Shown: piece by piece, positions 1 to 63,852 of the stretch | How positions within the stretch are numbered: the stretch's first letter is position 1 | Layout: every line of letters starts with the position of its first letter | Source of the DNA: Schmidtea polychroa | Lineage: Eukaryota | Assembly (NCBI GenBank): GCA_044892525.1 | Contig: CM097885.1 | Coordinates: 247,256,001 to 247,319,852, forward strand | Length of the DNA stretch: 63,852 bases | Direction of reading: 5' to 3' | The notes under the pieces: generated by a model | What the model saw: only the letters and a program-made list of their open reading frames with translations | The model's database searches: none | What the model was told of the DNA's origin: nothing | Translations under genes and position numbers: made by a program

Positions 1-107
1 AAATGGTCACTGGTGTGCTACTAGTTAAAGAGAATGGTGTCGATATTTTCGGTGTGAAACATCCAATTATTTCCAATGCGAAAGATATTGTTGGGGATGT
101 TTGATCT
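1..107 (-). CDS. Start of a fifth PTS-type exon, truncated by the window edge
   Basis: Positions 1-107 are identical to 2241-2347 ([35 protein letters not shown]), acceptor at 108. Confidence 0.85.
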
Positions 108-3100
108 CTGAATTTAAGAAATGAATAAACGATTTCATTATTATTTATTTTTTTTTAAGTTCATATCTAATATTTGTCAAGATGCTTTTTCATAATTGTC
201 ATTAACATTTAAAAGTTGGCGAATATTACTGTTAATACTTGACATTTCAATTTCTTTAAATTTTTATTTTTAAATTTTATTTAAAAAGTTTCTGAAAAAT
301 TAATTTCTTTTCATAAAACTTGAATGTAGGCACGCTTGAAAAATGAAAAAGTAATTTTTTCTTTTATATCAATTCTAATGATTCTTTACAATAGAATGAC
401 CTGGTAGATTATATAGAAACGATTGACCAAAGCGTACGTTTTACTTCGACACTTTCAAAAATGTGGTAGAAAATTTTGATATTAGAGGTTATTTCTTACT
501 TTGGTTTATTGGGATTTTGAGATATATTAAATTCAATTATTTTCGTTGTGACATTTTATAAATTAAATTTGATATGTTACAGAAGTATTAAAACTATATC
601 TAATACCCTTAAAATATGATGAATTGTAACTTACATATTTTGTATTGTGGTAATACGAAATTCTATGTTTTGGATTTCTGAACCTGGATTTACTATTGGA
701 GAAGACAATTTGTCCAAAAGTGTATTAGTAGAAACTAAGTCTCTTCCTGTCATGGTTACGGAAGATTGGACACCATCTCGTAAGATGACAATAAATTGGA
801 AAGTTTTGATTTTCTGAGGTTTATCAGTAACGAAATTAATTTCATCGACTGCCGCTGATTGTGTTTCTAATAACAATTAATTGGAAAATGAATTTCTGCA
901 TTGACAGGGAAAAATAAATTTACGTCTTTGAGTAGGATTAACATCGATTAAAATTTTTGAACCGGTTAGGGATACACCTGAGACAGTTCCGAGTTTTTGG
1001 GTAGAATCGGTTGGCAGTTGTTTGTAATCAACAATAACAGTAATGTCGGAAGGCGGTATAATCTATTTGTATAAATATTTACTAAAATATTACAATAATA
1101 ATCTTATTACATTTATGTCAGACATTCCGTTTTTCTTATTGCACAATTGTGTACTAGTGACCAGTGGTGTAGATATTGTTCCAGAGATTTGGGAGGTTGT
1201 TGATGTTAATGATTTGGTTGATGAAATAGTACCAGATGTTGAACCTGTGGTTAATACAGTAGTAATGGTGGATGGAGTAGTCGATATAGTGGATTCTGTC
1301 GAGGAAGTTGGGGTTGTTGCACTTGTGGCAGTTTCTAATGTTGATGATGTTGGTGATACAATGGAAGTAGTTCCTGATATTAATGACGTTGTGCTTTCTG
1401 TTGAAGATGTCGTTGATGAGAGTGAACTAGATGTTGATGCTGGTCCCATAGTGTAAGTCGATATAGTGGATTCTGTCGAGGAAGTTGGTGTTGTTCCACT
1501 TGTGGCAGTTTCTAATGTTGATGATATTGGTGATACGATCGAAGTAGTTCCAGATATTAATGATGTTGATCTTTCTGTGGAAGATGTCGTTGATGAGAGT
1601 GAACTAGATGTTGATGCTGGTCCCATAGTGTAAGTCGATATAGTGGATTCTGTCGAGGAAGTTGGTGTTGTTCCACTTGTGGCAGTTTCTAATGTTGATG
1701 ATGTTGGTGATACGATGGAAGTAGTTCCTGATATTAATGATGTTGTGCTTTTTGTTGAAGATGTCGTTGATGAGAGTGAACTAGGTGTTGATGCTGGTCC
1801 CATAGTGTAAGTCGATATAGTGGATTCTGTCGAGGAAGTTGGTGTTGTTCCACTTGTGGCAGTTTCTAATGTTGATGATGTTGGTGATACGATGGAAGTA
1901 GTTCCTGATATTAATGATGTTGTGCTTTCTGTGGAAGATTTCGTTGATGAGAGTGAACTAGATGTTGATGCTGGTCCCATAGTGTAAGTCGATATAGTGG
2001 ATTCTGTCGAGGAAGTTGGTGTTGTTCCACTTGTGGCAGTTTCTAATGTTGATGATGTTGGTGATACGATGGAAGTAGTTCCTGATATTAATGATGTTGT
2101 GCTTTCTGTGGAAGATTTCGTTGATGAGAGTGAACTAGATGTTGATGCTGGTCCCATAGTGTAAGTCGATATAGTGGATTCTGTCGAGGAAGTTGGTGTT
2201 GTTCCACTTGTGGCAGTTTCTAATGTTGATGATGTTGGTGAAATGGTCACTGGTGTGCTACTAGTTAAAGAGAATGGTGTCGATATTTTCGGTGTGAAAC
2301 ATCCAATTATTTCCAATGCGAAAGATATTGTTGGGGATGTTTGATCTCTGAATTTAAGAAATGAATAAACGATTTCATTATTATTTATTTTTTTTTAAAT
2401 TCATATCTAATATTTGTCAAGATGCTTTTTCATAATTGTCATTAACATTTAAAAGTTGGCGAATATTACTGTTAATACTTGACATTTCAATTTCTTTAAA
2501 TTTTTATTTTTAAATTTTATTTAAAAAGTTTCTGAAAAATTAATTTCTTTTCATAAAACTTGAATGTAGGCACGCTTGAAAAATGAAAAAGTAATTTTTT
2601 CTTTTATATCAATTCTAATGATTCTTTACAATAGAATGACCTGGTAGATTATATAGAAACGATTGACCAAAGCGTACGTTTTACTTCGACACTTTCAAAA
2701 ATGTGGTAGAAAATTTTGATATTAGAGGTTATTTCTTACTTTGGTTTATTGGGATTTTGAGATATATTAAATTCAATTATTTTCGTTGTGACATTTTATA
2801 AATTAAATTTGATATGTTACAGAAGTATTAAAACTATATCTAATACCCTTAAAATATGATGAATTGTAACTTACATATTTTGTATTGTGGTAATACGAAA
2901 TTCTATGTTTTGGATTTCTGAACCTGGATTTACTATTGGAGAAGACAATTTGTCCAAAAGTGTATTAGTAGAAACTAAGTCTCTTCCTGTCATGGTTACG
3001 GAAGATTGGACACCATCTCGTAAGATGACAATAAATTGGAAAGTTTTGATTTTCTGAGGTTTATCAGTAACGAAATTAATTTCATCGACTGCCGCTGATT

Positions 3101-6100
3101 GTGTTTCTAATAACAATTAATTGGAAAATGAATTTCTGCATTGACAGGGAAAAATAAATTTACGTCTTTGAGTAGGATTAACATCGATTAAAATTTTTGA
3201 ACCGGTTAGGGATACACCTGAGACAGTTCCGAGTTTTTGGGTAGAATCGGTTGGCAGTTGTTTGTAATCAACAATAACAGTAATGTCGGAAGGCGGTATA
3301 ATCTATTTGTATAAATATTTACTAAAATATTACAATAATAATCTTATTACATTTATGTCAGACATTCCGTTTTTCTTATTGCACAATTGTGTACTAGTGA
3401 CCAGTGGTGTAGATATTGTTCCAGAGATTTGGGAGGTTGTTGATGTTAATGATTTGGTTGATGAAATAGTACCAGATGTTGAACCTGTGGTTAATACAGT
3501 AGTAATGGTGGATGGAGTAGTCGATATAGTGGATTCTGTCGAGGAAGTTGGGGTTGTTGCACTTGTGGCAGTTTCTAATGTTGATGATGTTGGTGATACA
3601 ATGGAAGTAGTTCCTGATATTAATGACGTTGTGCTTTCTGTTGAAGATGTCGTTGATGAGAGTGAACTAGATGTTGATGCTGGTCCCATAGTGTAAGTCG
3701 ATATAGTGGATTCTGTCGAGGAAGTTGGTGTTGTTCCACTTGTGGCAGTTTCTAATGTTGATGATATTGGTGATACGATCGAAGTAGTTCCAGATATTAA
3801 TGATGTTGATCTTTCTGTGGAAGATGTCGTTGATGAGAGTGAACTAGATGTTGATGCTGGTCCCATAGTGTAAGTCGATATAGTGGATTCTGTCGAGGAA
3901 GTTGGTGTTGTTCCACTTGTGGCAGTTTCTAATGTTGATGATGTTGGTGATACGATGGAAGTAGTTCCTGATATTAATGATGTTGTGCTTTTTGTTGAAG
4001 ATGTCGTTGATGAGAGTGAACTAGGTGTTGATGCTGGTCCCATAGTGTAAGTCGATATAGTGGATTCTGTCGAGGAAGTTGGTGTTGTTCCACTTGTGGC
4101 AGTTTCTAATGTTGATGATGTTGGTGATACGATCGAAGTAGTTCCAGATATTAATGATGTTGTTCTTTCTGTGGAAGATGTCGTTGATGAGAGTGAACTA
4201 GGTGTTGATGCTGGTCCCATAGTGTAAGTCGATATAGTGGATTCTGTCGAGGAAGTTGGTGTTGTTCCACTTGTGGCAGTTTCTAATGTTGATGATATTG
4301 GTGATACGATGGAAGTAGTTCCAGATATTAATGATGTTGTGCTTTCTGTTGAAGATGTCGTTGATGAGAGTGAACTAGATGTTGATGCTGGTCCCATAGT
4401 GTAAGTCGATATAGTGGATTCTGTCGAGGAAGTTGGTGTTGTTCCACTTGTGGCAGTTTCTAATGTTGATGATGTTGGTGATACGATCGAAGTAGTTCCT
4501 GATATTAATGATGTTGTTCTTTCTGTGGAAAATGTCGTTGATGAGAGTGAACTAGATGTTGATGCTGGTCCCATAGTGTAAGTCGATATAGTGGATTCTG
4601 TCGAGGAAGTTGGTGTTGTTCCACTTGTGGCAGTTTCTAATGTTGATGATGTTGGTGATACGATGGAAGTAGTTCCTGATATTAATGATGTTGTTCTTTC
4701 TGTTGAAGATATCGTTGATGAGAGTGAACTAGGTGTTGATGCTGGTCCCATAGTGTAAGTCGATATAGTGGATTCTGTCGAGGAAGTTGGTGTTGTTCCA
4801 CTTGTGGCAGTTTCTAATGTTGATGATATTGGTGATACGATCGAAGTAGTTCCTGATATTAATGATGTTGTGCTTTCTGTTGAAGATGTCGTTGATGAGA
4901 GTGAACTAGATGTTGATGCTGGTCCCATAGTGTAAGTCGATATAGTGGATTCTGTCGAGGAAGTTGGGGTTGTTCCACTTGTGGCAGTTTCTAATGTTGA
5001 TGATGTTGGTGATACGATCGAAGTAGTTCCTGATATTAATGATGTTGTTCTTTCTGTGGAAGATGTCGTTGATGAGAGTGAACTAGATGTTGATGCTGGT
5101 CCCATAGTGTAAGTCGATATAGTGGATTCTGTCGAGGAAGTTGGTGTTGTTCCACTTGTGGCAGTTTCTAATGTTGATGATGTTGGTGATTCGATGGAAG
5201 TAGTTCCTGATATTAATGATGTTGTGCTTTCTGTTGAAGATGTTGTTGATGAGAATGAACTAGATGTTGATGCTGGTCCCATTGTGTAAGTCGATATAGT
5301 GGATTCTGTCGAGGAAGTTGGTGTTGTTCCACTTGTGGCAGTTTCTAATGTTGATGATATTGGTGATACGATCGAAGTAGTTCCTGATATTAATGATGTT
5401 GTTCTTTCTGTGGAAGATGTCGTTGATGAGAGTGAACTAGATGTTGATGCTGGTCCCATAGTGTAAGTCGATATAGTGGATTCTGTCGAGGAAGTTGGTG
5501 TTGTTCCACTTGTGGCAGTTTCTAATGTTGATGATATTGGTGATACAATGGAAGTAGTTCCTGATATTAATGATGTTGTTCTTTCTGTGGAAGATGTCGT
5601 TGATGAGAGTGAACTAGATGTTGATGCTGGTCCCATAGTGAAAGTCGATATAGTGGATTCTGTCGAGGAAGTTGGTGTTGTTCCACTTGTGGCAGTTTCT
5701 AATGTTGATGATATTGGTGATACGATCGAAGTAGTTCCTGATATTAATGATGTTGTTCTTTCTGTGGAAGATGTCGTTGATGAGAGTGAACTAGATGTTG
5801 ATGCTGGTCCCATAGTGTAAGTCGATATAGTGGATTCTGTCGAGGAAGTTGGTGTTGTTCCACTTGTGGCAGTTTCTAATGTTGATGATATTGGTGATAC
5901 GATCGAAGTAGTTCCAGATATTAATGATGTTGTGCTTTCTGTTGAAGATGTCGTTGATGAGAGTGAACTAGATGTTGATGCTGGTCCCATAGTGTAAGTC
6001 GATATAGTGGATTCTGTCGAGGAAGTTGGTGTTGTTCCACTTGTGGCAGTTTCTAATGTTGATGATATTGGTGATACGATCGAAGTAGTTCCAGATATTA

Positions 6101-9100
6101 ATGATGTTGTGCTTTCTGTTGAAGATGTCGTTGATGAGAGTGAACTAGATGTTGATGCTGGTCCCATAGTGTAAGTCGATATAGTGGATTCTGTCGAGGA
6201 AGTTGGTGTTGTTCCACTTGTGGCAGTTTCTAATGTTGATGATATTGGTGATACAATGGAAGTAGTTCCTGATATTAATGATGTTGTTCTTTCTGTGGAA
6301 GATGTCGTTGATGAGAGTGAACTAGATGTTGATGCTGGTCCCATAGTGTAAGTCGATATAGTGGATTCTGTCGAGGAAGTTGGTGTTGTTCCACTTGTGG
6401 CAGTTTCTAATGTTGATGATATTGGTGATACGATCGAAGTAGTTCCTGATATTAATGATGTTGTTCTTTCTGTGGAAGATGTCGTTGATGAGAGTGAACT
6501 AGATGTTGATGCTGGTCCCATAGTGTAAGTCGATATAGTGGATTCTGTCGAGGAAGTTGGTGTTGTTCCACTTGTGGCAGTTTCTAATGTTGATGATATT
6601 GGTGATACGATCGAAGTAGTTCCTGATATTAATGATGTTGTTCTTTCTGTGGCAGATGTCGTTGATGAGAGTGAACTAGATGTTGATGCTGGTCCCATAG
6701 TGTAAGTCGATATAGTGGATTCTGTCGAGGAAGTTGGTGTTGTTCCACTTGTTGCAGTTTCTAATGTTGATGATATTGGTGATACGATGGAAGTAGTTCC
6801 TGATATTAATGATATTGTGCTTTCTGTTGAAGATGTTGATGAGAGTGAACTTGATGTTGATGCTGGTCCCATAGTGTAAGTCGATATAGTGGATTCTGTC
6901 GAGGAAGTTGGTGTTGTTCCACTTGTGGCAGTTTCTAATGTTGATGATATTGGTGATACAATGGAAGTAGTTCCTGATATTAATGATGTTGTTCTTTCTG
7001 TGGAAGATGTCGTTGATGAGAGTGAACTAGATGTTGATGCTGGTCCCATAGTGTAAGTCGATATAGTGGATTCTGTCGAGGAAGTTGGTGTTGTTCCACT
7101 TGTGGCAGTTTCTAATGTTGATGATGTTGGTGATACGATGGAAGTAGTTCCTGATATTAATGATGTTGTGCTTTCATTGGAAGATTTCGTTGATGAGAGT
7201 GAACTAGATGTTGATGCTGGTCCCATAGTGTAAGTCGATATAGTGGATTCTGTCGAGGAAGTTGGTGTTGTTCCTCTTGTGGCAGTTTCTAATGTTGATG
7301 ATGTTGGTGAAATGGTCACTGGTGTGCTACTAGTTAACGAGAATGGTGTCGATATTTTCGGTGTGAAACATCCAATTATTTCCAATGCGAAAGATATTGT
7401 TGGGGAGGTTTGATCTCTGAATTTAAGAAATGATTAAACGATTTCATTATTATTTATTTTTTTTGAAGTTCATATCTAATATTTGTCAAGATGCTTTTTC
7501 ATAATTGTCATTAACATTTAAAAGTTGGCGAATATTACTGTTAATACTTGACATTTCAATTTCTTTAAATTTTTATTTTTAAATTTTATTTAAAAAGTTT
7601 CTGAAAAATTAATTTCTTTTCATAAAACTTGAATGTAGGCACGCTTGAAAAATGAAAAAGTAATTTTTTCTTTTATATCAATTCTAATGATTCTTTACAA
7701 TAGAATGACCTGGTAGATTATATAGAAACGATTGACCAAAGCGTACGTTTTACTTCGACACTTTCAAAAATGTGGTAGAAAATTTTGATATTAGAGGTTA
7801 TTTCTTACTTTGGTTGTTTGGGATTTTGAGATATATTAAATTCAATTATTTTCGTTGTGACATTTTATAAATTAAATTTGATATGTTACAGAAGTATTAA
7901 AACTATATCTAATACCCTTAAAATATGATGAATTGTAACTTACATATTTTGTATTGTGGTAATACGAAATTCTATGTTTTGGATTTCTGAACCTGGATTT
8001 ACTATTGGAGAAGACAATTTGTCCAAAAGTGTATTAGTAGAAACTAAGTCTCTTCCTGTCATGGTTACGGAAGATTGGACACCATCTCGTAAGATGACAA
8101 TAAATTGGAAAGTTTTGATTTTCTGAGGTTTATCAGTAACGAAATTAATTTCATCGACTGCCGCTGATTGTGTTTCTAATAACAATTAATTGGAAAATGA
8201 ATTTCTGCATTGACAGGGAAAAATAAATTTACGTCTTTGAGTAGGATTAACATCGATTAAAATTTTTGAACCGGTTAGGGATACACCTGAGACAGTTCCG
8301 AGTTTTTGGGTAGAATCGGTTGGCAGTTGTTTGTAATCAACAATAACAGTAATGTCGGAAGGCGGTATAATCTATTTGTATAAATATTTACTAAAATATT
8401 ACAATAATAATCTTATTACATTTATGTCAGACATTCCGTTTTTCTTATTGCACAATTGTGTACTAGTGACCAGTGGTGTAGATATTGTTCCAGAGATTTG
8501 GGAGGTTGTTGATGTTAATGATTTGGTTGATGAAATAGTACCAGATGTTGAACCTGTGGTTAATACAGTAGTAATGGTGGATGGAGTAGTCGATATAGTG
8601 GATTCTGTCGAGGAAGTTGGGGTTGTTCCACTTGTGGCAGTTTCTAATGTTGATGATGTTGGTGATACAATGGAAGTAGTTCCTGATATTAATGACGTTG
8701 TGCTTTCTGTTGAAGATGTCGTTGATGAGAGTGAACTAGATGTTGATGCTGGTCCCATAGTGTAAGTCGATATAGTGGATTCTGTCGAGGAAGTTGGTGT
8801 TGTTCCACTTGTGGCAGTTTCTAATGTTGATGATATTGGTGATACGATCGAAGTAGTTCCAGATATTAATGATGTTGATCTTTCTGTTGAAGATGTCGTT
8901 GATGAGAGTGAACTAGATGTTGATGCTGGTCCCATAGTGTAAGTCGATATAGTGGATTCTGTCGAGGAAGTTGGTGTTGTTCCACTTGTGGCAGTTTCTA
9001 ATGTTGATGATGTTGGTGATACAATGGAAGTAGTTCCTGATATTAATGATGTTGTTCTTTCTGTGGAAGAGGTTGTTGATGAGAATGAACTAGATGTTGA

Positions 9101-12100
9101 TGCTGGTCCCATAGTGTAAGTCGATATAGTGGATTCTGTCGAGGAAGTTGGTGTTGTCCCACTTGTGGCAGTTTCTAATGTTGATGATATTGGTGATACG
9201 ATCGAAGTAGTTCCAGATATTAATGATGTTGTGCTTTCTGTGGAAGATGTCGTTGATGAGAGTGAACTAGATGTTGATGCTGGTCCCATAGTGTAAGTCG
9301 ATATAGTGGATTCTGTCGAGGAAGTTGGTGTTGTTCCACTTGTGGCAGTTTCTAATGTTGATGATGTTTGTGATACGATGGTAGTAGTTCCTGATATTAA
9401 TGATGTTGTGCTTTCTGTTGAAGATGTTGATGAGAGTGAACTTGATGTTGATGCTGGTCCCATAGTGAAAGTCGATATAGTGGATTCTGTCGAGGAAGTT
9501 GGTGTTGTTCCACTTGTGGCAGTTTCTAATGTTGATGATATTGGTGATACGATCGAAAAAGTTCCAGATATTAATGATGTTGTTCTTTCTGTTGAAGATG
9601 TCGTTGATGAGAGTGAACTAGATGTTGATGCTGGTCCCATAGTGTAAGTCGATATAGTGGATTCTGTCGAGGAAGTTGGTGTTGTTCCACTTGTGGCAGT
9701 TTCTAATGTTGATGATGTTGGTGATACAATGGAAGTAGTTCCTGATATTAATGATGTTGTTTTTTCTGTGGAAGATGTCGTTGATGAGAGTGAACTAGAT
9801 GTTGATGCTGGTCCCATAGTGAAAGTCGATATAGTGGATTCTGTCGAGGAAGTTGGTGTTGTTCCACTTGTGGCAGTTTCTAATGTTGATGATATTGGTG
9901 ATACGATCGAAGTAGTTCCTGATATTAATGATGTTGTTCTTTCTGTGGAAGATGTCGTTGATGAGAGTGAACTAGATGTTGATGCTGGTCCCATAGTGTA
10001 AGTCGATATAGTGGATTCTGTCGAGGAAGTTGGTGTTGTTCCACTTGTGGCAGTTTCTAATGTTGATGATATTGGTGATACGATCGAAGTAGTTCCAGAT
10101 ATTAATGATGTTGTGCTTTCTGTTGAAGATGTCGTTGATGAGAGTGAACTAGATGTTGATGCTGGTCCCATAGTGTAAGTCGATTTAGTGGATTCTGTCG
10201 AGGAAGTTGGTGTTGTTCCACTTGTGGCAGTTTCTAATGTTGATGATATTGGTGATACGATGGAAGTAGTTCCAGATATTAATGATGTTGTGCTTTCTGT
10301 TGAAGATGTCGTTGATGAGAGTGAACTAGATGTTGATGCTGGTCCCATAGTGTAAGTCGATATAGTGGATTCTGTCGAGGAAGTTGGTGTTGTTCCACTT
10401 GTGGCAGTTTCTAATGTTGATGATATTGGTGATACGATCGAAGTAGTTCCAGATATTAATGATGTTGTGCTTTCTGTTGAAGATGTCGTTGATGAGAGTG
10501 AACTAGATGTTGATGCTGGTCCCATAGTGTAAGTCGATATAGTGGATTCTGTCGAGGAAGTTGGTGTTGTTCCACTTGTGGCAGTTTCTAATGTTGATGA
10601 TGTTGGTGATACAATGGAAGTAGTTCCTGATATTAATGATGTTGTTTTTTCTGTGGAAGATGTCGTTGATGAGAGTGAACTAGATGTTGATGCTGGTCCC
10701 ATAGTGAAAGTCGATATAGTGGATTCTGTCGAGGAAGTTGGTGTTGTTCCACTTGTGGCAGTTTCTAATGTTGATGATATTGGTGATACGATCGAAGTAG
10801 TTCCTGATATTAATGATGTTGTTCTTTCTGTGGAAGATGTCGTTGATGAGAGTGAACTAGATGTTGATGCTGGTCCCATAGTGTAAGTCGATATAGTGGA
10901 TTCTGTCGAGGAAGTTGGTGTTGTTCCACTTGTGGCAGTTTCTAATGTTGATGATATTGGTGATACGATCGAAGTAGTTCCAGATATTAATGATGTTGTG
11001 CTTTCTGTTGAAGATGTCGTTGATGAGAGTGAACTAGATGTTGATGCTGGTCCCATAGTGTAAGTCGATTTAGTGGATTCTGTCGAGGAAGTTGGTGTTG
11101 TTCCACTTGTGGCAGTTTCTAATGTTGATGATATTGGTGATACGATGGAAGTAGTTCCAGATATTAATGATGTTGTGCTTTCTGTTGAAGATGTCGTTGA
11201 TGAGAGTGAACTAGATGTTGATGCTGGTCCCATAGTGTAAGTCGATATAGTGGATTCTGTCGAGGAAGTTGGTGTTGTTCCACTTGTGGCAGTTTCTAAT
11301 GTTGATGATATTGGTGATACGATCGAAGTAGTTCCAGATATTAATGATGTTGTGCTTTCTGTTGAAGATGTCGTTGATGAGAGTGAACTAGATGTTGATG
11401 CTGGTCCCATAGTGTAAGTCGATATAGTGGATTCTGTCGAGGAAGTTGGTGTTGTTCCACTTGTGGCAGTTTCTAATGTTGATGATATTGGTGATACAAT
11501 GGAAGTAGTTCCTGATATTAATGATGTTGTTTTTTCTGTGGAAGATGTCGTTGATGAGAGTGAACTAGATGTTGATGCTGGTCCCATAGTGAAAGTCGAT
11601 ATAGTGGATTCTGTCGAGGAAGTTGGTGTTGTTCCACTTGTGGCAGTTTCTAATGTTGATGATATTGGTGATACGATCGAAGTAGTTCCTGATATTAATG
11701 ATGTTGTTCTTTCTGTGGAAGATGTCGTTGATGAGAGTGAACTAGATGTTGATGCTGGTCCCATAGTGTAAGTCGATATAGTGGATTCTGTCGAGGAAGT
11801 TGGTGTTGTTCCACTTGTGGCAGTTTCTAATGTTGATGATATTGGTGATACGATCGAAGTAGTTCCAGATATTAATGATGTTGTGCTTTCTGTTGAAGAT
11901 GTCGTTGATGAGAGTGAACTAGATGTTGATGCTGGTCCCATAGTGTAAGTCGATTTAGTGGATTCTGTCGAGGAAGTTGGTGTTGTTCCACTTGTGGCAG
12001 TTTCTAATGTTGATGATATTGGTGATACGATGGAAGTAGTTCCAGATATTAATGATGTTGTGCTTTCTGTTGAAGATGTCGTTGATGAGAGTGAACTAGA

Positions 12101-15100
12101 TGTTGATGCTGGTCCCATAGTGTAAGTCGATATAGTGGATTCTGTCGAGGAAGTTGGTGTTGTTCCACTTGTGGCAGTTTCTAATGTTGATGATATTGGT
12201 GATACGATCGAAGTAGTTCCAGATATTAATGATGTTGTGCTTTCTGTTGAAGATGTCGTTGATGAGAGTGAACTAGATGTTGATGCTGGTCCCATAGTGT
12301 AAGTCGATATAGTGGATTCTGTCGAGGAAGTTGGTGTTGTTCCACTTGTGGCAGTTTCTAATGTTGATGATGTTGGTGAAATGGTCACTGGTGTGCTACT
12401 AGTTAAGGAGAATGGTGTCGATATTTTCGGTGTGAAACATCCAATTATTTCCAATGCGAAAGATATTGTTGGGGATGTTTGATCTCTGAATTTAAGAAAT
12501 GATTAAACGATTTCATTATTATTTTTTTTTTTTTAGTTCATATCTAATATTTGTCAAGATGCTTTTTCATAATTGTCATTAACATTTAAAAGTTGGCGAA
12601 TATTACTGTTAATACTTGACATTTCAATTTCTTTAAATTTTTATTTTTAAATTTTATTTAAAAAGTTTCTGAAAAATTAATTTCTTTTCATAAAACTTGA
12701 ATGTAGGCACGCTTGAAAAATGAAAAAGTAATTTTTTCTTTTATATCAATTCTAATGATTCTTTACAATAGAATGACCTGGTAGATTATATAGAAACGAT
12801 TGACCAAAGCGTACGTTTTACTTCGACACTTTCAAAATTGTGGTAGAAAATTTTGATATTAGAGGTTATTTCTTACTTTGGTTTATTGGGATTTTGAGAT
12901 ATATTAAATTCAATTATTTTCGTTGTGTCATTTTATAAATTAAATTTGATATGTTACAGAAGTATTAAAACTATATCTAATACCCTTAAAATATGATGAA
13001 TTGTAACTTACATATTTTGTATTGTGGTAATACGAAATTCTATGTTTTGGATTTCTGAACCTGGATTTACTATTGGAGAAGACAATTTGTCCAAAAGTGT
13101 ATTAGTAGAAACTAAGTCTCTTCCTGTCATGGTTACGGAAGATTGGACACCATCTCGTAAGATGACAATAAATTGGAAAGTTTTGATTTTCTGAGGTTTA
13201 TCAGTAACGAAATTAATTTCATCGACTGCCGCTGATTGTGTTTCTAATAACAATTAATTGGAAAATGAATTTCTGCATTGACAGGGAAAAATAAATTTAC
13301 GTCTTTGAGTAGGATTAACATCGATTAAAATTTTTGAACCGGTTAGGGATACACCTGAGACAGTTCCGAGTTTTTGGGTAGAATCGGTTGGCAGTTGTTT
13401 GTAATCAACAATAACAGTAATGTCGGAAGGCGGTATAATCTATTTGTATAAATATTTACTAAAATATTACAATAATAATCTTATTACATTTATGTCAGAC
13501 ATTCCGTTTTTCTTATTGCACAATTGTGTACTAGTGACCAGTGGTGTAGATATTGTTCCAGAGATTTGGGAGGTTGTTGATGTTAATGATTTGGTTGATG
13601 AAATAGTACCAGATGTTGAACCTGTGGTTAATACAGTAGTAATAGTGGATGGAGTAGTCGATATAGTGGATTCTGTCGAGGAAGTTGGGGTTGTTGCACT
13701 TGTGGCAGTTTCTAATGTTGATGATGTTGGTGATACAATGGAAGTAGTTCCTGATATTAATGACGTTGTGCTTTCTGTTGAAGATGTCGTTGATGAGAGT
13801 GAACTAGATGTTGATGCTGGTCCCATAGTGTAAGTCGATATAGTGGATTCTGTCGAGGAAGTTGGTGTTGTTCCACTTGTGGCAGTTTCTAATGTTGATG
13901 ATGTTGGTGATACGATCGAAGTAGTTCCTGATATTAATGATGTTGTTCTTTCTGTGGAAGATTTCGTTGATGAGAGTGAACTAGATGTTGATGCTGGTCC
14001 CATAGTGTAAGTCGATATAGTGGATTCTGTCGAGGAAGTTGGTGTTGTTCCACTTGTGGCAGTTTCTAATGTTGATGATATTGGTGATACGATCGAAGTA
14101 GTTCCTGATATTAATGATGTTGTGCTTTCTGTTGAAGATGTTGTTGATGAGAACGAACTAGATGTTGATGCTGGTCCCATAGTGTAAGTCGATATAGTGG
14201 ATTCTGTCGAGGAAGTTGGGGTTGTTCCACTTGTGGCAGTTTCTAATGTTGATGATATTGGTGATACGATCGAAGTAGTTCCAGATATTAATGATGTTGT
14301 GCTTTCTGTTGAAGATGTCGTTGATGAGAGTGAACTAGATGTTGATGCTGGTCCCATAGTGTAAGTCGATATAGTGGATTCTGTCGAGGAAGTTGGTGTT
14401 GTTCCACTTGTGGCAGTTTCTAATGTTGATGATATTGGTGATACGATCGAAAAAGTTCCAGATATTAATGATGTTGTTCTTTCTGTTGAAGATGTCGTTG
14501 ATGAGAGTGAACTAGATGTTGATGCTGGTCCCATAGTGTAAGTCGATATAGTGGATTCTGTCGAGGAAGTTGGGGTTGTTCCACTTGTGGCAGTTTCTAA
14601 TGTTGATGATGTTGGTGATACGATCGAAGTAGTTCCTGATATTAATGATGTTGTTCTTTCTGTGGAAGATGTCGTTGATGAGAGTGAACTAGATGTTGAT
14701 GCTGGTCCCATAGTGTAAGTCGATATAGTGGATTCTGTCGAGGAAGTTGGTGTTGTTCCACTTGTGGCAGTTTCTAATGTTGATGATGTTGGTGATACGA
14801 TGGAAGTAGTTCCAGATATTAATGATGTTGTTCTTTCTGTGGAAGATGTCGTTGATGAGAGTGAACTAGGTGTTGATGCTGGTCCCATAGTGTAAGTCGA
14901 TATAGTGGATTCTGTCGAGGAAGTTGGTGTTGTTCCACTTGTGGCAGTTTCTAATGTTGATGATATTGGTGATACGATCGAAGTAGTTCCAGATATTAAT
15001 GATGTTGTGCTTTTTGTTGAAGATGACGTTGATGAGAGTGAACTAGATGTTGATGCTGGTCCCATAGTGTAAGTCGATATAGTGGATTCTGTCGAGGAAG

Positions 15101-18100
15101 TTGGTGTTGTTCCACTTGTGGCAGTTTCTAATGTTGATGATATTGGTGATACGATCGAAGTAGTTCCAGATATTAATGATGTTGTGCTTTCTGTTGAAGA
15201 TGTCGTTGATGAGAGTGAACTAGATGTTGATGCTGGTCCCATAGTGTAAGTCGATATAGTGGATTCTGTCGAGGAAGTTGGGGTTGTTCCACTTGTGGCA
15301 GTTTCTAATGTTGATGATGTTGGTGATACGATCGAAGTAGTTCCAGATATTAATGATGTTGTTCTTTCTGTGGAAGATGTCGTTGATGAGAGTGAACTAG
15401 ATGTTGATGCTGGTCCCATAGTGTAAGTCGATATAGTGGATTCTGTCGAGGAAGTTGGTGTTGTTCCACTTGTGGCAGTTTCTAATGTTGATGATGTTGG
15501 TGATACGATCGAAGTAGTTCCTGATATTAATGATGTTGTTCTTTCTGTGGAAGATGTCGTTGATGAGAGTGAACTAGATGTTGATGCTGGTCCCATAGTG
15601 TAAGTCGATATAGTGGATTCTGTCGAGGAAGTTGGTGTTGTTCCACTTGTGGCAGTTTCTAATGTTGATGATGTTGGTGATACGATGGAAGTAGTTCCTG
15701 ATATTAATGATGTTGTGCTTTCTGTTGAAGATGTCGTTGATGAGAGTGAACTAGGTGTTGATGCTGGTCCCATAGTGAAAGTCGATATAGTGGATTCTGT
15801 CGAGGAAGTTGGTATTGTTCCACTTGTGGCAGTTTCTAATGTTGATGATATTGGTGATACGATCGAAGTAGTTCCTGATATTAAAGATGTTGTGCTTTCT
15901 GTTGAAGATGTCGTTGATGAGAGTGAACTAGATGTTGATGCTGGTCCCATAGTGTAAGTCGATATAGTGGATTCTGTCGAGGAAGTTGGTGTTGTTCCAC
16001 TTGTGGCAGTTTCTAATGTTGATGATATTGGTGGTACAATGGAAGTAGTTCCTGATATTAATGATGTTGTTCTTTCTGTGGAAGATGTCGTTGATGATAG
16101 TGAACTAGATGTTGATGCTGGTCCCATAGTGTAAGTCGATATAGTGGATTCTGTCGAGGAAGTTGGTGTTGTTCCACTTGTGGCAGTTTCTAATGTTGAT
16201 GATGTTGGTGATACGATGGAAGTAGTTCCAGATATTAATGATGTTGTTCTTTCTGTGGAAGATGTCGTTGATGAGAGTGAACTAGGTGTTGATGCTGGTC
16301 CCATAGTGTAAGTCGATATAGTGGATTCTGTCGAGGAAGTTGGTGTTGTTCCACTTGTGGCAGTTTCTAATGTTGATGATATTGGTGATACGATCGAAGT
16401 AGTTCCTGATATTAATGATGTTGTTCTTTCTGTGGAAGATGTCGTTGATGAGAGTGAACTAGATGTTGATGCTGGTCCCATAGTGTAAGTCGATATAGTG
16501 GATTCTGTCGAGGAAGTTGGTGTTGTTCCACTTGTGGCAGTTTCTAATGTTGATGATGTTGGTGATACGATGGAAGTAGTTCCTGATATTAATGATGTTG
16601 TGCTTTCTGTTGAAGATGTCGTTGATGAGAGTGAACTAGATGTTGATGCTGGTCCCATAGTGAAAGTCGATATAGTGGATTCTGTCGAGGAAGTTGGTAT
16701 TGTTCCACTTGTGGCAGTTTCTAATGTTGATGATATTGGTGATACGATCGAAGTAGTTCCTGATATTAAAGATGTTGTGCTTTCTGTTGAAGATGTCGTT
16801 GATGAGAGTGAACTAGATGTTGATGCTGGTCCCATAGTGTAAGTCGATATAGTGGATTCTGTCGAGGAAGTTGGTGTTGTTCCACTTGTGGCAGTTTCTA
16901 ATGTTGATGATATTGGTGGTACAATGGAAGTAGTTCCTGATATTAATGATGTTGTTCTTTCTGTGGAAGATGTCGTTGATGATAGTGAACTAGATGTTGA
17001 TGCTGGTCCCATAGTGTAAGTCGATATAGTGGATTCTGTCGAGGAAGTTGGTGTTGTTCCACTTGTGGCAGTTTCTAATGTTGATGATATTGGTGATACG
17101 ATGGAAGTAGTTCCTGATATTAATGATGTTGTTCTTTCTGTGGAAGATGTCGTTGATGAGAGTGAACTAGATGTTGATGCTGGTCCCATAGTGTAAGTCG
17201 ATATAGTGGATTCTGTCGAGGAAATTGGTGTTGTTCCACTTGTGGCAGTTTCTAATGTTGATGATATTGGTGATACAATGGAAGTAGTTCCTGATAGTAA
17301 TGATGTTGTTCTTTCTGTGGAAGATGTCGTTGATGAGAGTGAACTAGGTGATGATGCTGGAACCATAGTGTAAGTCGATATAGTGGATTCTGTCGAGGAA
17401 GTTGGTGTTGTTCCACTTGTGGCAGTTTCTAATGTTGATGATATTGGTGATACAATGGAAGTAGTTCCTGATAGTAATGATGTTGTTCTTTTTGTGGAAG
17501 ATGTCGTTGATGAGAGTGAACTAGGTGATGATGCTGGAACCATAGTGTAAGTCGATATAGTGGATTCTGTCGAGGAAGTTGGTGTTGTTCCACTTGTGGC
17601 AGTTTCTAATGTTGATGATATTGGTGGTACAATGGAAGTAGTTCCTGATATTAATGATGTTGTTCTTTCTGTGGAAGATGTCGTTGATGATAGTGAACTA
17701 GATGTTGATGCTGGTCCCATAGTGTAAGTCGATATAGTGGATTCTGTCGAGGAAGTTGGTGTTGTTCCACTTGTGGCAGTTTCTAATGTTGATGATGTTG
17801 GTGATACGATGGAAGTAGTTCCAGATATTAATGATGTTGTTCTTTCTGTGGAAGATGTCGTTGATGAGAGTGAACTAGGTGTTGATGCTGGTCCCATAGT
17901 GTAAGTCGATATAGTGGATTCTGTCGAGGAAGTTGGTGTTGTTCCACTTGTGGCAGTTTCTAATGTTGATGATATTGGTGATACGATCGAAGTAGTTCCA
18001 GATATTAATGATTTTGTGCTTTTTGTTGAAGATGACGTTGATGAGAGTGAACTAGATGTTGATGCTGGTCCCATAGTGAAAGTCGATATAGTGGATTCTG

Positions 18101-21100
18101 TCGAGGAAGTTGGTGTTGTTCCACTTGTGGCAGTTTCTAATGTTGATGATGTTGGTGATACGATGGAAGTAGTTCCTGATATTAATGATGTTGTGCTTTC
18201 TGTTGAAGATGTCGTTGATGAGAGTGAACTAGATGTTGATGCTGGTCCCATAGTGAAAGTCGATATAGTGGATTCTGTCGAGGAAGTTAGTATTGTTCCA
18301 CTTGTGGCAGTTTCTAATGTTGATGATATTGGTGATACGATCGAAGTAGTTCCCGATATTAAAGATGTTGTGCTTTCTGTTGAAGATGTCGTTGATGAGA
18401 GTGAACTAGATGTTGATGCTGGTCCCATAGTGTAAGTCGATATAGTGGATTCTGTCGAGGAAGTTGGTGTTGTTCCACTTGTGGCAGTTTCTAATGTTGA
18501 TGATATTGGTGGTACAATGGAAGTAGTTCCTGATATTAATGATGTTGTTCTTTCTGTGGAAGATGTCGTTGATGATAGTGAACTAGATGTTGATGCTGGT
18601 CCCATAGTGTAAGTCGATATAGTGGATTCTTTCGAGGAAGTTGGTGTTGTTCCACTTGTGGCAGTTTCTAATGTTGATGATATTGGTGATACGATGGAAG
18701 TAGTTCCTGATATTAATGATGTTGTTCTTTCTGTGGAAGATGTCGTTGATGAGAGTGAACTAGATGTTGATGCTGGTCCCATAGTGTAAGTCGATATAGT
18801 GGATTCTGTCGAGGAAATTGGTGTTGTTCCACTTGTGGCAGTTTCTAATTTTGATGATATTGGTGATACAATGGAAGTAGTTCCTGATAGTAATGATGTT
18901 GTTCTTTCTGTGGAAGATGTCGTTGATGAGAGTGAACTTGGTGATGATGCTGGAACCATAGTGTAAGTCGATATAGTGGATTCTGTCGAGGAAGTTGGTG
19001 TTGTTCCACTTGTGGCAGTTTCTAATGTTGATGATATTGGTGATACGATCGAAGTAGTTCCAGATATTAATGATGTTGGGCTTTCTGTTGAAGATGTCGT
19101 TGATGAGAGTGAACTAGATGTTGATGCTGGTCCCATAGTGTAAGTCGATATAGTGGATTCTGTCGAGGAAGTTGGGGTTGTTCCACTTGTGGCAGTTTCT
19201 AATGTTGATGATATTGGTGATACGATCGAAGTAGTTCCAGATATTAATGATGTTGTGCTTTCTTTTGAAGATGTCGTTGATGAGAGTGAACTAGATGTTG
19301 ATGCTGGTCCCATAGTGTAAGTCGATATAGTGGATTCTGTCGAGGAAGTTGGTGTTGTTCCACTTGTGGCAGTTTCTAATGTTGATGATATTGGTGATAC
19401 GATCGAAGTAGTTCCTGATATTAATGATGTTGTGCTTTCTGTTGAAGATGTTGATGAGAGTGAACTAGGTGTTGATGCTGGTCCCATAGTGTATGTCGAT
19501 ATAGTGGATTCTGTCGAGGAAGTTGGTGTTGTTCTACTTGTGGCAGTTTCTAATGTTGATGATATTGGTGATACAATGGAAGTAGTTCCTGATATTAATG
19601 ATGTTGTTCTTTCTGTGGAAGATGTTGTTGATGACAGTGAACTTGATGTTGATGCTGGTCCCATAGTGTAAGTCGATATAGTGGATTCTGTCGAGGAAGT
19701 TGGTGTTGTTCCACTTGTGGCAGTTTCTAATGTTGATGATGTTGGTGATACGATGGAAGTAGTTCCTGATATTAATGATGTTGTGCTTTCTGTTGAAGAT
19801 GTTGTTGATGAGATTGAACTCGATGTTGATGCTGGTCCCATAGAGTAAGTCGATATAGTGGATTCTGTCGAGGAAGTTGGTGTTGTTCCACTTGTGGCAG
19901 TTTCTAATGTTGATGATATTGGTGATACAATGGAAGTAGTTCCTGATATTAATGATGTTGTGCTTTCTGTTGAAGATGTTGATGAGAGTGAACTAGATGT
20001 TGATGCTGGTCCCATAGTGTAAGTCGATATAGTGGATTCTGTCGAGGAAGTTGGTGTTGTTCCACTTGTGGCAGTTTCTAATGTTGATGATATTGGTGAT
20101 ACGATGGAAGTAGTTCCTGATATTAATGATTTTGTGCTTTCTGTTGAAGATGTTGATGAGAGTGAACTTGATGTTGATGCTGGTCCCATAGTGTATGTCG
20201 ATATAGTGGATTCTGTCGAGGAAGTTGGTGTTGTTCCACTTGTGGCAGTTTCTAATGTTGATGATATTGGTGGTACAATGGAAGTAGTTCCTGATATTAA
20301 TGATGTTGTTCTTTCTGTGGAAGATGTCGTTGATGAGAGTGAACTCGATGTTGATGCTGGTCCCATAGTGTAAGTCGATATAGTGGATTCTGTCGAGGAA
20401 GTTGGTGTTGTTCCACTTGTGGCAGTTTCTAATGTTGATGATATTGGTGATACAAGGGAAGTAGTTCCTGATATTAATGATGTTGTTTTTTCTGTGGAAG
20501 ATGTCGTTGATGAGAGTGAAGTCGATGTTGATGCTGGTCCCATAGTGTAAGTCGATATAGTGGATTCTGTCGAGGAAGTTGGTGTTGTTCCACTTGTGGC
20601 AGTTTCTAATGTTGATGATATTGGTGATACGATCGAAGTAGTTCCTGATATTAATGATGTTGTACTTTTTGTCGAAGATGTTGTTGATGAATGTGAACTA
20701 GATGTTGATGCTGGTCCCATAGTGTAAGTCGATATAGTGGATTCTGTCGAGGAAGTTGGTGTTGTTCCACTTGTGGCAGTTTCTATTGTTGATGATATTG
20801 GTGATACGATCGAAGTAGTTCCTGATATTAATGATGTTGTGCTTTCTGTTGAAGATGTTGTTGATGAGAATGAACTAGATGTTGATGCTGGTCCCATAGT
20901 GTAAGTCGATATAGTGGATTCTGTCGAGGAAGCTGATGTTCCACTTGTGGCAGTTTCTAATGTTGATGTTGTTGGTGATACGACAGAAGTAATTGAAGAT
21001 AATGAAGTTGTAACTTTTTTCGGAGTAAAGCAACCAATGACCTCTAAACGGACTGCTACTGTTGGATTGGTTCCATCTCTAATTAAGACAAGAGTTATAT

Positions 21101-24100
21101 ATTTGTTTATGAAATTGAATTTTAATTAATGATTTTTTGAAATAATAGATAAATATTATAATTTCATCACTTTAGAAAATATTTAGATAACTGAAACTTA
21201 CTCGTTTTCAAGAATTGTAATAGTGATTTCTAAATTGGTGATTTGAGAACCTGGATTTACTTTTGGCGAATTCAAGTAATCCAATAACTTTGCAGAGTCT
21301 GCTAGATCTGTGCCTAATATTACTACATTCGATGTATCGCCATTGTCGAATGTGACTGTGAATTCTGTAGTTAGAACCTTTGTAGTATTGTCTATTCCAA
21401 TATTGACCTCATTGATTGGTGGTGTCTGTGTTGCTGAAGATGAATTTTATTGAATTATTTGGTATTTTCAAGATAAGAAATAAATTTACCTTGTTTATTC
21501 AGATCTACTTGAATTTGAATTATTTGACCAGTAGTTGTTAAACCTTGGGCCGTTCCAAGTTTTTCATTTGATTCTATAGGTAACTGTTTATTATCGACAA
21601 TAACTGTGATGTCAGATGGTTGAATAATCTATTGAAAATGAGTAAAGTTAAATTTTGCATAAGATATTTTAATGTAAGTTACATTTTTGTCTTTCATTCC
21701 GTCTTGATTAAAACATTGTATAGGGACTGTTGTGGTCAGTGTTGTTGTTTCATTTAATGGTCGTGGTGTAGAAGGCCTTGTTGGTATCTTTTTTGTTGTT
21801 GTTGTTTCTGATGTCAAAATAATTTCAGTTACTTCTGTTATCATAGGTGTTTTTTCCTGTGTTGAAGTTCCTAGACAATTTAGAAATTTTGTTTGGTCCT
21901 TTAAAACTATATACTTTTACAACTTATTGGTTCGTCAAGGTTTGGATTTTTACAGTCCGCAATATTATCACAGTTTTTGGCACAGATCATATTTCCTGTA
22001 ATATCTTCACAAAATGTTTCTTCATTATTGCAAAATTGTGTTGTCAATAGGGTTTTTTCTATTGTTGTTGTCAATAATTCTGTATTCATGGTTGTAGCCG
22101 ATATTTTAGTTGCAAATGTCGTAGTTGTTGATAGTGAAGTTGTTACTTCTTTCGGAGTAAAGCAACCAATGACCTCTAAGCGAACAACTATTGTTGGATT
22201 GGAGTCATCGCTAAATGAGACAAGAGTTATAAATTTGTTTAGGAAATCAAATAATTTGATTGAAATTTTGAAACATTATATAAATTTTGAAAACTGTTAT
22301 TTAACTCAAACTTACGGGTTTCGAGTAGTTGTAATAGTAATTTCTATACTGTCGATTTTAGATCCTGGATTTACTTTTGGAGAATTCAAGTAATCCAATA
22401 ATTTTGGAGAGTCTTGTAGATCTTTGCCAGATTTTAATACTTTCGATATATCGCCATTTTCCAATTTGACTTTCAATTCTGCAACTAGAACCTTTGTAGC
22501 ATTGTCTACGAAAATATTGACCTCATTGATTGCTGCTGTCTGTGTTTCTAAAAATGAATTTTATTGAATAATTTAATATTTTCAAAATGAGATTTGAATT
22601 TACCATTTTTAGTCGGATTTACTTCAAAAACAACTACTGAACCAGTAATGGTTAAACCTTTGGTCGTTCCAAGTTGTTCATTTGACTCTGTAGGTAGTGG
22701 TTTATTATCGACAGTAATTGTGATGTCAGATGGTTGAATAGTCTAATATAAGTACGAGAAGTTAAAATCCACATGGAATATTAGAATTTAAGTTACATTT
22801 TTCTCTGTCATTCCGTCTTTAATTAAACATGGTATTGGAGTTGTTGTTGTTTGTGTTGGTGTTGTTGTAGCTGATGTTGTGGTTGCAGATGTCGTAGTTG
22901 TTGATAGTGAAGTTGTTACTTCTTTCGGAGTAAAGCAACCAATGACCTCTAAGCGAACAACTATTGTTGGATTGGAGTCATCGCTAAATGAGACAAGAGT
23001 TATAAATTTGTTTAGGAAATCAAATAATTTGATTGAAATTTTGAAACATTATATAAATTTTGAAAACTGTTATTTAACTCAAACTTACGGGTTTCGAGTA
23101 GTTGTAATAGTAATTTCTATACTGTCGATTTTAGATCCTGGATTTACTTTTGGAGAATTCAAGTAATCCAATAATTTTGGAGAGTCTTGTAGATCTTTGC
23201 CAGATTTTAATACTTTCGATATATCGCCATTTTCCAATTTGACTTTCAATTCTGCAACTAGAACCTTTGTAGCATTGTCTACGAAAATATTGACCTCATT
23301 GATTGCTGCTGTCTGTGTTTCTAAAAATGAATTTTATTGAATAATTTAATATTTTCAAAATGAGATTTGAATTTACCATTTTTAGTCGGATTTACTTCAA
23401 AAACAACTACTGAACCAGTAATGGTTAAACCTTTGGTCGTTCCAAGTTGTTCATTTGACTCTGTAGGTAGTGGTTTATTATCGACAGTAATTGTGATGTC
23501 AGATGGTTGAATAGTCTAATATAAGTACGAGAAGTTAAAATCCACATGGAATATTAGAATTTAAGTTACATTTTTCTCTGTCATTCCGTCTTTAATTAAA
23601 CATGGTATTGGAGTTGTTGTTGTTTGTGTTGGTGTTGTTGTAGCTGATGTTGTGGTTGCAGATGTCGTAGTTGTTGATAGTGAAGTTGTTACTTCTTTCG
23701 GAGTAAAGCAACCAATGACCTCTAAGCGAACAACTATTGTTGGATTGGAGTCATCGCTAAATGAGACAAGAGTTATAAATTTGTTTAGGAAATCAAATAA
23801 TTTGATTGAAATTTTGAAACATTATATAAATTTTGAAAACTGTTATTTAACTCAAACTTACGGGTTTCGAGTAGTTGTAATAGTAATTTCTATACTGTCG
23901 ATTTTAGATCCTGGATTTACTTTTGGAGAATTCAAGTAATCCAATAATTTTGGAGAGTCTTGTAGATCTTTGCCAGATTTTAATACTTTCGATATATCGC
24001 CATTTTCCAATTTGACTTTCAATTCTGCAACTAGAACCTTTGTAGCATTGTCTACGAAAATATTGACCTCATTGATTGCTGCTGTCTGTGTTTCTAAAAA

Positions 24101-27100
24101 TGAATTTTATTGAATAATTTAATATTTTCAAAATGAGATTTGAATTTACCATTTTTAGTCGGATTTACTTCAAAAACAACTACTGAACCAGTAATGGTTA
24201 AACCTTTGGTCGTTCCAAGTTGTTCATTTGACTCTGTAGGTAGTGGTTTATTATCGACAGTAATTGTGATGTCAGATGGTTGAATAGTCTAATATAAGTA
24301 CGAGAAGTTAAAATCCACATGGAATATTAGAATTTAAGTTACATTTTTCTCTGTCATTCCGTCTTTAATTAAACATGGTATTGGAGTTGTTGTTGTTTGT
24401 GTTGGTGTTGTTGTAGCTGATGTTGTGGTTGCAGATGTCGTAGTTGTTGATAGTGAAGTTGTTACTTCTTTCGGAGTAAAGCAACCAATGACCTCTAAGC
24501 GAACAACTATTGTTGGATTGGAGTCATCGCTAAATGAGACAAGAGTTATAAATTTGTTTAGGAAATCAAATAATTTGATTGAAATTTTGAAACATTATAT
24601 AAATTTTGAAAACTGTTATTTAACTCAAACTTACGGGTTTCGAGTAGTTGTAATAGTAATTTCTATACTGTCGATTTTAGATCCTGGATTTACTTTTGGA
24701 GAATTCAAGTAATCCAATAATTTTGGAGAGTCTTGTAGATCTTTGCCAGATTTTAATACTTTCGATATATCGCCATTTTCCAATTTGACTTTCAATTCTG
24801 CAACTAGAACCTTTGTAGCATTGTCTACGAAAATATTGACCTCATTGATTGCTGCTGTCTGTGTTTCTAAAAATGAATTTTATTGAATAATTTAATATTT
24901 TCAAAATGAGATTTGAATTTACCATTTTTAGTCGGATTTACTTCAAAAACAACTACTGAACCAGTAATGGTTAAACCTTTGGTCGTTCCAAGTTGTTCAT
25001 TTGACTCTGTAGGTAGTGGTTTATTATCGACAGTAATTGTGATGTCAGATGGTTGAATAGTCTAATATAAGTACGAGAAGTTAAAATCCACATGGAATAT
25101 TAGAATTTAAGTTACATTTTTCTCTGTCATTCCGTCTTTAATTAAACATGGTATTGGAGTTGTTGTTGTTGTCGGTGTTATCGTTGTTATTGTTTGTGTT
25201 GGTGTTGTTGTAGCTGATGTTGTGGTTGCAGATGTCGTAGTTGTTGATAGTGAAGTTGTTACTTCTTTCGGAGTAAAGCAACCAATGACCTCTAAGCGAA
25301 CAACTATTGTTGGATTGGAGTCATCGCTAAATGAGACAAGAGTTATAAATTTGTTTAGGAAATCAAATAATTTGATTGAAATTTTGAAACATTATATAAA
25401 TTTTGAAAACTGTTATTTAACTCAAACTTACGGGTTTCGAGTAGTTGTAATAGTAATTTCTATACTGTCGATTTTAGATCCTGGATTTACTTTTGGAGAA
25501 TTCAAGTAATCCAATAATTTTGGAGAGTCTTGTAGATCTTTGCCAGATTTTAATACTTTCGATATATCGCCATTTTCCAATTTGACTTTCAATTCTGCAA
25601 CTAGAACCTTTGTAGCATTGTCTACGAAAATATTGACCTCATTGATTGCTGCTGTCTGTGTTTCTAAAAATGAATTTTATTGAATAATTTAATATTTTCA
25701 AAATGAGATTTGAATTTACCATTTTTAGTCGGATTTACTTCAAAAACAACTACTGAACCAGTAATGGTTAAACCTTTGGTCGTTCCAAGTTGTTCATTTG
25801 ACTCTGTAGGTAGTGGTTTATTATCGACAGTAATTGTGATGTCAGATGGTTGAATAGTCTAATATAAGTACGAGAAGTTAAAATCCACATGGAATATTAG
25901 AATTTAAGTTACATTTTTCTCTGTCATTCCGTCTTTAATTAAACATGGTATTGGAGTTGTTGTTGTTTGTGTTGGTGTTGTTGTAGCTGATGTTGTGGTT
26001 GCAGATGTCGTAGTTGTTGATAGTGAAGTTGTTACTTCTTTCGGAGTAAAGCAACCAATGACCTCTAAGCGAACAACTATTGTTGGATTGGAGTCATCGC
26101 TAAATGAGACAAGAGTTATAAATTTGTTTAGGAAATCAAATAATTTGATTGAAATTTTGAAACATTATATAAATTTTGAAAACTGTTATTTAACTCAAAC
26201 TTACGGGTTTCGAGTAGTTGTAATAGTAATTTCTATACTGTCGATTTTAGATCCTGGATTTACTTTTGGAGAATTCAAGTAATCCAATAATTTTGGAGAG
26301 TCTTGTAGATCTTTGCCAGATTTTAATACTTTCGATATATCGCCATTTTCCAATTTGACTTTCAATTCTGCAACTAGAACCTTTGTAGCATTGTCTACGA
26401 AAATATTGACCTCATTGATTGCTGCTGTCTGTGTTTCTAAAAATGAATTTTATTGAATAATTTAATATTTTCTAAATGAGATTTGAATTTACCATTTTTA
26501 GTCGGATTTACTTCAAAAACAACTACTGAACCAGTAATGGTTAAACCTTTGGTCGTTCCAAGTTGTTCATTTGACTCTGTAGGTAGTGGTTTATTATCGA
26601 CAGTAATTGTGATGTCAGATGGTTGAATAGTCTAATATAAGTACGAGAAGTTAAAATCCACATGGAATATTAGAATTTAAGTTACATTTTTCTCTGTCAT
26701 TCCGTCTTTAATTAAACATGGTATTGGAGTTGTTGTTGTTGTCGGTGTTATCGTTGTTATTGTTTGTGTTGGTGTTGTTGTAGCTGATGTTGTGGTTGCA
26801 GATGTCGTAGTTGTTGATAGTGAAGTTGTTACTTCTTTCGGAATAAAGCAACCAATGACCTCTAAGCGAACAACTATTGTTGGATTGGAGTCATCGCTAA
26901 ATGAGACAAGAGTTATAAATTTGTTTAGGAAATCAAATAATTTGATTGAAATTTTGAAACATTATATAAATTTTGAAAACTGTTATTTAACTCAAACTTA
27001 CGGGTTTCGAGTAGTTGTAATAGTAATTTCTATACTGTCGATTTTAGATCCTGGATTTACTTTTGGAGAATTCAAGTAATCCAATAATTTTGGAGAGTCT

Positions 27101-30100
27101 TGTAGATCTTTGCCAGATTTTAATACTTTCGATATATCGCCATTTTCCAATTTGACTTTCAATTCTGCAACTAGAACCTTTGTAGCATTGTCTACGAAAA
27201 TATTGACCTCATTGATTGCTGCTGTCTGTGTTTCTAAAAATGAATTTTATTGAATAATTTAATATTTTCAAAATGAGATTTGAATTTACCATTTTTAGTC
27301 GGATTTACTTCAAAAACAACTACTGAACCAGTAATGGTTAAACCTTTGGTCGTTCCAAGTTGTTCATTTGACTCTGTAGGTAGTGGTTTATTATCGACAG
27401 TAATTGTGATGTCAGATGGTTGAATAGTCTAATATAAGTACGAGAAGTTAAAATCCACATGGAATATTAGAATTTAAGTTACATTTTTCTCTGTCATTCC
27501 GTCTTTAATTAAACATGGTATTGGAGTTGTTGTTGTTTGTGTTGGTGTTGTTGTAGCTGATGTTGTGGTTGCAGATGTCGTAGTTGTTGATAGTGAAGTT
27601 GTTACTTCTTTCGGAGTAAAGCAACCAATGACCTCTAAGCGAACAACTATTGTTGGATTGGAGTCATCGCTAAATGAGACAAGAGTTATAAATTTGTTTA
27701 GGAAATCAAATAATTTGATTGAAATTTTGAAACATTATATAAATTTTGAAAACTGTTATGTAACTCAAACTTACGGGTTTCGAGTAGTTGTAATAGTAAT
27801 TTCTATACTGTCGATTTTAGATCCTGGATTTACTTTTGGAGAATTCAAGTAATCCAATAATTTTGGAGAGTCTTGTAGATCTTTGCCAGATTTTAATACT
27901 TTCGATATATCGCCATTTTCCAATTTGACTTTCAATTCTGCAACTAGAACCTTTGTAGCATTGTCTACGAAAATATTGACCTCATTGATTGCTGCTGTCT
28001 GTGTTTCTAAAAATGAATTTTATTGAATAATTTAATATTTTCAAAATGAGATTTGAATTTACCATTTTTAGTCGGATTTACTTCAAAAACAACTACTGAA
28101 CCAGTAATGGTTAAACCTTTGGTCGTTCCAAGTTGTTCATTTGACTCTGTAGGTAGTGGTTTATTATCGACAGTAATTGTGATGTCAGATGGTTGAATAG
28201 TCTAATATAAGTACGAGAAGTTAAAATCCACATGGAATATTAGAATTTAAGTTACATTTTTCTCTGTCATTCCGTCTTTAATTAAACATGGTATTGGAGT
28301 TGTTGTTGTTGTCGGTGTTATCGTTGTTATTGTTTGTGTTGGTGTTGTTGTAGCTGATGTTGTGGTTGCAGATGTCGTAGTTGTTGATAGTGAAGTTGTT
28401 ACTTCTTTCGAAGTAAAGCAACCAATGACCTCTAAGCGAACAACTATTGTTGGATTGGAGTCATCGCTAAATGAGACAAGAGTTATAAATTTGTTTAGGA
28501 AATCAAATAATTTGATTGAAATTTTGAAACATTATATAAATTTTGAAAACTGTTATTTAACTCAAACTTACGGGTTTCGAGTAGTTGTAATAGTAATTTC
28601 TATACTGTCGATTTTAGATCCTGGATTTACTTTTGGAGAATTCAAGTAATCCAATAATTTTGGAGAGTCTTGTAGATCTTTGCCAGATTTTAATACTTTC
28701 GATATATCGCCATTTTCCAATTTGACTTTCAATTCTGCAACTAGAACCTTTGTAGCATTGTCTACGAAAATATTGACCTCATTGATTGCTGCTGTCTGTG
28801 TTTCTAAAAATGAATTTTATTGAATAATTTAATATTTTCAAAATGAGATTTGAATTTACCATTTTTAGTCGGATTTACTTCAAAAACAAATACTGATCCA
28901 GTAATGGTTAAACCTTTGGTCGTTCCAAGTTGTTCATTTGACTCTGTAGGTAGTGGTTTATTATCGACAGTAATTGTGATGTCAGATGGTTGAATAGTCT
29001 AATATAAGTACGAGAAGTTAAAATCCACATGGAATATTAGAATTTAAGTTACATTTTTCTCTGTCATTCCGTCTTTAATTAAACATGGTATTGGAGTTGT
29101 TGTTGTTTGTGTTGGTGTTGTTGTAGCTGATGTTGTGGTTGCAGATGTCGTAGTTGTTGATAGTGAAGTTGTTACTTCTTTCGGAGTAAAGCAACCAATG
29201 ACCTCTAAGCGAACAACTATTGTTGGATTGGAGTCATCGCTAAATGAGACAAGAGTTATAAATTTGTTTAGGAAATCAAATAATTTGATTGAAATTTTGA
29301 AACATTATATAAATTTTGAAAACTGTTATTTAACTCAAACTTACGGGTTTCGAGTAGTTGTAATAGTAATTTCTATACTGTCGATTTTAGATCCTGGATT
29401 TACTTTTGGAGAATTCAAGTAATCCAATAATTTTGGAGAGTCTTGTAGATCTTTGCCAGATTTTAATACTTTCGATATATCGCCATTTTCCAATTTGACT
29501 TTCAATTCTGCAACTAGAACCTTTGTAGCATTGTCTACGAAAATATTGACCTCATTGATTGCTGCTGTCTGTGTTTCTAAAAATGAATTTTATTGAATAA
29601 TTTAATATTTTCAAAATGAGATTTGAATTTACCATTTTTAGTCGGATTTACTTCAAAAACAACTACTGATCCAGTAATGGTTAAACCTTTGGTCGTTCCA
29701 AGTTGTTCATTTGACTCTGTAGGTAGTGGTTTATTATCGACAGTAATTGTGATGTCAGATGGTTGAATAGTCTAATATAAGTACGAGAAGTTAAAATCCA
29801 CATGGAATATTAGAATTTAAGTTACATTTTTCTCTGTCATTCCGTCTTTAATTAAACATGGTATTGGAGTTGTTGTTGTTGTCGGTGTTATCGTTGTTAT
29901 TGTTTGTGTTGGTGTTGTTGTAGCTGATGTTGTGGTTGCAGATGTCGTAGTTGTTGATAGTGAAGTTGTTACTTCTTTCGGAGTAAAGCAACCAATGACC
30001 TCTAAGCGAACAACTATTGTTGGATTGGAGTCATCGCTAAATGAGACAAGAGTTATAAATTTGTTTAGGAAATCAAATAATTTGATTGAAATTTTGAAAC

Positions 30101-33100
30101 ATTATATAAATTTTGAAAACTGTTATTTAACTCAAACTTACGGGTTTCGAGTAGTTGTAATAGTAATTTCTATACTGTCGATTTTAGATCCTGGATTTAC
30201 TTTTGGAGAATTCAAGTAATCCAATAATTTTGGAGAGTCTTGTAGATCTTTGCCAGATTTTAATACTTTCGATATATCGCCATTTTCCAATTTGACTTTC
30301 AATTCTGCAACTAGAACCTTTGTAGCATTGTCTACGAAAATATTGACCTCATTGATTGCTGCTGTCTGTGTTTCTAAAAATGAATTTTATTGAATAATTT
30401 AATATTTTCAAAATGAGATTTGAATTTACCATTTTTAGTCGGATTTACTTCAAAAACAACTACTGAACCAGTAATGGTTAAACCTTTGGTCGTTCCAAGT
30501 TGTTCATTTGACTCTGTAGGTAGTGGTTTATTATCGACAGTAATTGTGATGTCAGATGGTTGAATAGTCTAATATAAGTACGAGAAGTTAAAATCCACAT
30601 GGAATATTAGAATTTAAGTTACATTTTTCTCTGTCATTCCGTCTTTAATTAAACATGGTATTGGAGTTGTTGTTGTTGTCGGTGTTATCGTTGTTATTGT
30701 TTGTGTTGGTGTTGTTGTAGCTGATGTTGTGGTTGCAGATGTCGTAGTTGTTGATAGTGAAGTTGTTACTTCTTTCGGAGTAAAGCAACCAATGACCTCT
30801 AAGCGAACAACTATTGTTGGATTGGAGTCATCGCTAAATGAGACAAGAGTTATAAATTTGTTTAGGAAATCAAATAATTTGATTGAAATTTTGAAACATT
30901 ATATAAATTTTGAAAACTGTTATTTAACTCAAACTTACGGGTTTCGAGTAGTTGTAATAGTAATTTCTATACTGTCGATTTTAGATCCTGGATTTACTTT
31001 TGGAGAATTCAAGTAATCCAATAATTTTGGAGAGTCTTGTAGATCTTTGCCAGATTTTAATACTTTCGATATATCGCCATTTTCCAATTTGACTTTCAAT
31101 TCTGCAACTAGAACCTTTGTAGCATTGTCTACGAAAATATTGACCTCATTGATTGCTGCTGTCTGTGTTTCTAAAAATGAATTTTATTGAATAATTTAAT
31201 ATTTTCAAAATGAGATTTGAATTTACCATTTTTAGTCGGATTTACTTCAAAAACAACTACTGATCCAGTAATGGTTAAACCTTTGGTCGTTCCAAGTTGT
31301 TCATTTGACTCTGTAGGTAGTGGTTTATTATCGACAGTAATTGTGATGTCAGATGGTTGAATAGTCTAATATAAGTACGAGAAGTTAAAATCCACATGGA
31401 ATATTAGAATTTAAGTTACATTTTTCTCTGTCATTCCGTCTTTAATTAAACATGGTATTGGAGTTGTTGTTGTTGTCGGTGTTATCGTTGTTATTGTTTG
31501 TGTTGGTGTTGTTGTAGCTGATGTTGTGGTTGCAGATGTCGTAGTTGTTGATAGTGAAGTTGTTACTTCTTTCGGAGTAAAGCAACCAATGACCTCTAAG
31601 CGAACAACTATTGTTGGATTGGAGTCATCGCTAAATGAGACAAGAGTTATAAATTTGTTTAGGAAATCAAATAATTTGATTGAAATTTTGAAACATTATA
31701 TAAATTTTGAAAACTGTTATTTAACTCAAACTTACGGGTTTCGAGTAGTTGTAATAGTAATTTCTATACTGTCGATTTTAGATCCTGGATTTACTTTTGG
31801 AGAATTCAAGTAATCCAATAATTTTGGAGAGTCTTGTAGATCTTTGCCAGATTTTAATACTTTCGATATATCGCCATTTTCCAATTTGACTTTCAATTCT
31901 GCAACTAGAACCTTTGTAGCATTGTCTACGAAAATATTGACCTCATTGATTGCTGCTGTCTGTGTTTCTAAAAATGAATTTTATTGAATAATTTAATATT
32001 TTCAAAATGAGATTTGAATTTACCATTTTTAGTCGGATTTACTTCAAAAACAACTACTGAACCAGTAATGGTTAAACCTTTGGTCGTTCCAAGTTGTTCA
32101 TTTGACTCTGTAGGTAGTGGTTTATTATCGACAGTAATTGTGATGTCAGATGGTTGAATAGTCTAATATAAGTACGAGAAGTTAAAATCCACATGGAATA
32201 TTAGAATTTAAGTTACATTTTTCTCTGTCATTCCGTCTTTAATTAAACATGGTATTGGAGTTGTTGTTGTTGTCGGTGTTATCGTTGTTATTGTTTGTGT
32301 TGGTGTTGTTGTAGCTGATGTTGTGGTTGCAGATGTCGTAGTTGTTGATAGTGAAGTTGTTACTTCTTTCGGAGTAAAGCAACCAATGACCTCTAAGCGA
32401 ACAACTATTGTTGGATTGGAGTCATCGCTAAATGAGACAAGAGTTATAAATTTGTTTAGGAAATCAAATAATTTGATTGAAATTTTGAAACATTATATAA
32501 ATTTTGAAAACTGTTATTTAACTCAAACTTACGGGTTTCGAGTAGTTGTAATAGTAATTTCTATACTGTCGATTTTAGATCCTGGATTTACTTTTGGAGA
32601 ATTCAAGTAATCCAATAATTTTGGAGAGTCTTGTAGATCTTTGCCAGATTTTAATACTTTCGATATATCGCCATTTTCCAATTTGACTTTCAATTCTGCA
32701 ACTAGAACCTTTGTAGCATTGTCTACGAAAATATTGACCTCATTGATTGCTGCTGTCTGTGTTTCTAAAAATGAATTTTATTGAATAATTTAATATTTTC
32801 AAAATGAGATTTGAATTTACCATTTTTAGTCGGATTTACTTCAAAAACAACTACTGATCCAGTAATGGTTAAACCTTTGGTCGTTCCAAGTTGTTCATTT
32901 GACTCTGTAGGTAGTGGTTTATTATCGACAGTAATTGTGATGTCAGATGGTTGAATAGTCTAATATAAGTACGAGAAGTTAAAATCCACATGGAATATTT
33001 GAATTTAAGTTACATTTTTCTCTGTCATTCCGTCTTTAATTAAACATGGTATTGGAGTTGTTGTTGTTTGTGTTGGTGTTGTTGTAGCTGATGTTGTGGT

Positions 33101-36100
33101 TGCAGATGTCGTAGTTGTTGATAGTGAAGTTGTTACTTCTTTCGGAGTAAAGCAACCAATGACCTCTAAGCGAACAACTATTGTTGGATTGGAGTCATCG
33201 CTAAATGAGACAAGAGTTATAAATTTGTTTAGGAAATCAAATAATTTGATTGAAATTTTGAAACATTATATAAATTTTGAAAACTGTTATTTAACTCAAA
33301 CTTACGGGTTTCGAGTAGTTGTAATAGTAATTTCTATACTGTCGATTTTAGATCCTGGATTTACTTTTGGAGAATTCAAGTAATCCAATAATTTTGGAGA
33401 GTCTTGTAGATCTTTGCCAGATTTTAATACTTTCGATATATCGCCATTTTCCAATTTGACTTTCAATTCTGCAACTAGAACCTTTGTAGCATTGTCTACG
33501 AAAATATTGACCTCATTGATTGCTGCTGTCTGTGTTTCTAAAAATGAATTTTATTGAATAATTTAATATTTTCAAAATGAGATTTGAATTTACCATTTTT
33601 AGTCGGATTTACTTCAAAAACAACTACTGATCCAGTAATGGTTAAACCTTTGGTCGTTCCAAGTTGTTCATTTGACTCTGTAGGTAGTGGTTTATTATCG
33701 ACAGTAATTGTGATGTCAGATGGTTGAATAGTCTAATATAAGTACGAGAAGTTAAAATCCACATGGAATATTAGAATTTAAGTTACATTTTTCTCTGTCA
33801 TTCCGTCTTTAATTAAACATGGTATTGGAGTTGTTGTTGTTTGTGTTGGTGTTGTTGTAGCTGATGTTGTGGTTGCAGATGTCGTAGTTGTTGATAGTGA
33901 AGTTGTTACTTCTTTCGGAGTAAAGCAACCAATGACCTCTAAGCGAACAACTATTGTTGGATTGGAGTCATCGCTAAATGAGACAAGAGTTATAAATTTG
34001 TTTAGGAAATCAAATAATTTGATTGAAATTTTGAAACATTATATAAATTTTGAAAACTGTTATTTAACTCAAACTTACGGGTTTCGAGTAGTTGTAATAG
34101 TAATTTCTATACTGTCGATTTTAGATCCTGGATTTACTTTTGGAGAATTCAAGTAATCCAATAATTTTGGAGAGTCTTGTAGATCTTTGCCAGATTTTAA
34201 TACTTTCGATATATCGCCATTTTCCAATTTGACTTTCAATTCTGCAACTAGAACCTTTGTAGCATTGTCTACGAAAATATTGACCTCATTGATTGCTGCT
34301 GTCTGTGTTTCTAAAAATGAATTTTATTGAATAATTTAATATTTTCAAAATGAGATTTGAATTTACCATTTTTAGTCGGATTTACTTCAAAAACAACTAC
34401 TGATCCAGTAATGGTTAAACCTTTGGTCGTTCCAAGTTGTTCATTTGACTCTGTAGGTAGTGGTTTATTATCGACAGTAATTGTGATGTCAGATGGTTGA
34501 ATAGTCTAATATAAGTACGAGAAGTTAAAATCCACATGGAATATTAGAATTTAAGTTACATTTGTCTCTGTCATTCCGTCTTTAATTAAACATGGTATTG
34601 GAGTTGTTGTTGTTTGTGTTGGTGTTGTTGTAGCTGATGTTGTGGTTGCAGATGTCGTAGTTGTTGATAGTGAAGTTGTTACTTCTTTCGGAGTAAAGCA
34701 ACCAATGACCTCTAAGCGAACAACTATTGTTGGATTGGAGTCATCGCTAAATGAGACAAGAGTTATAAATTTGTTTAGGAAATCAAATAATTTGATTGAA
34801 ATTTTGAAACATTATATAAATTTTGAAAACTGTTATTTAACTCAAACTTACGGGTTTCGAGTAGTTGTAATAGTAATTTCTATACTGTCGATTTTAGATC
34901 CTGGATTTACTTTTGGAGAATTCAAGTAATCCAATAATTTTGGAGAGTCTTGTAGATCTTTGCCAGATTTTAATACTTTCGATATATCGCCATTTTCCAA
35001 TTTGACTTTCAATTCTGCAACTAGAACCTTTGTAGCATTGTCTACGAAAATATTGACCTCATTGATTGCTGCTGTCTGTGTTTCTAAAAATGAATTTTAT
35101 TGAATAATTTAATATTTTCAAAATGAGATTTGAATTTACCATTTTTAGTCGGATTTACTTCAAAAACAACTACTGAACCAGTAATGGTTAAACCTTTGGT
35201 CGTTCCAAGTTGTTCATTTGACTCTGTAGGTAGTGGTTTATTATCGACAGTAATTGTGATGTCAGATGGTTGAATAGTCTAATATAAGTACGAGAAGTTA
35301 AAATCCACATGGAATATTAGAATTTAAGTTACATTTTTCTCTGTCATTCCGTCTTTAATTAAACATGGTATTGGAGTTGTTGTTGTTTGTGTTGGTGTTG
35401 TTGTAGCTGATGTTGTGGTTGCAGATGTCGTAGTTGTTGATAGTGAAGTTGTTACTTCTTTCGGAGTAAAGCAACCAATGACCTCTAAGCGAACAACTAT
35501 TGTTGGATTGGAGTCATCGCTAAATGAGACAAGAGTTATAAATTTGTTTAGGAAATCAAATAATTTGATTGAAATTTTGAAACATTATATAAATTTTGAA
35601 AACTGTTATTTAACTCAAACTTACGGGTTTCGAGTAGTTGTAATAGTAATTTCTATACTGTCGATTTTAGATCCTGGATTTACTTTTGGAGAATTCAAGT
35701 AATCCAATAATTTTGGAGAGTCTTGTAGATCTTTGCCAGATTTTAATACTTTCGATATATCGCCATTTTCCAATTTGACTTTCAATTCTGCAACTAGAAC
35801 CTTTGTAGCATTGTCTACGAAAATATTGACCTCATTGATTGCTGCTGTCTGTGTTTCTAAAAATGAATTTTATTGAATAATTTAATATTTTCAAAATGAG
35901 ATTTGAAATTACCATTTTTAGTCGGATTTACTTCAAAAACAACTACTGAACCAGTAATGGTTAAACCTTTGGTCGTTCCAAGTTGTTCATTTGACTCTGT
36001 AGGTAGTGGTTTATTATCGACAGTAATTGTGATGTCAGATGGTTGAATAGTCTAATATAAGTACGAGAAGTTAAAATCCACATGGAATATTAGAATTTAA

Positions 36101-39100
36101 GTTACATTTTTCTCTGTCATTCCGTCTTTAATTAAACATGGTATTGGAGTTGTTGTTGTTGTCGGTGTTATCGTTGTTATTGTTTGTGTTGGTGTTGTTG
36201 TAGCTGATGTTGTGGTTGCAGATGTCGTAGTTGTTGATAGTGAAGTTGTTACTTCTTTCGGAGTAAAGCAACCAATGACCTCTAAGCGAACAACTATTGT
36301 TGGATTGGAGTCATCGCTAAATGAGACAAGAGTTATAAATTTGTTTAGGAAATCAAATAATTTGATTGAAATTTTGAAACATTATATAAATTTTGAAAAC
36401 TGTTATTTAACTCAAACTTACGGGTTTCGAGTAGTTGTAATAGTAATTTCTATACTGTCGATTTTAGATCCTGGATTTACTTTTGGAGAATTCAAGTAAT
36501 CCAATAATTTTGGAGAGTCTTGTAGATCTTTGCCAGATTTTAATACTTTCGATATATCGCCATTTTCCAATTTGACTTTCAATTCTGCAACTAGAACCTT
36601 TGTAGCATTGTCTACGAAAATATTGACCTCATTGATTGCTGCTGTCTGTGTTTCTAAAAATGAATTTTATTGAATAATTTAATATTTTCAAAATGAGATT
36701 TGAATTTACCATTTTTAGTCGGATTTACTTCAAAAACAACTACTGAACCAGTAATGGTTAAACCTTTGGTCGTTCCAAGTTGTTCATTTGACTCTGTAGG
36801 TAGTGGTTTATTATCGACAGTAATTGTGATATCAGATGGTTGAATAGTCTAATATAAGTACGAGAAGTTAAAATCCACATGGAATATTAGAATTTAAGTT
36901 ACATTTTTCTCTGTCATTCCGTCTTTAATTAAACATGGTATTGGAGTTGTTGTTGTTGTCGGTGTTATCGTTGTTATTGTTTGTGTTGGTGTTGTTGTAG
37001 CTGATGTTGTGGTTGCAGATGTCGTAGTTGTTGATAGTGAAGTTGTTACTTCTTTCGGAGTAAAGCAACCAATGACCTCTAAGCGAACAACTATTGTTGG
37101 ATTGGAGTCATCGCTAAATGAGACAAGAGTTATAAATTTGTTTAGGAAATCAAATAATTTGATTGAAATTTTGAAACATTATATAAATTTTGAAAACTGT
37201 TATTTAACTCAAACTTACGGGTTTCGAGTAGTTGTAATAGTAATTTCTATACTGTCGATTTTAGATCCTGGATTTACTTTTGGAGAATTCAAGTAATCCA
37301 ATAATTTTGGAGAGTCTTGTAGATCTTTGCCAGATTTTAATACTTTCGATATATCGCCATTTTCCAATTTGACTTTCAATTCTGCAACTAGAACCTTTGT
37401 AGCATTGTCTACGAAAATATTGACCTCATTGATTGCTGCTGTCTGTGTTTCTAAAAATGAATTTTATTGAATAATTTAATATTTTCAAAATGAGATTTGA
37501 ATTTACCATTTTTAGTCGGATTTACTTCAAAAACAACTACTGATCCAGTAATGGTTAAACCTTTGGTCGTTCCAAGTTGTTCATTTGACTCTGTAGGTAG
37601 TGGTTTATTATCGACAGTAATTGTGATGTCAGATGGTTGAATAGTCTAATATAAGTACGAGAAGTTAAAATCCACATGGAATATTAGAATTTAAGTTACA
37701 TTTTTCTCTGTCATTCCGTCTTTAATTAAACATGGTATTGGAGTTGTTGTTGTTTGTGTTGGTGTTGTTGTAGCTGATGTTGTGGTTGCAGATGTCGTAG
37801 TTGTTGATAGTGAAGTTGTTACTTCTTTCGGAGTAAAGCAACCAATGACCTCTAAGCGAACAACTATTGTTGGATTGGAGTCATCGCTAAATGAGACAAG
37901 AGTTATAAATTTGTTTAGGAAATCAAATAATTTGATTGAAATTTTGAAACATTATATAAATTTTGAAAACTGTTATTTAACTCAAACTTACGGGTTTCGA
38001 GTAGTTGTAATAGTAATTTCTATACTGTCGATTTTAGATCCTGGATTTACTTTTGGAGAATTCAAGTAATCCAATAATTTTGGAGAGTCTTGTAGATCTT
38101 TGCCAGATTTTAATACTTTCGATATATCGCCATTTTCCAATTTGACTTTCAATTCTGCAACTAGAACCTTTGTAGCATTGTCTACGAAAATATTGACCTC
38201 ATTGATTGCTGCTGTCTGTGTTTCTAAAAATGAATTTTATTGAATAATTTAATATTTTCAAAATGAGATTTGAAATTACCATTTTTAGTCGGATTTACTT
38301 CAAAAACAACTACTGAACCAGTAATGGTTAAACCTTTGGTCGTTCCAAGTTGTTCATTTGACTCTGTAGGTAGTGGTTTATTATCGACAGTAATTGTGAT
38401 GTCAGATGGTTGAATAGTCTAATATAAGTACGAGAAGTTAAAATCCACATGGAATATTAGAATTTAAGTTACATTTTTCTCTGTCATTCCGTCTTTAATT
38501 AAACATGGTATTGGAGTTGTTGTTGTTGTCGGTGTTATCGTTGTTATTGTTTGTGTTGGTGTTGTTGTAGCTGATGTTGTGGTTGCAGATGTCGTAGTTG
38601 TTGATAGTGAAGTTGTTACTTCTTTCGGAGTAAAGCAACCAATGACCTCTAAGCGAACAACTATTGTTGGATTGGAGTCATCGCTAAATGAGACAAGAGT
38701 TATAAATTTGTTTAGGAAATCAAATAATTTGATTGAAATTTTGAAACATTATATAAATTTTGAAAACTGTTATTTAACTCAAACTTACGGGTTTCGAGTA
38801 GTTGTAATAGTAATTTCTATACTGTCGATTTTAGATCCTGGATTTACTTTTGGAGAATTCAAGTAATCCAATAATTTTGGAGAGTCTTGTAGATCTTTGC
38901 CAGATTTTAATACTTTCGATATATCGCCATTTTCCAATTTGACTTTCAATTCTGCAACTAGAACCTTTGTAGCATTGTCTACGAAAATATTGACCTCATT
39001 GATTGCTGCTGTCTGTGTTTCTAAAAATGAATTTTATTGAATAATTTAATATTTTCAAAATGAGATTTGAATTTACCATTTTTAGTCGGATTTACTTCAA

Positions 39101-42100
39101 AAACAACTACTGAACCAGTAATGGTTAAACCTTTGGTCGTTCCAAGTTGTTCATTTGACTCTGTAGGTAGTGGTTTATTATCGACAGTAATTGTGATGTC
39201 AGATGGTTGAATAGTCTAATATAAGTACGAGAAGTTAAAATCCACATGGAATATTAGAATTTAAGTTACATTTTTCTCTGTCATTCCGTCTTTAATTAAA
39301 CATGGTATTGGAGTTGTTGTTGTTTGTGTTGGTGTTGTTGTAGCTGATGTTGTGGTTGCAGATGTCGTAGTTGTTGATAGTGAAGTTGTTACTTCTTTCG
39401 GAGTAAAGCAACCAATGACCTCTAAGCGAACAACTATTGTTGGATTGGAGTCATCGCTAAATGAGACAAGAGTTATAAATTTGTTTAGGAAATCAAATAA
39501 TTTGATTGAAATTTTGAAACATTATATAAATTCTGAAAACTGTTATTTAACTCAAACTTACGGGTTTCGAGTAGTTGTAATAGTAATTTCTATACTGTCG
39601 ATTTTAGATCCTGGATTTACTTTTGGAGAATTCAAGTAATCCAATAATTTTGGAGAGTCTTGTAGATCTTTGCCAGATTTTAATACTTTCGATATATCGC
39701 CATTTTCCAATTTGACTTTCAATTCTGCAACTAGAACCTTTGTAGCATTGTCTACGAAAATATTGACCTCATTGATTGCTGCTGTCTGTGTTTCTAAAAA
39801 TGAATTTTATTGAATAATTTAATATTTTCAAAATGAGATTTGAATTTACCATTTTTAGTCGGATTTACTTCAAAAACAACTACTGATCCAGTAATGGTTA
39901 AACCTTTGGTCGTTCCAAGTTGTTCATTTGACTCTGTAGGTAGTGGTTTATTATCGACAGTAATTGTGATGTCAGATGGTTGAATAGTCTAATATAAGTA
40001 CGAGAAGTTAAAATCCACATGGAATATTAGAATTTAAGTTACATTTTTCTCTGTCATTCCGTCTTTAATTAAACATGGTATTGGAGTTGTTGTTTGTGTT
40101 GGTGTTGTTGTAGCTGATGTTGTGGTTGCAGATGTCGTAGTTGTTGATAGTGAAGTTGTTACTTCTTTCGGAGTAAAGCAACCAATGACCTCTAAGCGAA
40201 CAACTATTGTTGGATTGGAGTCATCGCTAAATGAGACAAGAGTTATAAATTTGTTTAGGAAATCAAATAATTTGATTGAAATTTTGAAACATTATATAAA
40301 TTCTGAAAACTGTTATTTAACTCAAACTTACGGGTTTCGAGTAGTTGTAATAGTAATTTCTATACTGTCGATTTTAGATCCTGGATTTACTTTTGGAGAA
40401 TTCAAGTAATCCAATAATTTTGGAGAGTCTTGTAGATCTTTGCCAGATTTTAATACTTTCGATATATCGCCATTTTCCAATTTGACTTTCAATTCTGCAA
40501 CTAGAACCTTTGTAGCATTGTCTACGAAAATATTGACCTCATTGATTGCTGCTGTCTGTGTTTCTAAAAATGAATTTTATTGAATAATTTAATATTTTCA
40601 AAATGAGATTTGAATTTACCATTTTTAGTCGGATTTACTTCAAAAACAACTACTGATCCAGTAATGGTTAAACCTTTGGTCGTTCCAAGTTGTTCATTTG
40701 ACTCTGTAGGTAGTGGTTTATTATCGACAGTAATTGTGATGTCAGATGGTTGAATAGTCTAATATAAGTACGAGAAGTTAAAATCCACATGGAATATTAG
40801 AATTTAAGTTACATTTTTCTCTGTCATTCCGTCTTTAATTAAACATGGTATTGGAGTTGTTGTTGTTTGTGTTGGTGTTGTTGTAGCTGATGTTGTGGTT
40901 GCAGATGTCGTAGTTGTTGATAGTGAAGTTGTTACTTCTTTCGGAGTAAAGCAACCAATGACCTCTAAGCGAACAACTATTGTTGGATTGGAGTCATCGC
41001 TAAATGAGACAAGAGTTATAAATTTGTTTAGGAAATCAAATAATTTGATTGAAATTTTGAAACATTATATAAATTTTGAAAACTGTTATTTAACTCAAAC
41101 TTACGGGTTTCGAGTAGTTGTAATAGTAATTTCTATACTGTCGATTTTAGATCCTGGATTTACTTTTGGAGAATTCAAGTAATCCAATAATTTTGGAGAG
41201 TCTTGTAGATCTTTGCCAGATTTTAATACTTTCGATATATCGCCATTTTCCAATTTGACTTTCAATTCTGCAACTAGAACCTTTGTAGCATTGTCTACGA
41301 AAATATTGACCTCATTGATTGCTGCTGTCTGTGTTTCTAAAAATGAATTTTATTGAATAATTTAATATTTTCAAAATGAGATTTGAATTTACCATTTTTA
41401 GTCGGATTTACTTCAAAAACAACTACTGAACCAGTAATGGTTAAACCTTTGGTCGTTCCAAGTTGTTCATTTGACTCTGTAGGTAGTGGTTTATTATCGA
41501 CAGTAATTGTGATGTCAGATGGTTGAATAGTCTAATATAAGTACGAGAAGTTAAAATCCACATGGAATATTAGAATTTAAGTTACATTTTTCTCTGTCAT
41601 TCCGTCTTTAATTAAACATGGTATTGGAGTTGTTGTTGTTGTCGGTGTTATCGTTGTTATTGTTTGTGTTGGTGTTGTTGTAGCTGATGTTGTGGTTGCA
41701 GATGTCGTAGTTGTTGATAGTGAAGTTGTTACTTCTTTCGGAGTAAAGCAACCAATGACCTCTAAGCGAACAACTATTGTTGGATTGGAGTCATCGCTAA
41801 ATGAGACAAGAGTTATAAATTTGTTTAGGAAATCAAATAATTTGATTGAAATTTTGAAACATTAAATAAATTTTGAAAACTGTAATTTAACTCAAACTTA
41901 CGGGTTTCGAGTAGTTGTAATAGTAATTTCTATACTGTCGATTTTAGATCCTGGATTTACTTTTGGAGAATTCAAGTAATCCAATAATTTTGGAGAGTCT
42001 TGTAGATCTTTGCCAGATTTTAATACTTTCGATATATCGCCATTTTCCAATTTGACTTTCAATTCTGCAACTAGAACCTTTGTAGCATTGTCTACGAAAA

Positions 42101-45100
42101 TATTGACCTCATTGATTGCTGCTGTCTGTGTTTCTAAAAATGAATTTTATTGAATAATTTAATATTTTCAAAATGAGATTTGAATTTACCATTTTTAGTC
42201 GGATTTACTTCAAAAACAACTACTGAACCAGTAATGGTTAAACCTTTGGTCGTTCCAAGTTGTTCATTTGACTCTGTAGGTAGTGGTTTATTATCGACAG
42301 TAATTGTGATGTCAGATGGTTGAATAGTCTAATATAAGTACGAGAAGTTAAAATCCACATGGAATATTAGAATTTAAGTTACATTTTTCTCTGTCATTCC
42401 GTCTTTAATTAAACATGGTATTGGAGTTGTTGTTGTTGTCGGTGTTATCGTTGTTATTGTTTGTGTTGGTGTTGTTGTAGCTGATGTTGTGGTTGCAGAT
42501 GTCGTAGTTGTTGATAGTGAAGTTGTTACTTCTTTCGGAGTAAAGCAACCAATGACCTCTAAGCGAACAACTATTGTTGGATTGGAGTCATCGCTAAATG
42601 AGACAAGAGTTATAAATTTGTTTAGGAAATCAAATAATTTGATTGAAATTTTGAAACATTAAATAAATTTTGAAAACTGTAATTTAACTCAAACTTACGG
42701 GTTTCGAGTAGTTGTAATAGTAATTTCTATACTGTCGATTTTAGATCCTGGATTTACTTTTGGAGAATTCAAGTAATCCAATAATTTTGGAGAGTCTTGT
42801 AGATCTTTGCCAGATTTTAATACTTTCGATATATCGCCATTTTCCAATTTGACTTTCAATTCTGCAACTAGAACCTTTGTAGCATTGTCTACGAAAATAT
42901 TGACCTCATTGATTGCTGCTGTCTGTGTTTCTAAAAATGAATTTTATTGAATAATTTAATATTTTCAAAATGAGATTTGAATTTACCATTTTTAGTCGGA
43001 TTTACTTCAAAAACAACTACTGAACCAGTAATGGTTAAACCTTTGGTCGTTCCAAGTTGTTCATTTGACTCTGTAGGTAGTGGTTTATTATCGACAGTAA
43101 TTGTGATGTCAGATGGTTGAATAGTCTAATATAAGTACGAGAAGTTAAAATCCACATGGAATATTAGAATTTAAGTTACATTTTTCTCTATCATTCCGTC
43201 TTTAATTAAACATGGTATTGGAGTTGTTGTTGTTTGTGTTGGTGTTGTTGTAGCTGATGTTGTGGTTGCAGATGTCGTAGTTGTTGATAGTGAAGTTGTT
43301 ACTTCTTTCGGAGTAAAGCAACCAATGACCTCTAAGCGAACAACTATTGTTGGATTGGAGTCATCGCTAAATGAGACAAGAGTTATAAATTTGTTTAGGA
43401 AATCAAATAATTTGATTGAAATTTTGAAACATTATATAAATTCTGAAAACTGTTATTTAACTCAAACTTACGGGTTTCGAGTAGTTGTAATAGTAATTTC
43501 TATACTGTCGATTTTAGATCCTGGATTTACTTTTGGAGAATTCAAGTAATCCAATAATTTTGGAGAGTCTTGTAGATCTTTGCCAGATTTTAATACTTTC
43601 GATATATCGCCATTTTCCAATTTGACTTTCAATTCTGCAACTAGAACCTTTGTAGCATTGTCTACGAAAATATTGACCTCATTGATTGCTGCTGTCTGTG
43701 TTTCTAAAAATGAATTTTATTGAATAATTTAATATTTTCAAAATGAGATTTGAATTTACCATTTTTAGTCGGATTTACTTCAAAAACAACTACTGAACCA
43801 GTAATGGTTAAACCTTTGGTCGTTCCAAGTTGTTCATTTGACTCTGTAGGTAGTGGTTTATTATCGACAGTAATTGTGATGTCAGATGGTTGAATAGTCT
43901 AATATAAGTACGAGAAGTTAAAATCCACATGGAATATTAGAATTTAAGTTACATTTTTCTCTGTCATTCCGTCTTTAATTAAACATGGTATTGGAGTTGT
44001 TGTTGTTTGTGTTGGTGTTGTTGTAGCTGATGTTGTGGTTGCAGATGTCGTAGTTGTTGATAGTGAAGTTGTTACTTCTTTCGGAGTAAAGCAACCAATG
44101 ACCTCTAAGCGAACAACTATTGTTGGATTGGAGTCATCGCTAAATGAGACAAGAGTTATAAATTTGTTTAGGAAATCAAATAATTTGATTGAAATTTTGA
44201 AACATTATATAAATTCTGAAAACTGTTATTTAACTCAAACTTACGGGTTTCGAGTAGTTGTAATAGTAATTTCTATACTGTCGATTTTAGATCCTGGATT
44301 TACTTTTGGAGAATTCAAGTAATCCAATAATTTTGGAGAGTCTTGTAGATCTTTGCCAGATTTTAATACTTTCGATATATCGCCATTTTCCAATTTGACT
44401 TTCAATTCTGCAACTAGAACCTTTGTAGCATTGTCTACGAAAATATTGACCTCATTGATTGCTGCTGTCTGTGTTTCTAAAAATGAATTTTATTGAATAA
44501 TTTAATATTTTCAAAATGAGATTTGAATTTACCATTTTTAGTCGGATTTACTTCAAAAACAACTACTGATCCAGTAATGGTTAAACCTTTGGTCGTTCCA
44601 AGTTGTTCATTTGACTCTGTAGGTAGTGGTTTATTATCGACAGTAATTGTGATGTCAGATGGTTGAATAGTCTAATATAAGTACGAGAAGTTAAAATCCA
44701 CATGGAATATTAGAATTTAAGTTACATTTTTCTCTGTCATTCCGTCTTTAATTAAACATGGTATTGGAGTTGTTGTTTGTGTTGGTGTTGTTGTAGCTGA
44801 TGTTGTGGTTGCAGATGTCGTAGTTGTTGATAGTGAAGTTGTTACTTCTTTCGGAGTAAAGCAACCAATGACCTCTAAGCGAACAACTATTGTTGGATTG
44901 GAGTCATCGCTAAATGAGACAAGAGTTATAAATTTGTTTAGGAAATCAAATAATTTGATTGAAATTTTGAAACATTATATAAATTCTGAAAACTGTTATT
45001 TAACTCAAACTTACGGGTTTCGAGTAGTTGTAATAGTAATTTCTATACTGTCGATTTTAGATCCTGGATTTACTTTTGGAGAATTCAAGTAATCCAATAA

Positions 45101-48100
45101 TTTTGGAGAGTCTTGTAGATCTTTGCCAGATTTTAATACTTTCGATATATCGCCATTTTCCAATTTGACTTTCAATTCTGCAACTAGAACCTTTGTAGCA
45201 TTGTCTACGAAAATATTGACCTCATTGATTGCTGCTGTCTGTGTTTCTAAAAATGAATTTTATTGAATAATTTAATATTTTCAAAATGAGATTTGAATTT
45301 ACCATTTTTAGTCGGATTTACTTCAAAAACAACTACTGATCCAGTAATGGTTAAACCTTTGGTCGTTCCAAGTTGTTCATTTGACTCTGTAGGTAGTGGT
45401 TTATTATCGACAGTAATTGTGATGTCAGATGGTTGAATAGTCTAATATAAGTACGAGAAGTTAAAATCCACATGGAATATTAGAATTTAAGTTACATTTT
45501 TCTCTGTCATTCCGTCTTTAATTAAACATGGTATTGGAGTTGTTGTTGTTTGTGTTGGTGTTGTTGTAGCTGATGTTGTGGTTGCAGATGTCGTAGTTGT
45601 TGATAGTGAAGTTGTTACTTCTTTCGGAGTAAAGCAACCAATGACCTCTAAGCGAACAACTATTGTTGGATTGGAGTCATCGCTAAATGAGACAAGAGTT
45701 ATAAATTTGTTTAGGAAATCAAATAATTTGATTGAAATTTTGAAACATTATATAAATTTTGAAAACTGTTATTTAACTCAAACTTACGGGTTTCGAGTAG
45801 TTGTAATAGTAATTTCTATACTGTCGATTTTAGATCCTGGATTTACTTTTGGAGAATTCAAGTAATCCAATAATTTTGGAGAGTCTTGTAGATCTTTGCC
45901 AGATTTTAATACTTTCGATATATCGCCATTTTCCAATTTGACTTTCAATTCTGCAACTAGAACCTTTGTAGCATTGTCTACGAAAATATTGACCTCATTG
46001 ATTGCTGCTGTCTGTGTTTCTAAAAATGAATTTTATTGAATAATTTAATATTTTCAAAATGAGATTTGAATTTACCATTTTTAGTCGGATTTACTTCAAA
46101 AACAACTACTGAACCAGTAATGGTTAAACCTTTGGTCGTTCCAAGTTGTTCATTTGACTCTGTAGGTAGTGGTTTATTATCGACAGTAATTGTGATGTCA
46201 GATGGTTGAATAGTCTAATATAAGTACGAGAAGTTAAAATCCACATGGAATATTAGAATTTAAGTTACATTTTTCTCTGTCATTCCGTCTTTAATTAAAC
46301 ATGGTATTGGAGTTGTTGTTGTTGTCGGTGTTATCGTTGTTATTGTTTGTGTTGGTGTTGTTGTAGCTGATGTTGTGGTTGCAGATGTCGTAGTTGTTGA
46401 TAGTGAAGTTGTTACTTCTTTCGGAGTAAAGCAACCAATGACCTCTAAGCGAACAACTATTGTTGGATTGGAGTCATCGCTAAATGAGACAAGAGTTATA
46501 AATTTGTTTAGGAAATCAAATAATTTGATTGAAATTTTGAAACATTAAATAAATTTTGAAAACTGTAATTTAACTCAAACTTACGGGTTTCGAGTAGTTG
46601 TAATAGTAATTTCTATACTGTCGATTTTAGATCCTGGATTTACTTTTGGAGAATTCAAGTAATCCAATAATTTTGGAGAGTCTTGTAGATCTTTGCCAGA
46701 TTTTAATACTTTCGATATATCGCCATTTTCCAATTTGACTTTCAATTCTGCAACTAGAACCTTTGTAGCATTGTCTACGAAAATATTGACCTCATTGATT
46801 GCTGCTGTCTGTGTTTCTAAAAATGAATTTTATTGAATAATTTAATATTTTCAAAATGAGATTTGAATTTACCATTTTTAGTCGGATTTACTTCAAAAAC
46901 AACTACTGAACCAGTAATGGTTAAACCTTTGGTCGTTCCAAGTTGTTCATTTGACTCTGTAGGTAGTGGTTTATTATCGACAGTAATTGTGATGTCAGAT
47001 GGTTGAATAGTCTAATATAAGTACGAGAAGTTAAAATCCACATGGAATATTAGAATTTAAGTTACATTTTTCTCTGTCATTCCGTCTTTAATTAAACATG
47101 GTATTGGAGTTGTTGTTGTTGTCGGTGTTATCGTTGTTATTGTTTGTGTTGGTGTTGTTGTAGCTGATGTTGTGGTTGCAGATGTCGTAGTTGTTGATAG
47201 TGAAGTTGTTACTTCTTTCGGAGTAAAGCAACCAATGACCTCTAAGCGAACAACTATTGTTGGATTGGAGTCATCGCTAAATGAGACAAGAGTTATAAAT
47301 TTGTTTAGGAAATCAAATAATTTGATTGAAATTTTGAAACATTAAATAAATTTTGAAAACTGTAATTTAACTCAAACTTACGGGTTTCGAGTAGTTGTAA
47401 TAGTAATTTCTATACTGTCGATTTTAGATCCTGGATTTACTTTTGGAGAATTCAAGTAATCCAATAATTTTGGAGAGTCTTGTAGATCTTTGCCAGATTT
47501 TAATACTTTCGATATATCGCCATTTTCCAATTTGACTTTCAATTCTGCAACTAGAACCTTTGTAGCATTGTCTACGAAAATATTGACCTCATTGATTGCT
47601 GCTGTCTGTGTTTCTAAAAATGAATTTTATTGAATAATTTAATATTTTCAAAATGAGATTTGAATTTACCATTTTTAGTCGGATTTACTTCAAAAACAAC
47701 TACTGAACCAGTAATGGTTAAACCTTTGGTCGTTCCAAGTTGTTCATTTGACTCTGTAGGTAGTGGTTTATTATCGACAGTAATTGTGATGTCAGATGGT
47801 TGAATAGTCTAATATAAGTACGAGAAGTTAAAATCCACATGGAATATTAGAATTTAAGTTACATTTTTCTCTATCATTCCGTCTTTAATTAAACATGGTA
47901 TTGGAGTTGTTGTTGTTTGTGTTGGTGTTGTTGTAGCTGATGTTGTGGTTGCAGATGTCGTAGTTGTTGATAGTGAAGTTGTTACTTCTTTCGGAGTAAA
48001 GCAACCAATGACCTCTAAGCGAACAACTATTGTTGGATTGGAGTCATCGCTAAATGAGACAAGAGTTATAAATTTGTTTAGGAAATCAAATAATTTGATT

Positions 48101-51100
48101 GAAATTTTGAAACATTATATAAATTCTGAAAACTGTTATTTAACTCAAACTTACGGGTTTCGAGTAGTTGTAATAGTAATTTCTATACTGTCGATTTTAG
48201 ATCCTGGATTTACTTTTGGAGAATTCAAGTAATCCAATAATTTTGGAGAGTCTTGTAGATCTTTGCCAGATTTTAATACTTTCGATATATCGCCATTTTC
48301 CAATTTGACTTTCAATTCTGCAACTAGAACCTTTGTAGCATTGTCTACGAAAATATTGACCTCATTGATTGCTGCTGTCTGTGTTTCTAAAAATGAATTT
48401 TATTGAATAATTTAATATTTTCAAAATGAGATTTGAATTTACCATTTTTAGTCGGATTTACTTCAAAAACAACTACTGAACCAGTAATGGTTAAACCTTT
48501 GGTCGTTCCAAGTTGTTCATTTGACTCTGTAGGTAGTGGTTTATTATCGACAGTAATTGTGATGTCAGATGGTTGAATAGTCTAATATAAGTACGAGAAG
48601 TTAAAATCCACATGGAATATTAGAATTTAAGTTACATTTTTCTCTGTCATTCCGTCTTTAATTAAACATGGTATTGGAGTTGTTGTTGTTTGTGTTGGTG
48701 TTGTTGTAGCTGATGTTGTGGTTGCAGATGTCGTAGTTGTTGATAGTGAAGTTGTTACTTCTTTCGGAGTAAAGCAACCAATGACCTCTAAGCGAACAAC
48801 TATTGTTGGATTGGAGTCATCGCTAAATGAGACAAGAGTTATAAATTTGTTTAGGAAATCAAATAATTTGATTGAAATTTTGAAACATTATATAAATTTT
48901 GAAAACTGTTATTTAACTCAAACTTACGGGTTTCGAGTAGTTGTAATAGTAATTTCTATACTGTCGATTTTAGATCCTGGATTTACTTTTGGAGAATTCA
49001 AGTAATCCAATAATTTTGGAGAGTCTTGTAGATCTTTGCCAGATTTTAATACTTTCGATATATCGCCATTTTCCAATTTGACTTTCAATTCTGCAACTAG
49101 AACCTTTGTAGCATTGTCTACGAAAATATTGACCTCATTGATTGCTGCTGTCTGTGTTTCTAAAAATGAATTTTATTGAATAATTTAATATTTTCAAAAT
49201 GAGATTTGAATTTACCATTTTTAGTCGGATTTACTTCAAAAACAACTACTGAACCAGTAATGGTTAAACCTTTGGTCGTTCCAAGTTGTTCATTTGACTC
49301 TGTAGGTAGTGGTTTATTATCGACAGTAATTGTGATGTCAGATGGTTGAATAGTCTAATATAAGTACGAGAAGTTAAAATCCACATGGAATATTAGAATT
49401 TAAGTTACATTTTTCTCTGTCATTCCGTCTTTAATTAAACATGGTATTGGAGTTGTTGTTGTTGTTGTCGGTGTTATCGTTGTTATTGTTTGTGTTGGTG
49501 TTGTTGCTTCTGATGTTGTGGAAGCAGCTGTTGTTATAGTTGTTGATCGCGAAATTGTAAATTGACTCGTTTCTATTGTTTTTATTGGTGTAGTGGTTTC
49601 ATTAGTTGTTATTGATATTGTACTTGTAAATATTTCGCAATTCTTTTCATCAAAGGCGTTCACACAGTCGTTTACTCCGTTACATTGTTTTGTTCCGGTA
49701 ATGCATTGGCAGATTCTTTCAGTCGTCGTCGTTTTGTCATTTTCACATAATATCATCTCAGGTTCTTTGCATAAACATTCTATATTTTCCATTTATATAT
49801 TTTTTAACAATAATAACAAAATTTACCGCATCCGTGTTCGTCACTTCCGTCTCCGCAATCATCTTGTCCGTCACATTTGTTTGTTAATGTTATACAATTT
49901 TGGCTATTATTACATTTGAATTCTGTTATCTCGCATTCTGAATTTTCTATTATTTATTTTTTTAATATTAGCTATTTACTTTTGCAGTTTTCCTCGTCTG
50001 ATTTGTCGTTTACCCCGCAGTCATATATTCCATTGCATTTTTTGTTTTCTTCTATACAAATATTTGAATCTTTACACATACTTTGGTGTGGTAAGCATCC
50101 TAAATGTATAAATTTCTGTAAATTTTAATTTTCTATATTTTTTTCCATATTTATATAAAGTTTTTGAATTGTGTTATGTAGAAAAAGTCTTCTCTTTTTT
50201 TTGGTAAAAATTGAATTGTTATTAAAAGTCGCTCTTAAAAATCAGGGTTTTTTGATTTGATGAATCTTTTTATTCCGGTGAAATTCAGTTCTGATTTCGT
50301 AAATTAAGATATTGTTGCAATAATCAGGATAATTCAGTGTAGTGCCCCTGTCTAGCACTTTTATTAATTTAATCATTGAACTAAAAATATATTGGATTAA
50401 TTAAATTAAAATTAAAAACAATTGTTTAAATAATCTTTTAATTTCACTTTTTACATAAATCATTATAAAATTCAATTAAAAAAAATCATCAAATTCAAAC
50501 ATGTCTAACAAAGTAACTGAAGTTGTCACTGAAGTCAAACAAGTTGAAGAAGTTGATCATCAAATCGATTCAAAATCAATGGATCAAATATGGCAGAAAT
50601 ACAGAAAACAGAAACCTTCATCGTATTCACAATGATATCTCTAGTGATATTCAAGTTCTTCGACAATGTTAATAACAATAAATTATTTGTTCAAGTTAAT
50701 TGTATGTCTCTACATTCAGGATATTCCATTGCTCATAAATCATTGGACTGTTTAAATTTCAAGTTATTATTTTTACCTAAAAACCAACTTCACATATTCA
50801 ACTTTATGATATGGGCATATTAAAAACTTTCAAAACTTATTATGTAAATGCACTCATAAATTATTTTCTTAATGATTGTGAATCATCGAATTTTCTTGAA
50901 AAATTTAATATACGCCAAGCTATTGTTATAATTTCAGAACTTAGGAAATGTTAAGGGTTGAAACTATCAGAATTAATGAATATTGTAAATCATACCTTGC
51001 TGACATTAGAAAGGATAAAGTTGAAGAAAATATCAATGAAGTAATAGAAGAAACACTTGAAAATCTTGATGGGATTTAAAACATTCAATTTTACAATGAT

Positions 51101-54100
51101 GAAGATATTATAAATGATGTTGAAACTTCAGATGTTTTAAAATAATTTGAAAAATTAGAGTAAAATGTTAGAATATTTAGTTCAGTTTCTTTGAAAGAAT
51201 TTTATGCATTCAGAAAAAAACTTTTGAATGATTTTAGAATAGCTCGTGAAATCAAAATTATCGATTTTTTGATTAAAAAAAAATCTTTTTATCATGAAAC
51301 TTATTTTACATCTAAAGTTCTTATTCAATGTTTCGTCAAAAATGATGTCCCAAACCGGTGTCCAAATGTATTACTATATTCAATTGTAGTTATTTTTTCA
51401 GTTAGCAGACTTTGCCTTTTTAACATTCTTTAATTTAATCCATATTTATAAATTTTTATGTTCATTGTTAATGATAATTTAATAATTATTTTTTTCGCGT
51501 TATTGTTTATTGTAAAAATATATTTCTAATTTGTTATCTTTGCTTTCTTTGATGGGTAACGGTACCATTCAACTTTTAAAGATTTTACTAATTTTTTATG
51601 AATGCTTTCGTTTTCTTAAAATTTATAAAAACTTACCACAATCTTTTTCGTCGGAATTATCTTCGCAGTTCTGAGTTCTATCGCACTTTTTTGTCATTGG
51701 TATGCAAACTCCATTGGAAATGCATTGAAATTGTTGAAGATCACACTCATCTTAATTATATTTATTTTTAATAATTAAATGATTTTTAAACTTTATTTTA
51801 AAATTTTTTTATAATTTTGATAATACCAGTAGAACATGTGAGAAAATCTGATCTGTATAATAGTTATTGTTCCTTCAGAAAGTTTTTTGAAAAGACTTTA
51901 TTTATGAATTGCAGTAATAACATGATAAATTAATAATAGTAGAAATCGAGATTATTTTTACAAATGGAATGCAGTTGTTGACGCCGTTAGAAAGGGAATG
52001 GAAGTAACTATAGTATACGGATGCAAAAAATAATGCCTCTACATGTTCATCTGAATAGTTCACTCTCTAGGATTACTGTTTCCAAGGGTAATTTTGAAAT
52101 TAATTTTTGAGTCCCTTAAACTATAGCTCAACCAGAGAATGTTTAAGATTGGTTCTGATGGTGCTCGAAAATTATACTAATTCAAAGTATTCACTCGAAT
52201 GATTGAAATACATGCGTTGTAACTGTCAATGAAATAGATTATGGTTAATTCCCGTTAAACTGATGGCCTTTTTATATTTAAATTTTAGCTTTAGATAATT
52301 AGTTATTTTTAATTTTCAATCAACACCTGATTAATAAAATTATTTAAGGTGATTACTGTTGTAAGTAATATATTTTGATGTTTTGATTGAATTTTTAGCA
52401 ATTATTATATCTGTCAGTCGGTTATTTATTTATATGTAAATAATAATAAGTTATTTATCTAATAATAATAAATTATAAAACTTCATCAAATATTGGTATT
52501 ATATCTATTGATTAAATCGTTAATAAACCATGCAAAATCTATATTTATAATTTTATGAGTCATATGACAGACATCGATTCGCTTATCTTTCACTTGTGGA
52601 CAGGCCCGGTTTTAGGCATAGGCGACGTCGGCAGCAGCCTAGGGCGCCGATTTACAAGCGGGCGCCAAATAGTTCTGCTTTTTTTATCAAGTAAATTAAA
52701 TATTTTATAAACTTTCTATCTTTATATTGATATATACATATGTATGAATTTGTATATATATATATATATATATTATATCTACAATGTCACAAGAACGGCT
52801 TGTGGGATTAGCAATATTGTCGATTGAACACGAAATGGCGCGTGATATAGATACGAAGTTGCTGCTTGAAGATTTCGCTAAACTAAAAGCACGAAAAATT
52901 AAATTTTAAATGGTTTTTGTTTTTATATATATTTTTGTGTAATAAATAAATGAAGTATAGTTATTTTATTTTCATTTACTTCTTTAATTATTGGGTTTGT
53001 TTCTAGACTAGAGGCGCCATTTTTTTAGTTTGCCTAGGGCGCCAAATACTCTAGCGTCGGGCCTGCTTGTGGAGATGTTATTATTTCTGATCAACTTTAT
53101 ACTTTTTATTGATTGAAATATTAACTATGTGTGATAAATGATTTCCAGTATTAGGCGTAATTTTTATTACTAAAAAGTTAATAATCTTACTAATACCTGT
53201 GATTGTCTAACAATTTGGATAGCAAATATTACTTTTTTTGGATTTTTTTCTAATACAAATTATTTAGTCTTACTAATATTTTGATGTTATTTCCATTTAT
53301 ATTTCTATCTTGATTTATGAAAGTATTATGTGATTCGTAGTTTTCAATATATAGTTTTCCACTAAATAAATTTTAAATAAAAATTTCTCAGTAAAACTGA
53401 TTAATTATTAGCCATTATTTACCAAAGAATAATTTAGTTTTATCAAAAGAGCATGGTCAGTCACAAATGATTTAGAACCACTGATTTAAGATTGCATTAC
53501 CTAACCAATTAATGATAATAGATAACCAATAATCCTTTCAACTCTTGAATTTATTTTGCATGACATACCTGTAACTCCAGCATACTTATTACAATTTCAA
53601 TTAAAAATGGTAGATTTAAGACAAGATAAATAAAAACGAAACAGGTGTCATGCAAATGTGCATTCAAAACACTATATATATATATTTAATTTAAGTAATT
53701 TATTTAAACAAAAATAACAACAGTCGATGACTATTCATAAGTTTTATAGCTTATAAATAGCGCCGACATAGTCACCAACGGAGTGCAAAAGGTTAATTAT
53801 ATCTTGAATAACAAATGCAACCTTTAGATTCATGATGTTTTTTAACATAATGAATCAAAGATACTTCTGTTATTTTGTCTGTCCACATATTATCATTATA
53901 TAAAAACAAAATTTACTGCAGTTTTTCTCATCTTCTGAATTTGAACAATCAGTAATTTTATCGCATATCTTGCTAGATTCAATGCATTTTCCATCGTCAC
54001 AACGAAATTGACTTGGTGTACATGTTGTTATGCATTCACTGTCATCTTCAGTGCAATTGAATTGAGCTTGTACACATTGACTGTAAATTTTATTCAGTTG

Positions 54101-57100
54101 AAATATTTGAATTTTATTGAAATGATAAAAATATACCATTTTTTACAATTTTCCATTTTAATAATAGCTCCATTCACATAACTTTGACCGTTATAGTAAC
54201 AGGGACAGGTAGTTGGTGGAATACATTCGCCGTTAAGATCTATCATCCCATTGGGACATGTACAACCTTCAACACAATGGCTTGTACTACAGTGTGAAGG
54301 TGCATTAGAACCAATCGTATCACACGTTTGCGGGCACGGAGATGCGCAAGCATTGTAATGCTTTCCACCTTCGCACATTATAGCTGATTTAGAAATAAGT
54401 ATCACATATTAGCCTACATAATATAAAATATATTTACGGCACAAGTTTTGAGTTCTCCATTTAACAGGAATTCCGAGAAACGCACATTGGGTTGCAAATG
54501 TTGCTAGAGAGGTGCAAAGACATTCGCAATCACCTCCACGATTGCATCCGCATGCATCATACAAACAATTACTGTAGTACCTGTTAACGTCTTGATGCAT
54601 TGCCTCAATGCAGGAACTAAAAACACCGTTTGTATCTTTCATTATACCACACATTTGTTCCGCCCAGCTTTTTCTATCAGGATTCTATTAAAAAATATAA
54701 TTGTGTAATTGATTTAAGAGTAAATTAAAAATAATTACGGCATTGCACATATCTTGCTCTTTTGATGAAGCTACGTTGTTTTCAGGAGAAATTTCATAAG
54801 GACAAATATCTGCATTGGCGATAAAAGATTCTGCGAATTGTATTGCATCTTCATATTTCATTGTTCCATGCATATATTCATTTTGAGAATCTCCGTCATA
54901 ATTTCCACAAAGACCTTGTACATTACCTTGAAATGAAGGTTTCAAAAACAGATAAACTCGCGTGCCTTAAATGAAGATAAAATAATCTAATTGACTGACA
55001 ATTATTACTTCTGTCCCATAGTACTCGTAAACCGATCGTATCACTAACAAGTTGGGTGAAGAATGTTAGTTGTTCTATAACTACGTCGTATTTTGGGAAC
55101 AACGGAAGGGTATCATTATTTCCTCTTGATAATAGATAGGTTTGACCTCCAATTACGATTTGTACAAATTTAGCACATGTTGCCTGATAAAAATATATAT
55201 TACAATCAAAATCAAGTTATTCAAATCAAATAATAATACAATTCATGCGTTTTCAGAACGAAATCTGAATAATAAAATGTACGTGGTATTTGTAATGACA
55301 TAAAAAGTTATAATAACACGGAATATATTAACGACTTTACCAGTGACAAATTAGTCATTTGAAGCCCTGGCAGTTTTCATGCGCCCCTGATGACTGAGGA
55401 TAATTTTTAATATAATGAATTTGAAATTAAATTCCCCCAACCCATTAGTGTGTTATTAAGTACGCTTATTTATTAAATATTTTCAATTTTTTGGCGATAA
55501 TGGGCGGTATTTCATTTATTTTCATTTTGACACAGGATCAAAAATGTGTGTTGAATAGGATTAAGTCTTTGTTCTTTTGTCAAAATAAATATAATGAAAT
55601 ATCAAAAAGAAAACAAATCAAAGGTGACAAAGATATGAAAAAAATTACTGATAATATAGTCAGTTATGTCAAAATTTATGTCAAAATATATATATTGGTA
55701 TTCAGAAATATAAAGAAAAAGATAAAATTGAAATGGAATAATTTTGGAAAAGACAAAGGATTCTGCTGAGAATGATTAATATTTGAATGATTGAAAATGG
55801 TAAAATTGGGAATTTAATTTAATTCAGCATTGTCAAAAAATTACTTTCAAAATCAAGTAATTTGATTTAACCCCTTTTAGAACAAAGGCTGAAATTGGTT
55901 AATATATTAACCAGTTGCTTTAAGGTCTATATTTCTAATACCGCCCATATAAACATCAACTTTAATACATCAATACTTTGTCGACAACTCTCTTTGATTA
56001 ATTTATTGTTCTAACTACTTGAAGTTTGCGTTACAATGAAGAAGTCCAGCCATGTGAAAGATCTAAAAAGAACTGTATATGTATGTAAACAGAAACCATG
56101 TCATCTGCGCGGACGTCAATTGCGCGGGTCCAACTGCGCGGATGTCAATTGCGCGGGTCNNNNNNNNNNNNNNNNNNNNNNNNNNNNNNNNNNNNNNNNN
56201 NNNNNNNNNNNNNNNNNNNNNNNNNNNNNNNNNNNNNNNNNNNNNNNNNNNNNNNNNNNNNNNNNNNNNNNNNNNNNNNNNNNNNNNNNNNNNNNNNNNN
56301 NNNNNNNNNNNNNNNNNNNNNNNNNNNNNNNNNNNNNNNNNNNNNNNNNNNNNNNNACTCCGAGTCTATCCGACAAAATATTTTGTCCCCCTATGGGTAA
56401 TGCTCACAAGGGTACTGCTCACGCTCAACAACTCACAAGGGTATTATTAAACAATTGACTACCCGCGCAATTGGCGTCCGCGCAATTGGCGTCCGCGCAA
56501 TTGACGTGCTACGATGTAAACAGTGTAATTTGCCGTTGTGCACTTTATGTTTTGAACTTTTTCACAAGAATGGTTGTAAAAAAATATAATCAATACTTGT
56601 TTGAAATGTTTATATTTTTTGTAATAAAATTTTGTACAAAATCTCTTTTTTATTACATAAATTTATTTTCTAACATGGTGCTAAACAATCTTTGGTCAAT
56701 ATATTAACCGATGAAATCTTTGATTTTTCTGATGGACTATGAAATATTTTTATTTTTATTTTTCAAATTTATTTTATCTGGATAATGAATATTTTAAAAT
56801 ATATAAGTTAAAATTCAAATTCCAAAATAATTAATTTGTCCTACAAAGAGTTAACATTTATAATACGATAATTAAACAATTGTTATCCATTTTATAATGA
56901 ATTCAATGACATTGGTTGAAAATTGCTTAAAATTCCGTTTTTCAACCTTTTCCGATTGGTCGAACGGGATTCTTAATTTATCACCGCGCATTATCTGTTT
57001 TAGATTTTTATTTTTACTGATATTGACACTTGTAAATTGGTTTCATGGGAAAAATTAAACTACCGAAATATTTTTCTAATAAATTATTGCAGAAAATTAT

Positions 57101-60100
57101 TTATAATTTTTATTTTGTTTATCCAATTAAACTTTCCGTATGTCAGTTGAAAAAAACTGATTTAATCGGTCAAAGAAAATTAATTAAAGAACATTTACAA
57201 AATTTATTACATTTAACCCTGTAATAACATCCTCAAAATTCAGTCTGAAACTCAATTATAACTTTTGTGTGAAGTGCCTCATGATACTGTTTCTCTTAAT
57301 GGGTAAAGGTTTCTCGCGGGATTTCATTTAACACCCTATGACATTGGTTATTGTGTTATATTACAAATTTAAGAAAAATGGATTTGTGATTTTTACTCGT
57401 GAAGCATTTTACAGATTGAAATTGATAGTAACGCGCATTAAAACAATAAAAATGTACAAATATTTCATTCAAAAATATCCTCACACTTCGGAACCCTATG
57501 CGTAACATTAGGGGTTGACATGCAACGCGCGTAAAAAATTATTGCGCTTTAGTTTTAAAAATCTCAAATCTCCAATTTAGTTAGAAATGTAAATATTTAA
57601 TACCTGACTAAATCCACAAGCGATATTGGCAACCGAGATTGTAATTGATGGAATATTGTTTGATAAATCCCCGGGACTATCTATCAATGTGTACATGCAA
57701 CTTCCTTGAAATGAAAACATTTGACCATCTAAAGTCTTGTAATGTGGATCACCATAAGCTATGCAAACAGCTGGAAGAAAATATTAACCAAACATTGAGC
57801 TGAAATTATCAATTTACCTTCGCAATTGGCTGTTTCCTTTGACAAAAGAGTCCACATTCTGTTTGAACAAATATATTTTGCACATTTAATAGTAATGACA
57901 TCATTCGGTGCATATTCTCGACTCATATAGATGCATGGGCAGTCAGATGGTTGAACGCAAGTTCCCTTTTATAAATTTATAATATCATAACACTTAAATT
58001 CAATTCTAATACATCTTTTTTTGAAACGGTACCATTGGGACAGCCACATGAATTTGCGATTGAAGAAGTATCAGTGCATGTATCGTAATTGGTGCAACTA
58101 TTGCACTGATCTACAGAATCCATATAGACTTGATTTTTTGGGCAAACTGGATTAGTACAATTGTCCTTGGTTTTGCAATTCAATCGTCCATTAACACAAA
58201 CACTGAAATAATAATATTCTATTGGGTTTTCAAAAAATGTTTTATGTACCAAGTTTGACAGTTGATAGTGATATTCGTTCCTGCAGGGATTTCTGGATCT
58301 TTTGGCCTTGAAGGATTCCAACATGTACATTCAGACTCTGAAACACATTGCCCTGTTCCTGTTTTATAATAATTTGGAGCGCATTCACATCCAGGAAAAC
58401 AATCATCTTCGCATTTACTAGCAGTAGCTTCATTTAGTTCTCGACATGTACTTTTGCAAGTGCGAGAACATATCTGAAAAACTGTTCCTCCAGCTTCGCA
58501 CAGTGGAACTACAAATATATTTAAACCAAATTTTCTTAGTTTAATGACTTATTTACTGCATGATTTTAAATGATTCGATGTAAAGGGCACTTCATATTGG
58601 ATGCCAAATCGTCTACAGGCAATAGCTGCATTCAGAATCGCTGAACAGTATGAAAGGGGTTGGCCTTTATCGGATGTTTGTTCTCGGCGACAATAAGTTG
58701 AGTAAAATTCTTTGTCGACTTTACTGCTGTTCATGCAAGCACTGAATTCGGGACCATTTAAAATCGTCGAACAAATGTCATTCTAATATTATAAGATAAT
58801 TAAAGTGAACTATCACTCATCAATTACATCTCCCGAGGGTGGATCAACAATATTTTGAGGGGTATTTGCACAGCTGCCCGTCATATATGATTTTGCAATA
58901 TTGACAATTGACTCGCGGATCGAATTTTCTTTTTCCGTGAAATCATTTTCTGAGTTTCCATCAAACTTTCCACATAATCCGATTAACTAAATCATTTTAT
59001 TAACCATATTTTAATAAAGAAATATCAACATTATTTTTTAGGGTGTCGCTGGCTTTGATATAAATAGACTTGCTGCCATCGAAATATAATTTAAAATGGC
59101 TGCTGAGTTTAACTTCGATATAAATATTTGTCAACTTTCTTATGTGAATATTTTTATCTGGTATGGTAAATGGAAGCTTTGTGGTGAAATCCTCTCCGTC
59201 AATAAATACATTAGTCTGAGAATCCCCCAATTTCGGCGAGGTAGCTTTTAAAATAATTTCTGATCCATTCATTTTTACACTCACGATTTTTGGTTCATTT
59301 ATAAATGCTGAACTTCCTTCCGAACCATGCATATTTTCTGTATTGCTTTGGATGATAACAAACACATTAGCTCTATCATCGGTATTATTTGCAGAGGGCT
59401 CTACAGCGACATATTGACATCCTACATCATTGAAAGCAAATTTTGCTCCATCAAAAGTATCAAACTGGGTTCCCATTATGCCACAAGTTGATGGGCATAT
59501 TTTTTCAGTGCAGTGCCAAAGCGAAGAATTGCATGTACTTAAAATTAAATATCGTTAGAAGTAAATCAGTTTTAAACGATTACCATGTGTTACAGTCAAA
59601 TTGTCTGACAGTTCCTGGAGGATGTTCCTGGCCATCATAAAGACATGGACAGCTTTCTGGTTTAATACAAGTGTTTCCATATTCAACTTCTCCTGGACCA
59701 CATATACATCGTCCGACTTTCGAATTCTGGCAGTATACACTTGGGGATTGGAAAAGATTTCTACATGTGACTGGGCATTCTGAAGCACAGTCTGACCATA
59801 CTTTATTGCCAAGACATTGCGTTTCTAGAAATATTCAATTACAATGTGCATTGTATTTTTCTAATGAAAATATACCACAAAGGGTATCGCTTCTCCATTG
59901 GATACATGAGCCTTTTGCTGAGCAAGAATCTGAATATGCTGATAAATGAGTGCATAATATATCAGAAACATTCGGAATTTCTAGGGTGGTGTTTGAGTTC
60001 TGGGATTTTCTGCAGATGTTCTCGACACACATAGAAAAGTAGGTATCAGAATTAACCTAAACAATTAATTTATATCAATGTATTATATGAAAAGTAATTA

Positions 60101-63100
60101 CTAAATCTGCACATCCGGGAAATTTCAGTCTTATTTTGCTGCACTGTTGATTTGCTAATATTTGATCGTCAGACTTGCATGTTGAAATAGTGTTTGCAAT
60201 ATCGGGACACTAAATATATTATATTATTAATAAATTAAATAATTATTTTATGGACAGATTTACAAATTATTAATGTGATTTATCTCATATTAATTGGCTT
60301 GTAATATTTTTAAATTTAATATTTAAAAATAAATATGAATAATTTAAAATAAATGGTTGTGAAGAAATTAAAATAAAATATATTTAATTTTTTAAATGAT
60401 TAACAAATTTAACATTAATCTCTAAGAAAATTTATATTTTGGTATATTNNNNNNNNNNNNNNNNNNNNNNNNNNNNNNNNNNNNNNNNNNNNNNNNNNNN
60501 NNNNNNNNNNNNNNNNNNNNNNNNNNNNNNNNNNNNNNNNNNNNNNNNNNNNNNNNNNNNNNNNNNNNNNNNNNNNNNNAAATTTGCATTTAAAATTATT
60601 ATTTTTGCAAAAAGTTGCATTTATAATTTTACTAGAATAATTTTTTTATAAAAATTTTTAAATTAATTTTAATTATTTAAATATGATTATAAAAATAAAA
60701 AAAATATGTTTCATAATGTTTATTCACTTTCCGGTAACAATGTTCCAATTTTATCGCTTGAATTGTAATAGAATATAAAATATTTAAAAACGTTATCTTT
60801 AGCAAAGTTCCTATCATTGGCAAGTAATTTTTTTAACATAGAAAAACTCCTCTCTCCAGATATTGAAGTGGGCGGGCAATCAATTAAATCAATATACCTC
60901 GATTGCGAAATGTTTTTGTTTTTCGCTTCCATTAACTCACTCATTCCATTTTTATCTAGGTGTAAATTAATAAATTTTTTCAAATCTACGGGCTCATCTT
61001 TAAAATCAATATTTCTTAATGATTTATATCCAGTCTCAATTGTATGTATGTCCATTTCAAATTCATCCAAAACTTTTATTAGCTGGTTATAATTCTTTTT
61101 AATCTCAACTAACTCACTAAACAAACCATCTGATTGAACAGCAATTTTCGTATTTGTCACAACGACTAACTATTCAAACAAATGGAAGTGAATTTGCATT
61201 TATTCGCATTTATTTTTTAAAAATTTGCATTTATTGCGTTTATTTGCAATTATTTGCATTGGAGAGCCCTAATAAATGATATTATTATAAGAATTTTTTT
61301 TAATTTTCACATCTGATTTCTTTTCAATTGACATTTTGTTTATTAAAGAATTGATTATGGATCAGTAAAGATATCGATGTTTTTTTGACATTCACAAGTT
61401 TTCGGCGCATATATAAATCTGTATATGTATATTGGATCTGTTTGGATCAATATTTATTAGACACAATTTAATTATATTAATTGGTTATAAATTGTGATAT
61501 AAAATCTTTCCACAATAACGTTATCTTACTCCTGATCCTTTGAACGAATTACCAAATGAAGCTACATTGTCGAAGTTTTTGAAGTCATTACCGGGAACAT
61601 TGTCTGCATTACCACATAAGCCAGTTACGTCCCCACTGAATATTGAATTGTGTATTGAAACAAAAATATTGCTATGATTATCCCATTTTAATTTTATATT
61701 TCCTGCTTCTAACGATAGTAAAATGAAGTCATCCTGTCTTATTACATACAGAGGAGTTCCTTAATTTTTATGAAAGTCAATTAAAAATATTTCTTTTTGA
61801 AAAATAAAACCTGGTATAATTAAAGCACTGTCAGTGTTGGTGACGGATAAAGCTGTCAATGGATTATCTGAATCAGTCGTATAAAGAAGTCCATCATCGG
61901 TACTTTTAACAATAACTTCGCCGGCTTCAATAACAATTCTCTATATTATAAAATATTAAAAGAAAAAAAAAATCATTTTATTACTTTAACACAGCCTTTT
62001 GCAGAGTTACAGTTTTCATATGCAATATTAATTGACCAAGTTACAGCAGACGCATCGGATGGTGCTGTTAAAATGTAATTACATCTTCCTTCAAATGTGT
62101 ATAGTTGATTGTCGAATGTCCGGTAATAGTCCAATCCATAACTGTGACAAGTGGTAAAATTCTCGCTATTCATATCATTACCCCCTGAATAATAAATTTT
62201 CAATATCACTTGGTATGACACAATTTTCTTTTTACTTGCAAAGTTCGCATTACAGGATACACATGAGCCTGACTGACTACCCCATGATCCTGATTTGTCT
62301 GCACAGCACTCATCATATGAAACCGCTTTTCCTAGGAAGTCTGATTTTTTGGCTGAAAAACATTGATCACTTTGGTAACAATAGAGTTTTGAGGGATGTT
62401 GGTTTTGAATGACTGTGGAATTAGTACAATTATAATTTCTTTTAATAAAACTTATTTACTGGTGGGACTGTCTTCATCACATTGTGTACCAGCATATTTT
62501 TCTTGGCATTTGCATTGATTTGGTGACATACAGACCCCTCCGTTATAGCAACCTCCCTTATCAGCATAACAAACCGCTAATAAATTAATTTTATATTTTA
62601 ATGTTTTTTTTTCAAAATTTTATTTACATATATTGCAGTATGGGAAATTTTCATATCCAACGCAACAATGTTCTTCTGTGACGACTTTTTGTCTAAATAT
62701 AACAGTATCAATGATAAAACCTTTCCAAAACTCTTACAAAGTAAAATTGCATTTCGGTCCAGTTATACCGCTGCTAACGTATAACTGCATGGATAATGCT
62801 TGCTGCCTCGAAGCAGGAATTGAAGAATCGTTGTATTGCTGAGCAATTGGTACAGATTTTTCGTTCAAGTTGTAGTTTTCCATCATCAGGCCAATGTATT
62901 CGTTGCATGGCCTCGTGATGGTATCAATGTCCAGGTTATAATCAAATAGACAATTATTTGGAGAGGAAATTGATCTGTAAATTTATTCATTTTTTTAATG
63001 TCGGATCAAATAAATAATTCCTTACTTTGGTTTAACTCCAATTAAAGTTTTGCCCGATTCAACAGATTGAGTTGTAAGTAGAGCATAAAGCAATATTGAG

Positions 63101-63153
63101 AGTAAGAGTTGATTGAAATTCGTTTGCCAAACAGTATGAGTACAAGTTCCCAT
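1..63153 (-). CDS. Giant secreted SCO-spondin-like / gel-forming mucin-like protein, multi-exon, 3'-partial (about 148 exons, about 14,800 aa in window)
   Basis: Manual splicing at GT..AG junctions gives one continuous reading frame with consistent phases from ATG 63153 to the window edge. Summed exon length 44,326 nt. Contains signal peptide, 3x VWD-C8-TIL, LDLa cluster, 40 discoidin-like modules and Ser/Thr repeat exons. No transcript evidence available. Confidence 0.85.
635..1062 (-). CDS. Subtype-C discoidin-like module exons, copy 4
   Basis: Exons 924-1062 and 635-866, near-identical to the other copies. Confidence 0.85.
1111..2347 (-). CDS. PTS exon 4 (1,237 nt), 5 copies of the 59-aa repeat
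   Basis: Acceptor at 2348, donor at 1110. Matches ORF 1090..2316. Confidence 0.9.
2875..3302 (-). CDS. Subtype-C discoidin-like module exons, copy 3
   Basis: Exons 3164-3302 and 2875-3106, near-identical to copies 1-2. Confidence 0.85.
3351..7416 (-). CDS. PTS exon 3 (4,066 nt), 21 copies of the 59-aa repeat
   Basis: Acceptor at 7417, donor at 3350. Matches ORF 3330..7385. Confidence 0.92.
7944..8371 (-). CDS. Subtype-C discoidin-like module exons, copy 2
   Basis: Exons 8233-8371 and 7944-8175, near-identical to copy 1. Confidence 0.85.
8420..12485 (-). CDS. PTS exon 2 (4,066 nt), 21 copies of the 59-aa repeat
   Basis: TTCAG acceptor at 12486, GTAATAAG donor at 8419. Matches ORF 8399..12454. 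Confidence 0.92.
13012..13439 (-). CDS. Subtype-C discoidin-like module exons, copy 1
   Basis: Exons 13301-13439 (139 nt) and 13012-13243 (232 nt), introns 48, 57, 526 nt. [11 protein letters not shown]|[12 protein letters not shown] ... [12 protein letters not shown] ... [14 protein letters not shown] ... |[16 protein letters not shown]. Confidence 0.85.
13488..21078 (-). CDS. Giant PTS exon 1 (7,591 nt), 41 copies of a 59-aa Ser/Thr repeat
   Basis: Acceptor at 21079-21080, donor at 13487. Phase 2 in, phase 0 out. Repeat [59 protein letters not shown] (38/59 Ser+Thr), 177-bp period, three one-codon deletions. Confidence 0.92.
21000..22210 (-). CDS. LDLa-like module 6, Thr/Pro linker and single subtype-B discoidin-like module
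   Basis: Exons 21915-22210, 21683-21870, 21490-21628 (139 nt), 21202-21433 (232 nt), then the giant exon starting at 21078. [39 protein letters not shown]; [11 protein letters not shown]|IIQPSDITV ... [10 protein letters not shown]. Confidence 0.85.
22116..49506 (-). repeat. Tandem array of 35 near-identical three-exon coding cassettes (periods 773, 797, 770 bp)
   Basis: Unit = exon 139 nt, intron 56, exon 232, intron 105, exon 187 (211 or 184 in variants), intron 54. Example: exons 49216-49354, 48928-49159, 48636-48822. The 34 spacings are 18x773, 14x797, 2x770, summing to 26,612 bp (marker positions 22393 to 49005). Encodes 186/194/185 aa per unit. Confidence 0.93.
49409..50099 (-). CDS. 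Exons 25-27: LDLa modules 3-4, divergent LDLa 5, Thr-rich linker and start of first discoidin-like module
   Basis: Exons 49980-50099, 49827-49937, 49409-49779. [14 protein letters not shown]...[13 protein letters not shown]; [15 protein letters not shown]...[16 protein letters not shown]; [26 protein letters not shown]; ends [14 protein letters not shown]. Confidence 0.88.
50690..50990 (+). pseudogene. Degraded pogo/Tigger (DDE_1-type) transposase remnant in intron 24
   Basis: With one frameshift at about 50785 it reads [28 protein letters not shown] ... [10 protein letters not shown], resembling the pogo-type FLPxNTTSxxQPxDxGIIxxFKxxY motif. Stops downstream, no termini identified. Confidence 0.55.
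51637..51750 (-). CDS. Exon 24: LDLa module 2 (absent from the ORF track)
   Basis: 114-nt phase 1-1 exon with TTAAG acceptor and GTAAG donor. [37 protein letters not shown]. Confidence 0.9.
52601..53065 (+). mobile_element. Non-autonomous hAT element (Tip100-like MITE), 465 bp, internally deleted
   Basis: Termini CAGGCCCG...CGGGCCTG. Perfect 8-bp TSD CTTGTGGA at 52593-52600 and 53066-53073. Subterminal CCTAGGGCGCC motifs, (TA)10 at 52753-52772, and remnant [43 protein letters not shown] (ATG 52784, stop ends 52909) resembling the hAT transposase C-terminus. Confidence 0.9.
53917..54684 (-). CDS. Exons 21-23: C8-3, TIL3, VWC-like and LDLa module 1
   Basis: Exons 54438-54684, 54137-54383, 53917-54080. 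[18 protein letters not shown] ... [29 protein letters not shown]; [35 protein letters not shown]. Confidence 0.92.
54739..57770 (-). CDS. Exons 18-20: VWD domain 3, split by a 2,420-nt intron
   Basis: Exons 57604-57770, 55009-55183, 54739-54965. [29 protein letters not shown] ... ACGFSQ|ATCAKFV ... [13 protein letters not shown] ... [15 protein letters not shown]. Confidence 0.92.
56105..56507. repeat. Inverted pair of short GC-rich 14-15-bp tandem arrays flanking an assembly gap (foldback/MITE-like)
   Basis: Left arm has ACGTCAATTGCGCGG-type units (56105-56159). Right arm has CCGCGCAATTGGCGT x2 plus CCGCGCAATTGACGT (56463-56507), the last being the exact reverse complement of a left unit. 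Confidence 0.6.
56160..56356. other. Assembly gap (197 N) in intron 18
   Basis: Run of N. Confidence 1.
57818..58782 (-). CDS. Exons 14-17: C8, TIL, TIL'-like and VWC-like modules
   Basis: Exons 58557-58782, 58250-58508, 58013-58202, 57818-57965 (introns 47-48 nt). [19 protein letters not shown] ... DDCFPGCEC; [17 protein letters not shown] ... [13 protein letters not shown]. Confidence 0.88.
58828..59537 (-). CDS. Exons 12-13: VWD domain 2
   Basis: Exons 59030-59537, 58828-58986 (43-nt intron). [27 protein letters not shown] ... [16 protein letters not shown]. Confidence 0.9.
59584..60209 (-). CDS. Exons 9-11: C8, TIL and VWC-like modules of assembly 1
   Basis: Exons 60102-60209, 59876-60056, 59584-59824. 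[10 protein letters not shown] ... [22 protein letters not shown]; [18 protein letters not shown] ... [23 protein letters not shown]. Confidence 0.9.
60449..60579. other. Assembly gap (131 N) in intron 8
   Basis: Run of N. Confidence 1.
60720..61160 (-). pseudogene. hAT-like transposase C-terminal fragment in intron 8
   Basis: 146-codon open frame containing [19 protein letters not shown], resembling the hAT dimerization-region motif (TSxxxERxFS). No N-terminal or catalytic region visible. Flanked by repeated TTTGCATTTA motifs and GGAGAGCCCTAA at 61261-61272. Confidence 0.6.
61530..62184 (-). CDS. Exons 6-8: VWD domain 1
   Basis: Exons 61985-62184, 61811-61940, 61530-61759. [28 protein letters not shown] ... 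[11 protein letters not shown] ... [16 protein letters not shown]. Confidence 0.9.
62236..62974 (-). CDS. Exons 2-5: EMI-like (CCxGY), EGF-like and TB-like cysteine modules
   Basis: Exons 62738-62974, 62628-62692, 62460-62576, 62236-62412 (introns 45, 51, 47 nt). Peptides [14 protein letters not shown]; [24 protein letters not shown]; [22 protein letters not shown]. Confidence 0.75.
63026..63153 (-). CDS. Exon 1: start codon and signal peptide
   Basis: [43 protein letters not shown]. Hydrophobic core and V-x-S cleavage-like site, in-frame TGA about 30 nt upstream, GTAAGG donor at 63025. Confidence 0.75.
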
Positions 63154-63852
63154 TTCAATGAATTGGGAATAAGGATAAAAATTTCAAAATTTTACTCCCT
63201 ATTTATATGATTTTTCAAAACTTATCCCCTGTGCAAATCTGGTCGGAAAATGTTCGGATTAAAATTATTGAAATGAAGATTTCCTCACATTATGTTGCCA
63301 TAAACCTCTTCAGTCACATTTGGATAGGGAAAAGTCGTCAGTATAATGCCTCATTATAACTGATCAATTATGTGTCAGCTTGAACTGTTTTTTTGCTGAC
63401 CGAGCATTTTTTTATTATGGACTCTAATTTTTAATTATTTATATATTACTACGCAAAATTTTTTATATAAATTATTTCCATTTATATGATATCTCTATTA
63501 TTTTATTCTCAGATAGAATGATATCCGTGACTAATTTGTTCGGCAAGGATTTTGGTGAAATTCTTCTACACAACAAAGAGGTAGGTTGTAAGGGTAATAA
63601 ATGTGTTTCAAAAGTATAATCTTTATTGCTATGACTGAGATAATATATTGATATGCTTTAACTTAGTTACATATTTATAATATGCCATAAAATATAAACT
63701 TTTTATTGACATAATCAAAATAATTATTTAAAGAATTTTACAAAAATTTTGAAAAATTTCAATGAAGAAATATTTCAGTTGTTCACAATACAATATATAC
63801 TTTTTCGATAAAAAATTATTATACAAAATCTCCACCTTCTACCTTCATCTTT

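Follow-up and report, generated by a model that had tools for sequence, protein, structure and literature searches.

The SCO-spondin domain set includes FA5/8C, LDLrA and TSR domains, and the chick protein carries one FA5/8C, 13 LDLrA and 27 TSR (PMC8487547). Lang et al. (2016, PMC4948705) place invertebrate mucin-like proteins nearest to SCO-spondin and name the F5_F8 domain as a hallmark of those from lophotrochozoans. In planarians, 'large mucin-related' loci with the arrangement VWD...repeat...TSP...CT, such as dd_3183 of S. mediterranea, are described by Cote et al. (2019, PMC6453901); a table in that paper places the paralog dd_3183 in the SCO-spondin subfamily of PANTHER, the repetitive regions of these loci span ~500-2,000 aa, and discoidin goes unmentioned. 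Flatworm ap2 proteins offer a further comparison: Mlig-ap2 has 14,794 aa, with VWD, TIL and LDLa domains towards the N-terminus, 46 repeats belonging to two types in the middle and multiple TSP1 domains towards the C-terminus (PMC6410801), while Tmed-ap2 and Mile-ap2 combine Thr-rich repeats with a tail of TSP1 and TIL domains (PMC6745481, PMC9229212). The central repeats of ap2 proteins are Thr-rich and O-glycosylated, and their function in adhesion was established by RNAi and footprint proteomics (PMC6410801, PMC6745481, PMC9229212).

The window, a stretch of 63,852 nt on contig CM097885.1 of Schmidtea polychroa, is, as modelled here, most of one real, very large minus-strand planarian gene. 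A splice model was built by dynamic programming (DP) on the minus strand, admitting GT..AG introns only and requiring frame consistency. It predicts 148 exons in the window, starting at the ATG at 63153 and spanning the entire stretch, with 44,308 coding nt and 14,769 codons free of stops; the first-pass annotation, which read the window as one stop-free frame of >14,700 aa that was still open, was therefore correct. Four optional in-frame exons of the first DP run (61169-60792, 56508-56437, 52877-52783 and 52674-52656) were left out by judgement, the long introns 53916-51751 and 51636-50100 were placed solely by phase and domain logic, and the acceptor at 54965 was chosen by hand from reading the sequence. 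Exon 107-1 continues past the window start, and two more modules, a TSP1/TIL tail and the stop lie beyond. With flanking DNA (CM097885.1:247236001-247256000) the model closes with 166 exons, joined across 165 GT-AG introns of median length 56 nt, and encodes 17,493 aa. Its one terminal stop, for which the earlier annotation had pointed to the adjacent DNA, lies at CM097885.1:247241431, 14.6 kb past the window start. The gene thus delimited covers ~77.7 kb (CM097885.1:247241431-247319153, minus strand), its frame is unbroken across 52 kb of coding sequence, and the predicted product has ~17,500 aa and ~1.8 MDa before glycosylation.

This one gene probably encodes a secreted glycoprotein of that size, in which a SCO-spondin-like head and tail enclose discoidin-like beads and Ser/Thr repeats. 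The predicted chain would begin with a signal peptide, a Cys-rich N-terminal region bearing an EMI-like motif and EGF, and three VWD-C8-TIL assemblies, followed by five LDLa domains and 35 repeats of a 151-aa Trp-less discoidin-like module with a Thr/Pro linker; after seven further modules with spacers, it would finish with TSP1 domains in alternation with TIL and, at the C-terminus, a cystine knot. Coordinates within the window are collected in the table.

Features of the predicted gene, in order of transcription (window coordinates)
Feature	Position	Strand	Evidence or detail
Exon 1: ATG and signal-peptide-like N-terminus with hydrophobic core	63026..63153	-	First ATG of open stretch; in-frame stop upstream; DP start
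Cys-rich N-terminal exons: EMI-like C-terminal motif (CCxGY...C), then EGF-like domain	62460..62974	-	EMI at motif level only; EGF by Pfam
Cys-rich stretch and VWD1, four exons	61530..62412	-	Pfam VWD positions 1-55 on 61985-62182, 100-152 on 61530-61757
Intron of 1,320 nt with gap 60449-60579 and transposon-derived ORF 60723-61169	60210..61529	-	Between last VWD1 exon and first C8 exon
C8-1 (60209-59876) and TIL-1 (59824-59584)	59584..60209	-	Pfam C8 positions 17-67, E 2.7e-10; TIL E 1.7e-7
VWD2, C8-2, TIL-2 and two more Cys-rich exons	57818..59537	-	Pfam VWD E 5e-13, C8 E 1.4e-5, TIL E 1.5e-8
First exon of VWD3, GDPH motif at 57742-57753	57604..57770	-	Pfam VWD positions 1-49, E 5e-10
Intron of 2,420 nt with gap 56160-56356, flanked by short tandem repeats, splitting VWD3	55184..57603	-	Model joins 57604 to 55183, phase 0
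Remainder of VWD3, C8-3, TIL-3	54137..55183	-	Pfam VWD positions 122-152 E 1.1e-7, C8 E 6e-17, TIL E 4e-11
LDLa cluster, exons 54080-53917, 51750-51637, 50099-49980, 49937-49827, 49779-49409	49409..54080	-	Pfam
35 cassettes, each 773, 797 or 770 nt	21915..49354	-	Motif counts 35/35/35, exon-2 profile matches, DP model
Linker exon and divergent module 36	21202..21870	-	64% identity with the cassette in the 76 aa of exon 2
Giant exon (7,591 nt) running from the end of module 36 through 41.5 copies of a 177-nt (59-aa) Ser/Thr repeat to the start of module 37	13488..21078	-	TRF; open frame of 2,552 codons
Modules 37-40, exon pairs 13439-13012, 8371-7944, 3302-2875, 1062-635	1..13439	-	Profile matches, DP model
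Ser/Thr-repeat exons between modules 37-40	12485-8420, 7416-3351, 2347-1111	-	TRF, DP model

The head is well covered by standard domain models. Pfam run on the exact exon translations gives VWD, C8 and TIL three times each, then four LDLa domains and one weak one, which upholds the triple VWD-C8-TIL and LDLa layout first proposed for this DNA. EGF-type matches fall on 62461-62574 (E 6.6e-6 to 1e-2), preceded by the CCxGY...C motif; Pfam EMI had no match in the gene, either in an own-genome scan at E<=10 or in the exon scan. By sequence, the second assembly is matched best in the PDB by the D3 assemblies of MUC5AC, VWF and MUC2. VWF uses a CGLC (CxxC) motif for multimerisation; this motif is absent from all three VWD domains, which read TGLC, IGLC and QGLC. 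Ldl_recept_a was matched at E 1.2e-10, 3.6e-10, 4.6e-7 and 2.2e-11, with the fifth LDLa at 22.6 bits, below the cut-off.

Both N gaps of the locus lie inside predicted introns, in the unique head and outside the arrays. The exons flanking gap 60449-60579 are both in phase 0 and domain-complete, the VWD1 exon reaching position 152 of the 156 of the Pfam model, and the 149-aa ORF beside the gap occurs dispersed through the genome in at least 99 copies, many with stops. Around gap 56160-56356 the exons cover Pfam VWD positions 1-49, then a 58-aa middle exon, then 122-152, with matching phases; the junction falls at the point where VWD1 runs contiguously inside a single exon. A small in-frame exon may be hidden inside either gap.

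The modules number 40 in the window (35 near-identical cassettes, one divergent and four 'mega-unit' modules), exactly the count given earlier, and 42 in the gene. All 42 are exactly 151 aa long and contain only two Cys, as first and last residue, and no Trp; 36 end in VRLEVIGC and the other six in LEIIGC. A cassette comprises three exons (139, 232 and 187/211 nt; phases 0, 1 and 2) that encode one module and a Thr/Pro linker of 34-43 aa; its coding length is 558 or 582 nt, it starts and ends in phase 0, and a Cys-rich, LDLa-like stretch, on which Pfam gave no match, closes its third exon. Each module is spread over four exons. The cassette units are 99.8% identical, introns included, and this clean case most likely reflects very recent amplification of a discoidin unit together with its PTS spacer. 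The module has no second locus in its own genome, even at E<=10, and no homolog turned up among 1.84 billion representative proteins.

The seven later modules are spaced by 134 to 2,503 aa, through one short Thr-rich, Cys-rich linker and six blocks of 59-aa repeats (385-2,503 aa). Each giant exon holds the end of one module, the repeats and the start of the next module, and the largest (13488..21078) is 32.5% S and 30.3% T. Altogether the 59-aa repeats amount to 6,902 aa with 63% S+T, carried by exons that reach 7,591 nt, in keeping with the mucin-like Ser/Thr tandem repeats that the first reading had noted. Across the whole protein S+T reaches 39.5%, and D+E (1,550) exceed K+R (1,003), giving a net acidic product.

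Beyond the window, where TSP1, cystine-knot and further VWD domains had been anticipated, Pfam finds five strong and two weak TSP1 matches and three TIL matches, TSP1 and TIL alternating; the chick protein, with its 27 TSR, has far more. The last exon carries the cystine-knot motifs C-x-G-x-C, C-x-C-C and C-x-C, at motif level only, as Pfam Cys_knot gave no match there. Further VWD domains did not appear: the tail exons have no VWD match, and the four matches in the gene in an own-genome VWD scan all lie in the head. Because TSP1/TIL domains and cystine-knot motifs are found in the tail, the SCO-spondin-like frame appears to hold at both ends, and the overall interpretation of a SCO-spondin-headed mucin hybrid is supported.

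The discoidin identity of the modules gains an end-to-end match but escapes the standard domain model. Discoidin domains have ~150 aa, a Cys at each end and a C-terminal R-x-E-x-x-G-C type motif, and in SCO-spondin the discoidin unit follows the LDLa cluster, as the modules do here. Compared by hhalign with a discoidin domain from the same genome that Pfam recognises (E 3.9e-11 and 2.9e-4), the module profile aligns at 1-151 against 1-153, over 136 columns with 29% identity (P 4.7e-4), and shuffled controls never matched this score (z 8.8, 0/160, global; z 6.8, 0/120, local). The two are collinear and of near equal length from Cys to Cys, 151 vs 153 aa, and share their terminal motifs, C...GM....I..S.I on the N-terminal side and VR.E..GC on the C-terminal side. 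Against this, the module could be an unrelated or new fold that resembles discoidin only at its ends, a reading that is possible but doubtful. It draws on the HH-suite probability of the same match, which is only ~14%, on the missing Trp, with which the Trp-containing core signature of F5/8C is absent from all 42 modules, and on the lack of relatives in large protein libraries. PF00754, too, is silent: 0 of its 67 own-genome matches at E<=10 lie inside the window and exon-wise scans at E<=10 were empty, with sensitivity lowered because the scans ran exon by exon. An AF2 model of the 76-aa exon-2 fragment alone (pLDDT 71.8) has an 8-residue helix and no significant fold match, but a fragment run of this kind is not reliable. 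The counterpart of dd_3183 in this genome (CM097885.1 23.31 Mb, 90% identity over a 51-aa peptide) is likewise beaded, with modules of 131 aa that have no significant similarity to the 151-aa module and do not match the same discoidin comparator. Derivation of the 151-aa modules from discoidin is, on this sequence evidence, supported but not proven.

The gene may instead be the triclad counterpart of flatworm ap2, a surface-binding glue of adhesive gland cells and not a general mucus component, an identification that can be offered only tentatively. The common head, two repeat types and common tail agree with the published descriptions of ap2, but the likeness is one of architecture alone, taken from those descriptions, and ap2 repeat units, according to the papers, lack sequence conservation between taxa. 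Tmed-ap2 contains 22.5% Lys, at odds with the net acidic protein predicted here, and the genome has several similar VWD loci, any of which could be the ap2 counterpart.

It is unlikely that the assembly has over-expanded or wrongly joined the arrays of cassettes and 59-aa repeats and that the true protein is much shorter, even if near-identical cassettes are hard to assemble, the locus contains two N gaps and the copy number of cassettes comes from one assembly. Sequencing runs that hold every sampled sequence word from the head hold only 0.61-0.65 of those sampled from the array at 13001-23000, which also favours some over-expansion. Yet the array contains sixteen distinct unit sequences in three lengths, its first 12 units give the order 773-773-797-797-773-770 twice, and assembly errors rarely produce such structure; the frame stays intact throughout, and the gaps spare the arrays.

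Sequencing runs also bear on whether head and array belong together. The library type of the runs is not recorded; those holding all sampled words (score 1.00) were taken as DNA, and runs X1 and X2 are RNA-like by our guess, holding 0.57 and 0.44 of the sampled words from 53800-55300, of which a share of 0.62 is exon-internal, and 0.30 and 0.23 of those from 13001-23000. In the small runs X10 and X11, array words are present and head words almost absent, a pattern expected from low coverage because repeated words are easier to recover. One exon (49779-49409) contains LDLa-5, the opening Thr-rich linker and 12 residues from the start of module 1, and so ties the head physically to the array. 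A split into two or more units of transcription, with the VWD/LDLa head in one gene and the modules and PTS in another, is very improbable, as is the presence of untranscribed relics in the array: X10 and X11 and the introns of 2.2 kb and 1.5 kb between LDLa-1, LDLa-2 and LDLa-3 would suit these readings, but words from head and array alike occur in X1 and X2, the sequence downstream of the head shows no start codon with a signal peptide, every LDLa exon is of phase 1-1, and every module is split over exons that also carry the adjoining linker. We infer a single transcript for head, array and tail.

How such a secreted glycoprotein would work can be sketched from the families it resembles. The cystine knot may join chains tail to tail as dimers, and the N-terminal D assemblies may connect such dimers by their heads, in the way known from VWF, gel-forming mucins and SCO-spondin. 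The ~6,900 residues of Ser/Thr repeats, bearing O-glycans, would form extended hydrated segments, along which 42 disulfide-closed beta modules would sit as folded beads; like discoidin domains, these may bind sugars or further ligands. The product would then be a gel or thread in planarian mucus or adhesive secretions, and by analogy it is suggested to serve as part of a mucus, an adhesive or a fibre. The gene may have originated from a SCO-spondin-like or hemolectin-like invertebrate mucin, through the amplification proposed above. A bolder and rather improbable proposal is that a protostome SCO-spondin relative has been redeployed outside the nervous system, its one discoidin unit having turned into 42 Trp-less lectin-like beads that bind O-glycans of the same protein or neighbouring ones to give, from a single gene product, a self-cross-linking 'Reissner-fibre-like' thread or glue for gliding, adhesion or prey capture.

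Several consequences follow for related loci. Planarian 'large mucin-related' genes can be several-fold bigger than earlier models, at ~17,500 aa against repetitive regions of 500-2,000 aa, and the beads between PTS blocks may be a discoidin-derived domain missed by standard domain searches. The gene also provides a complete candidate for a structural polymer of planarian mucus or glue, and it calls for caution in annotation, given its 166 exons, 42-nt introns and ORFs antisense to the Ser/Thr repeats.

Set beside known systems, the gene is a striking member of a described class of invertebrate mucin-like proteins and not a new kind; the novelty claimed in the first-pass annotation was overstated, as SCO-spondin-like F5/8C mucins (PMC4948705) and giant planarian loci of the VWD...TSP...CT type (PMC6453901) were already published. 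Its likeness to SCO-spondin extends over the Cys-rich N-terminus, three VWD assemblies with TIL, the LDLa cluster, the discoidin-like unit and, less fully, the tail of alternating TSP1 and TIL with a putative cystine knot, with EMI and CTCK here at motif level only and not by Pfam. It differs from chick SCO-spondin in having 42 discoidin-like modules, 5 LDLa, ~7-8 TSP1 and ~6,900 aa of Ser/Thr repeats; we know of no PTS region in SCO-spondin. Compared with the lophotrochozoan F5/8C mucin-like proteins, the discoidin-like unit occurs 42 times here, in alternation with PTS, and has diverged beyond the reach of Pfam, and an LDLa cluster and TSP1/TIL tail are present. The repetitive part, at ~14,700 aa, far exceeds that of the 'large mucin-related' loci, and no ortholog of the gene was found among the tables of PMC6453901 covered here. 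For the head of ap2 the descriptions give two VWD domains, against three here, a comparison of architecture only. With the gel-forming mucins MUC2, MUC5AC and MUC5B the gene has in common D1-D2-D3, very large PTS exons, Cys-bounded beads within PTS (CysD in those mucins) and a putative C-terminal cystine knot; it differs from them in having no C-terminal VWD4, CysD or CGLC and in carrying LDLa, TSP1 and discoidin-like modules.

The Schmidtea polychroa genome amounts to 781 Mb, and its four contigs of chromosome size measure 272, 190, 145, and 93 Mb. The window has a G+C content of 33% and a T-rich plus strand, and every long open frame of protein-like content lies on the minus strand. One cassette, consisting of a module and its linker, was read as three exons in phases 0, 1, and 2, separated by introns of 54-105 nt. 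A frame-consistent GT..AG dynamic programme with codon-usage scoring was applied to the head, the array, and the tail in flanking DNA, and one acceptor was set by hand. The joined model comprises 166 exons and 165 GT-AG introns (median 56 nt, minimum 42), and its 52,482 coding nucleotides yield 17,493 aa with a single, terminal stop. The window contains 148 exons and 14,769 codons of this gene, in line with the first-pass annotation, which had described a frame of more than 14,700 aa, still open; its figures of 40 modules and a 59-aa repeat also hold. Inspection of the adjacent DNA, which it had proposed as a check for TSP1 domains, a cystine knot, and a stop codon, recovered a TSP1/TIL tail, cystine-knot motifs, and the terminal stop.

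Head and array meet within one exon, in which LDLa-5 and the first Thr linker are followed by the opening 12 residues of module 1, and each module is split over exons that also bear adjoining linker, so no part is able to stand alone. The 31-mer words of sequencing runs fit, indirectly, an expressed, spliced message spanning head and array. For 53800-55300, the fraction of sampled words present was 0.57 in run X1 and 0.44 in run X2 (both presumed to be RNA) and 1.00 in the all-word runs, whose library type is not recorded and which were taken as DNA; by our own count, 0.62 of the 31-mers of this interval fall wholly within exons. The corresponding fractions for 13001-23000 were 0.30 and 0.23, with 0.61-0.65 in the all-word runs. 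The long introns at LDLa-1/LDLa-2/LDLa-3 are the weakest links of the one-gene model. Runs X3, X15, and X16, labeled organism B, contain 0.16-0.23 of the sampled 31-mers of head and array alike, and therefore point to a close relative or other strain carrying a near-identical gene.

Two assembly gaps interrupt the head, and both are concluded to be intronic from the sequence around them. The one in VWD3 lies inside a 2,420-nt intron; the exon preceding it covers Pfam VWD positions 1-49, and a 58-aa middle exon is followed by one covering positions 122-152. The junction across this intron, between '...ACGFSQ' and 'ATCAKF...', falls at a point that is uninterrupted within one exon in VWD1, with phase 0 on both sides. 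A minisatellite is probably the cause of this gap; short tandem repeats flank it on both sides, and some of their frames read 'QLRGRQLRG' and 'AQLTSAQL'. The other gap lies inside a 1,320-nt intron that follows the last VWD1 exon (Pfam coverage up to position 152 of 156) and precedes the first C8 exon; both exons are in phase 0, and positions 17-67 of C8-1 fall on the exon after that. A 149-aa open reading frame adjoining this gap was taken as an exon in the first run of the programme. At least 99 dispersed copies of it occur across all four chromosomes, many with stops and some within 470-aa open frames, and it is therefore a transposon fragment; it has no Pfam match, and a stretch of it resembles a hAT-type dimerisation region. 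A small in-frame exon may lie within a gap, though the intronic reading of both gaps is retained.

The domain order, composition, and repeat structure of the giant gene are established and are listed below with the coordinates of individual features. The whole protein is 39.5% Ser+Thr, contains 361 Cys, is net acidic, and has a mass of 1.8 MDa before glycosylation.

Domain anatomy of the giant gene and positions of associated features (window positions unless a contig or locus is named)
Feature	Position	Description
Start codon	63153	first ATG past an in-frame stop; hydrophobic core next
Head	aa 1-1732	signal-peptide-like start, Cys-rich exons ending 'CCxGY...C', EGF domain; then, by Pfam, VWD1-C8-TIL, VWD2-C8-TIL with two Cys-rich exons, VWD3-C8-TIL
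Dropped optional in-frame exon	61169-60792	first run; transposon fragment, at least 99 copies
149-aa open reading frame	60723-61169 (-)	in VWD1-C8 intron
Gap in VWD1-C8 intron	60449-60579
GDPH	57742-57753 (-)	start of VWD3
Dropped optional in-frame exon	56508-56437	first run; simple repeat beside gap
Gap in VWD3	56160-56356
Tandem repeats flanking VWD3 gap	56030-56160, 56357-56520
Acceptor	54965	set from sequence reading
VWD3 exon	54739-54963	Pfam VWD positions 122-152
Dropped optional exons	52877-52783, 52674-52656	first run; without domain, not needed by the frame
LDLa cluster	head end	four LDLa over the Pfam cut-off and one weak
Head-array exon	49779-49409
GSVVV, example	49241-49255 (-)	cassette module
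Array		35 cassettes of 558 or 582 coding nt; 151-aa module and 34-43-aa linker, ~51% Thr
Past cassettes		Cys-rich LDLa-like stretch, then divergent module
Six mega-units		modules spaced by 385 to 2,503 aa of 59-aa repeat; S 32%, T 30%
Plus-strand open frames	1028-20400, e.g. 17905-18432	116-176 codons
Tail	outside window	TSP1 immediately past last Ser/Thr stretch, TSP1 x2, TIL, more TSP1, TIL, TSP1, TIL
Tail end	outside window	VWC-like exon, cystine-knot motifs
Integrase-like and transposase-like frames, microsatellites	L003:3360-4005 (+), L004:6274-7410 (+)	flanking loci
Unrelated open frame	L003:3-1472 (-)	490 codons
Paralog	C1:23305001-23375000 (+)	loci L039-L045; gene at 23.31-23.36 Mb
Lipid-transfer-type open frame	C3:74057210-74073040 (+)	loci L046-L048; VWD matches at 74071430, 74095183

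The Cys-rich stretch after the cassettes has no Pfam match. Plus-strand open frames over the 59-aa repeat and each cassette are antisense of Ser/Thr codons, rich in Val, Asp, and Glu, and count as by-products of the kind reported by a prokaryote-style ORF caller. The DNA downstream of the stop contains long (TAT)n/(TA)n microsatellites along with open frames resembling integrases and transposases.

The modules probably descend from a discoidin domain, judging by their alignment to a Pfam-verified domain of the same genome. This comparator, assembled from three exon pieces with approximate splice points, spans 153 aa from Cys to Cys and comes from a Caspr/neurexin-IV-like gene (Pfam F5_F8_type_C at E 3.9e-11 and 2.9e-4, then Laminin_G). 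In hhalign, a profile of the three module types aligned with it end to end (136 columns; 29% identity), giving P values of 4.7e-4 (global) and 2e-3 (local) and a low HH-suite probability of ~14%. The global score of 21.2 compares with 2.5 +/- 2.1 for shuffled comparators (maximum 8.6; 0/160 reach it), and the local score of 25.0 with 11.5 +/- 2.0 (0/120 reach it); in plain semi-global alignments, two of the three module types reached z values of 4.7 and 5.9. The aligned motifs are those to be expected and include 'C..(P)LGM....IQDSQI' versus 'C...DGM....IQPSDI' at the start and 'YYVEFSDGD' versus 'LKVKLENGD' in the middle, with 'ISVRFELFGC' as one motif aligned at the end.

Family-level searches for the module were negative. 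Several results count against a discoidin identity: all 67 genome matches to PF00754 at E<=10 lie outside the window, exon-by-exon Pfam scans for discoidin were empty, and Trp is absent from the modules. A profile of module exon 2 also matched nothing elsewhere in the genome beyond the giant gene, even at E<=10, and found just two chance-level matches among 1.84 billion representative proteins; exon 2 gave nothing meaningful against ESM Atlas and PDB sequences. Comparison of the modules with fucolectin-like PF00754 matches of the same genome by hhalign was not significant. An AF2 model of the 76-aa exon-2 fragment (pLDDT 71.8, strand-strand-helix-strand), a fragment that says nothing on the fold, had no Foldseek match in the PDB at E<=0.001.

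The sequence GSVVV occurs in all cassette modules except one (34 of 35). At this position, the mega-type and divergent modules read GSKIL and GQIIQ. Autoproteolysis of the MUC1 SEA domain takes place at the five residues GSVVV, a match that may be due to chance, as the module is otherwise unlike SEA. A SEA assignment, prompted by this motif and the fragment model, was rejected on the approximately nine strand-like segments, one helix, and terminal Cys of the module.

By analogy with the families concerned, the cystine knot would form tail-to-tail dimers and the D assemblies head-to-head links, the Ser/Thr blocks would be densely O-glycosylated, and the modules would be folded, possibly ligand-binding beads. 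CGLC is found in none of the three VWD domains of the giant gene and in two of the three of its paralog, and GDPH is confined to VWD3, being absent from VWD1 and VWD2. In the VWD domains of some mucins and of FCGBP, this Asp-Pro motif is a site of autocatalytic cleavage. The lack of CGLC, together with GDPH in VWD3, could change the proposed mechanism. The cassettes are 99.8% identical, introns included, and the array starts with a six-unit pattern of unit lengths that occurs twice, which argues for very recent amplification or homogenisation.

A VWD scan returned approximately ten loci in the genome. A paralog of the giant gene corresponds to S. mediterranea dd_3183, from which a 51-aa peptide (PMC6453901 tables) matches the genome at 90% identity. 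The plan of this paralog is that of the giant gene: an EMI-like motif and EGF, three VWD domains, modules between PTS blocks, and a cystine knot (Pfam Cys_knot E 0.009), in a rough model of ~7,800 aa whose module array restarts past Cys-rich exons at ~47-57 kb of the joined loci. Its modules run 131 aa (Cys..GC), contain Trp, and are related to each other (z 9-21); they have no significant relation to giant-gene modules (hhalign) or to the comparator, and the first and last look more discoidin-like by eye. A 5,277-codon frame on C3, considered as a source of intron-free modules, proved irrelevant. Its product has a VWD domain at the end and a high content of Lys, Ile, and Leu, and it resembles large lipid-transfer proteins of apolipophorin or vitellogenin type; the frame is apparently intron-free and duplicated ~24 kb downstream.

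The reading of a SCO-spondin-headed mucin is thus supported, and the giant gene is real, extreme in size, and within a described class. New here are the complete model, its size, and the evidence that its 42 beads are probably Trp-less discoidin derivatives. The SCO-spondin domain set includes one FA5/8C (PMC8487547), and invertebrate mucin-like proteins are nearest to SCO-spondins (Lang et al. 2016, PMC4948705). In S. mediterranea, five large loci combine VWD-C8-TIL repeats, a repetitive region of ~500-2,000 aa, and vWC/TSP/CT ends (Cote et al. 2019, PMC6453901); the part of its tables covered does not mention discoidin, and exact peptides of the giant gene, from a different species, found no ortholog there. 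Flatworm ap2 glue proteins share both the plan and the size of the giant gene, with Mlig-ap2 reaching 14,794 aa.

Follow-up and report, generated by a model that had tools for sequence, protein, structure and literature searches.

A 27-kb tandem array of three-exon cassettes in Schmidtea polychroa is the repeat core of one giant gene, probably for a secreted mucin- or glue-type glycoprotein

The surface-contacting glue of the flatworms Macrostomum, Minona and Theama is the protein ap2: Mlig-ap2 of Macrostomum lignano (14,794 aa), Tmed-ap2 of Theama mediterranea (7,228 aa) and Mile-ap2 of Minona ileanae (PMC6410801, PMC8621496, PMC9229212). ap2 proteins have vWD, C8, TIL and LDL domains at the N terminus, two central tandem-repeat regions (21 repeats of 255 aa and 25 of 221 aa, or 8 of 330 aa and 12 of 230 aa), and three TSP-1 domains and one TIL at the C terminus. 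They are O-glycosylated, and the giant, repeat-cored genes that encode them could neither be assembled from short reads nor recovered from transcriptomes (PMC6410801, PMC8621496, PMC9229212). ap2 is further characterized by expression in adhesive gland cells, O-glycans that react with PNA, and a non-adhesive RNAi phenotype. The papers on flatworm glue that we consulted cover macrostomids, a proseriate and a polyclad; we found no triclad ap2 in them, and adhesive proteins of planarians (Tricladida) are absent from them. In the planarian S. mediterranea, three VWD-C8-TIL genes (muc-like-1 to -3) were defined solely by fragments of their N-terminal transcripts; their expression is in gland cells around the pharynx (peripharyngeal) rather than in the adhesive glands (PMC7117911).

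We found that a 27-kb region of the S. polychroa genome that resembles a satellite is genuine: it is transcribed, its introns are spliced out correctly, and it is the repeat core of one giant gene. The array lies in the stretch of 63,852 nucleotides that we analyzed (the window) and is one part of a minus-strand gene of at least 77 kb (Table 1). The gene is of a known kind, encoding a giant secreted mucin- or glue-type glycoprotein, and is built on a module that has no detectable relatives. Taking all of the evidence together, the array is probably the first repeat core of a giant secreted glycoprotein gene that is the triclad counterpart of ap2 or a close relative that functions in mucus.

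Table 1. Features of the gene in the window (positions are those of the window; the representative unit is 22743-23515).
Feature	Position	Strand	Evidence
N-terminal exon region with VWD and C8	54412..62221	-	Pfam
VWD exons	61976-62221, 59003-59476, 54691-54945	-	Pfam
C8 exons	59838-60032, 54412-54654	-	Pfam
Five exons (49827-49937, 49980-50098, 51636-51750, 53917-54080, 54137-54383) with TIL and four LDLa	49827..54383	-	RNA joints, Pfam
Further matches of the N-terminal set (VWD/C8/TIL/LDLa)	54097-54405, 53873-54139, 49403-49792		Pfam
Exon upstream of array: partial LDLa, Thr-rich linker, start of first 151-aa module	49409..49779	-	RNA joints (49354>49409 and 49779>49827), Pfam Ldl_recept_a, open frame
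Array: 35 tandem three-exon cassettes (773/797/770 bp)	22116..49506	-	Anchor count, frame, RNA-contig splicing
Exon B, representative unit, 139 nt, phase 0 to 1	23377..23515	-	
Intron, 56 nt, GT..AG, representative unit	23321..23376	-	Sequence and RNA joints
Exon C, representative unit, 232 nt, phase 1 to 2	23089..23320	-	
Intron, 105 nt, GT..AG, representative unit	22984..23088	-	Sequence and RNA joints
Exon A, representative unit, 187 nt (211/184 in others), phase 2 to 0	22797..22983	-	
Intron, 54 nt, GT..AG, phase 0, unit-to-unit	22743..22796	-	Sequence and RNA joints
Exon A of last unit, continuing into Cys-rich module	21915..22209	-	Frame (inferred)
Diverged module copy D' (exon C 64% identical)	21078..21715	-	Sequence comparison
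Second repeat region: four arrays of the 177-bp repeat (59-aa Ser/Thr), continuing beyond the window start	1279..20991	-	
Four D'' module copies, exon C (45% identical), separating 177-bp arrays	13014-13241, 7946-8173, 2877-3104, 637-864	-	

Upstream of the array, the exons when spliced contain an open frame with TIL and four to five LDLa domains, and one RNA contig of 1,482 nt links the first linker exon with the LDLa and TIL exons. We looked for a signal-peptide or start exon in the N-terminal region and did not find one. On the other side of the array, the second repeat region comprises seven arrays of the 59-aa repeat overall, with open reading frames of 584 and 767 aa, and six of the arrays are followed by a 151-aa module. 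The C-terminal part of the gene, downstream (L035 and L033), contains four TSP1 and two TIL domains by Pfam. Its Cys-rich exons at L033:5434-6016(-) look knot-like by eye; searched exon by exon with Pfam, they gave no cystine-knot match. No EMI domain was seen among the Pfam matches upstream and downstream.

On present evidence, a lubricating or feeding mucin and an ap2-type glue are equally possible, because the muc-like genes of S. mediterranea are expressed in the peripharyngeal and not the adhesive glands. That the gene is an orthologue of the muc-like genes, encoding a gel-forming mucin for lubrication or feeding, or of SCO-spondin, and is not an ap2 adhesive at all, seems to us a possible but doubtful explanation; the modules would then be spacers or glycan binders. 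Gel-forming mucins are distinguished by three VWD with C8 and TIL together with Pro/Thr/Ser-rich (PTS) regions, and the gene shares with the family of MUC2, MUC5AC and von Willebrand factor the three or more N-terminal VWD, the C8, the TIL and the PTS center. The Cys-rich C-terminal exons look like a cystine knot by eye, although Pfam gave no match, and end-to-end disulfide polymerization would be expected. However, the planarian gene contains LDLa and TSP1, which are excluded by the definition of the muc-like set (PMC7117911); TSP1 is an exclusion criterion there, and the gene has four. It also differs from gel-forming mucins in that its PTS regions are broken by 42 globular modules and its main repeat is a multi-exon cassette, not one giant exon. 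The similarity to SCO-spondin lies in the VWD, C8, TIL, LDLa cluster, TSP1 and terminal Cys-rich exons. SCO-spondin has some two dozen TSP1 domains alternating with TIL, an EMI domain and one F5/8 type C domain, and is not known to carry PTS arrays. In contrast, we found only four TSP1, saw no EMI, and found huge Thr/Ser repeats and 42 modules of an unrecognized type. The order of the parts argues for ap2: the succession described for ap2, with N-terminal vWD and LDL, two repeat regions, and then three TSP-1 with TIL, is matched point by point.

We counted 35 units in the array as exact occurrences of a 30-mer anchor (22116 to 48728 in the window), spaced by 773 bp (18 times), 797 bp (14 times) or 770 bp (twice). 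The initial annotation, made from sequence alone, had described introns of 54, 56 and 105 nt with GT..AG ends in every unit, and a script confirmed that 105 of 105 array introns start with GT and end with AG. In the first unit, an RNA joint (49159>49216) falls at the same boundary as exon B in the representative unit. The description of each cassette as entering and leaving in phase 0 was correct for the whole unit; the single introns instead differ in phase (0, 1 and 2), and the frame would be lost if any one exon were skipped. Each unit contributes 558, 582 or 555 coding nt, all of them divisible by three. Exon A spans the boundary between two modules, encoding the last part of the first, the Thr linker and the first part of the second, and the only length differences, +24 nt and -3 nt, are inside this exon, as had been noted. 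They had been taken as a sign of selection for frame. Our analysis did not establish this: in-frame indels do not demonstrate such selection because triplet slippage is expected anyway in a codon-periodic Thr tract, and the difference in diversity between introns and exons gave p = 0.066. The spliced array encodes 35 modules of 151 aa, each running from Cys to Cys, which are connected through Thr-rich linkers of 35-43 aa (185-194 aa per unit). The total of 6,620 aa agrees with the beads-on-a-string protein of ~6,600 aa that had been predicted; when the adjoining linker and Cys-rich exons are included, the reading extends to 6,779 aa free of stops, of which 20% are Thr.

The 34 full units are almost identical. 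Their mean pairwise difference is 0.24%, compared to ~20% for the introns of the adjoining diverged copy, and an exact six-unit block of 4,683 bp is present twice inside the array; both are consistent with the recent or homogenized expansion proposed in the initial annotation. There are 14 variable sites among these units (7 intronic, 2 synonymous and 5 missense) and no stops or frameshifts, again as had been described. The synonymous variants are GAC/GAT and GGT/GGA (23:11). Each missense variant is in only one or two units, variants that are common fall at synonymous or intronic sites, and exon C has no substitutions across the 34 units. Nucleotide diversity (pi) was 0.0047 in introns and 0.0015 in exons, an excess that is only suggestive (Fisher p = 0.066; 14 variable sites).

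These patterns also bear on the possibility, which we consider improbable, that the array is a transcribed but young and nearly neutral VNTR in a mucin, with a module that has little function itself. Such a VNTR would fit the weak contrast between coding and intron sequences inside the array, and it would fit the comparison of the main unit with D', in which dN (0.199) is similar to intron divergence (~0.20) and greater than dS (0.142), giving a dN/dS of 1.47 that is not significant. On the other hand, comparison of the main unit with D'' yields a dN/dS of 0.30, and the rarity of the missense variants and the constancy of exon C also argue against neutrality. In addition, the 42 copies of the module, all at this one locus (35 main, one D' and six in the second repeat region), are all exactly 151 aa, have kept both Cys and have introns at the same places. 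The D' introns (54, 56 and 123 nt) match those of the main unit in phase as well, and a 14-residue motif is fully conserved between the main module and D'.

The module had no relatives in 1.84 billion proteins, the PDB or Pfam. A profile of exon C, compared to 1.84 billion representative proteins, gave only three spurious matches to repeat proteins. The module is possibly similar to discoidin, a likeness in its end motifs only. The first and last Cys bound 151 aa. At its start the module has C-x4-G-M ... I-x4-I-T, and its end resembles that of a genuine discoidin exon elsewhere in this genome, I-S-V-R-F-E-L-F-G-C; these terminal motifs can be read as a PROSITE-like F5/8 type C signature. The sequence also looks beta-rich, like discoidin. 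F5/8 type C (discoidin) domains are found in coagulation factors V and VIII and in the adhesive proteins nectin (sea urchin) and Sfp1 (sea star). Unlike discoidin, the module has no Trp at all, and its introns are in different positions from those of the true discoidin gene of this genome. The Pfam model PF00754 did not match single module exons at E up to 10, and in a six-frame scan of the genome (E up to 1) it had 63 matches, 0 of them in this locus. With hhalign, the probability of a match between module and discoidin was below 1%. Tentatively, the module could represent an undescribed, lineage-restricted family, perhaps a Trp-less offshoot of discoidin, that acts as the multivalent surface or glycan binder of the first triclad ap2 counterpart, with a strain-variable copy number that tunes adhesion or mucus.

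Contigs of public sequencing runs, three RNA-like (X7, X9 and X10, from three studies) and one DNA-like (X1), were used to analyze splicing and copy number. The RNA-like contigs lack precisely the 105, 56 and 54 nt of the introns, whose ends read CT..AC on the plus strand, and bear all three splice joints as well as the joint from unit to unit. Each short intron is thus removed individually, and the units are coding cassettes and not satellite, as had been claimed. Spliced transcripts, whose absence had been named beforehand as evidence against that claim, were present in all three RNA-like runs. None of the array splice joints were in contigs of the DNA-like run X1. Contigs of 612 nt from the RNA-like runs correspond to a collapsed, circular unit. 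Skipping of a whole unit would create the same junction of exon A to exon B and is indistinguishable in short-read contigs, because the units are identical.

Depth was the other test set in advance, and it favored the array over far fewer copies. In X1, contig depth was 8,244-9,225 for the unit and 264-381 in six contigs of the single-copy flank, which makes the unit ~27-33 times as deep. Depths in RNA contigs were 634 for the unit versus 13 for the flank, and 370 versus 7-8; the ratios of unit to flank were ~48 (X7), 47-53 (X9) and 15-27 (X10). The depth of assembled contigs is a crude measure, and ~30 in X1 versus ~48 in X7 and X9 is no proof of a difference in copy number. Gross over-expansion by the assembler is unlikely. 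Indeed, an artefact in which a short array was expanded or a block duplicated, making the 35 copies and 6,600 aa unreal, has very little probability in our estimation: units that are 99.76% alike, the exact six-unit block and evidence drawn from contigs of the runs, each shorter than the 27 kb, would be compatible with it, but the DNA and RNA depth ratios and the 16 distinct unit sequences in non-periodic order, which are anchors for long accurate reads, argue against it.

If the array is the first repeat core of a giant secreted glycoprotein, then the product would be secreted, disulfide-polymerizing and heavily O-glycosylated, with a length of at least about 15,000 aa. It would begin with VWD-C8-TIL assemblies and the LDLa cluster, followed by the 35 modules with Thr-rich linkers, the Cys-rich module, one diverged module, and the 59-aa Ser/Thr blocks and their modules (seven arrays, six modules), and would close with four TSP1, two TIL and Cys-rich exons. 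The near-identity of the units and the six-unit duplication suggest that in-register unequal crossing-over adds or removes whole modules and homogenizes both exons and introns. Such gain or loss leaves the frame intact because the coding length of the unit is a multiple of three. Based on what is known of these domains, many identical beta-rich modules, possibly discoidin-like, could provide multivalent binding along a filament, glycosylated linkers could hold that filament in an extended, hydrated state, and molecules could be crosslinked into a network through the VWD end and the Cys-rich C-terminal end.

As a candidate, the locus is complete: its repeat core is resolved, and the genome is assembled to chromosome scale. 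The longest annotated transcript for the schPol2 assembly is 32.1 kb (PMC11410931). The array alone contributes about 20 kb of coding sequence and the 59-aa repeats seen contribute a similar amount; the longest annotated transcript is shorter than this coding sequence, and the annotation misses the gene. The array would also be masked as satellite, further hiding the gene. The array cleanly exemplifies a multi-exon cassette repeat, in which 105 almost identical short introns are still spliced correctly. The structure and ligand of the module should be easy to test and would be new ground, because the module has no detectable relative.

Compared by published architecture only, the planarian gene is like ap2 in its N-terminal vWD, C8, TIL and LDLa, its two successive repeat regions (in ap2, units of about 200-330 aa repeated 8-25 times) and its C-terminal TSP1 and TIL, and its Thr/Ser-rich regions would be predicted to permit O-glycosylation as in ap2. 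It also differs from ap2. The 35 planarian units of the first region, 186-194 aa each, are split into three exons, whereas for Minona one exon of 15 kb or longer was reported, and the second region alternates a domain with the 59-aa Ser/Thr repeats. As a repeat, the array is similar to the kringle IV-2 repeat of human LPA, a two-exon cassette VNTR with near-identical introns that changes in copy number by unequal recombination. The planarian tandem units likewise hold exons and introns, are in frame as whole units and have homogenized introns. They differ from kringle IV-2 in having three exons per 0.77 kb and introns of just 54-105 nt.

We found that the cassette array has the layout that had been proposed for it. 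A 30-mer at 22116 occurs exactly 35 times, the last at 48728, with spacings of 773 bp (18 times), 797 bp (14 times), and 770 bp (twice). The array is absent from the Tandem Repeats Finder list because the maximum period there is 500. The coding strand of the array is the minus strand, and all 105 of its introns start with GT and end with AG. Intron phases in the unit are 1, 2, and 0, and each unit has 558, 582, or 555 coding nucleotides; that is, it is frame-neutral only as a whole and not as any single exon. When spliced together, all of the unit exons plus the flanking linker exon and the terminal Cys-rich exon gave 6,779 codons with no stops. The other two frames of the same spliced sequence had 403 and 569 stops. 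The claim in the initial annotation, 35 tandem, in-frame, three-exon cassettes, was correct in each detail checked, and its main inference stands.

We placed contigs of three RNA-like runs (X7, X9, and X10, from three studies) and one DNA-like public run (X1) on window positions 48700-54500. In all three RNA-like runs, there were joints that skip exactly the 105-, 56-, and 54-nt introns of the unit. Read on the plus strand, the skipped stretches have CT..AC ends, corresponding to GT..AG on the minus strand. None of these joints was found in the DNA-like run. In addition, two of the RNA-like runs contained a circular contig of 612 nt ("goes back 800"), which is the collapsed spliced unit; in it, exon A of a unit is spliced to exon B of the following one. 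Further RNA joints, across introns of 47, 42, 1,537, 2,166, 56, and 54 nt, and one contig of 1,482 nt link the array to upstream exons. In these exons, a single open frame runs through a TIL domain, four to five LDLa modules, and a Thr-rich linker into the first module.

Contig depth, a crude measure, was 9,225 and 8,244 for two unit contigs in the DNA-like run compared to 264-381 for six single-copy flank contigs, a ratio of ~27-33. By the same crude measure, unit and flank contigs in the RNA-like runs had depths of 634 vs 13.3, 370 vs 7-7.9, and 163-187 vs 6.9-11.2. Far fewer copies and a lack of spliced transcripts had been named as results that would speak against the array. The ~27-33-fold depth, crude as it is, and the exact unit joints in each RNA-like run both favor it.

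The first linker exon, at the edge of the array, varied among runs. There, the X7 contig had 22 differences and a 3-nt gap relative to the assembly, and the X9 and X10 contigs had 3-5 differences. The X7 contig was identical to the assembly in the repeat unit and in the TIL and LDLa exons. The mismatches in the linker exon point to a divergent allele or strain at the array edge.

We compared the 34 complete units to each other and found 14 substitution sites and two indels, with a mean pairwise difference of 0.24%. Both indels fall within the Thr tract of exon A; 14 units carry the +24-nt indel and two the -3-nt one. Of the substitution sites, seven fall in introns (215 nt) and seven in exons (582 nt); pi was 0.0047 in introns vs 0.0015 in exons (p = 0.066 for the site counts). 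Two exonic sites are synonymous (GAC/GAT and GGT/GGA, at 23:11) and five are missense, each limited to one or two units. Exon C is invariant. The units fall into 16 distinct sequences, and a block of six units (4,683 bp) is repeated exactly in their order. This pattern is the trace expected of in-register unequal crossing-over. It fits the recent or continuously homogenized expansion that had been proposed; the other part of that proposal, selection for frame, is not proven by so few differences. Indels in multiples of three say little about frame selection because a codon-periodic Thr tract slips by triplets anyway.

Features of the locus and of PF00754 genes elsewhere (window positions unless stated)
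Feature	Position	Strand	Detail
Cassette array	22116-49506	-	35 units; in gene direction: exon B 139 nt, intron 56, exon C 232, intron 105, exon A 187/211/184, intron 54
Exon B, unit example	23377-23515	-	contains G-S-V-V-V
Introns skipped in RNA	48823-48927; 49160-49215; 49355-49408	-	105, 56, and 54 nt
D' module	21078-21715	-	one diverged copy
177-bp arrays	1279-20991		5.4, 21.4, 21.4, and 41.5 copies
177-bp arrays before window start	L035 (DNA before window start) 5035-10000		8.4 and at least 12.4 copies
Stretch of the first linker exon	49427-49779	-	mismatches to RNA contigs
High-copy stretches	~50250-50830; ~52580-53160		in 1.5-kb and 2.2-kb introns
N runs	56160-56356; 60449-60579		in VWD-region introns
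146-aa open frame	60720-61160	-	in VWD-region intron
PF00754 single-exon gene clusters	C3:121628682-121838682; C2:125.58-125.76 Mb; C2:177.8-178.9 Mb; C4:91.7-92.0 Mb		other places in the assembly; F-type-lectin-like pattern

The gene extends over 77 kb or more of contig C1, with 42 module copies in total. Upstream of the array in the gene direction, Pfam searches of minus-strand exons up to 62221 found three VWD pieces, two C8, one TIL, and LDLa. Searches of 62150-63852 and of the 10 kb beyond it gave no signal-peptide exon. Downstream, the last unit is followed by a Cys-rich module and then by D', whose exon C is 64% identical to that of the main unit and whose introns (54, 56, and 123 nt) are at the same places. 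After D' come arrays of the 177-bp repeat, which Tandem Repeats Finder does list; its copies match at 96-97% and encode 59-aa Ser/Thr repeats. Every 177-bp array but the first is preceded, in the gene direction, by a copy of the third module type, D'' (exon C 45% identical); four of these copies are inside the window and two lie before its start. The two 21.4-copy arrays have the same length, and their starts are 5,069 bp apart, indicating that the domain-plus-array super-unit was itself duplicated. Past this region, exons encode four TSP1 and two TIL domains. Two Cys-rich exons, on which Pfam made no call, resemble a cystine knot. The longest annotated transcript for schPol2 of Schmidtea polychroa is 32.1 kb (PMC11410931). 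The coding sequence here is longer, so the annotation probably does not cover the entire gene.

Several introns upstream of the array have features of their own. In the VWD region, there are two runs of N and an open frame of 146 aa that has the look of the C-terminal dimerization part of a hAT transposase. Two stretches in the 1.5-kb and 2.2-kb introns had a DNA-like contig depth of at least 10^5 vs ~300 in the flank. These are very high-copy repeats, some of which are present in RNA-like runs too.

The distance from first to last Cys of the module is exactly 151 residues in the main unit, D', and D'', with no indels among the types. dN/dS between the main unit and D'' was 0.30. Between the main unit and D', pN was 0.199, pS was 0.142, and intron divergence was ~20%. 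That is, these two have diverged fast, in a near neutral or adaptive manner, with length, Cys residues, and several motifs retained.

By sequence, the module is an orphan. Exon C had no match elsewhere in the 781-Mb genome, by sequence or by profile, at E up to 10. Pfam searches with the three exons singly gave only low-complexity noise. The exon C profile had three matches among 1.84 billion representative proteins, all unrelated repeat proteins with scores summed from short stretches. In 5.8 billion clusters (restricted length range), exon C found no homologous protein and the open frame of the last unit found no candidate spliced unit protein. Exon A and the exon C profile had only chance matches among PDB sequences, and exon C gave no lead in the ESM Atlas (best score 0.81 or less).

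The chances that the module is a discoidin (F5/8 type C) domain without tryptophan seem to us about even. The length and bounding Cys pair are discoidin-like, as is the start, C-x4-G-M and then I-x4-I-T. The ten residues at its end are very close to I-S-V-R-F-E-L-F-G-C, the end of a true PF00754 exon from the same genome. The second half presumably follows the factor VIII C2 consensus. In contrast, the intron positions of the module are unlike those of the true discoidin gene. Over the whole genome, PF00754 matched true discoidin and F-type-lectin-like genes elsewhere and nothing at this locus. A spliced alignment of the three module types, compared by hhalign to thin discoidin sets, had a probability of <1%, not above that of a reversed control, and the exon C profile vs the true discoidin C-terminal exon gave 0.1%. 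The homologue search with the true discoidin exon, done to build a comparison set, had one match only. A SEA domain, suggested by G-S-V-V-V in exon B of main units (the SEA autoproteolysis motif in membrane mucins), was rejected: diverged copies read GQIIQ and GSKIL, the position does not fit, and Pfam had no SEA match, so the motif is probably there by chance.

The PF00754 genes elsewhere include a tandem set on C3 with ~7.2 kb spacing. Identical scores at several places on C2 and C4 suggest recent inter-chromosome duplication or an assembly duplicate.

The locus is a giant gene for a predicted secreted glycoprotein of the ap2 or mucin type, with a repeat core in which the repeat is a multi-exon cassette. 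ap2 is the surface-contacting glue protein in the temporary adhesion of flatworms. It has vWD, C8, TIL, and LDL domains at the N-terminus, a core built from two stretches of tandem repeats (21 units of 255 aa followed by 25 of 221 aa in Macrostomum lignano, and 8 of 330 aa followed by 12 of 230 aa in Theama), and three TSP-1 and one TIL at the C-terminus; it is O-glycosylated, and peanut lectin binds it (PMC6410801, PMC8621496, PMC9229212). As judged from these published descriptions, the order of parts in the present gene is the same. ap2 genes could be resolved only with long-read genomes, and the ap2 papers include no triclad (PMC6410801, PMC8621496, PMC9229212). The kind of gene is known; the novelty lies in the module, the resolved array, and the status of this gene as a candidate for the first triclad ap2-like gene.

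By analogy, a role in mucus rather than glue is possible. Planarian "muc-like" genes, whose definition requires C8 and TIL along with three VWD domains, have their expression in gland cells around the pharynx (peripharyngeal; PMC7117911). The TSP1 repeats would exclude the present gene from the "muc-like" set as defined there. SCO-spondin has the same kinds of domain in different numbers, and the kringle IV-2 repeat of LPA is a multi-exon cassette like that of the present array.

Follow-up and report, generated by a model that had tools for sequence, protein, structure and literature searches.

A polymeric mucin requires folded nodes free of glycosylation between its sugar-coated stretches. 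In vertebrates these nodes are CysD domains, and in many protostomes they are F5/8 type C (F5/8C, discoidin) domains. The CysD domain has about 110 residues and ten cysteines. The F5/8C domain (Pfam PF00754) is described in PROSITE by FA58C_1, which comprises conserved tryptophan and aromatic core motifs, and by FA58C_2, which comprises the C-terminal motif [LM]-R-x-E-[LIV]-x-G-C. The SEA domain consists of four strands and two long helices within about 120 residues, and its cleaving members have a conserved G/S-[VI]-V-V hairpin. Sea urchin nectin, an adhesive secretion, reportedly contains six tandem discoidin domains.

The F5/8C domain has been called characteristic of lophotrochozoan mucin-like proteins, and protostome mucin-like proteins contain it at the very position that is occupied by a repeated module in the gene described below (Lang et al. 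2016, PMC4948705). The same study gives the WxxW motif as a component of CysD (PMC4948705). In the discoidin topology, the connection between β6 and β7 helps form the flat bottom of the barrel, and it is there that a strictly conserved disulfide joins the two termini of the eukaryotic type, a domain of about 150 residues. The discoidin-like domain of DDR1 retains this fold at 9% identity (PMC4332414). The flatworm adhesion protein Mlig-ap2 of Macrostomum is giant, secreted, and O-glycosylated, with an N-terminal region of TIL, vWD, C8, and LDL domains and a core of two highly repetitive motifs (PMC8621496).

Architecture of the gene and of its repeated module

The window analysed here is a stretch of 63,852 nucleotides from Schmidtea polychroa (assembly GCA_044892525.1, contig CM097885.1, forward-strand positions 247,256,001 to 247,319,852). 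All positions below are those of the window, and all features described lie on its minus strand. Judged by its predicted domains, the gene in the window is gel-forming-mucin-like, with a VWD/LDLa head and a 3′ end beyond the window. Repeated VWD-C8-TIL units and long Pro/Thr/Ser domains, the components of such mucins, are both present. The 5′ exons (53870–62221) have Pfam matches consistent with three D assemblies. These are VWD at 61973–62221, 59000–59476, and 54688–54945, C8 at 59835–60032, 58549–58734 (weak), and 54409–54654, TIL at 54094–54405, and LDLa at 53870–54139. A further exon (49409–49779) contains an LDL-receptor class A module (PF00057, E 1.4e-4) together with a linker rich in Thr and the initial 11 residues of the first repeated module, so that three VWD, three C8 (one of them weak), one TIL, and two LDLa matches lie upstream of the module array. 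Two runs of N (56160–56356 and 60449–60579) within the 5′ region were left as they are.

Downstream, a six-cysteine LDLa-like stretch (21916–22040) without a Pfam match separates the last module of the most abundant type from a module of a second type. Then follows a mucin (PTS) block at 13521–21029, which comprises 2503 residues of a 59-residue (177-nt) repeat with 30% Thr and 33% Ser, and has neither cysteine nor stop codon. Further PTS blocks are found at 8453–12436, 3384–7367, and 1144–2298. The four open blocks range from 385 to 2503 residues, have a similar composition (about 30% Thr and 33% Ser, or about 63% Ser+Thr), and lack cysteine. No stop codon interrupts the reading frame in any unit or Ser/Thr block, and more than 14,000 residues of protein are encoded within the window; the C-terminal part of the protein, with any further VWD units and cystine knot, falls beyond it. 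Short introns of 42–56 nt and a G+C content of about 31% are further features of the locus and suggest a flatworm.

The initial annotation of this DNA had described a repeated module of about 151 residues at 48636–49442. The first copy of the module (48774–49441) is encoded by four exons on the minus strand, at 49441–49409, 49354–49216, 49159–48928 (76 residues), and from 48822 to the module end at 48774. The three introns of 54, 56, and 105 nt are all of the GT..AG kind. Splicing of the four exons in silico gives 151 residues identical to the string reported in the initial annotation, and 40 copies of the module are present in the window. The fourth exon continues past the module end through a 35-residue Thr-rich linker (48669–48773) and takes in the initial 11 residues of the following module. 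One exon thus holds a module end, the linker, and the beginning of another module, and the originally reported span also covers this linker together with exon 1 of the following copy. Cysteine occurs at residues 1 and 151 only and tryptophan is absent, as had been described for this copy; the same holds for all three types of the module.

Transcripts, copies, and the three module types

The three splice joints of the first copy (48822/48928, 49159/49216, and 49354/49409) are exactly matched in RNA-type contigs from four runs in four studies. These contigs come from public runs with three organism labels whose RNA nature is guessed. They are assembled sequences, from which neither expression level nor strand can be read. 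Two introns upstream of the first module, of 47 and 42 nt, are also seen in such contigs, and so is the spliced exon 2/3 joint of the second module type. The splice model is thus observed and not merely predicted. Contigs of 612 nt have the length of a single spliced unit (582 nt, for 151 + 43 residues) with k-1 added, as is characteristic of an mRNA with tandem repeats. The domain formed by the module is real, spliced, and expressed, and databases do not recognise it.

Type A is the most abundant of the three module types, with 35 of the 40 copies; type B has one copy and type C has four. The 35 type A units, each a module with its linker, form an array at 22162–49441 with a period of 770, 773, or 797 nt. 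Every unit has introns of 54, 56, and 105 nt, and the period varies solely through the linker length of 34, 35, or 43 residues. As protein, 31 of the 35 type A modules are identical. The count of 35 is that of the assembly, where near-identical repeats can collapse or expand, and repetition on this scale is far beyond chance.

The type B module (21030–21715) has introns of 54, 56, and 123 nt and the same exon phases as type A. The first type C module (12437–13520) shares 48% identity with types A and B, and three more near-identical type C copies lie at 7368–8452, 2299–3383, and 59–1143. The type C modules, with starts at 13520, 8452, 3383, and 1143, sit between the long arrays of the 177-nt repeat. 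Identity between types A and B is 62%. The length of 151 residues and the positions and phases of the three introns are shared by all three types, as are the cysteines at residues 1 and 151 and the lack of tryptophan, and each module contains only 3–6 Phe/Tyr residues. Invariant residues occupy 60 of the 151 positions, including both cysteines, and the longest invariant block is LLDxLxSPxVNPGS.

The dN/dS ratio is 0.31 between types A and C and 0.21 between types B and C, which places the module under long-term constraint. Between types A and B the ratio is about 1.6 (pN 0.20, pS 0.13), and their introns differ by about 18%. Change between these two types would be relaxed or diversifying, but the excess of amino-acid over silent change is not significant for 151 codons.

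N-glycosylation of the module had also been proposed, from NET and NAT sequons. Both sequons exist in type A, but they are not conserved among the types, which leaves the idea weak: N57 is specific to type A, N73 is shared by types A and B, and type C has no sequon. Conserved N-glycosylation was rejected on this ground.

Relationship of the module to the discoidin family

The module was initially read as a highly divergent F5/8C domain without tryptophan. This reading is favoured by the architecture of the protein, the module size, the terminal cysteine pair, and the end motif. All three types have the discoidin size of 151 residues and one cysteine at each end, between which a disulfide is predicted. 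The modules occupy exactly the position of the F5/8C domains in protostome mucin-like proteins. The N-terminus, C-x4-GM-x5-I-x-PSDIT, presumably resembles the start of the discoidin domains of factor VIII, DDR, and neuropilin. A 20-residue N-terminal profile gave no match in the PDB and is too short for a motif test. At the C-terminus, types A and B end in VRLEVIGC and type C in FALEIIGC, in which the arginine of the motif is replaced by alanine.

A profile of the 22 C-terminal positions was compared with 177,635 distinct PDB sequences. Neuropilin-2 came first, with four of the nine matches, over ten residues and at an E-value of 0.8. The alignment falls on the last ten residues of both of its discoidin domains, IALRLELFGC and IGMRLEVLGC. 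Even though an E-value of 0.8 is not significant alone, the location of the best match at the equivalent end of two discoidin domains indicates that the resemblance of the C-terminal motif is real, as the initial annotation had supposed. The predicted secondary structure is compatible with the discoidin fold. Averaged over the three types, hydrophobic periodicity is of the β type at residues 46–54, 76–86, 120–132, and 140–149, and of the α type at 104–114. Together, prediction and periodicity give eight candidate strands in the order and spacing of β1–β8, and the sole helix (residues ~104–112) maps to the long β6–β7 connection of the discoidin topology.

The family-level comparisons gave a different result. 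Exons 2, 3, and 4/1 of type A were searched in Pfam one by one, as were exons 2 and 3 of the other two types, and at E ≤ 10 none gave a match beyond chance to PF00754, to SEA, or to another family. The initial annotation had considered that the domain might lie below Pfam thresholds, and this was confirmed. Sequence searches of the PDB with exons 2 and 3 singly and with profiles of the three types gave chance-level matches only (N1L, a ubiquitin hairpin, and SAMP2) and no discoidin. The tryptophan and aromatic core motifs of the FA58C_1 type are absent from the module.

A reference profile was made from 40 F5/8C domains, cut from bacterial loci that were found through a degenerate AxDGNxxTxW pattern. 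All 40 domains match PF00754, with a best E-value of 6e-30. The reach of this profile is wide and includes neuropilin-1 (~1e-16), a fish F-type lectin (6e-21), and galactose oxidase (1e-23). When aligned to the 40 domains with hhalign, exon 3 of the module obtained a probability of 0.1% and exon 2 of 0.5%, and a third run gave 0.2%. The joined profile of the three types scored 11.5 against the F5/8C profile, where shuffles had a mean of 10.7 (sd 1.9) and 42 of 150 column shuffles were as good. By sequence, PF00754 does not include the module. Descent from that family would imply a divergence well beyond that between neuropilin and bacterial CBM32.

Fold modelling covered single exons. An AlphaFold model of exon 3 alone, a fragment without five of the eight strands and without half of the domain, has a pLDDT of 73 and comprises three strands plus helices in the order strand-strand-helix-strand. 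Neither Foldseek nor VIA placed a discoidin or CBM32 structure in the top 50 for this model. The corresponding part of a genuine F5/8C domain, modelled from an equally shallow three-row alignment, has a pLDDT of 65 and five strands with no helix, and its Foldseek list consists mostly of CBM32, factor VIII C2, neuropilin b1, and lactadherin. The predicted fold of exon 3 weighs moderately against a canonical discoidin core. Profile comparison with PF00754 and structure comparison had both been proposed as checks of the discoidin reading, and neither came out in its favour: the first gave no Pfam match by exon and a joined score within the shuffle range, and the second, run on exon 3 alone, recovered no discoidin where the control fragment did.

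What stands of the initial reading is a discrete module of about 151 residues with a cysteine at each end and no tryptophan, its lack of a Pfam match, and the C-terminal motif, while the family profile and the fragment fold give neither homology nor a common fold. On balance, there is about an even chance that the module is a very diverged, Trp-less descendant of F5/8C.

A second reading, for which the evidence makes a tentative case, is that of a lineage-restricted domain whose fold is unrelated to discoidin. It would be rich in β-strands with at least one amphipathic helix, closed by a terminal disulfide, and would have arisen or been recruited in this animal lineage; the end motif would be a convergence of a β-strand followed by Gly-Cys. 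An exhaustive phmmer search with type A exon 3 against 1.84e9 representative proteins gave no match at E ≤ 0.001. The metagenome contigs likewise contained no match to the exact spliced exon 2/3 junction or to a degenerate pattern of the best-conserved block. The shuffle-level similarity to the F5/8C profile and the strand-strand-helix-strand model fit this reading as well. The weak structural matches of that model are α/β sandwiches, FN3, and ferredoxin-like domains. The α-type periodicity at 104–114, moreover, is kept in all three types. Against an unrelated fold, it requires a coincidence of size, cysteine pair, a C-terminal motif that finds neuropilin, and the position of F5/8C, and the exon 3 model is that of a fragment lacking half of the domain. 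It is possible, and somewhat doubtful, that the bead is a new lineage-restricted, disulfide-closed, β-rich extracellular fold, present in 40 copies in one mucin, whose functional surface would be the conserved helix-loop block LLDxLxSPxVNPGS.

An SEA-like or other ferredoxin-like α/β module, comparable to the 156-residue repeats of MUC16 and with the type A G-SVVV as a self-cleavage site, is improbable. At a predicted hairpin, type A does read TG-SVVV, which agrees in its letters with the SEA cleavage motif, and the best of the weak structural matches to the exon 3 model are ferredoxin-like, such as the polymerase little finger and acylphosphatase. However, SEA (PF01390) was matched by no exon in Pfam, and the motif is not kept, as GSVVV occurs in type A only, Ser46 is replaced by glutamine in type B (GQIIQ), and type C has GSKIL. 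Eight predicted strands in about 151 residues are unlike SEA, and the segment between strands 1 and 2 is too short and too rich in proline for the first SEA helix. A confident match to SEA or CysD had been named at the outset as the finding that would speak against a discoidin, and the exon-by-exon Pfam search gave none. CysD (Mucin2_WxxW) was also rejected as a candidate, as the module has two cysteines, no tryptophan, and no Pfam match.

The absence of any functional domain, with the array as an assembly artefact or a decaying repeat, is very improbable and essentially excluded: the 35 copies are near-identical including their introns and could arise from repeat collapse or expansion in the assembly, but RNA-type contigs from four runs contain spliced copies, the frame is open through all units, and three diverged types keep their length, intron phases, 60 invariant residues, and a dN/dS of 0.2–0.3 to type C.

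Proposed role of the bead and comparison with known systems

The module is best explained as a bead, a compact, non-glycosylated globular domain of a giant, secreted, gel-forming-mucin-like protein. From the N- to the C-terminus, this protein comprises three predicted VWD-C8-TIL assemblies, which may serve disulfide-linked polymerisation, then LDLa modules, and then the 40 beads. The spacers are short Thr-rich linkers between the 35 type A beads and long Ser/Thr mucin blocks for types B and C. The bead fold is most likely an eight-stranded β-barrel with its ends joined by a Cys1–Cys151 disulfide. Its most likely origin is the F5/8C domain at the same position in protostome hemolectin-type mucins, from which divergence would have erased the tryptophan and aromatic core signature and left only the terminal motifs. 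By analogy with CysD and F5/8C beads, the beads may act as folded nodes that resist proteases and that allow non-covalent cross-linking or the binding of ligands between the O-glycosylated stretches of a polymeric mucus or adhesive protein. We infer the disulfide, the fold, the discoidin ancestry, and this function from the features described above.

The gene is an extreme version of the node principle, with 40 beads in more than 14,000 residues within the window and a bead that is recognised by no database. A Trp-less discoidin would widen the sequence range of the discoidin fold and would suggest a changed or lost ligand site, while a bead of other descent would be a new extracellular domain family. 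Either way, the bead is a candidate determinant of how the mucus or adhesive secretion of the animal behaves as a material. It is also useful as a marker domain for the annotation of genes of this kind, which would be passed over as "low complexity" by current pipelines.

The SEA repeats of MUC16 resemble the array in that dozens of folded, multi-exon units of about 150 residues alternate with Ser/Thr-rich linkers, and the letters GSVVV recur in type A. In contrast, MUC16 is a membrane mucin without VWD assemblies, and the present module has no SEA profile match and a motif that varies among its types.

The CysD domains of MUC2, MUC5AC, and MUC5B are also small, non-glycosylated globular domains that interrupt the PTS stretches of a VWD-type polymeric mucin. 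They differ from the module, which has two cysteines and no tryptophan, and nothing suggests a relation. A functional analogy, with both as cross-linking nodes, is likely.

Sea urchin nectin shares tandem discoidin-type domains and is likewise a secreted adhesive glycoprotein of an aquatic invertebrate. Its domains, however, are canonical FA58C domains that databases recognise, and it has neither a VWD head nor PTS blocks.

Mlig-ap2 is similar in its combination of a head and a repetitive core. By its description, it differs in its repeat motifs, and it has a C-terminal TSP-1/TIL part, where the 3′ end of the present gene lies beyond the window.

The F5/8C domains (PF00754) of hemolectin/hemocytin-type and lophotrochozoan mucin-like proteins (Lang et al. 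2016) occur in one to few copies, in contrast to the 40 found here. The module differs from them in having no family-profile match, no tryptophan or aromatic core motifs, and a helix predicted at the β6–β7 connection, within a fold that is itself predicted. The two are alike in their length of about 150 residues, in one cysteine at each end, and in their place after three VWD-C8-TIL units beside PTS stretches, and types A and B resemble them in a C-terminus of the h-R-x-E-h-x-G-C type.

The array of type A modules

The type A module is the most numerous of the three types of this 151-residue domain (35 copies, against one of type B and four of type C), which carries a cysteine at residues 1 and 151 and is encoded on the minus strand of a gel-forming-mucin-like gene. 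The 35 type A units, a copy number that holds for the array as assembled, occupy positions 22162-49441 and are 97-100% identical in DNA, introns included. This degree of identity shows that the array was amplified very recently or is still being homogenised. The main difference among the units is in the linker, which has three lengths.

Type A (first copy, 48774-49441) and type B (sole copy, 21030-21715) are more distant. Their non-synonymous divergence (0.20) exceeds the synonymous value (0.13) and equals that of the introns (about 0.18), with the changes concentrated at residues 46-58, 79-99, and 121-138. This pattern may reflect relaxed or diversifying selection, and the excess is not significant on 151 codons.

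The sequence at 48775-50100 also occurs nearly unchanged in public runs labelled as two other organisms (B and C), in a metagenome, and in a sediment metagenome. Its presence under these labels could be due to relabelled strains, prey, or contaminants.

Exon layout and other elements of the gene

Domain and exon boundaries are out of register at 48636-48822 and at the equivalent positions, such that the linker shares a single exon with the last 16 residues of the module before it and the first 11 of the module after it. Intron phases 0, 1, and 2 are common to all three module types. Upstream of the array, two very short introns, of 47 nt (49779-49827) and 42 nt (49937-49980), are confirmed by joints in contigs from public runs that are presumed to be RNA and carry spliced joints of the mucin gene.

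A minus-strand stretch of six cysteines with LDLa-like spacing (21916-22040) follows the last type A module and precedes the type B module; a Pfam search gave no match for it. A 146-residue open reading frame (60720-61160, minus strand) is located within an AT-rich intron of the gene. On visual inspection, its sequence resembles that of a hAT-type transposase over the C-terminal dimerisation part, but it has no Pfam match at E<=0.01. The 5' part of the gene contains two N runs, at 56160-56356 (197 bases) and 60449-60579 (131 bases), which the analysis kept as N and because of which the second or third of the VWD-C8-TIL units encoded by the 5' exons is partly unreadable.

SEA-like letters and the hairpin

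Type A modules contain TG-SVVV (49241-49255, minus strand, residues 45-49), the same letters as the self-cleavage motif of SEA domains, placed at a predicted hairpin turn. A comparison of the three module types shows that these letters are not conserved, since the equivalent residues are GQIIQ in type B and GSKIL in type C. In a PDB search, the type A TG-SVVV hairpin resembles the first hairpin of ubiquitin (TLTGKTITLEVEPS).
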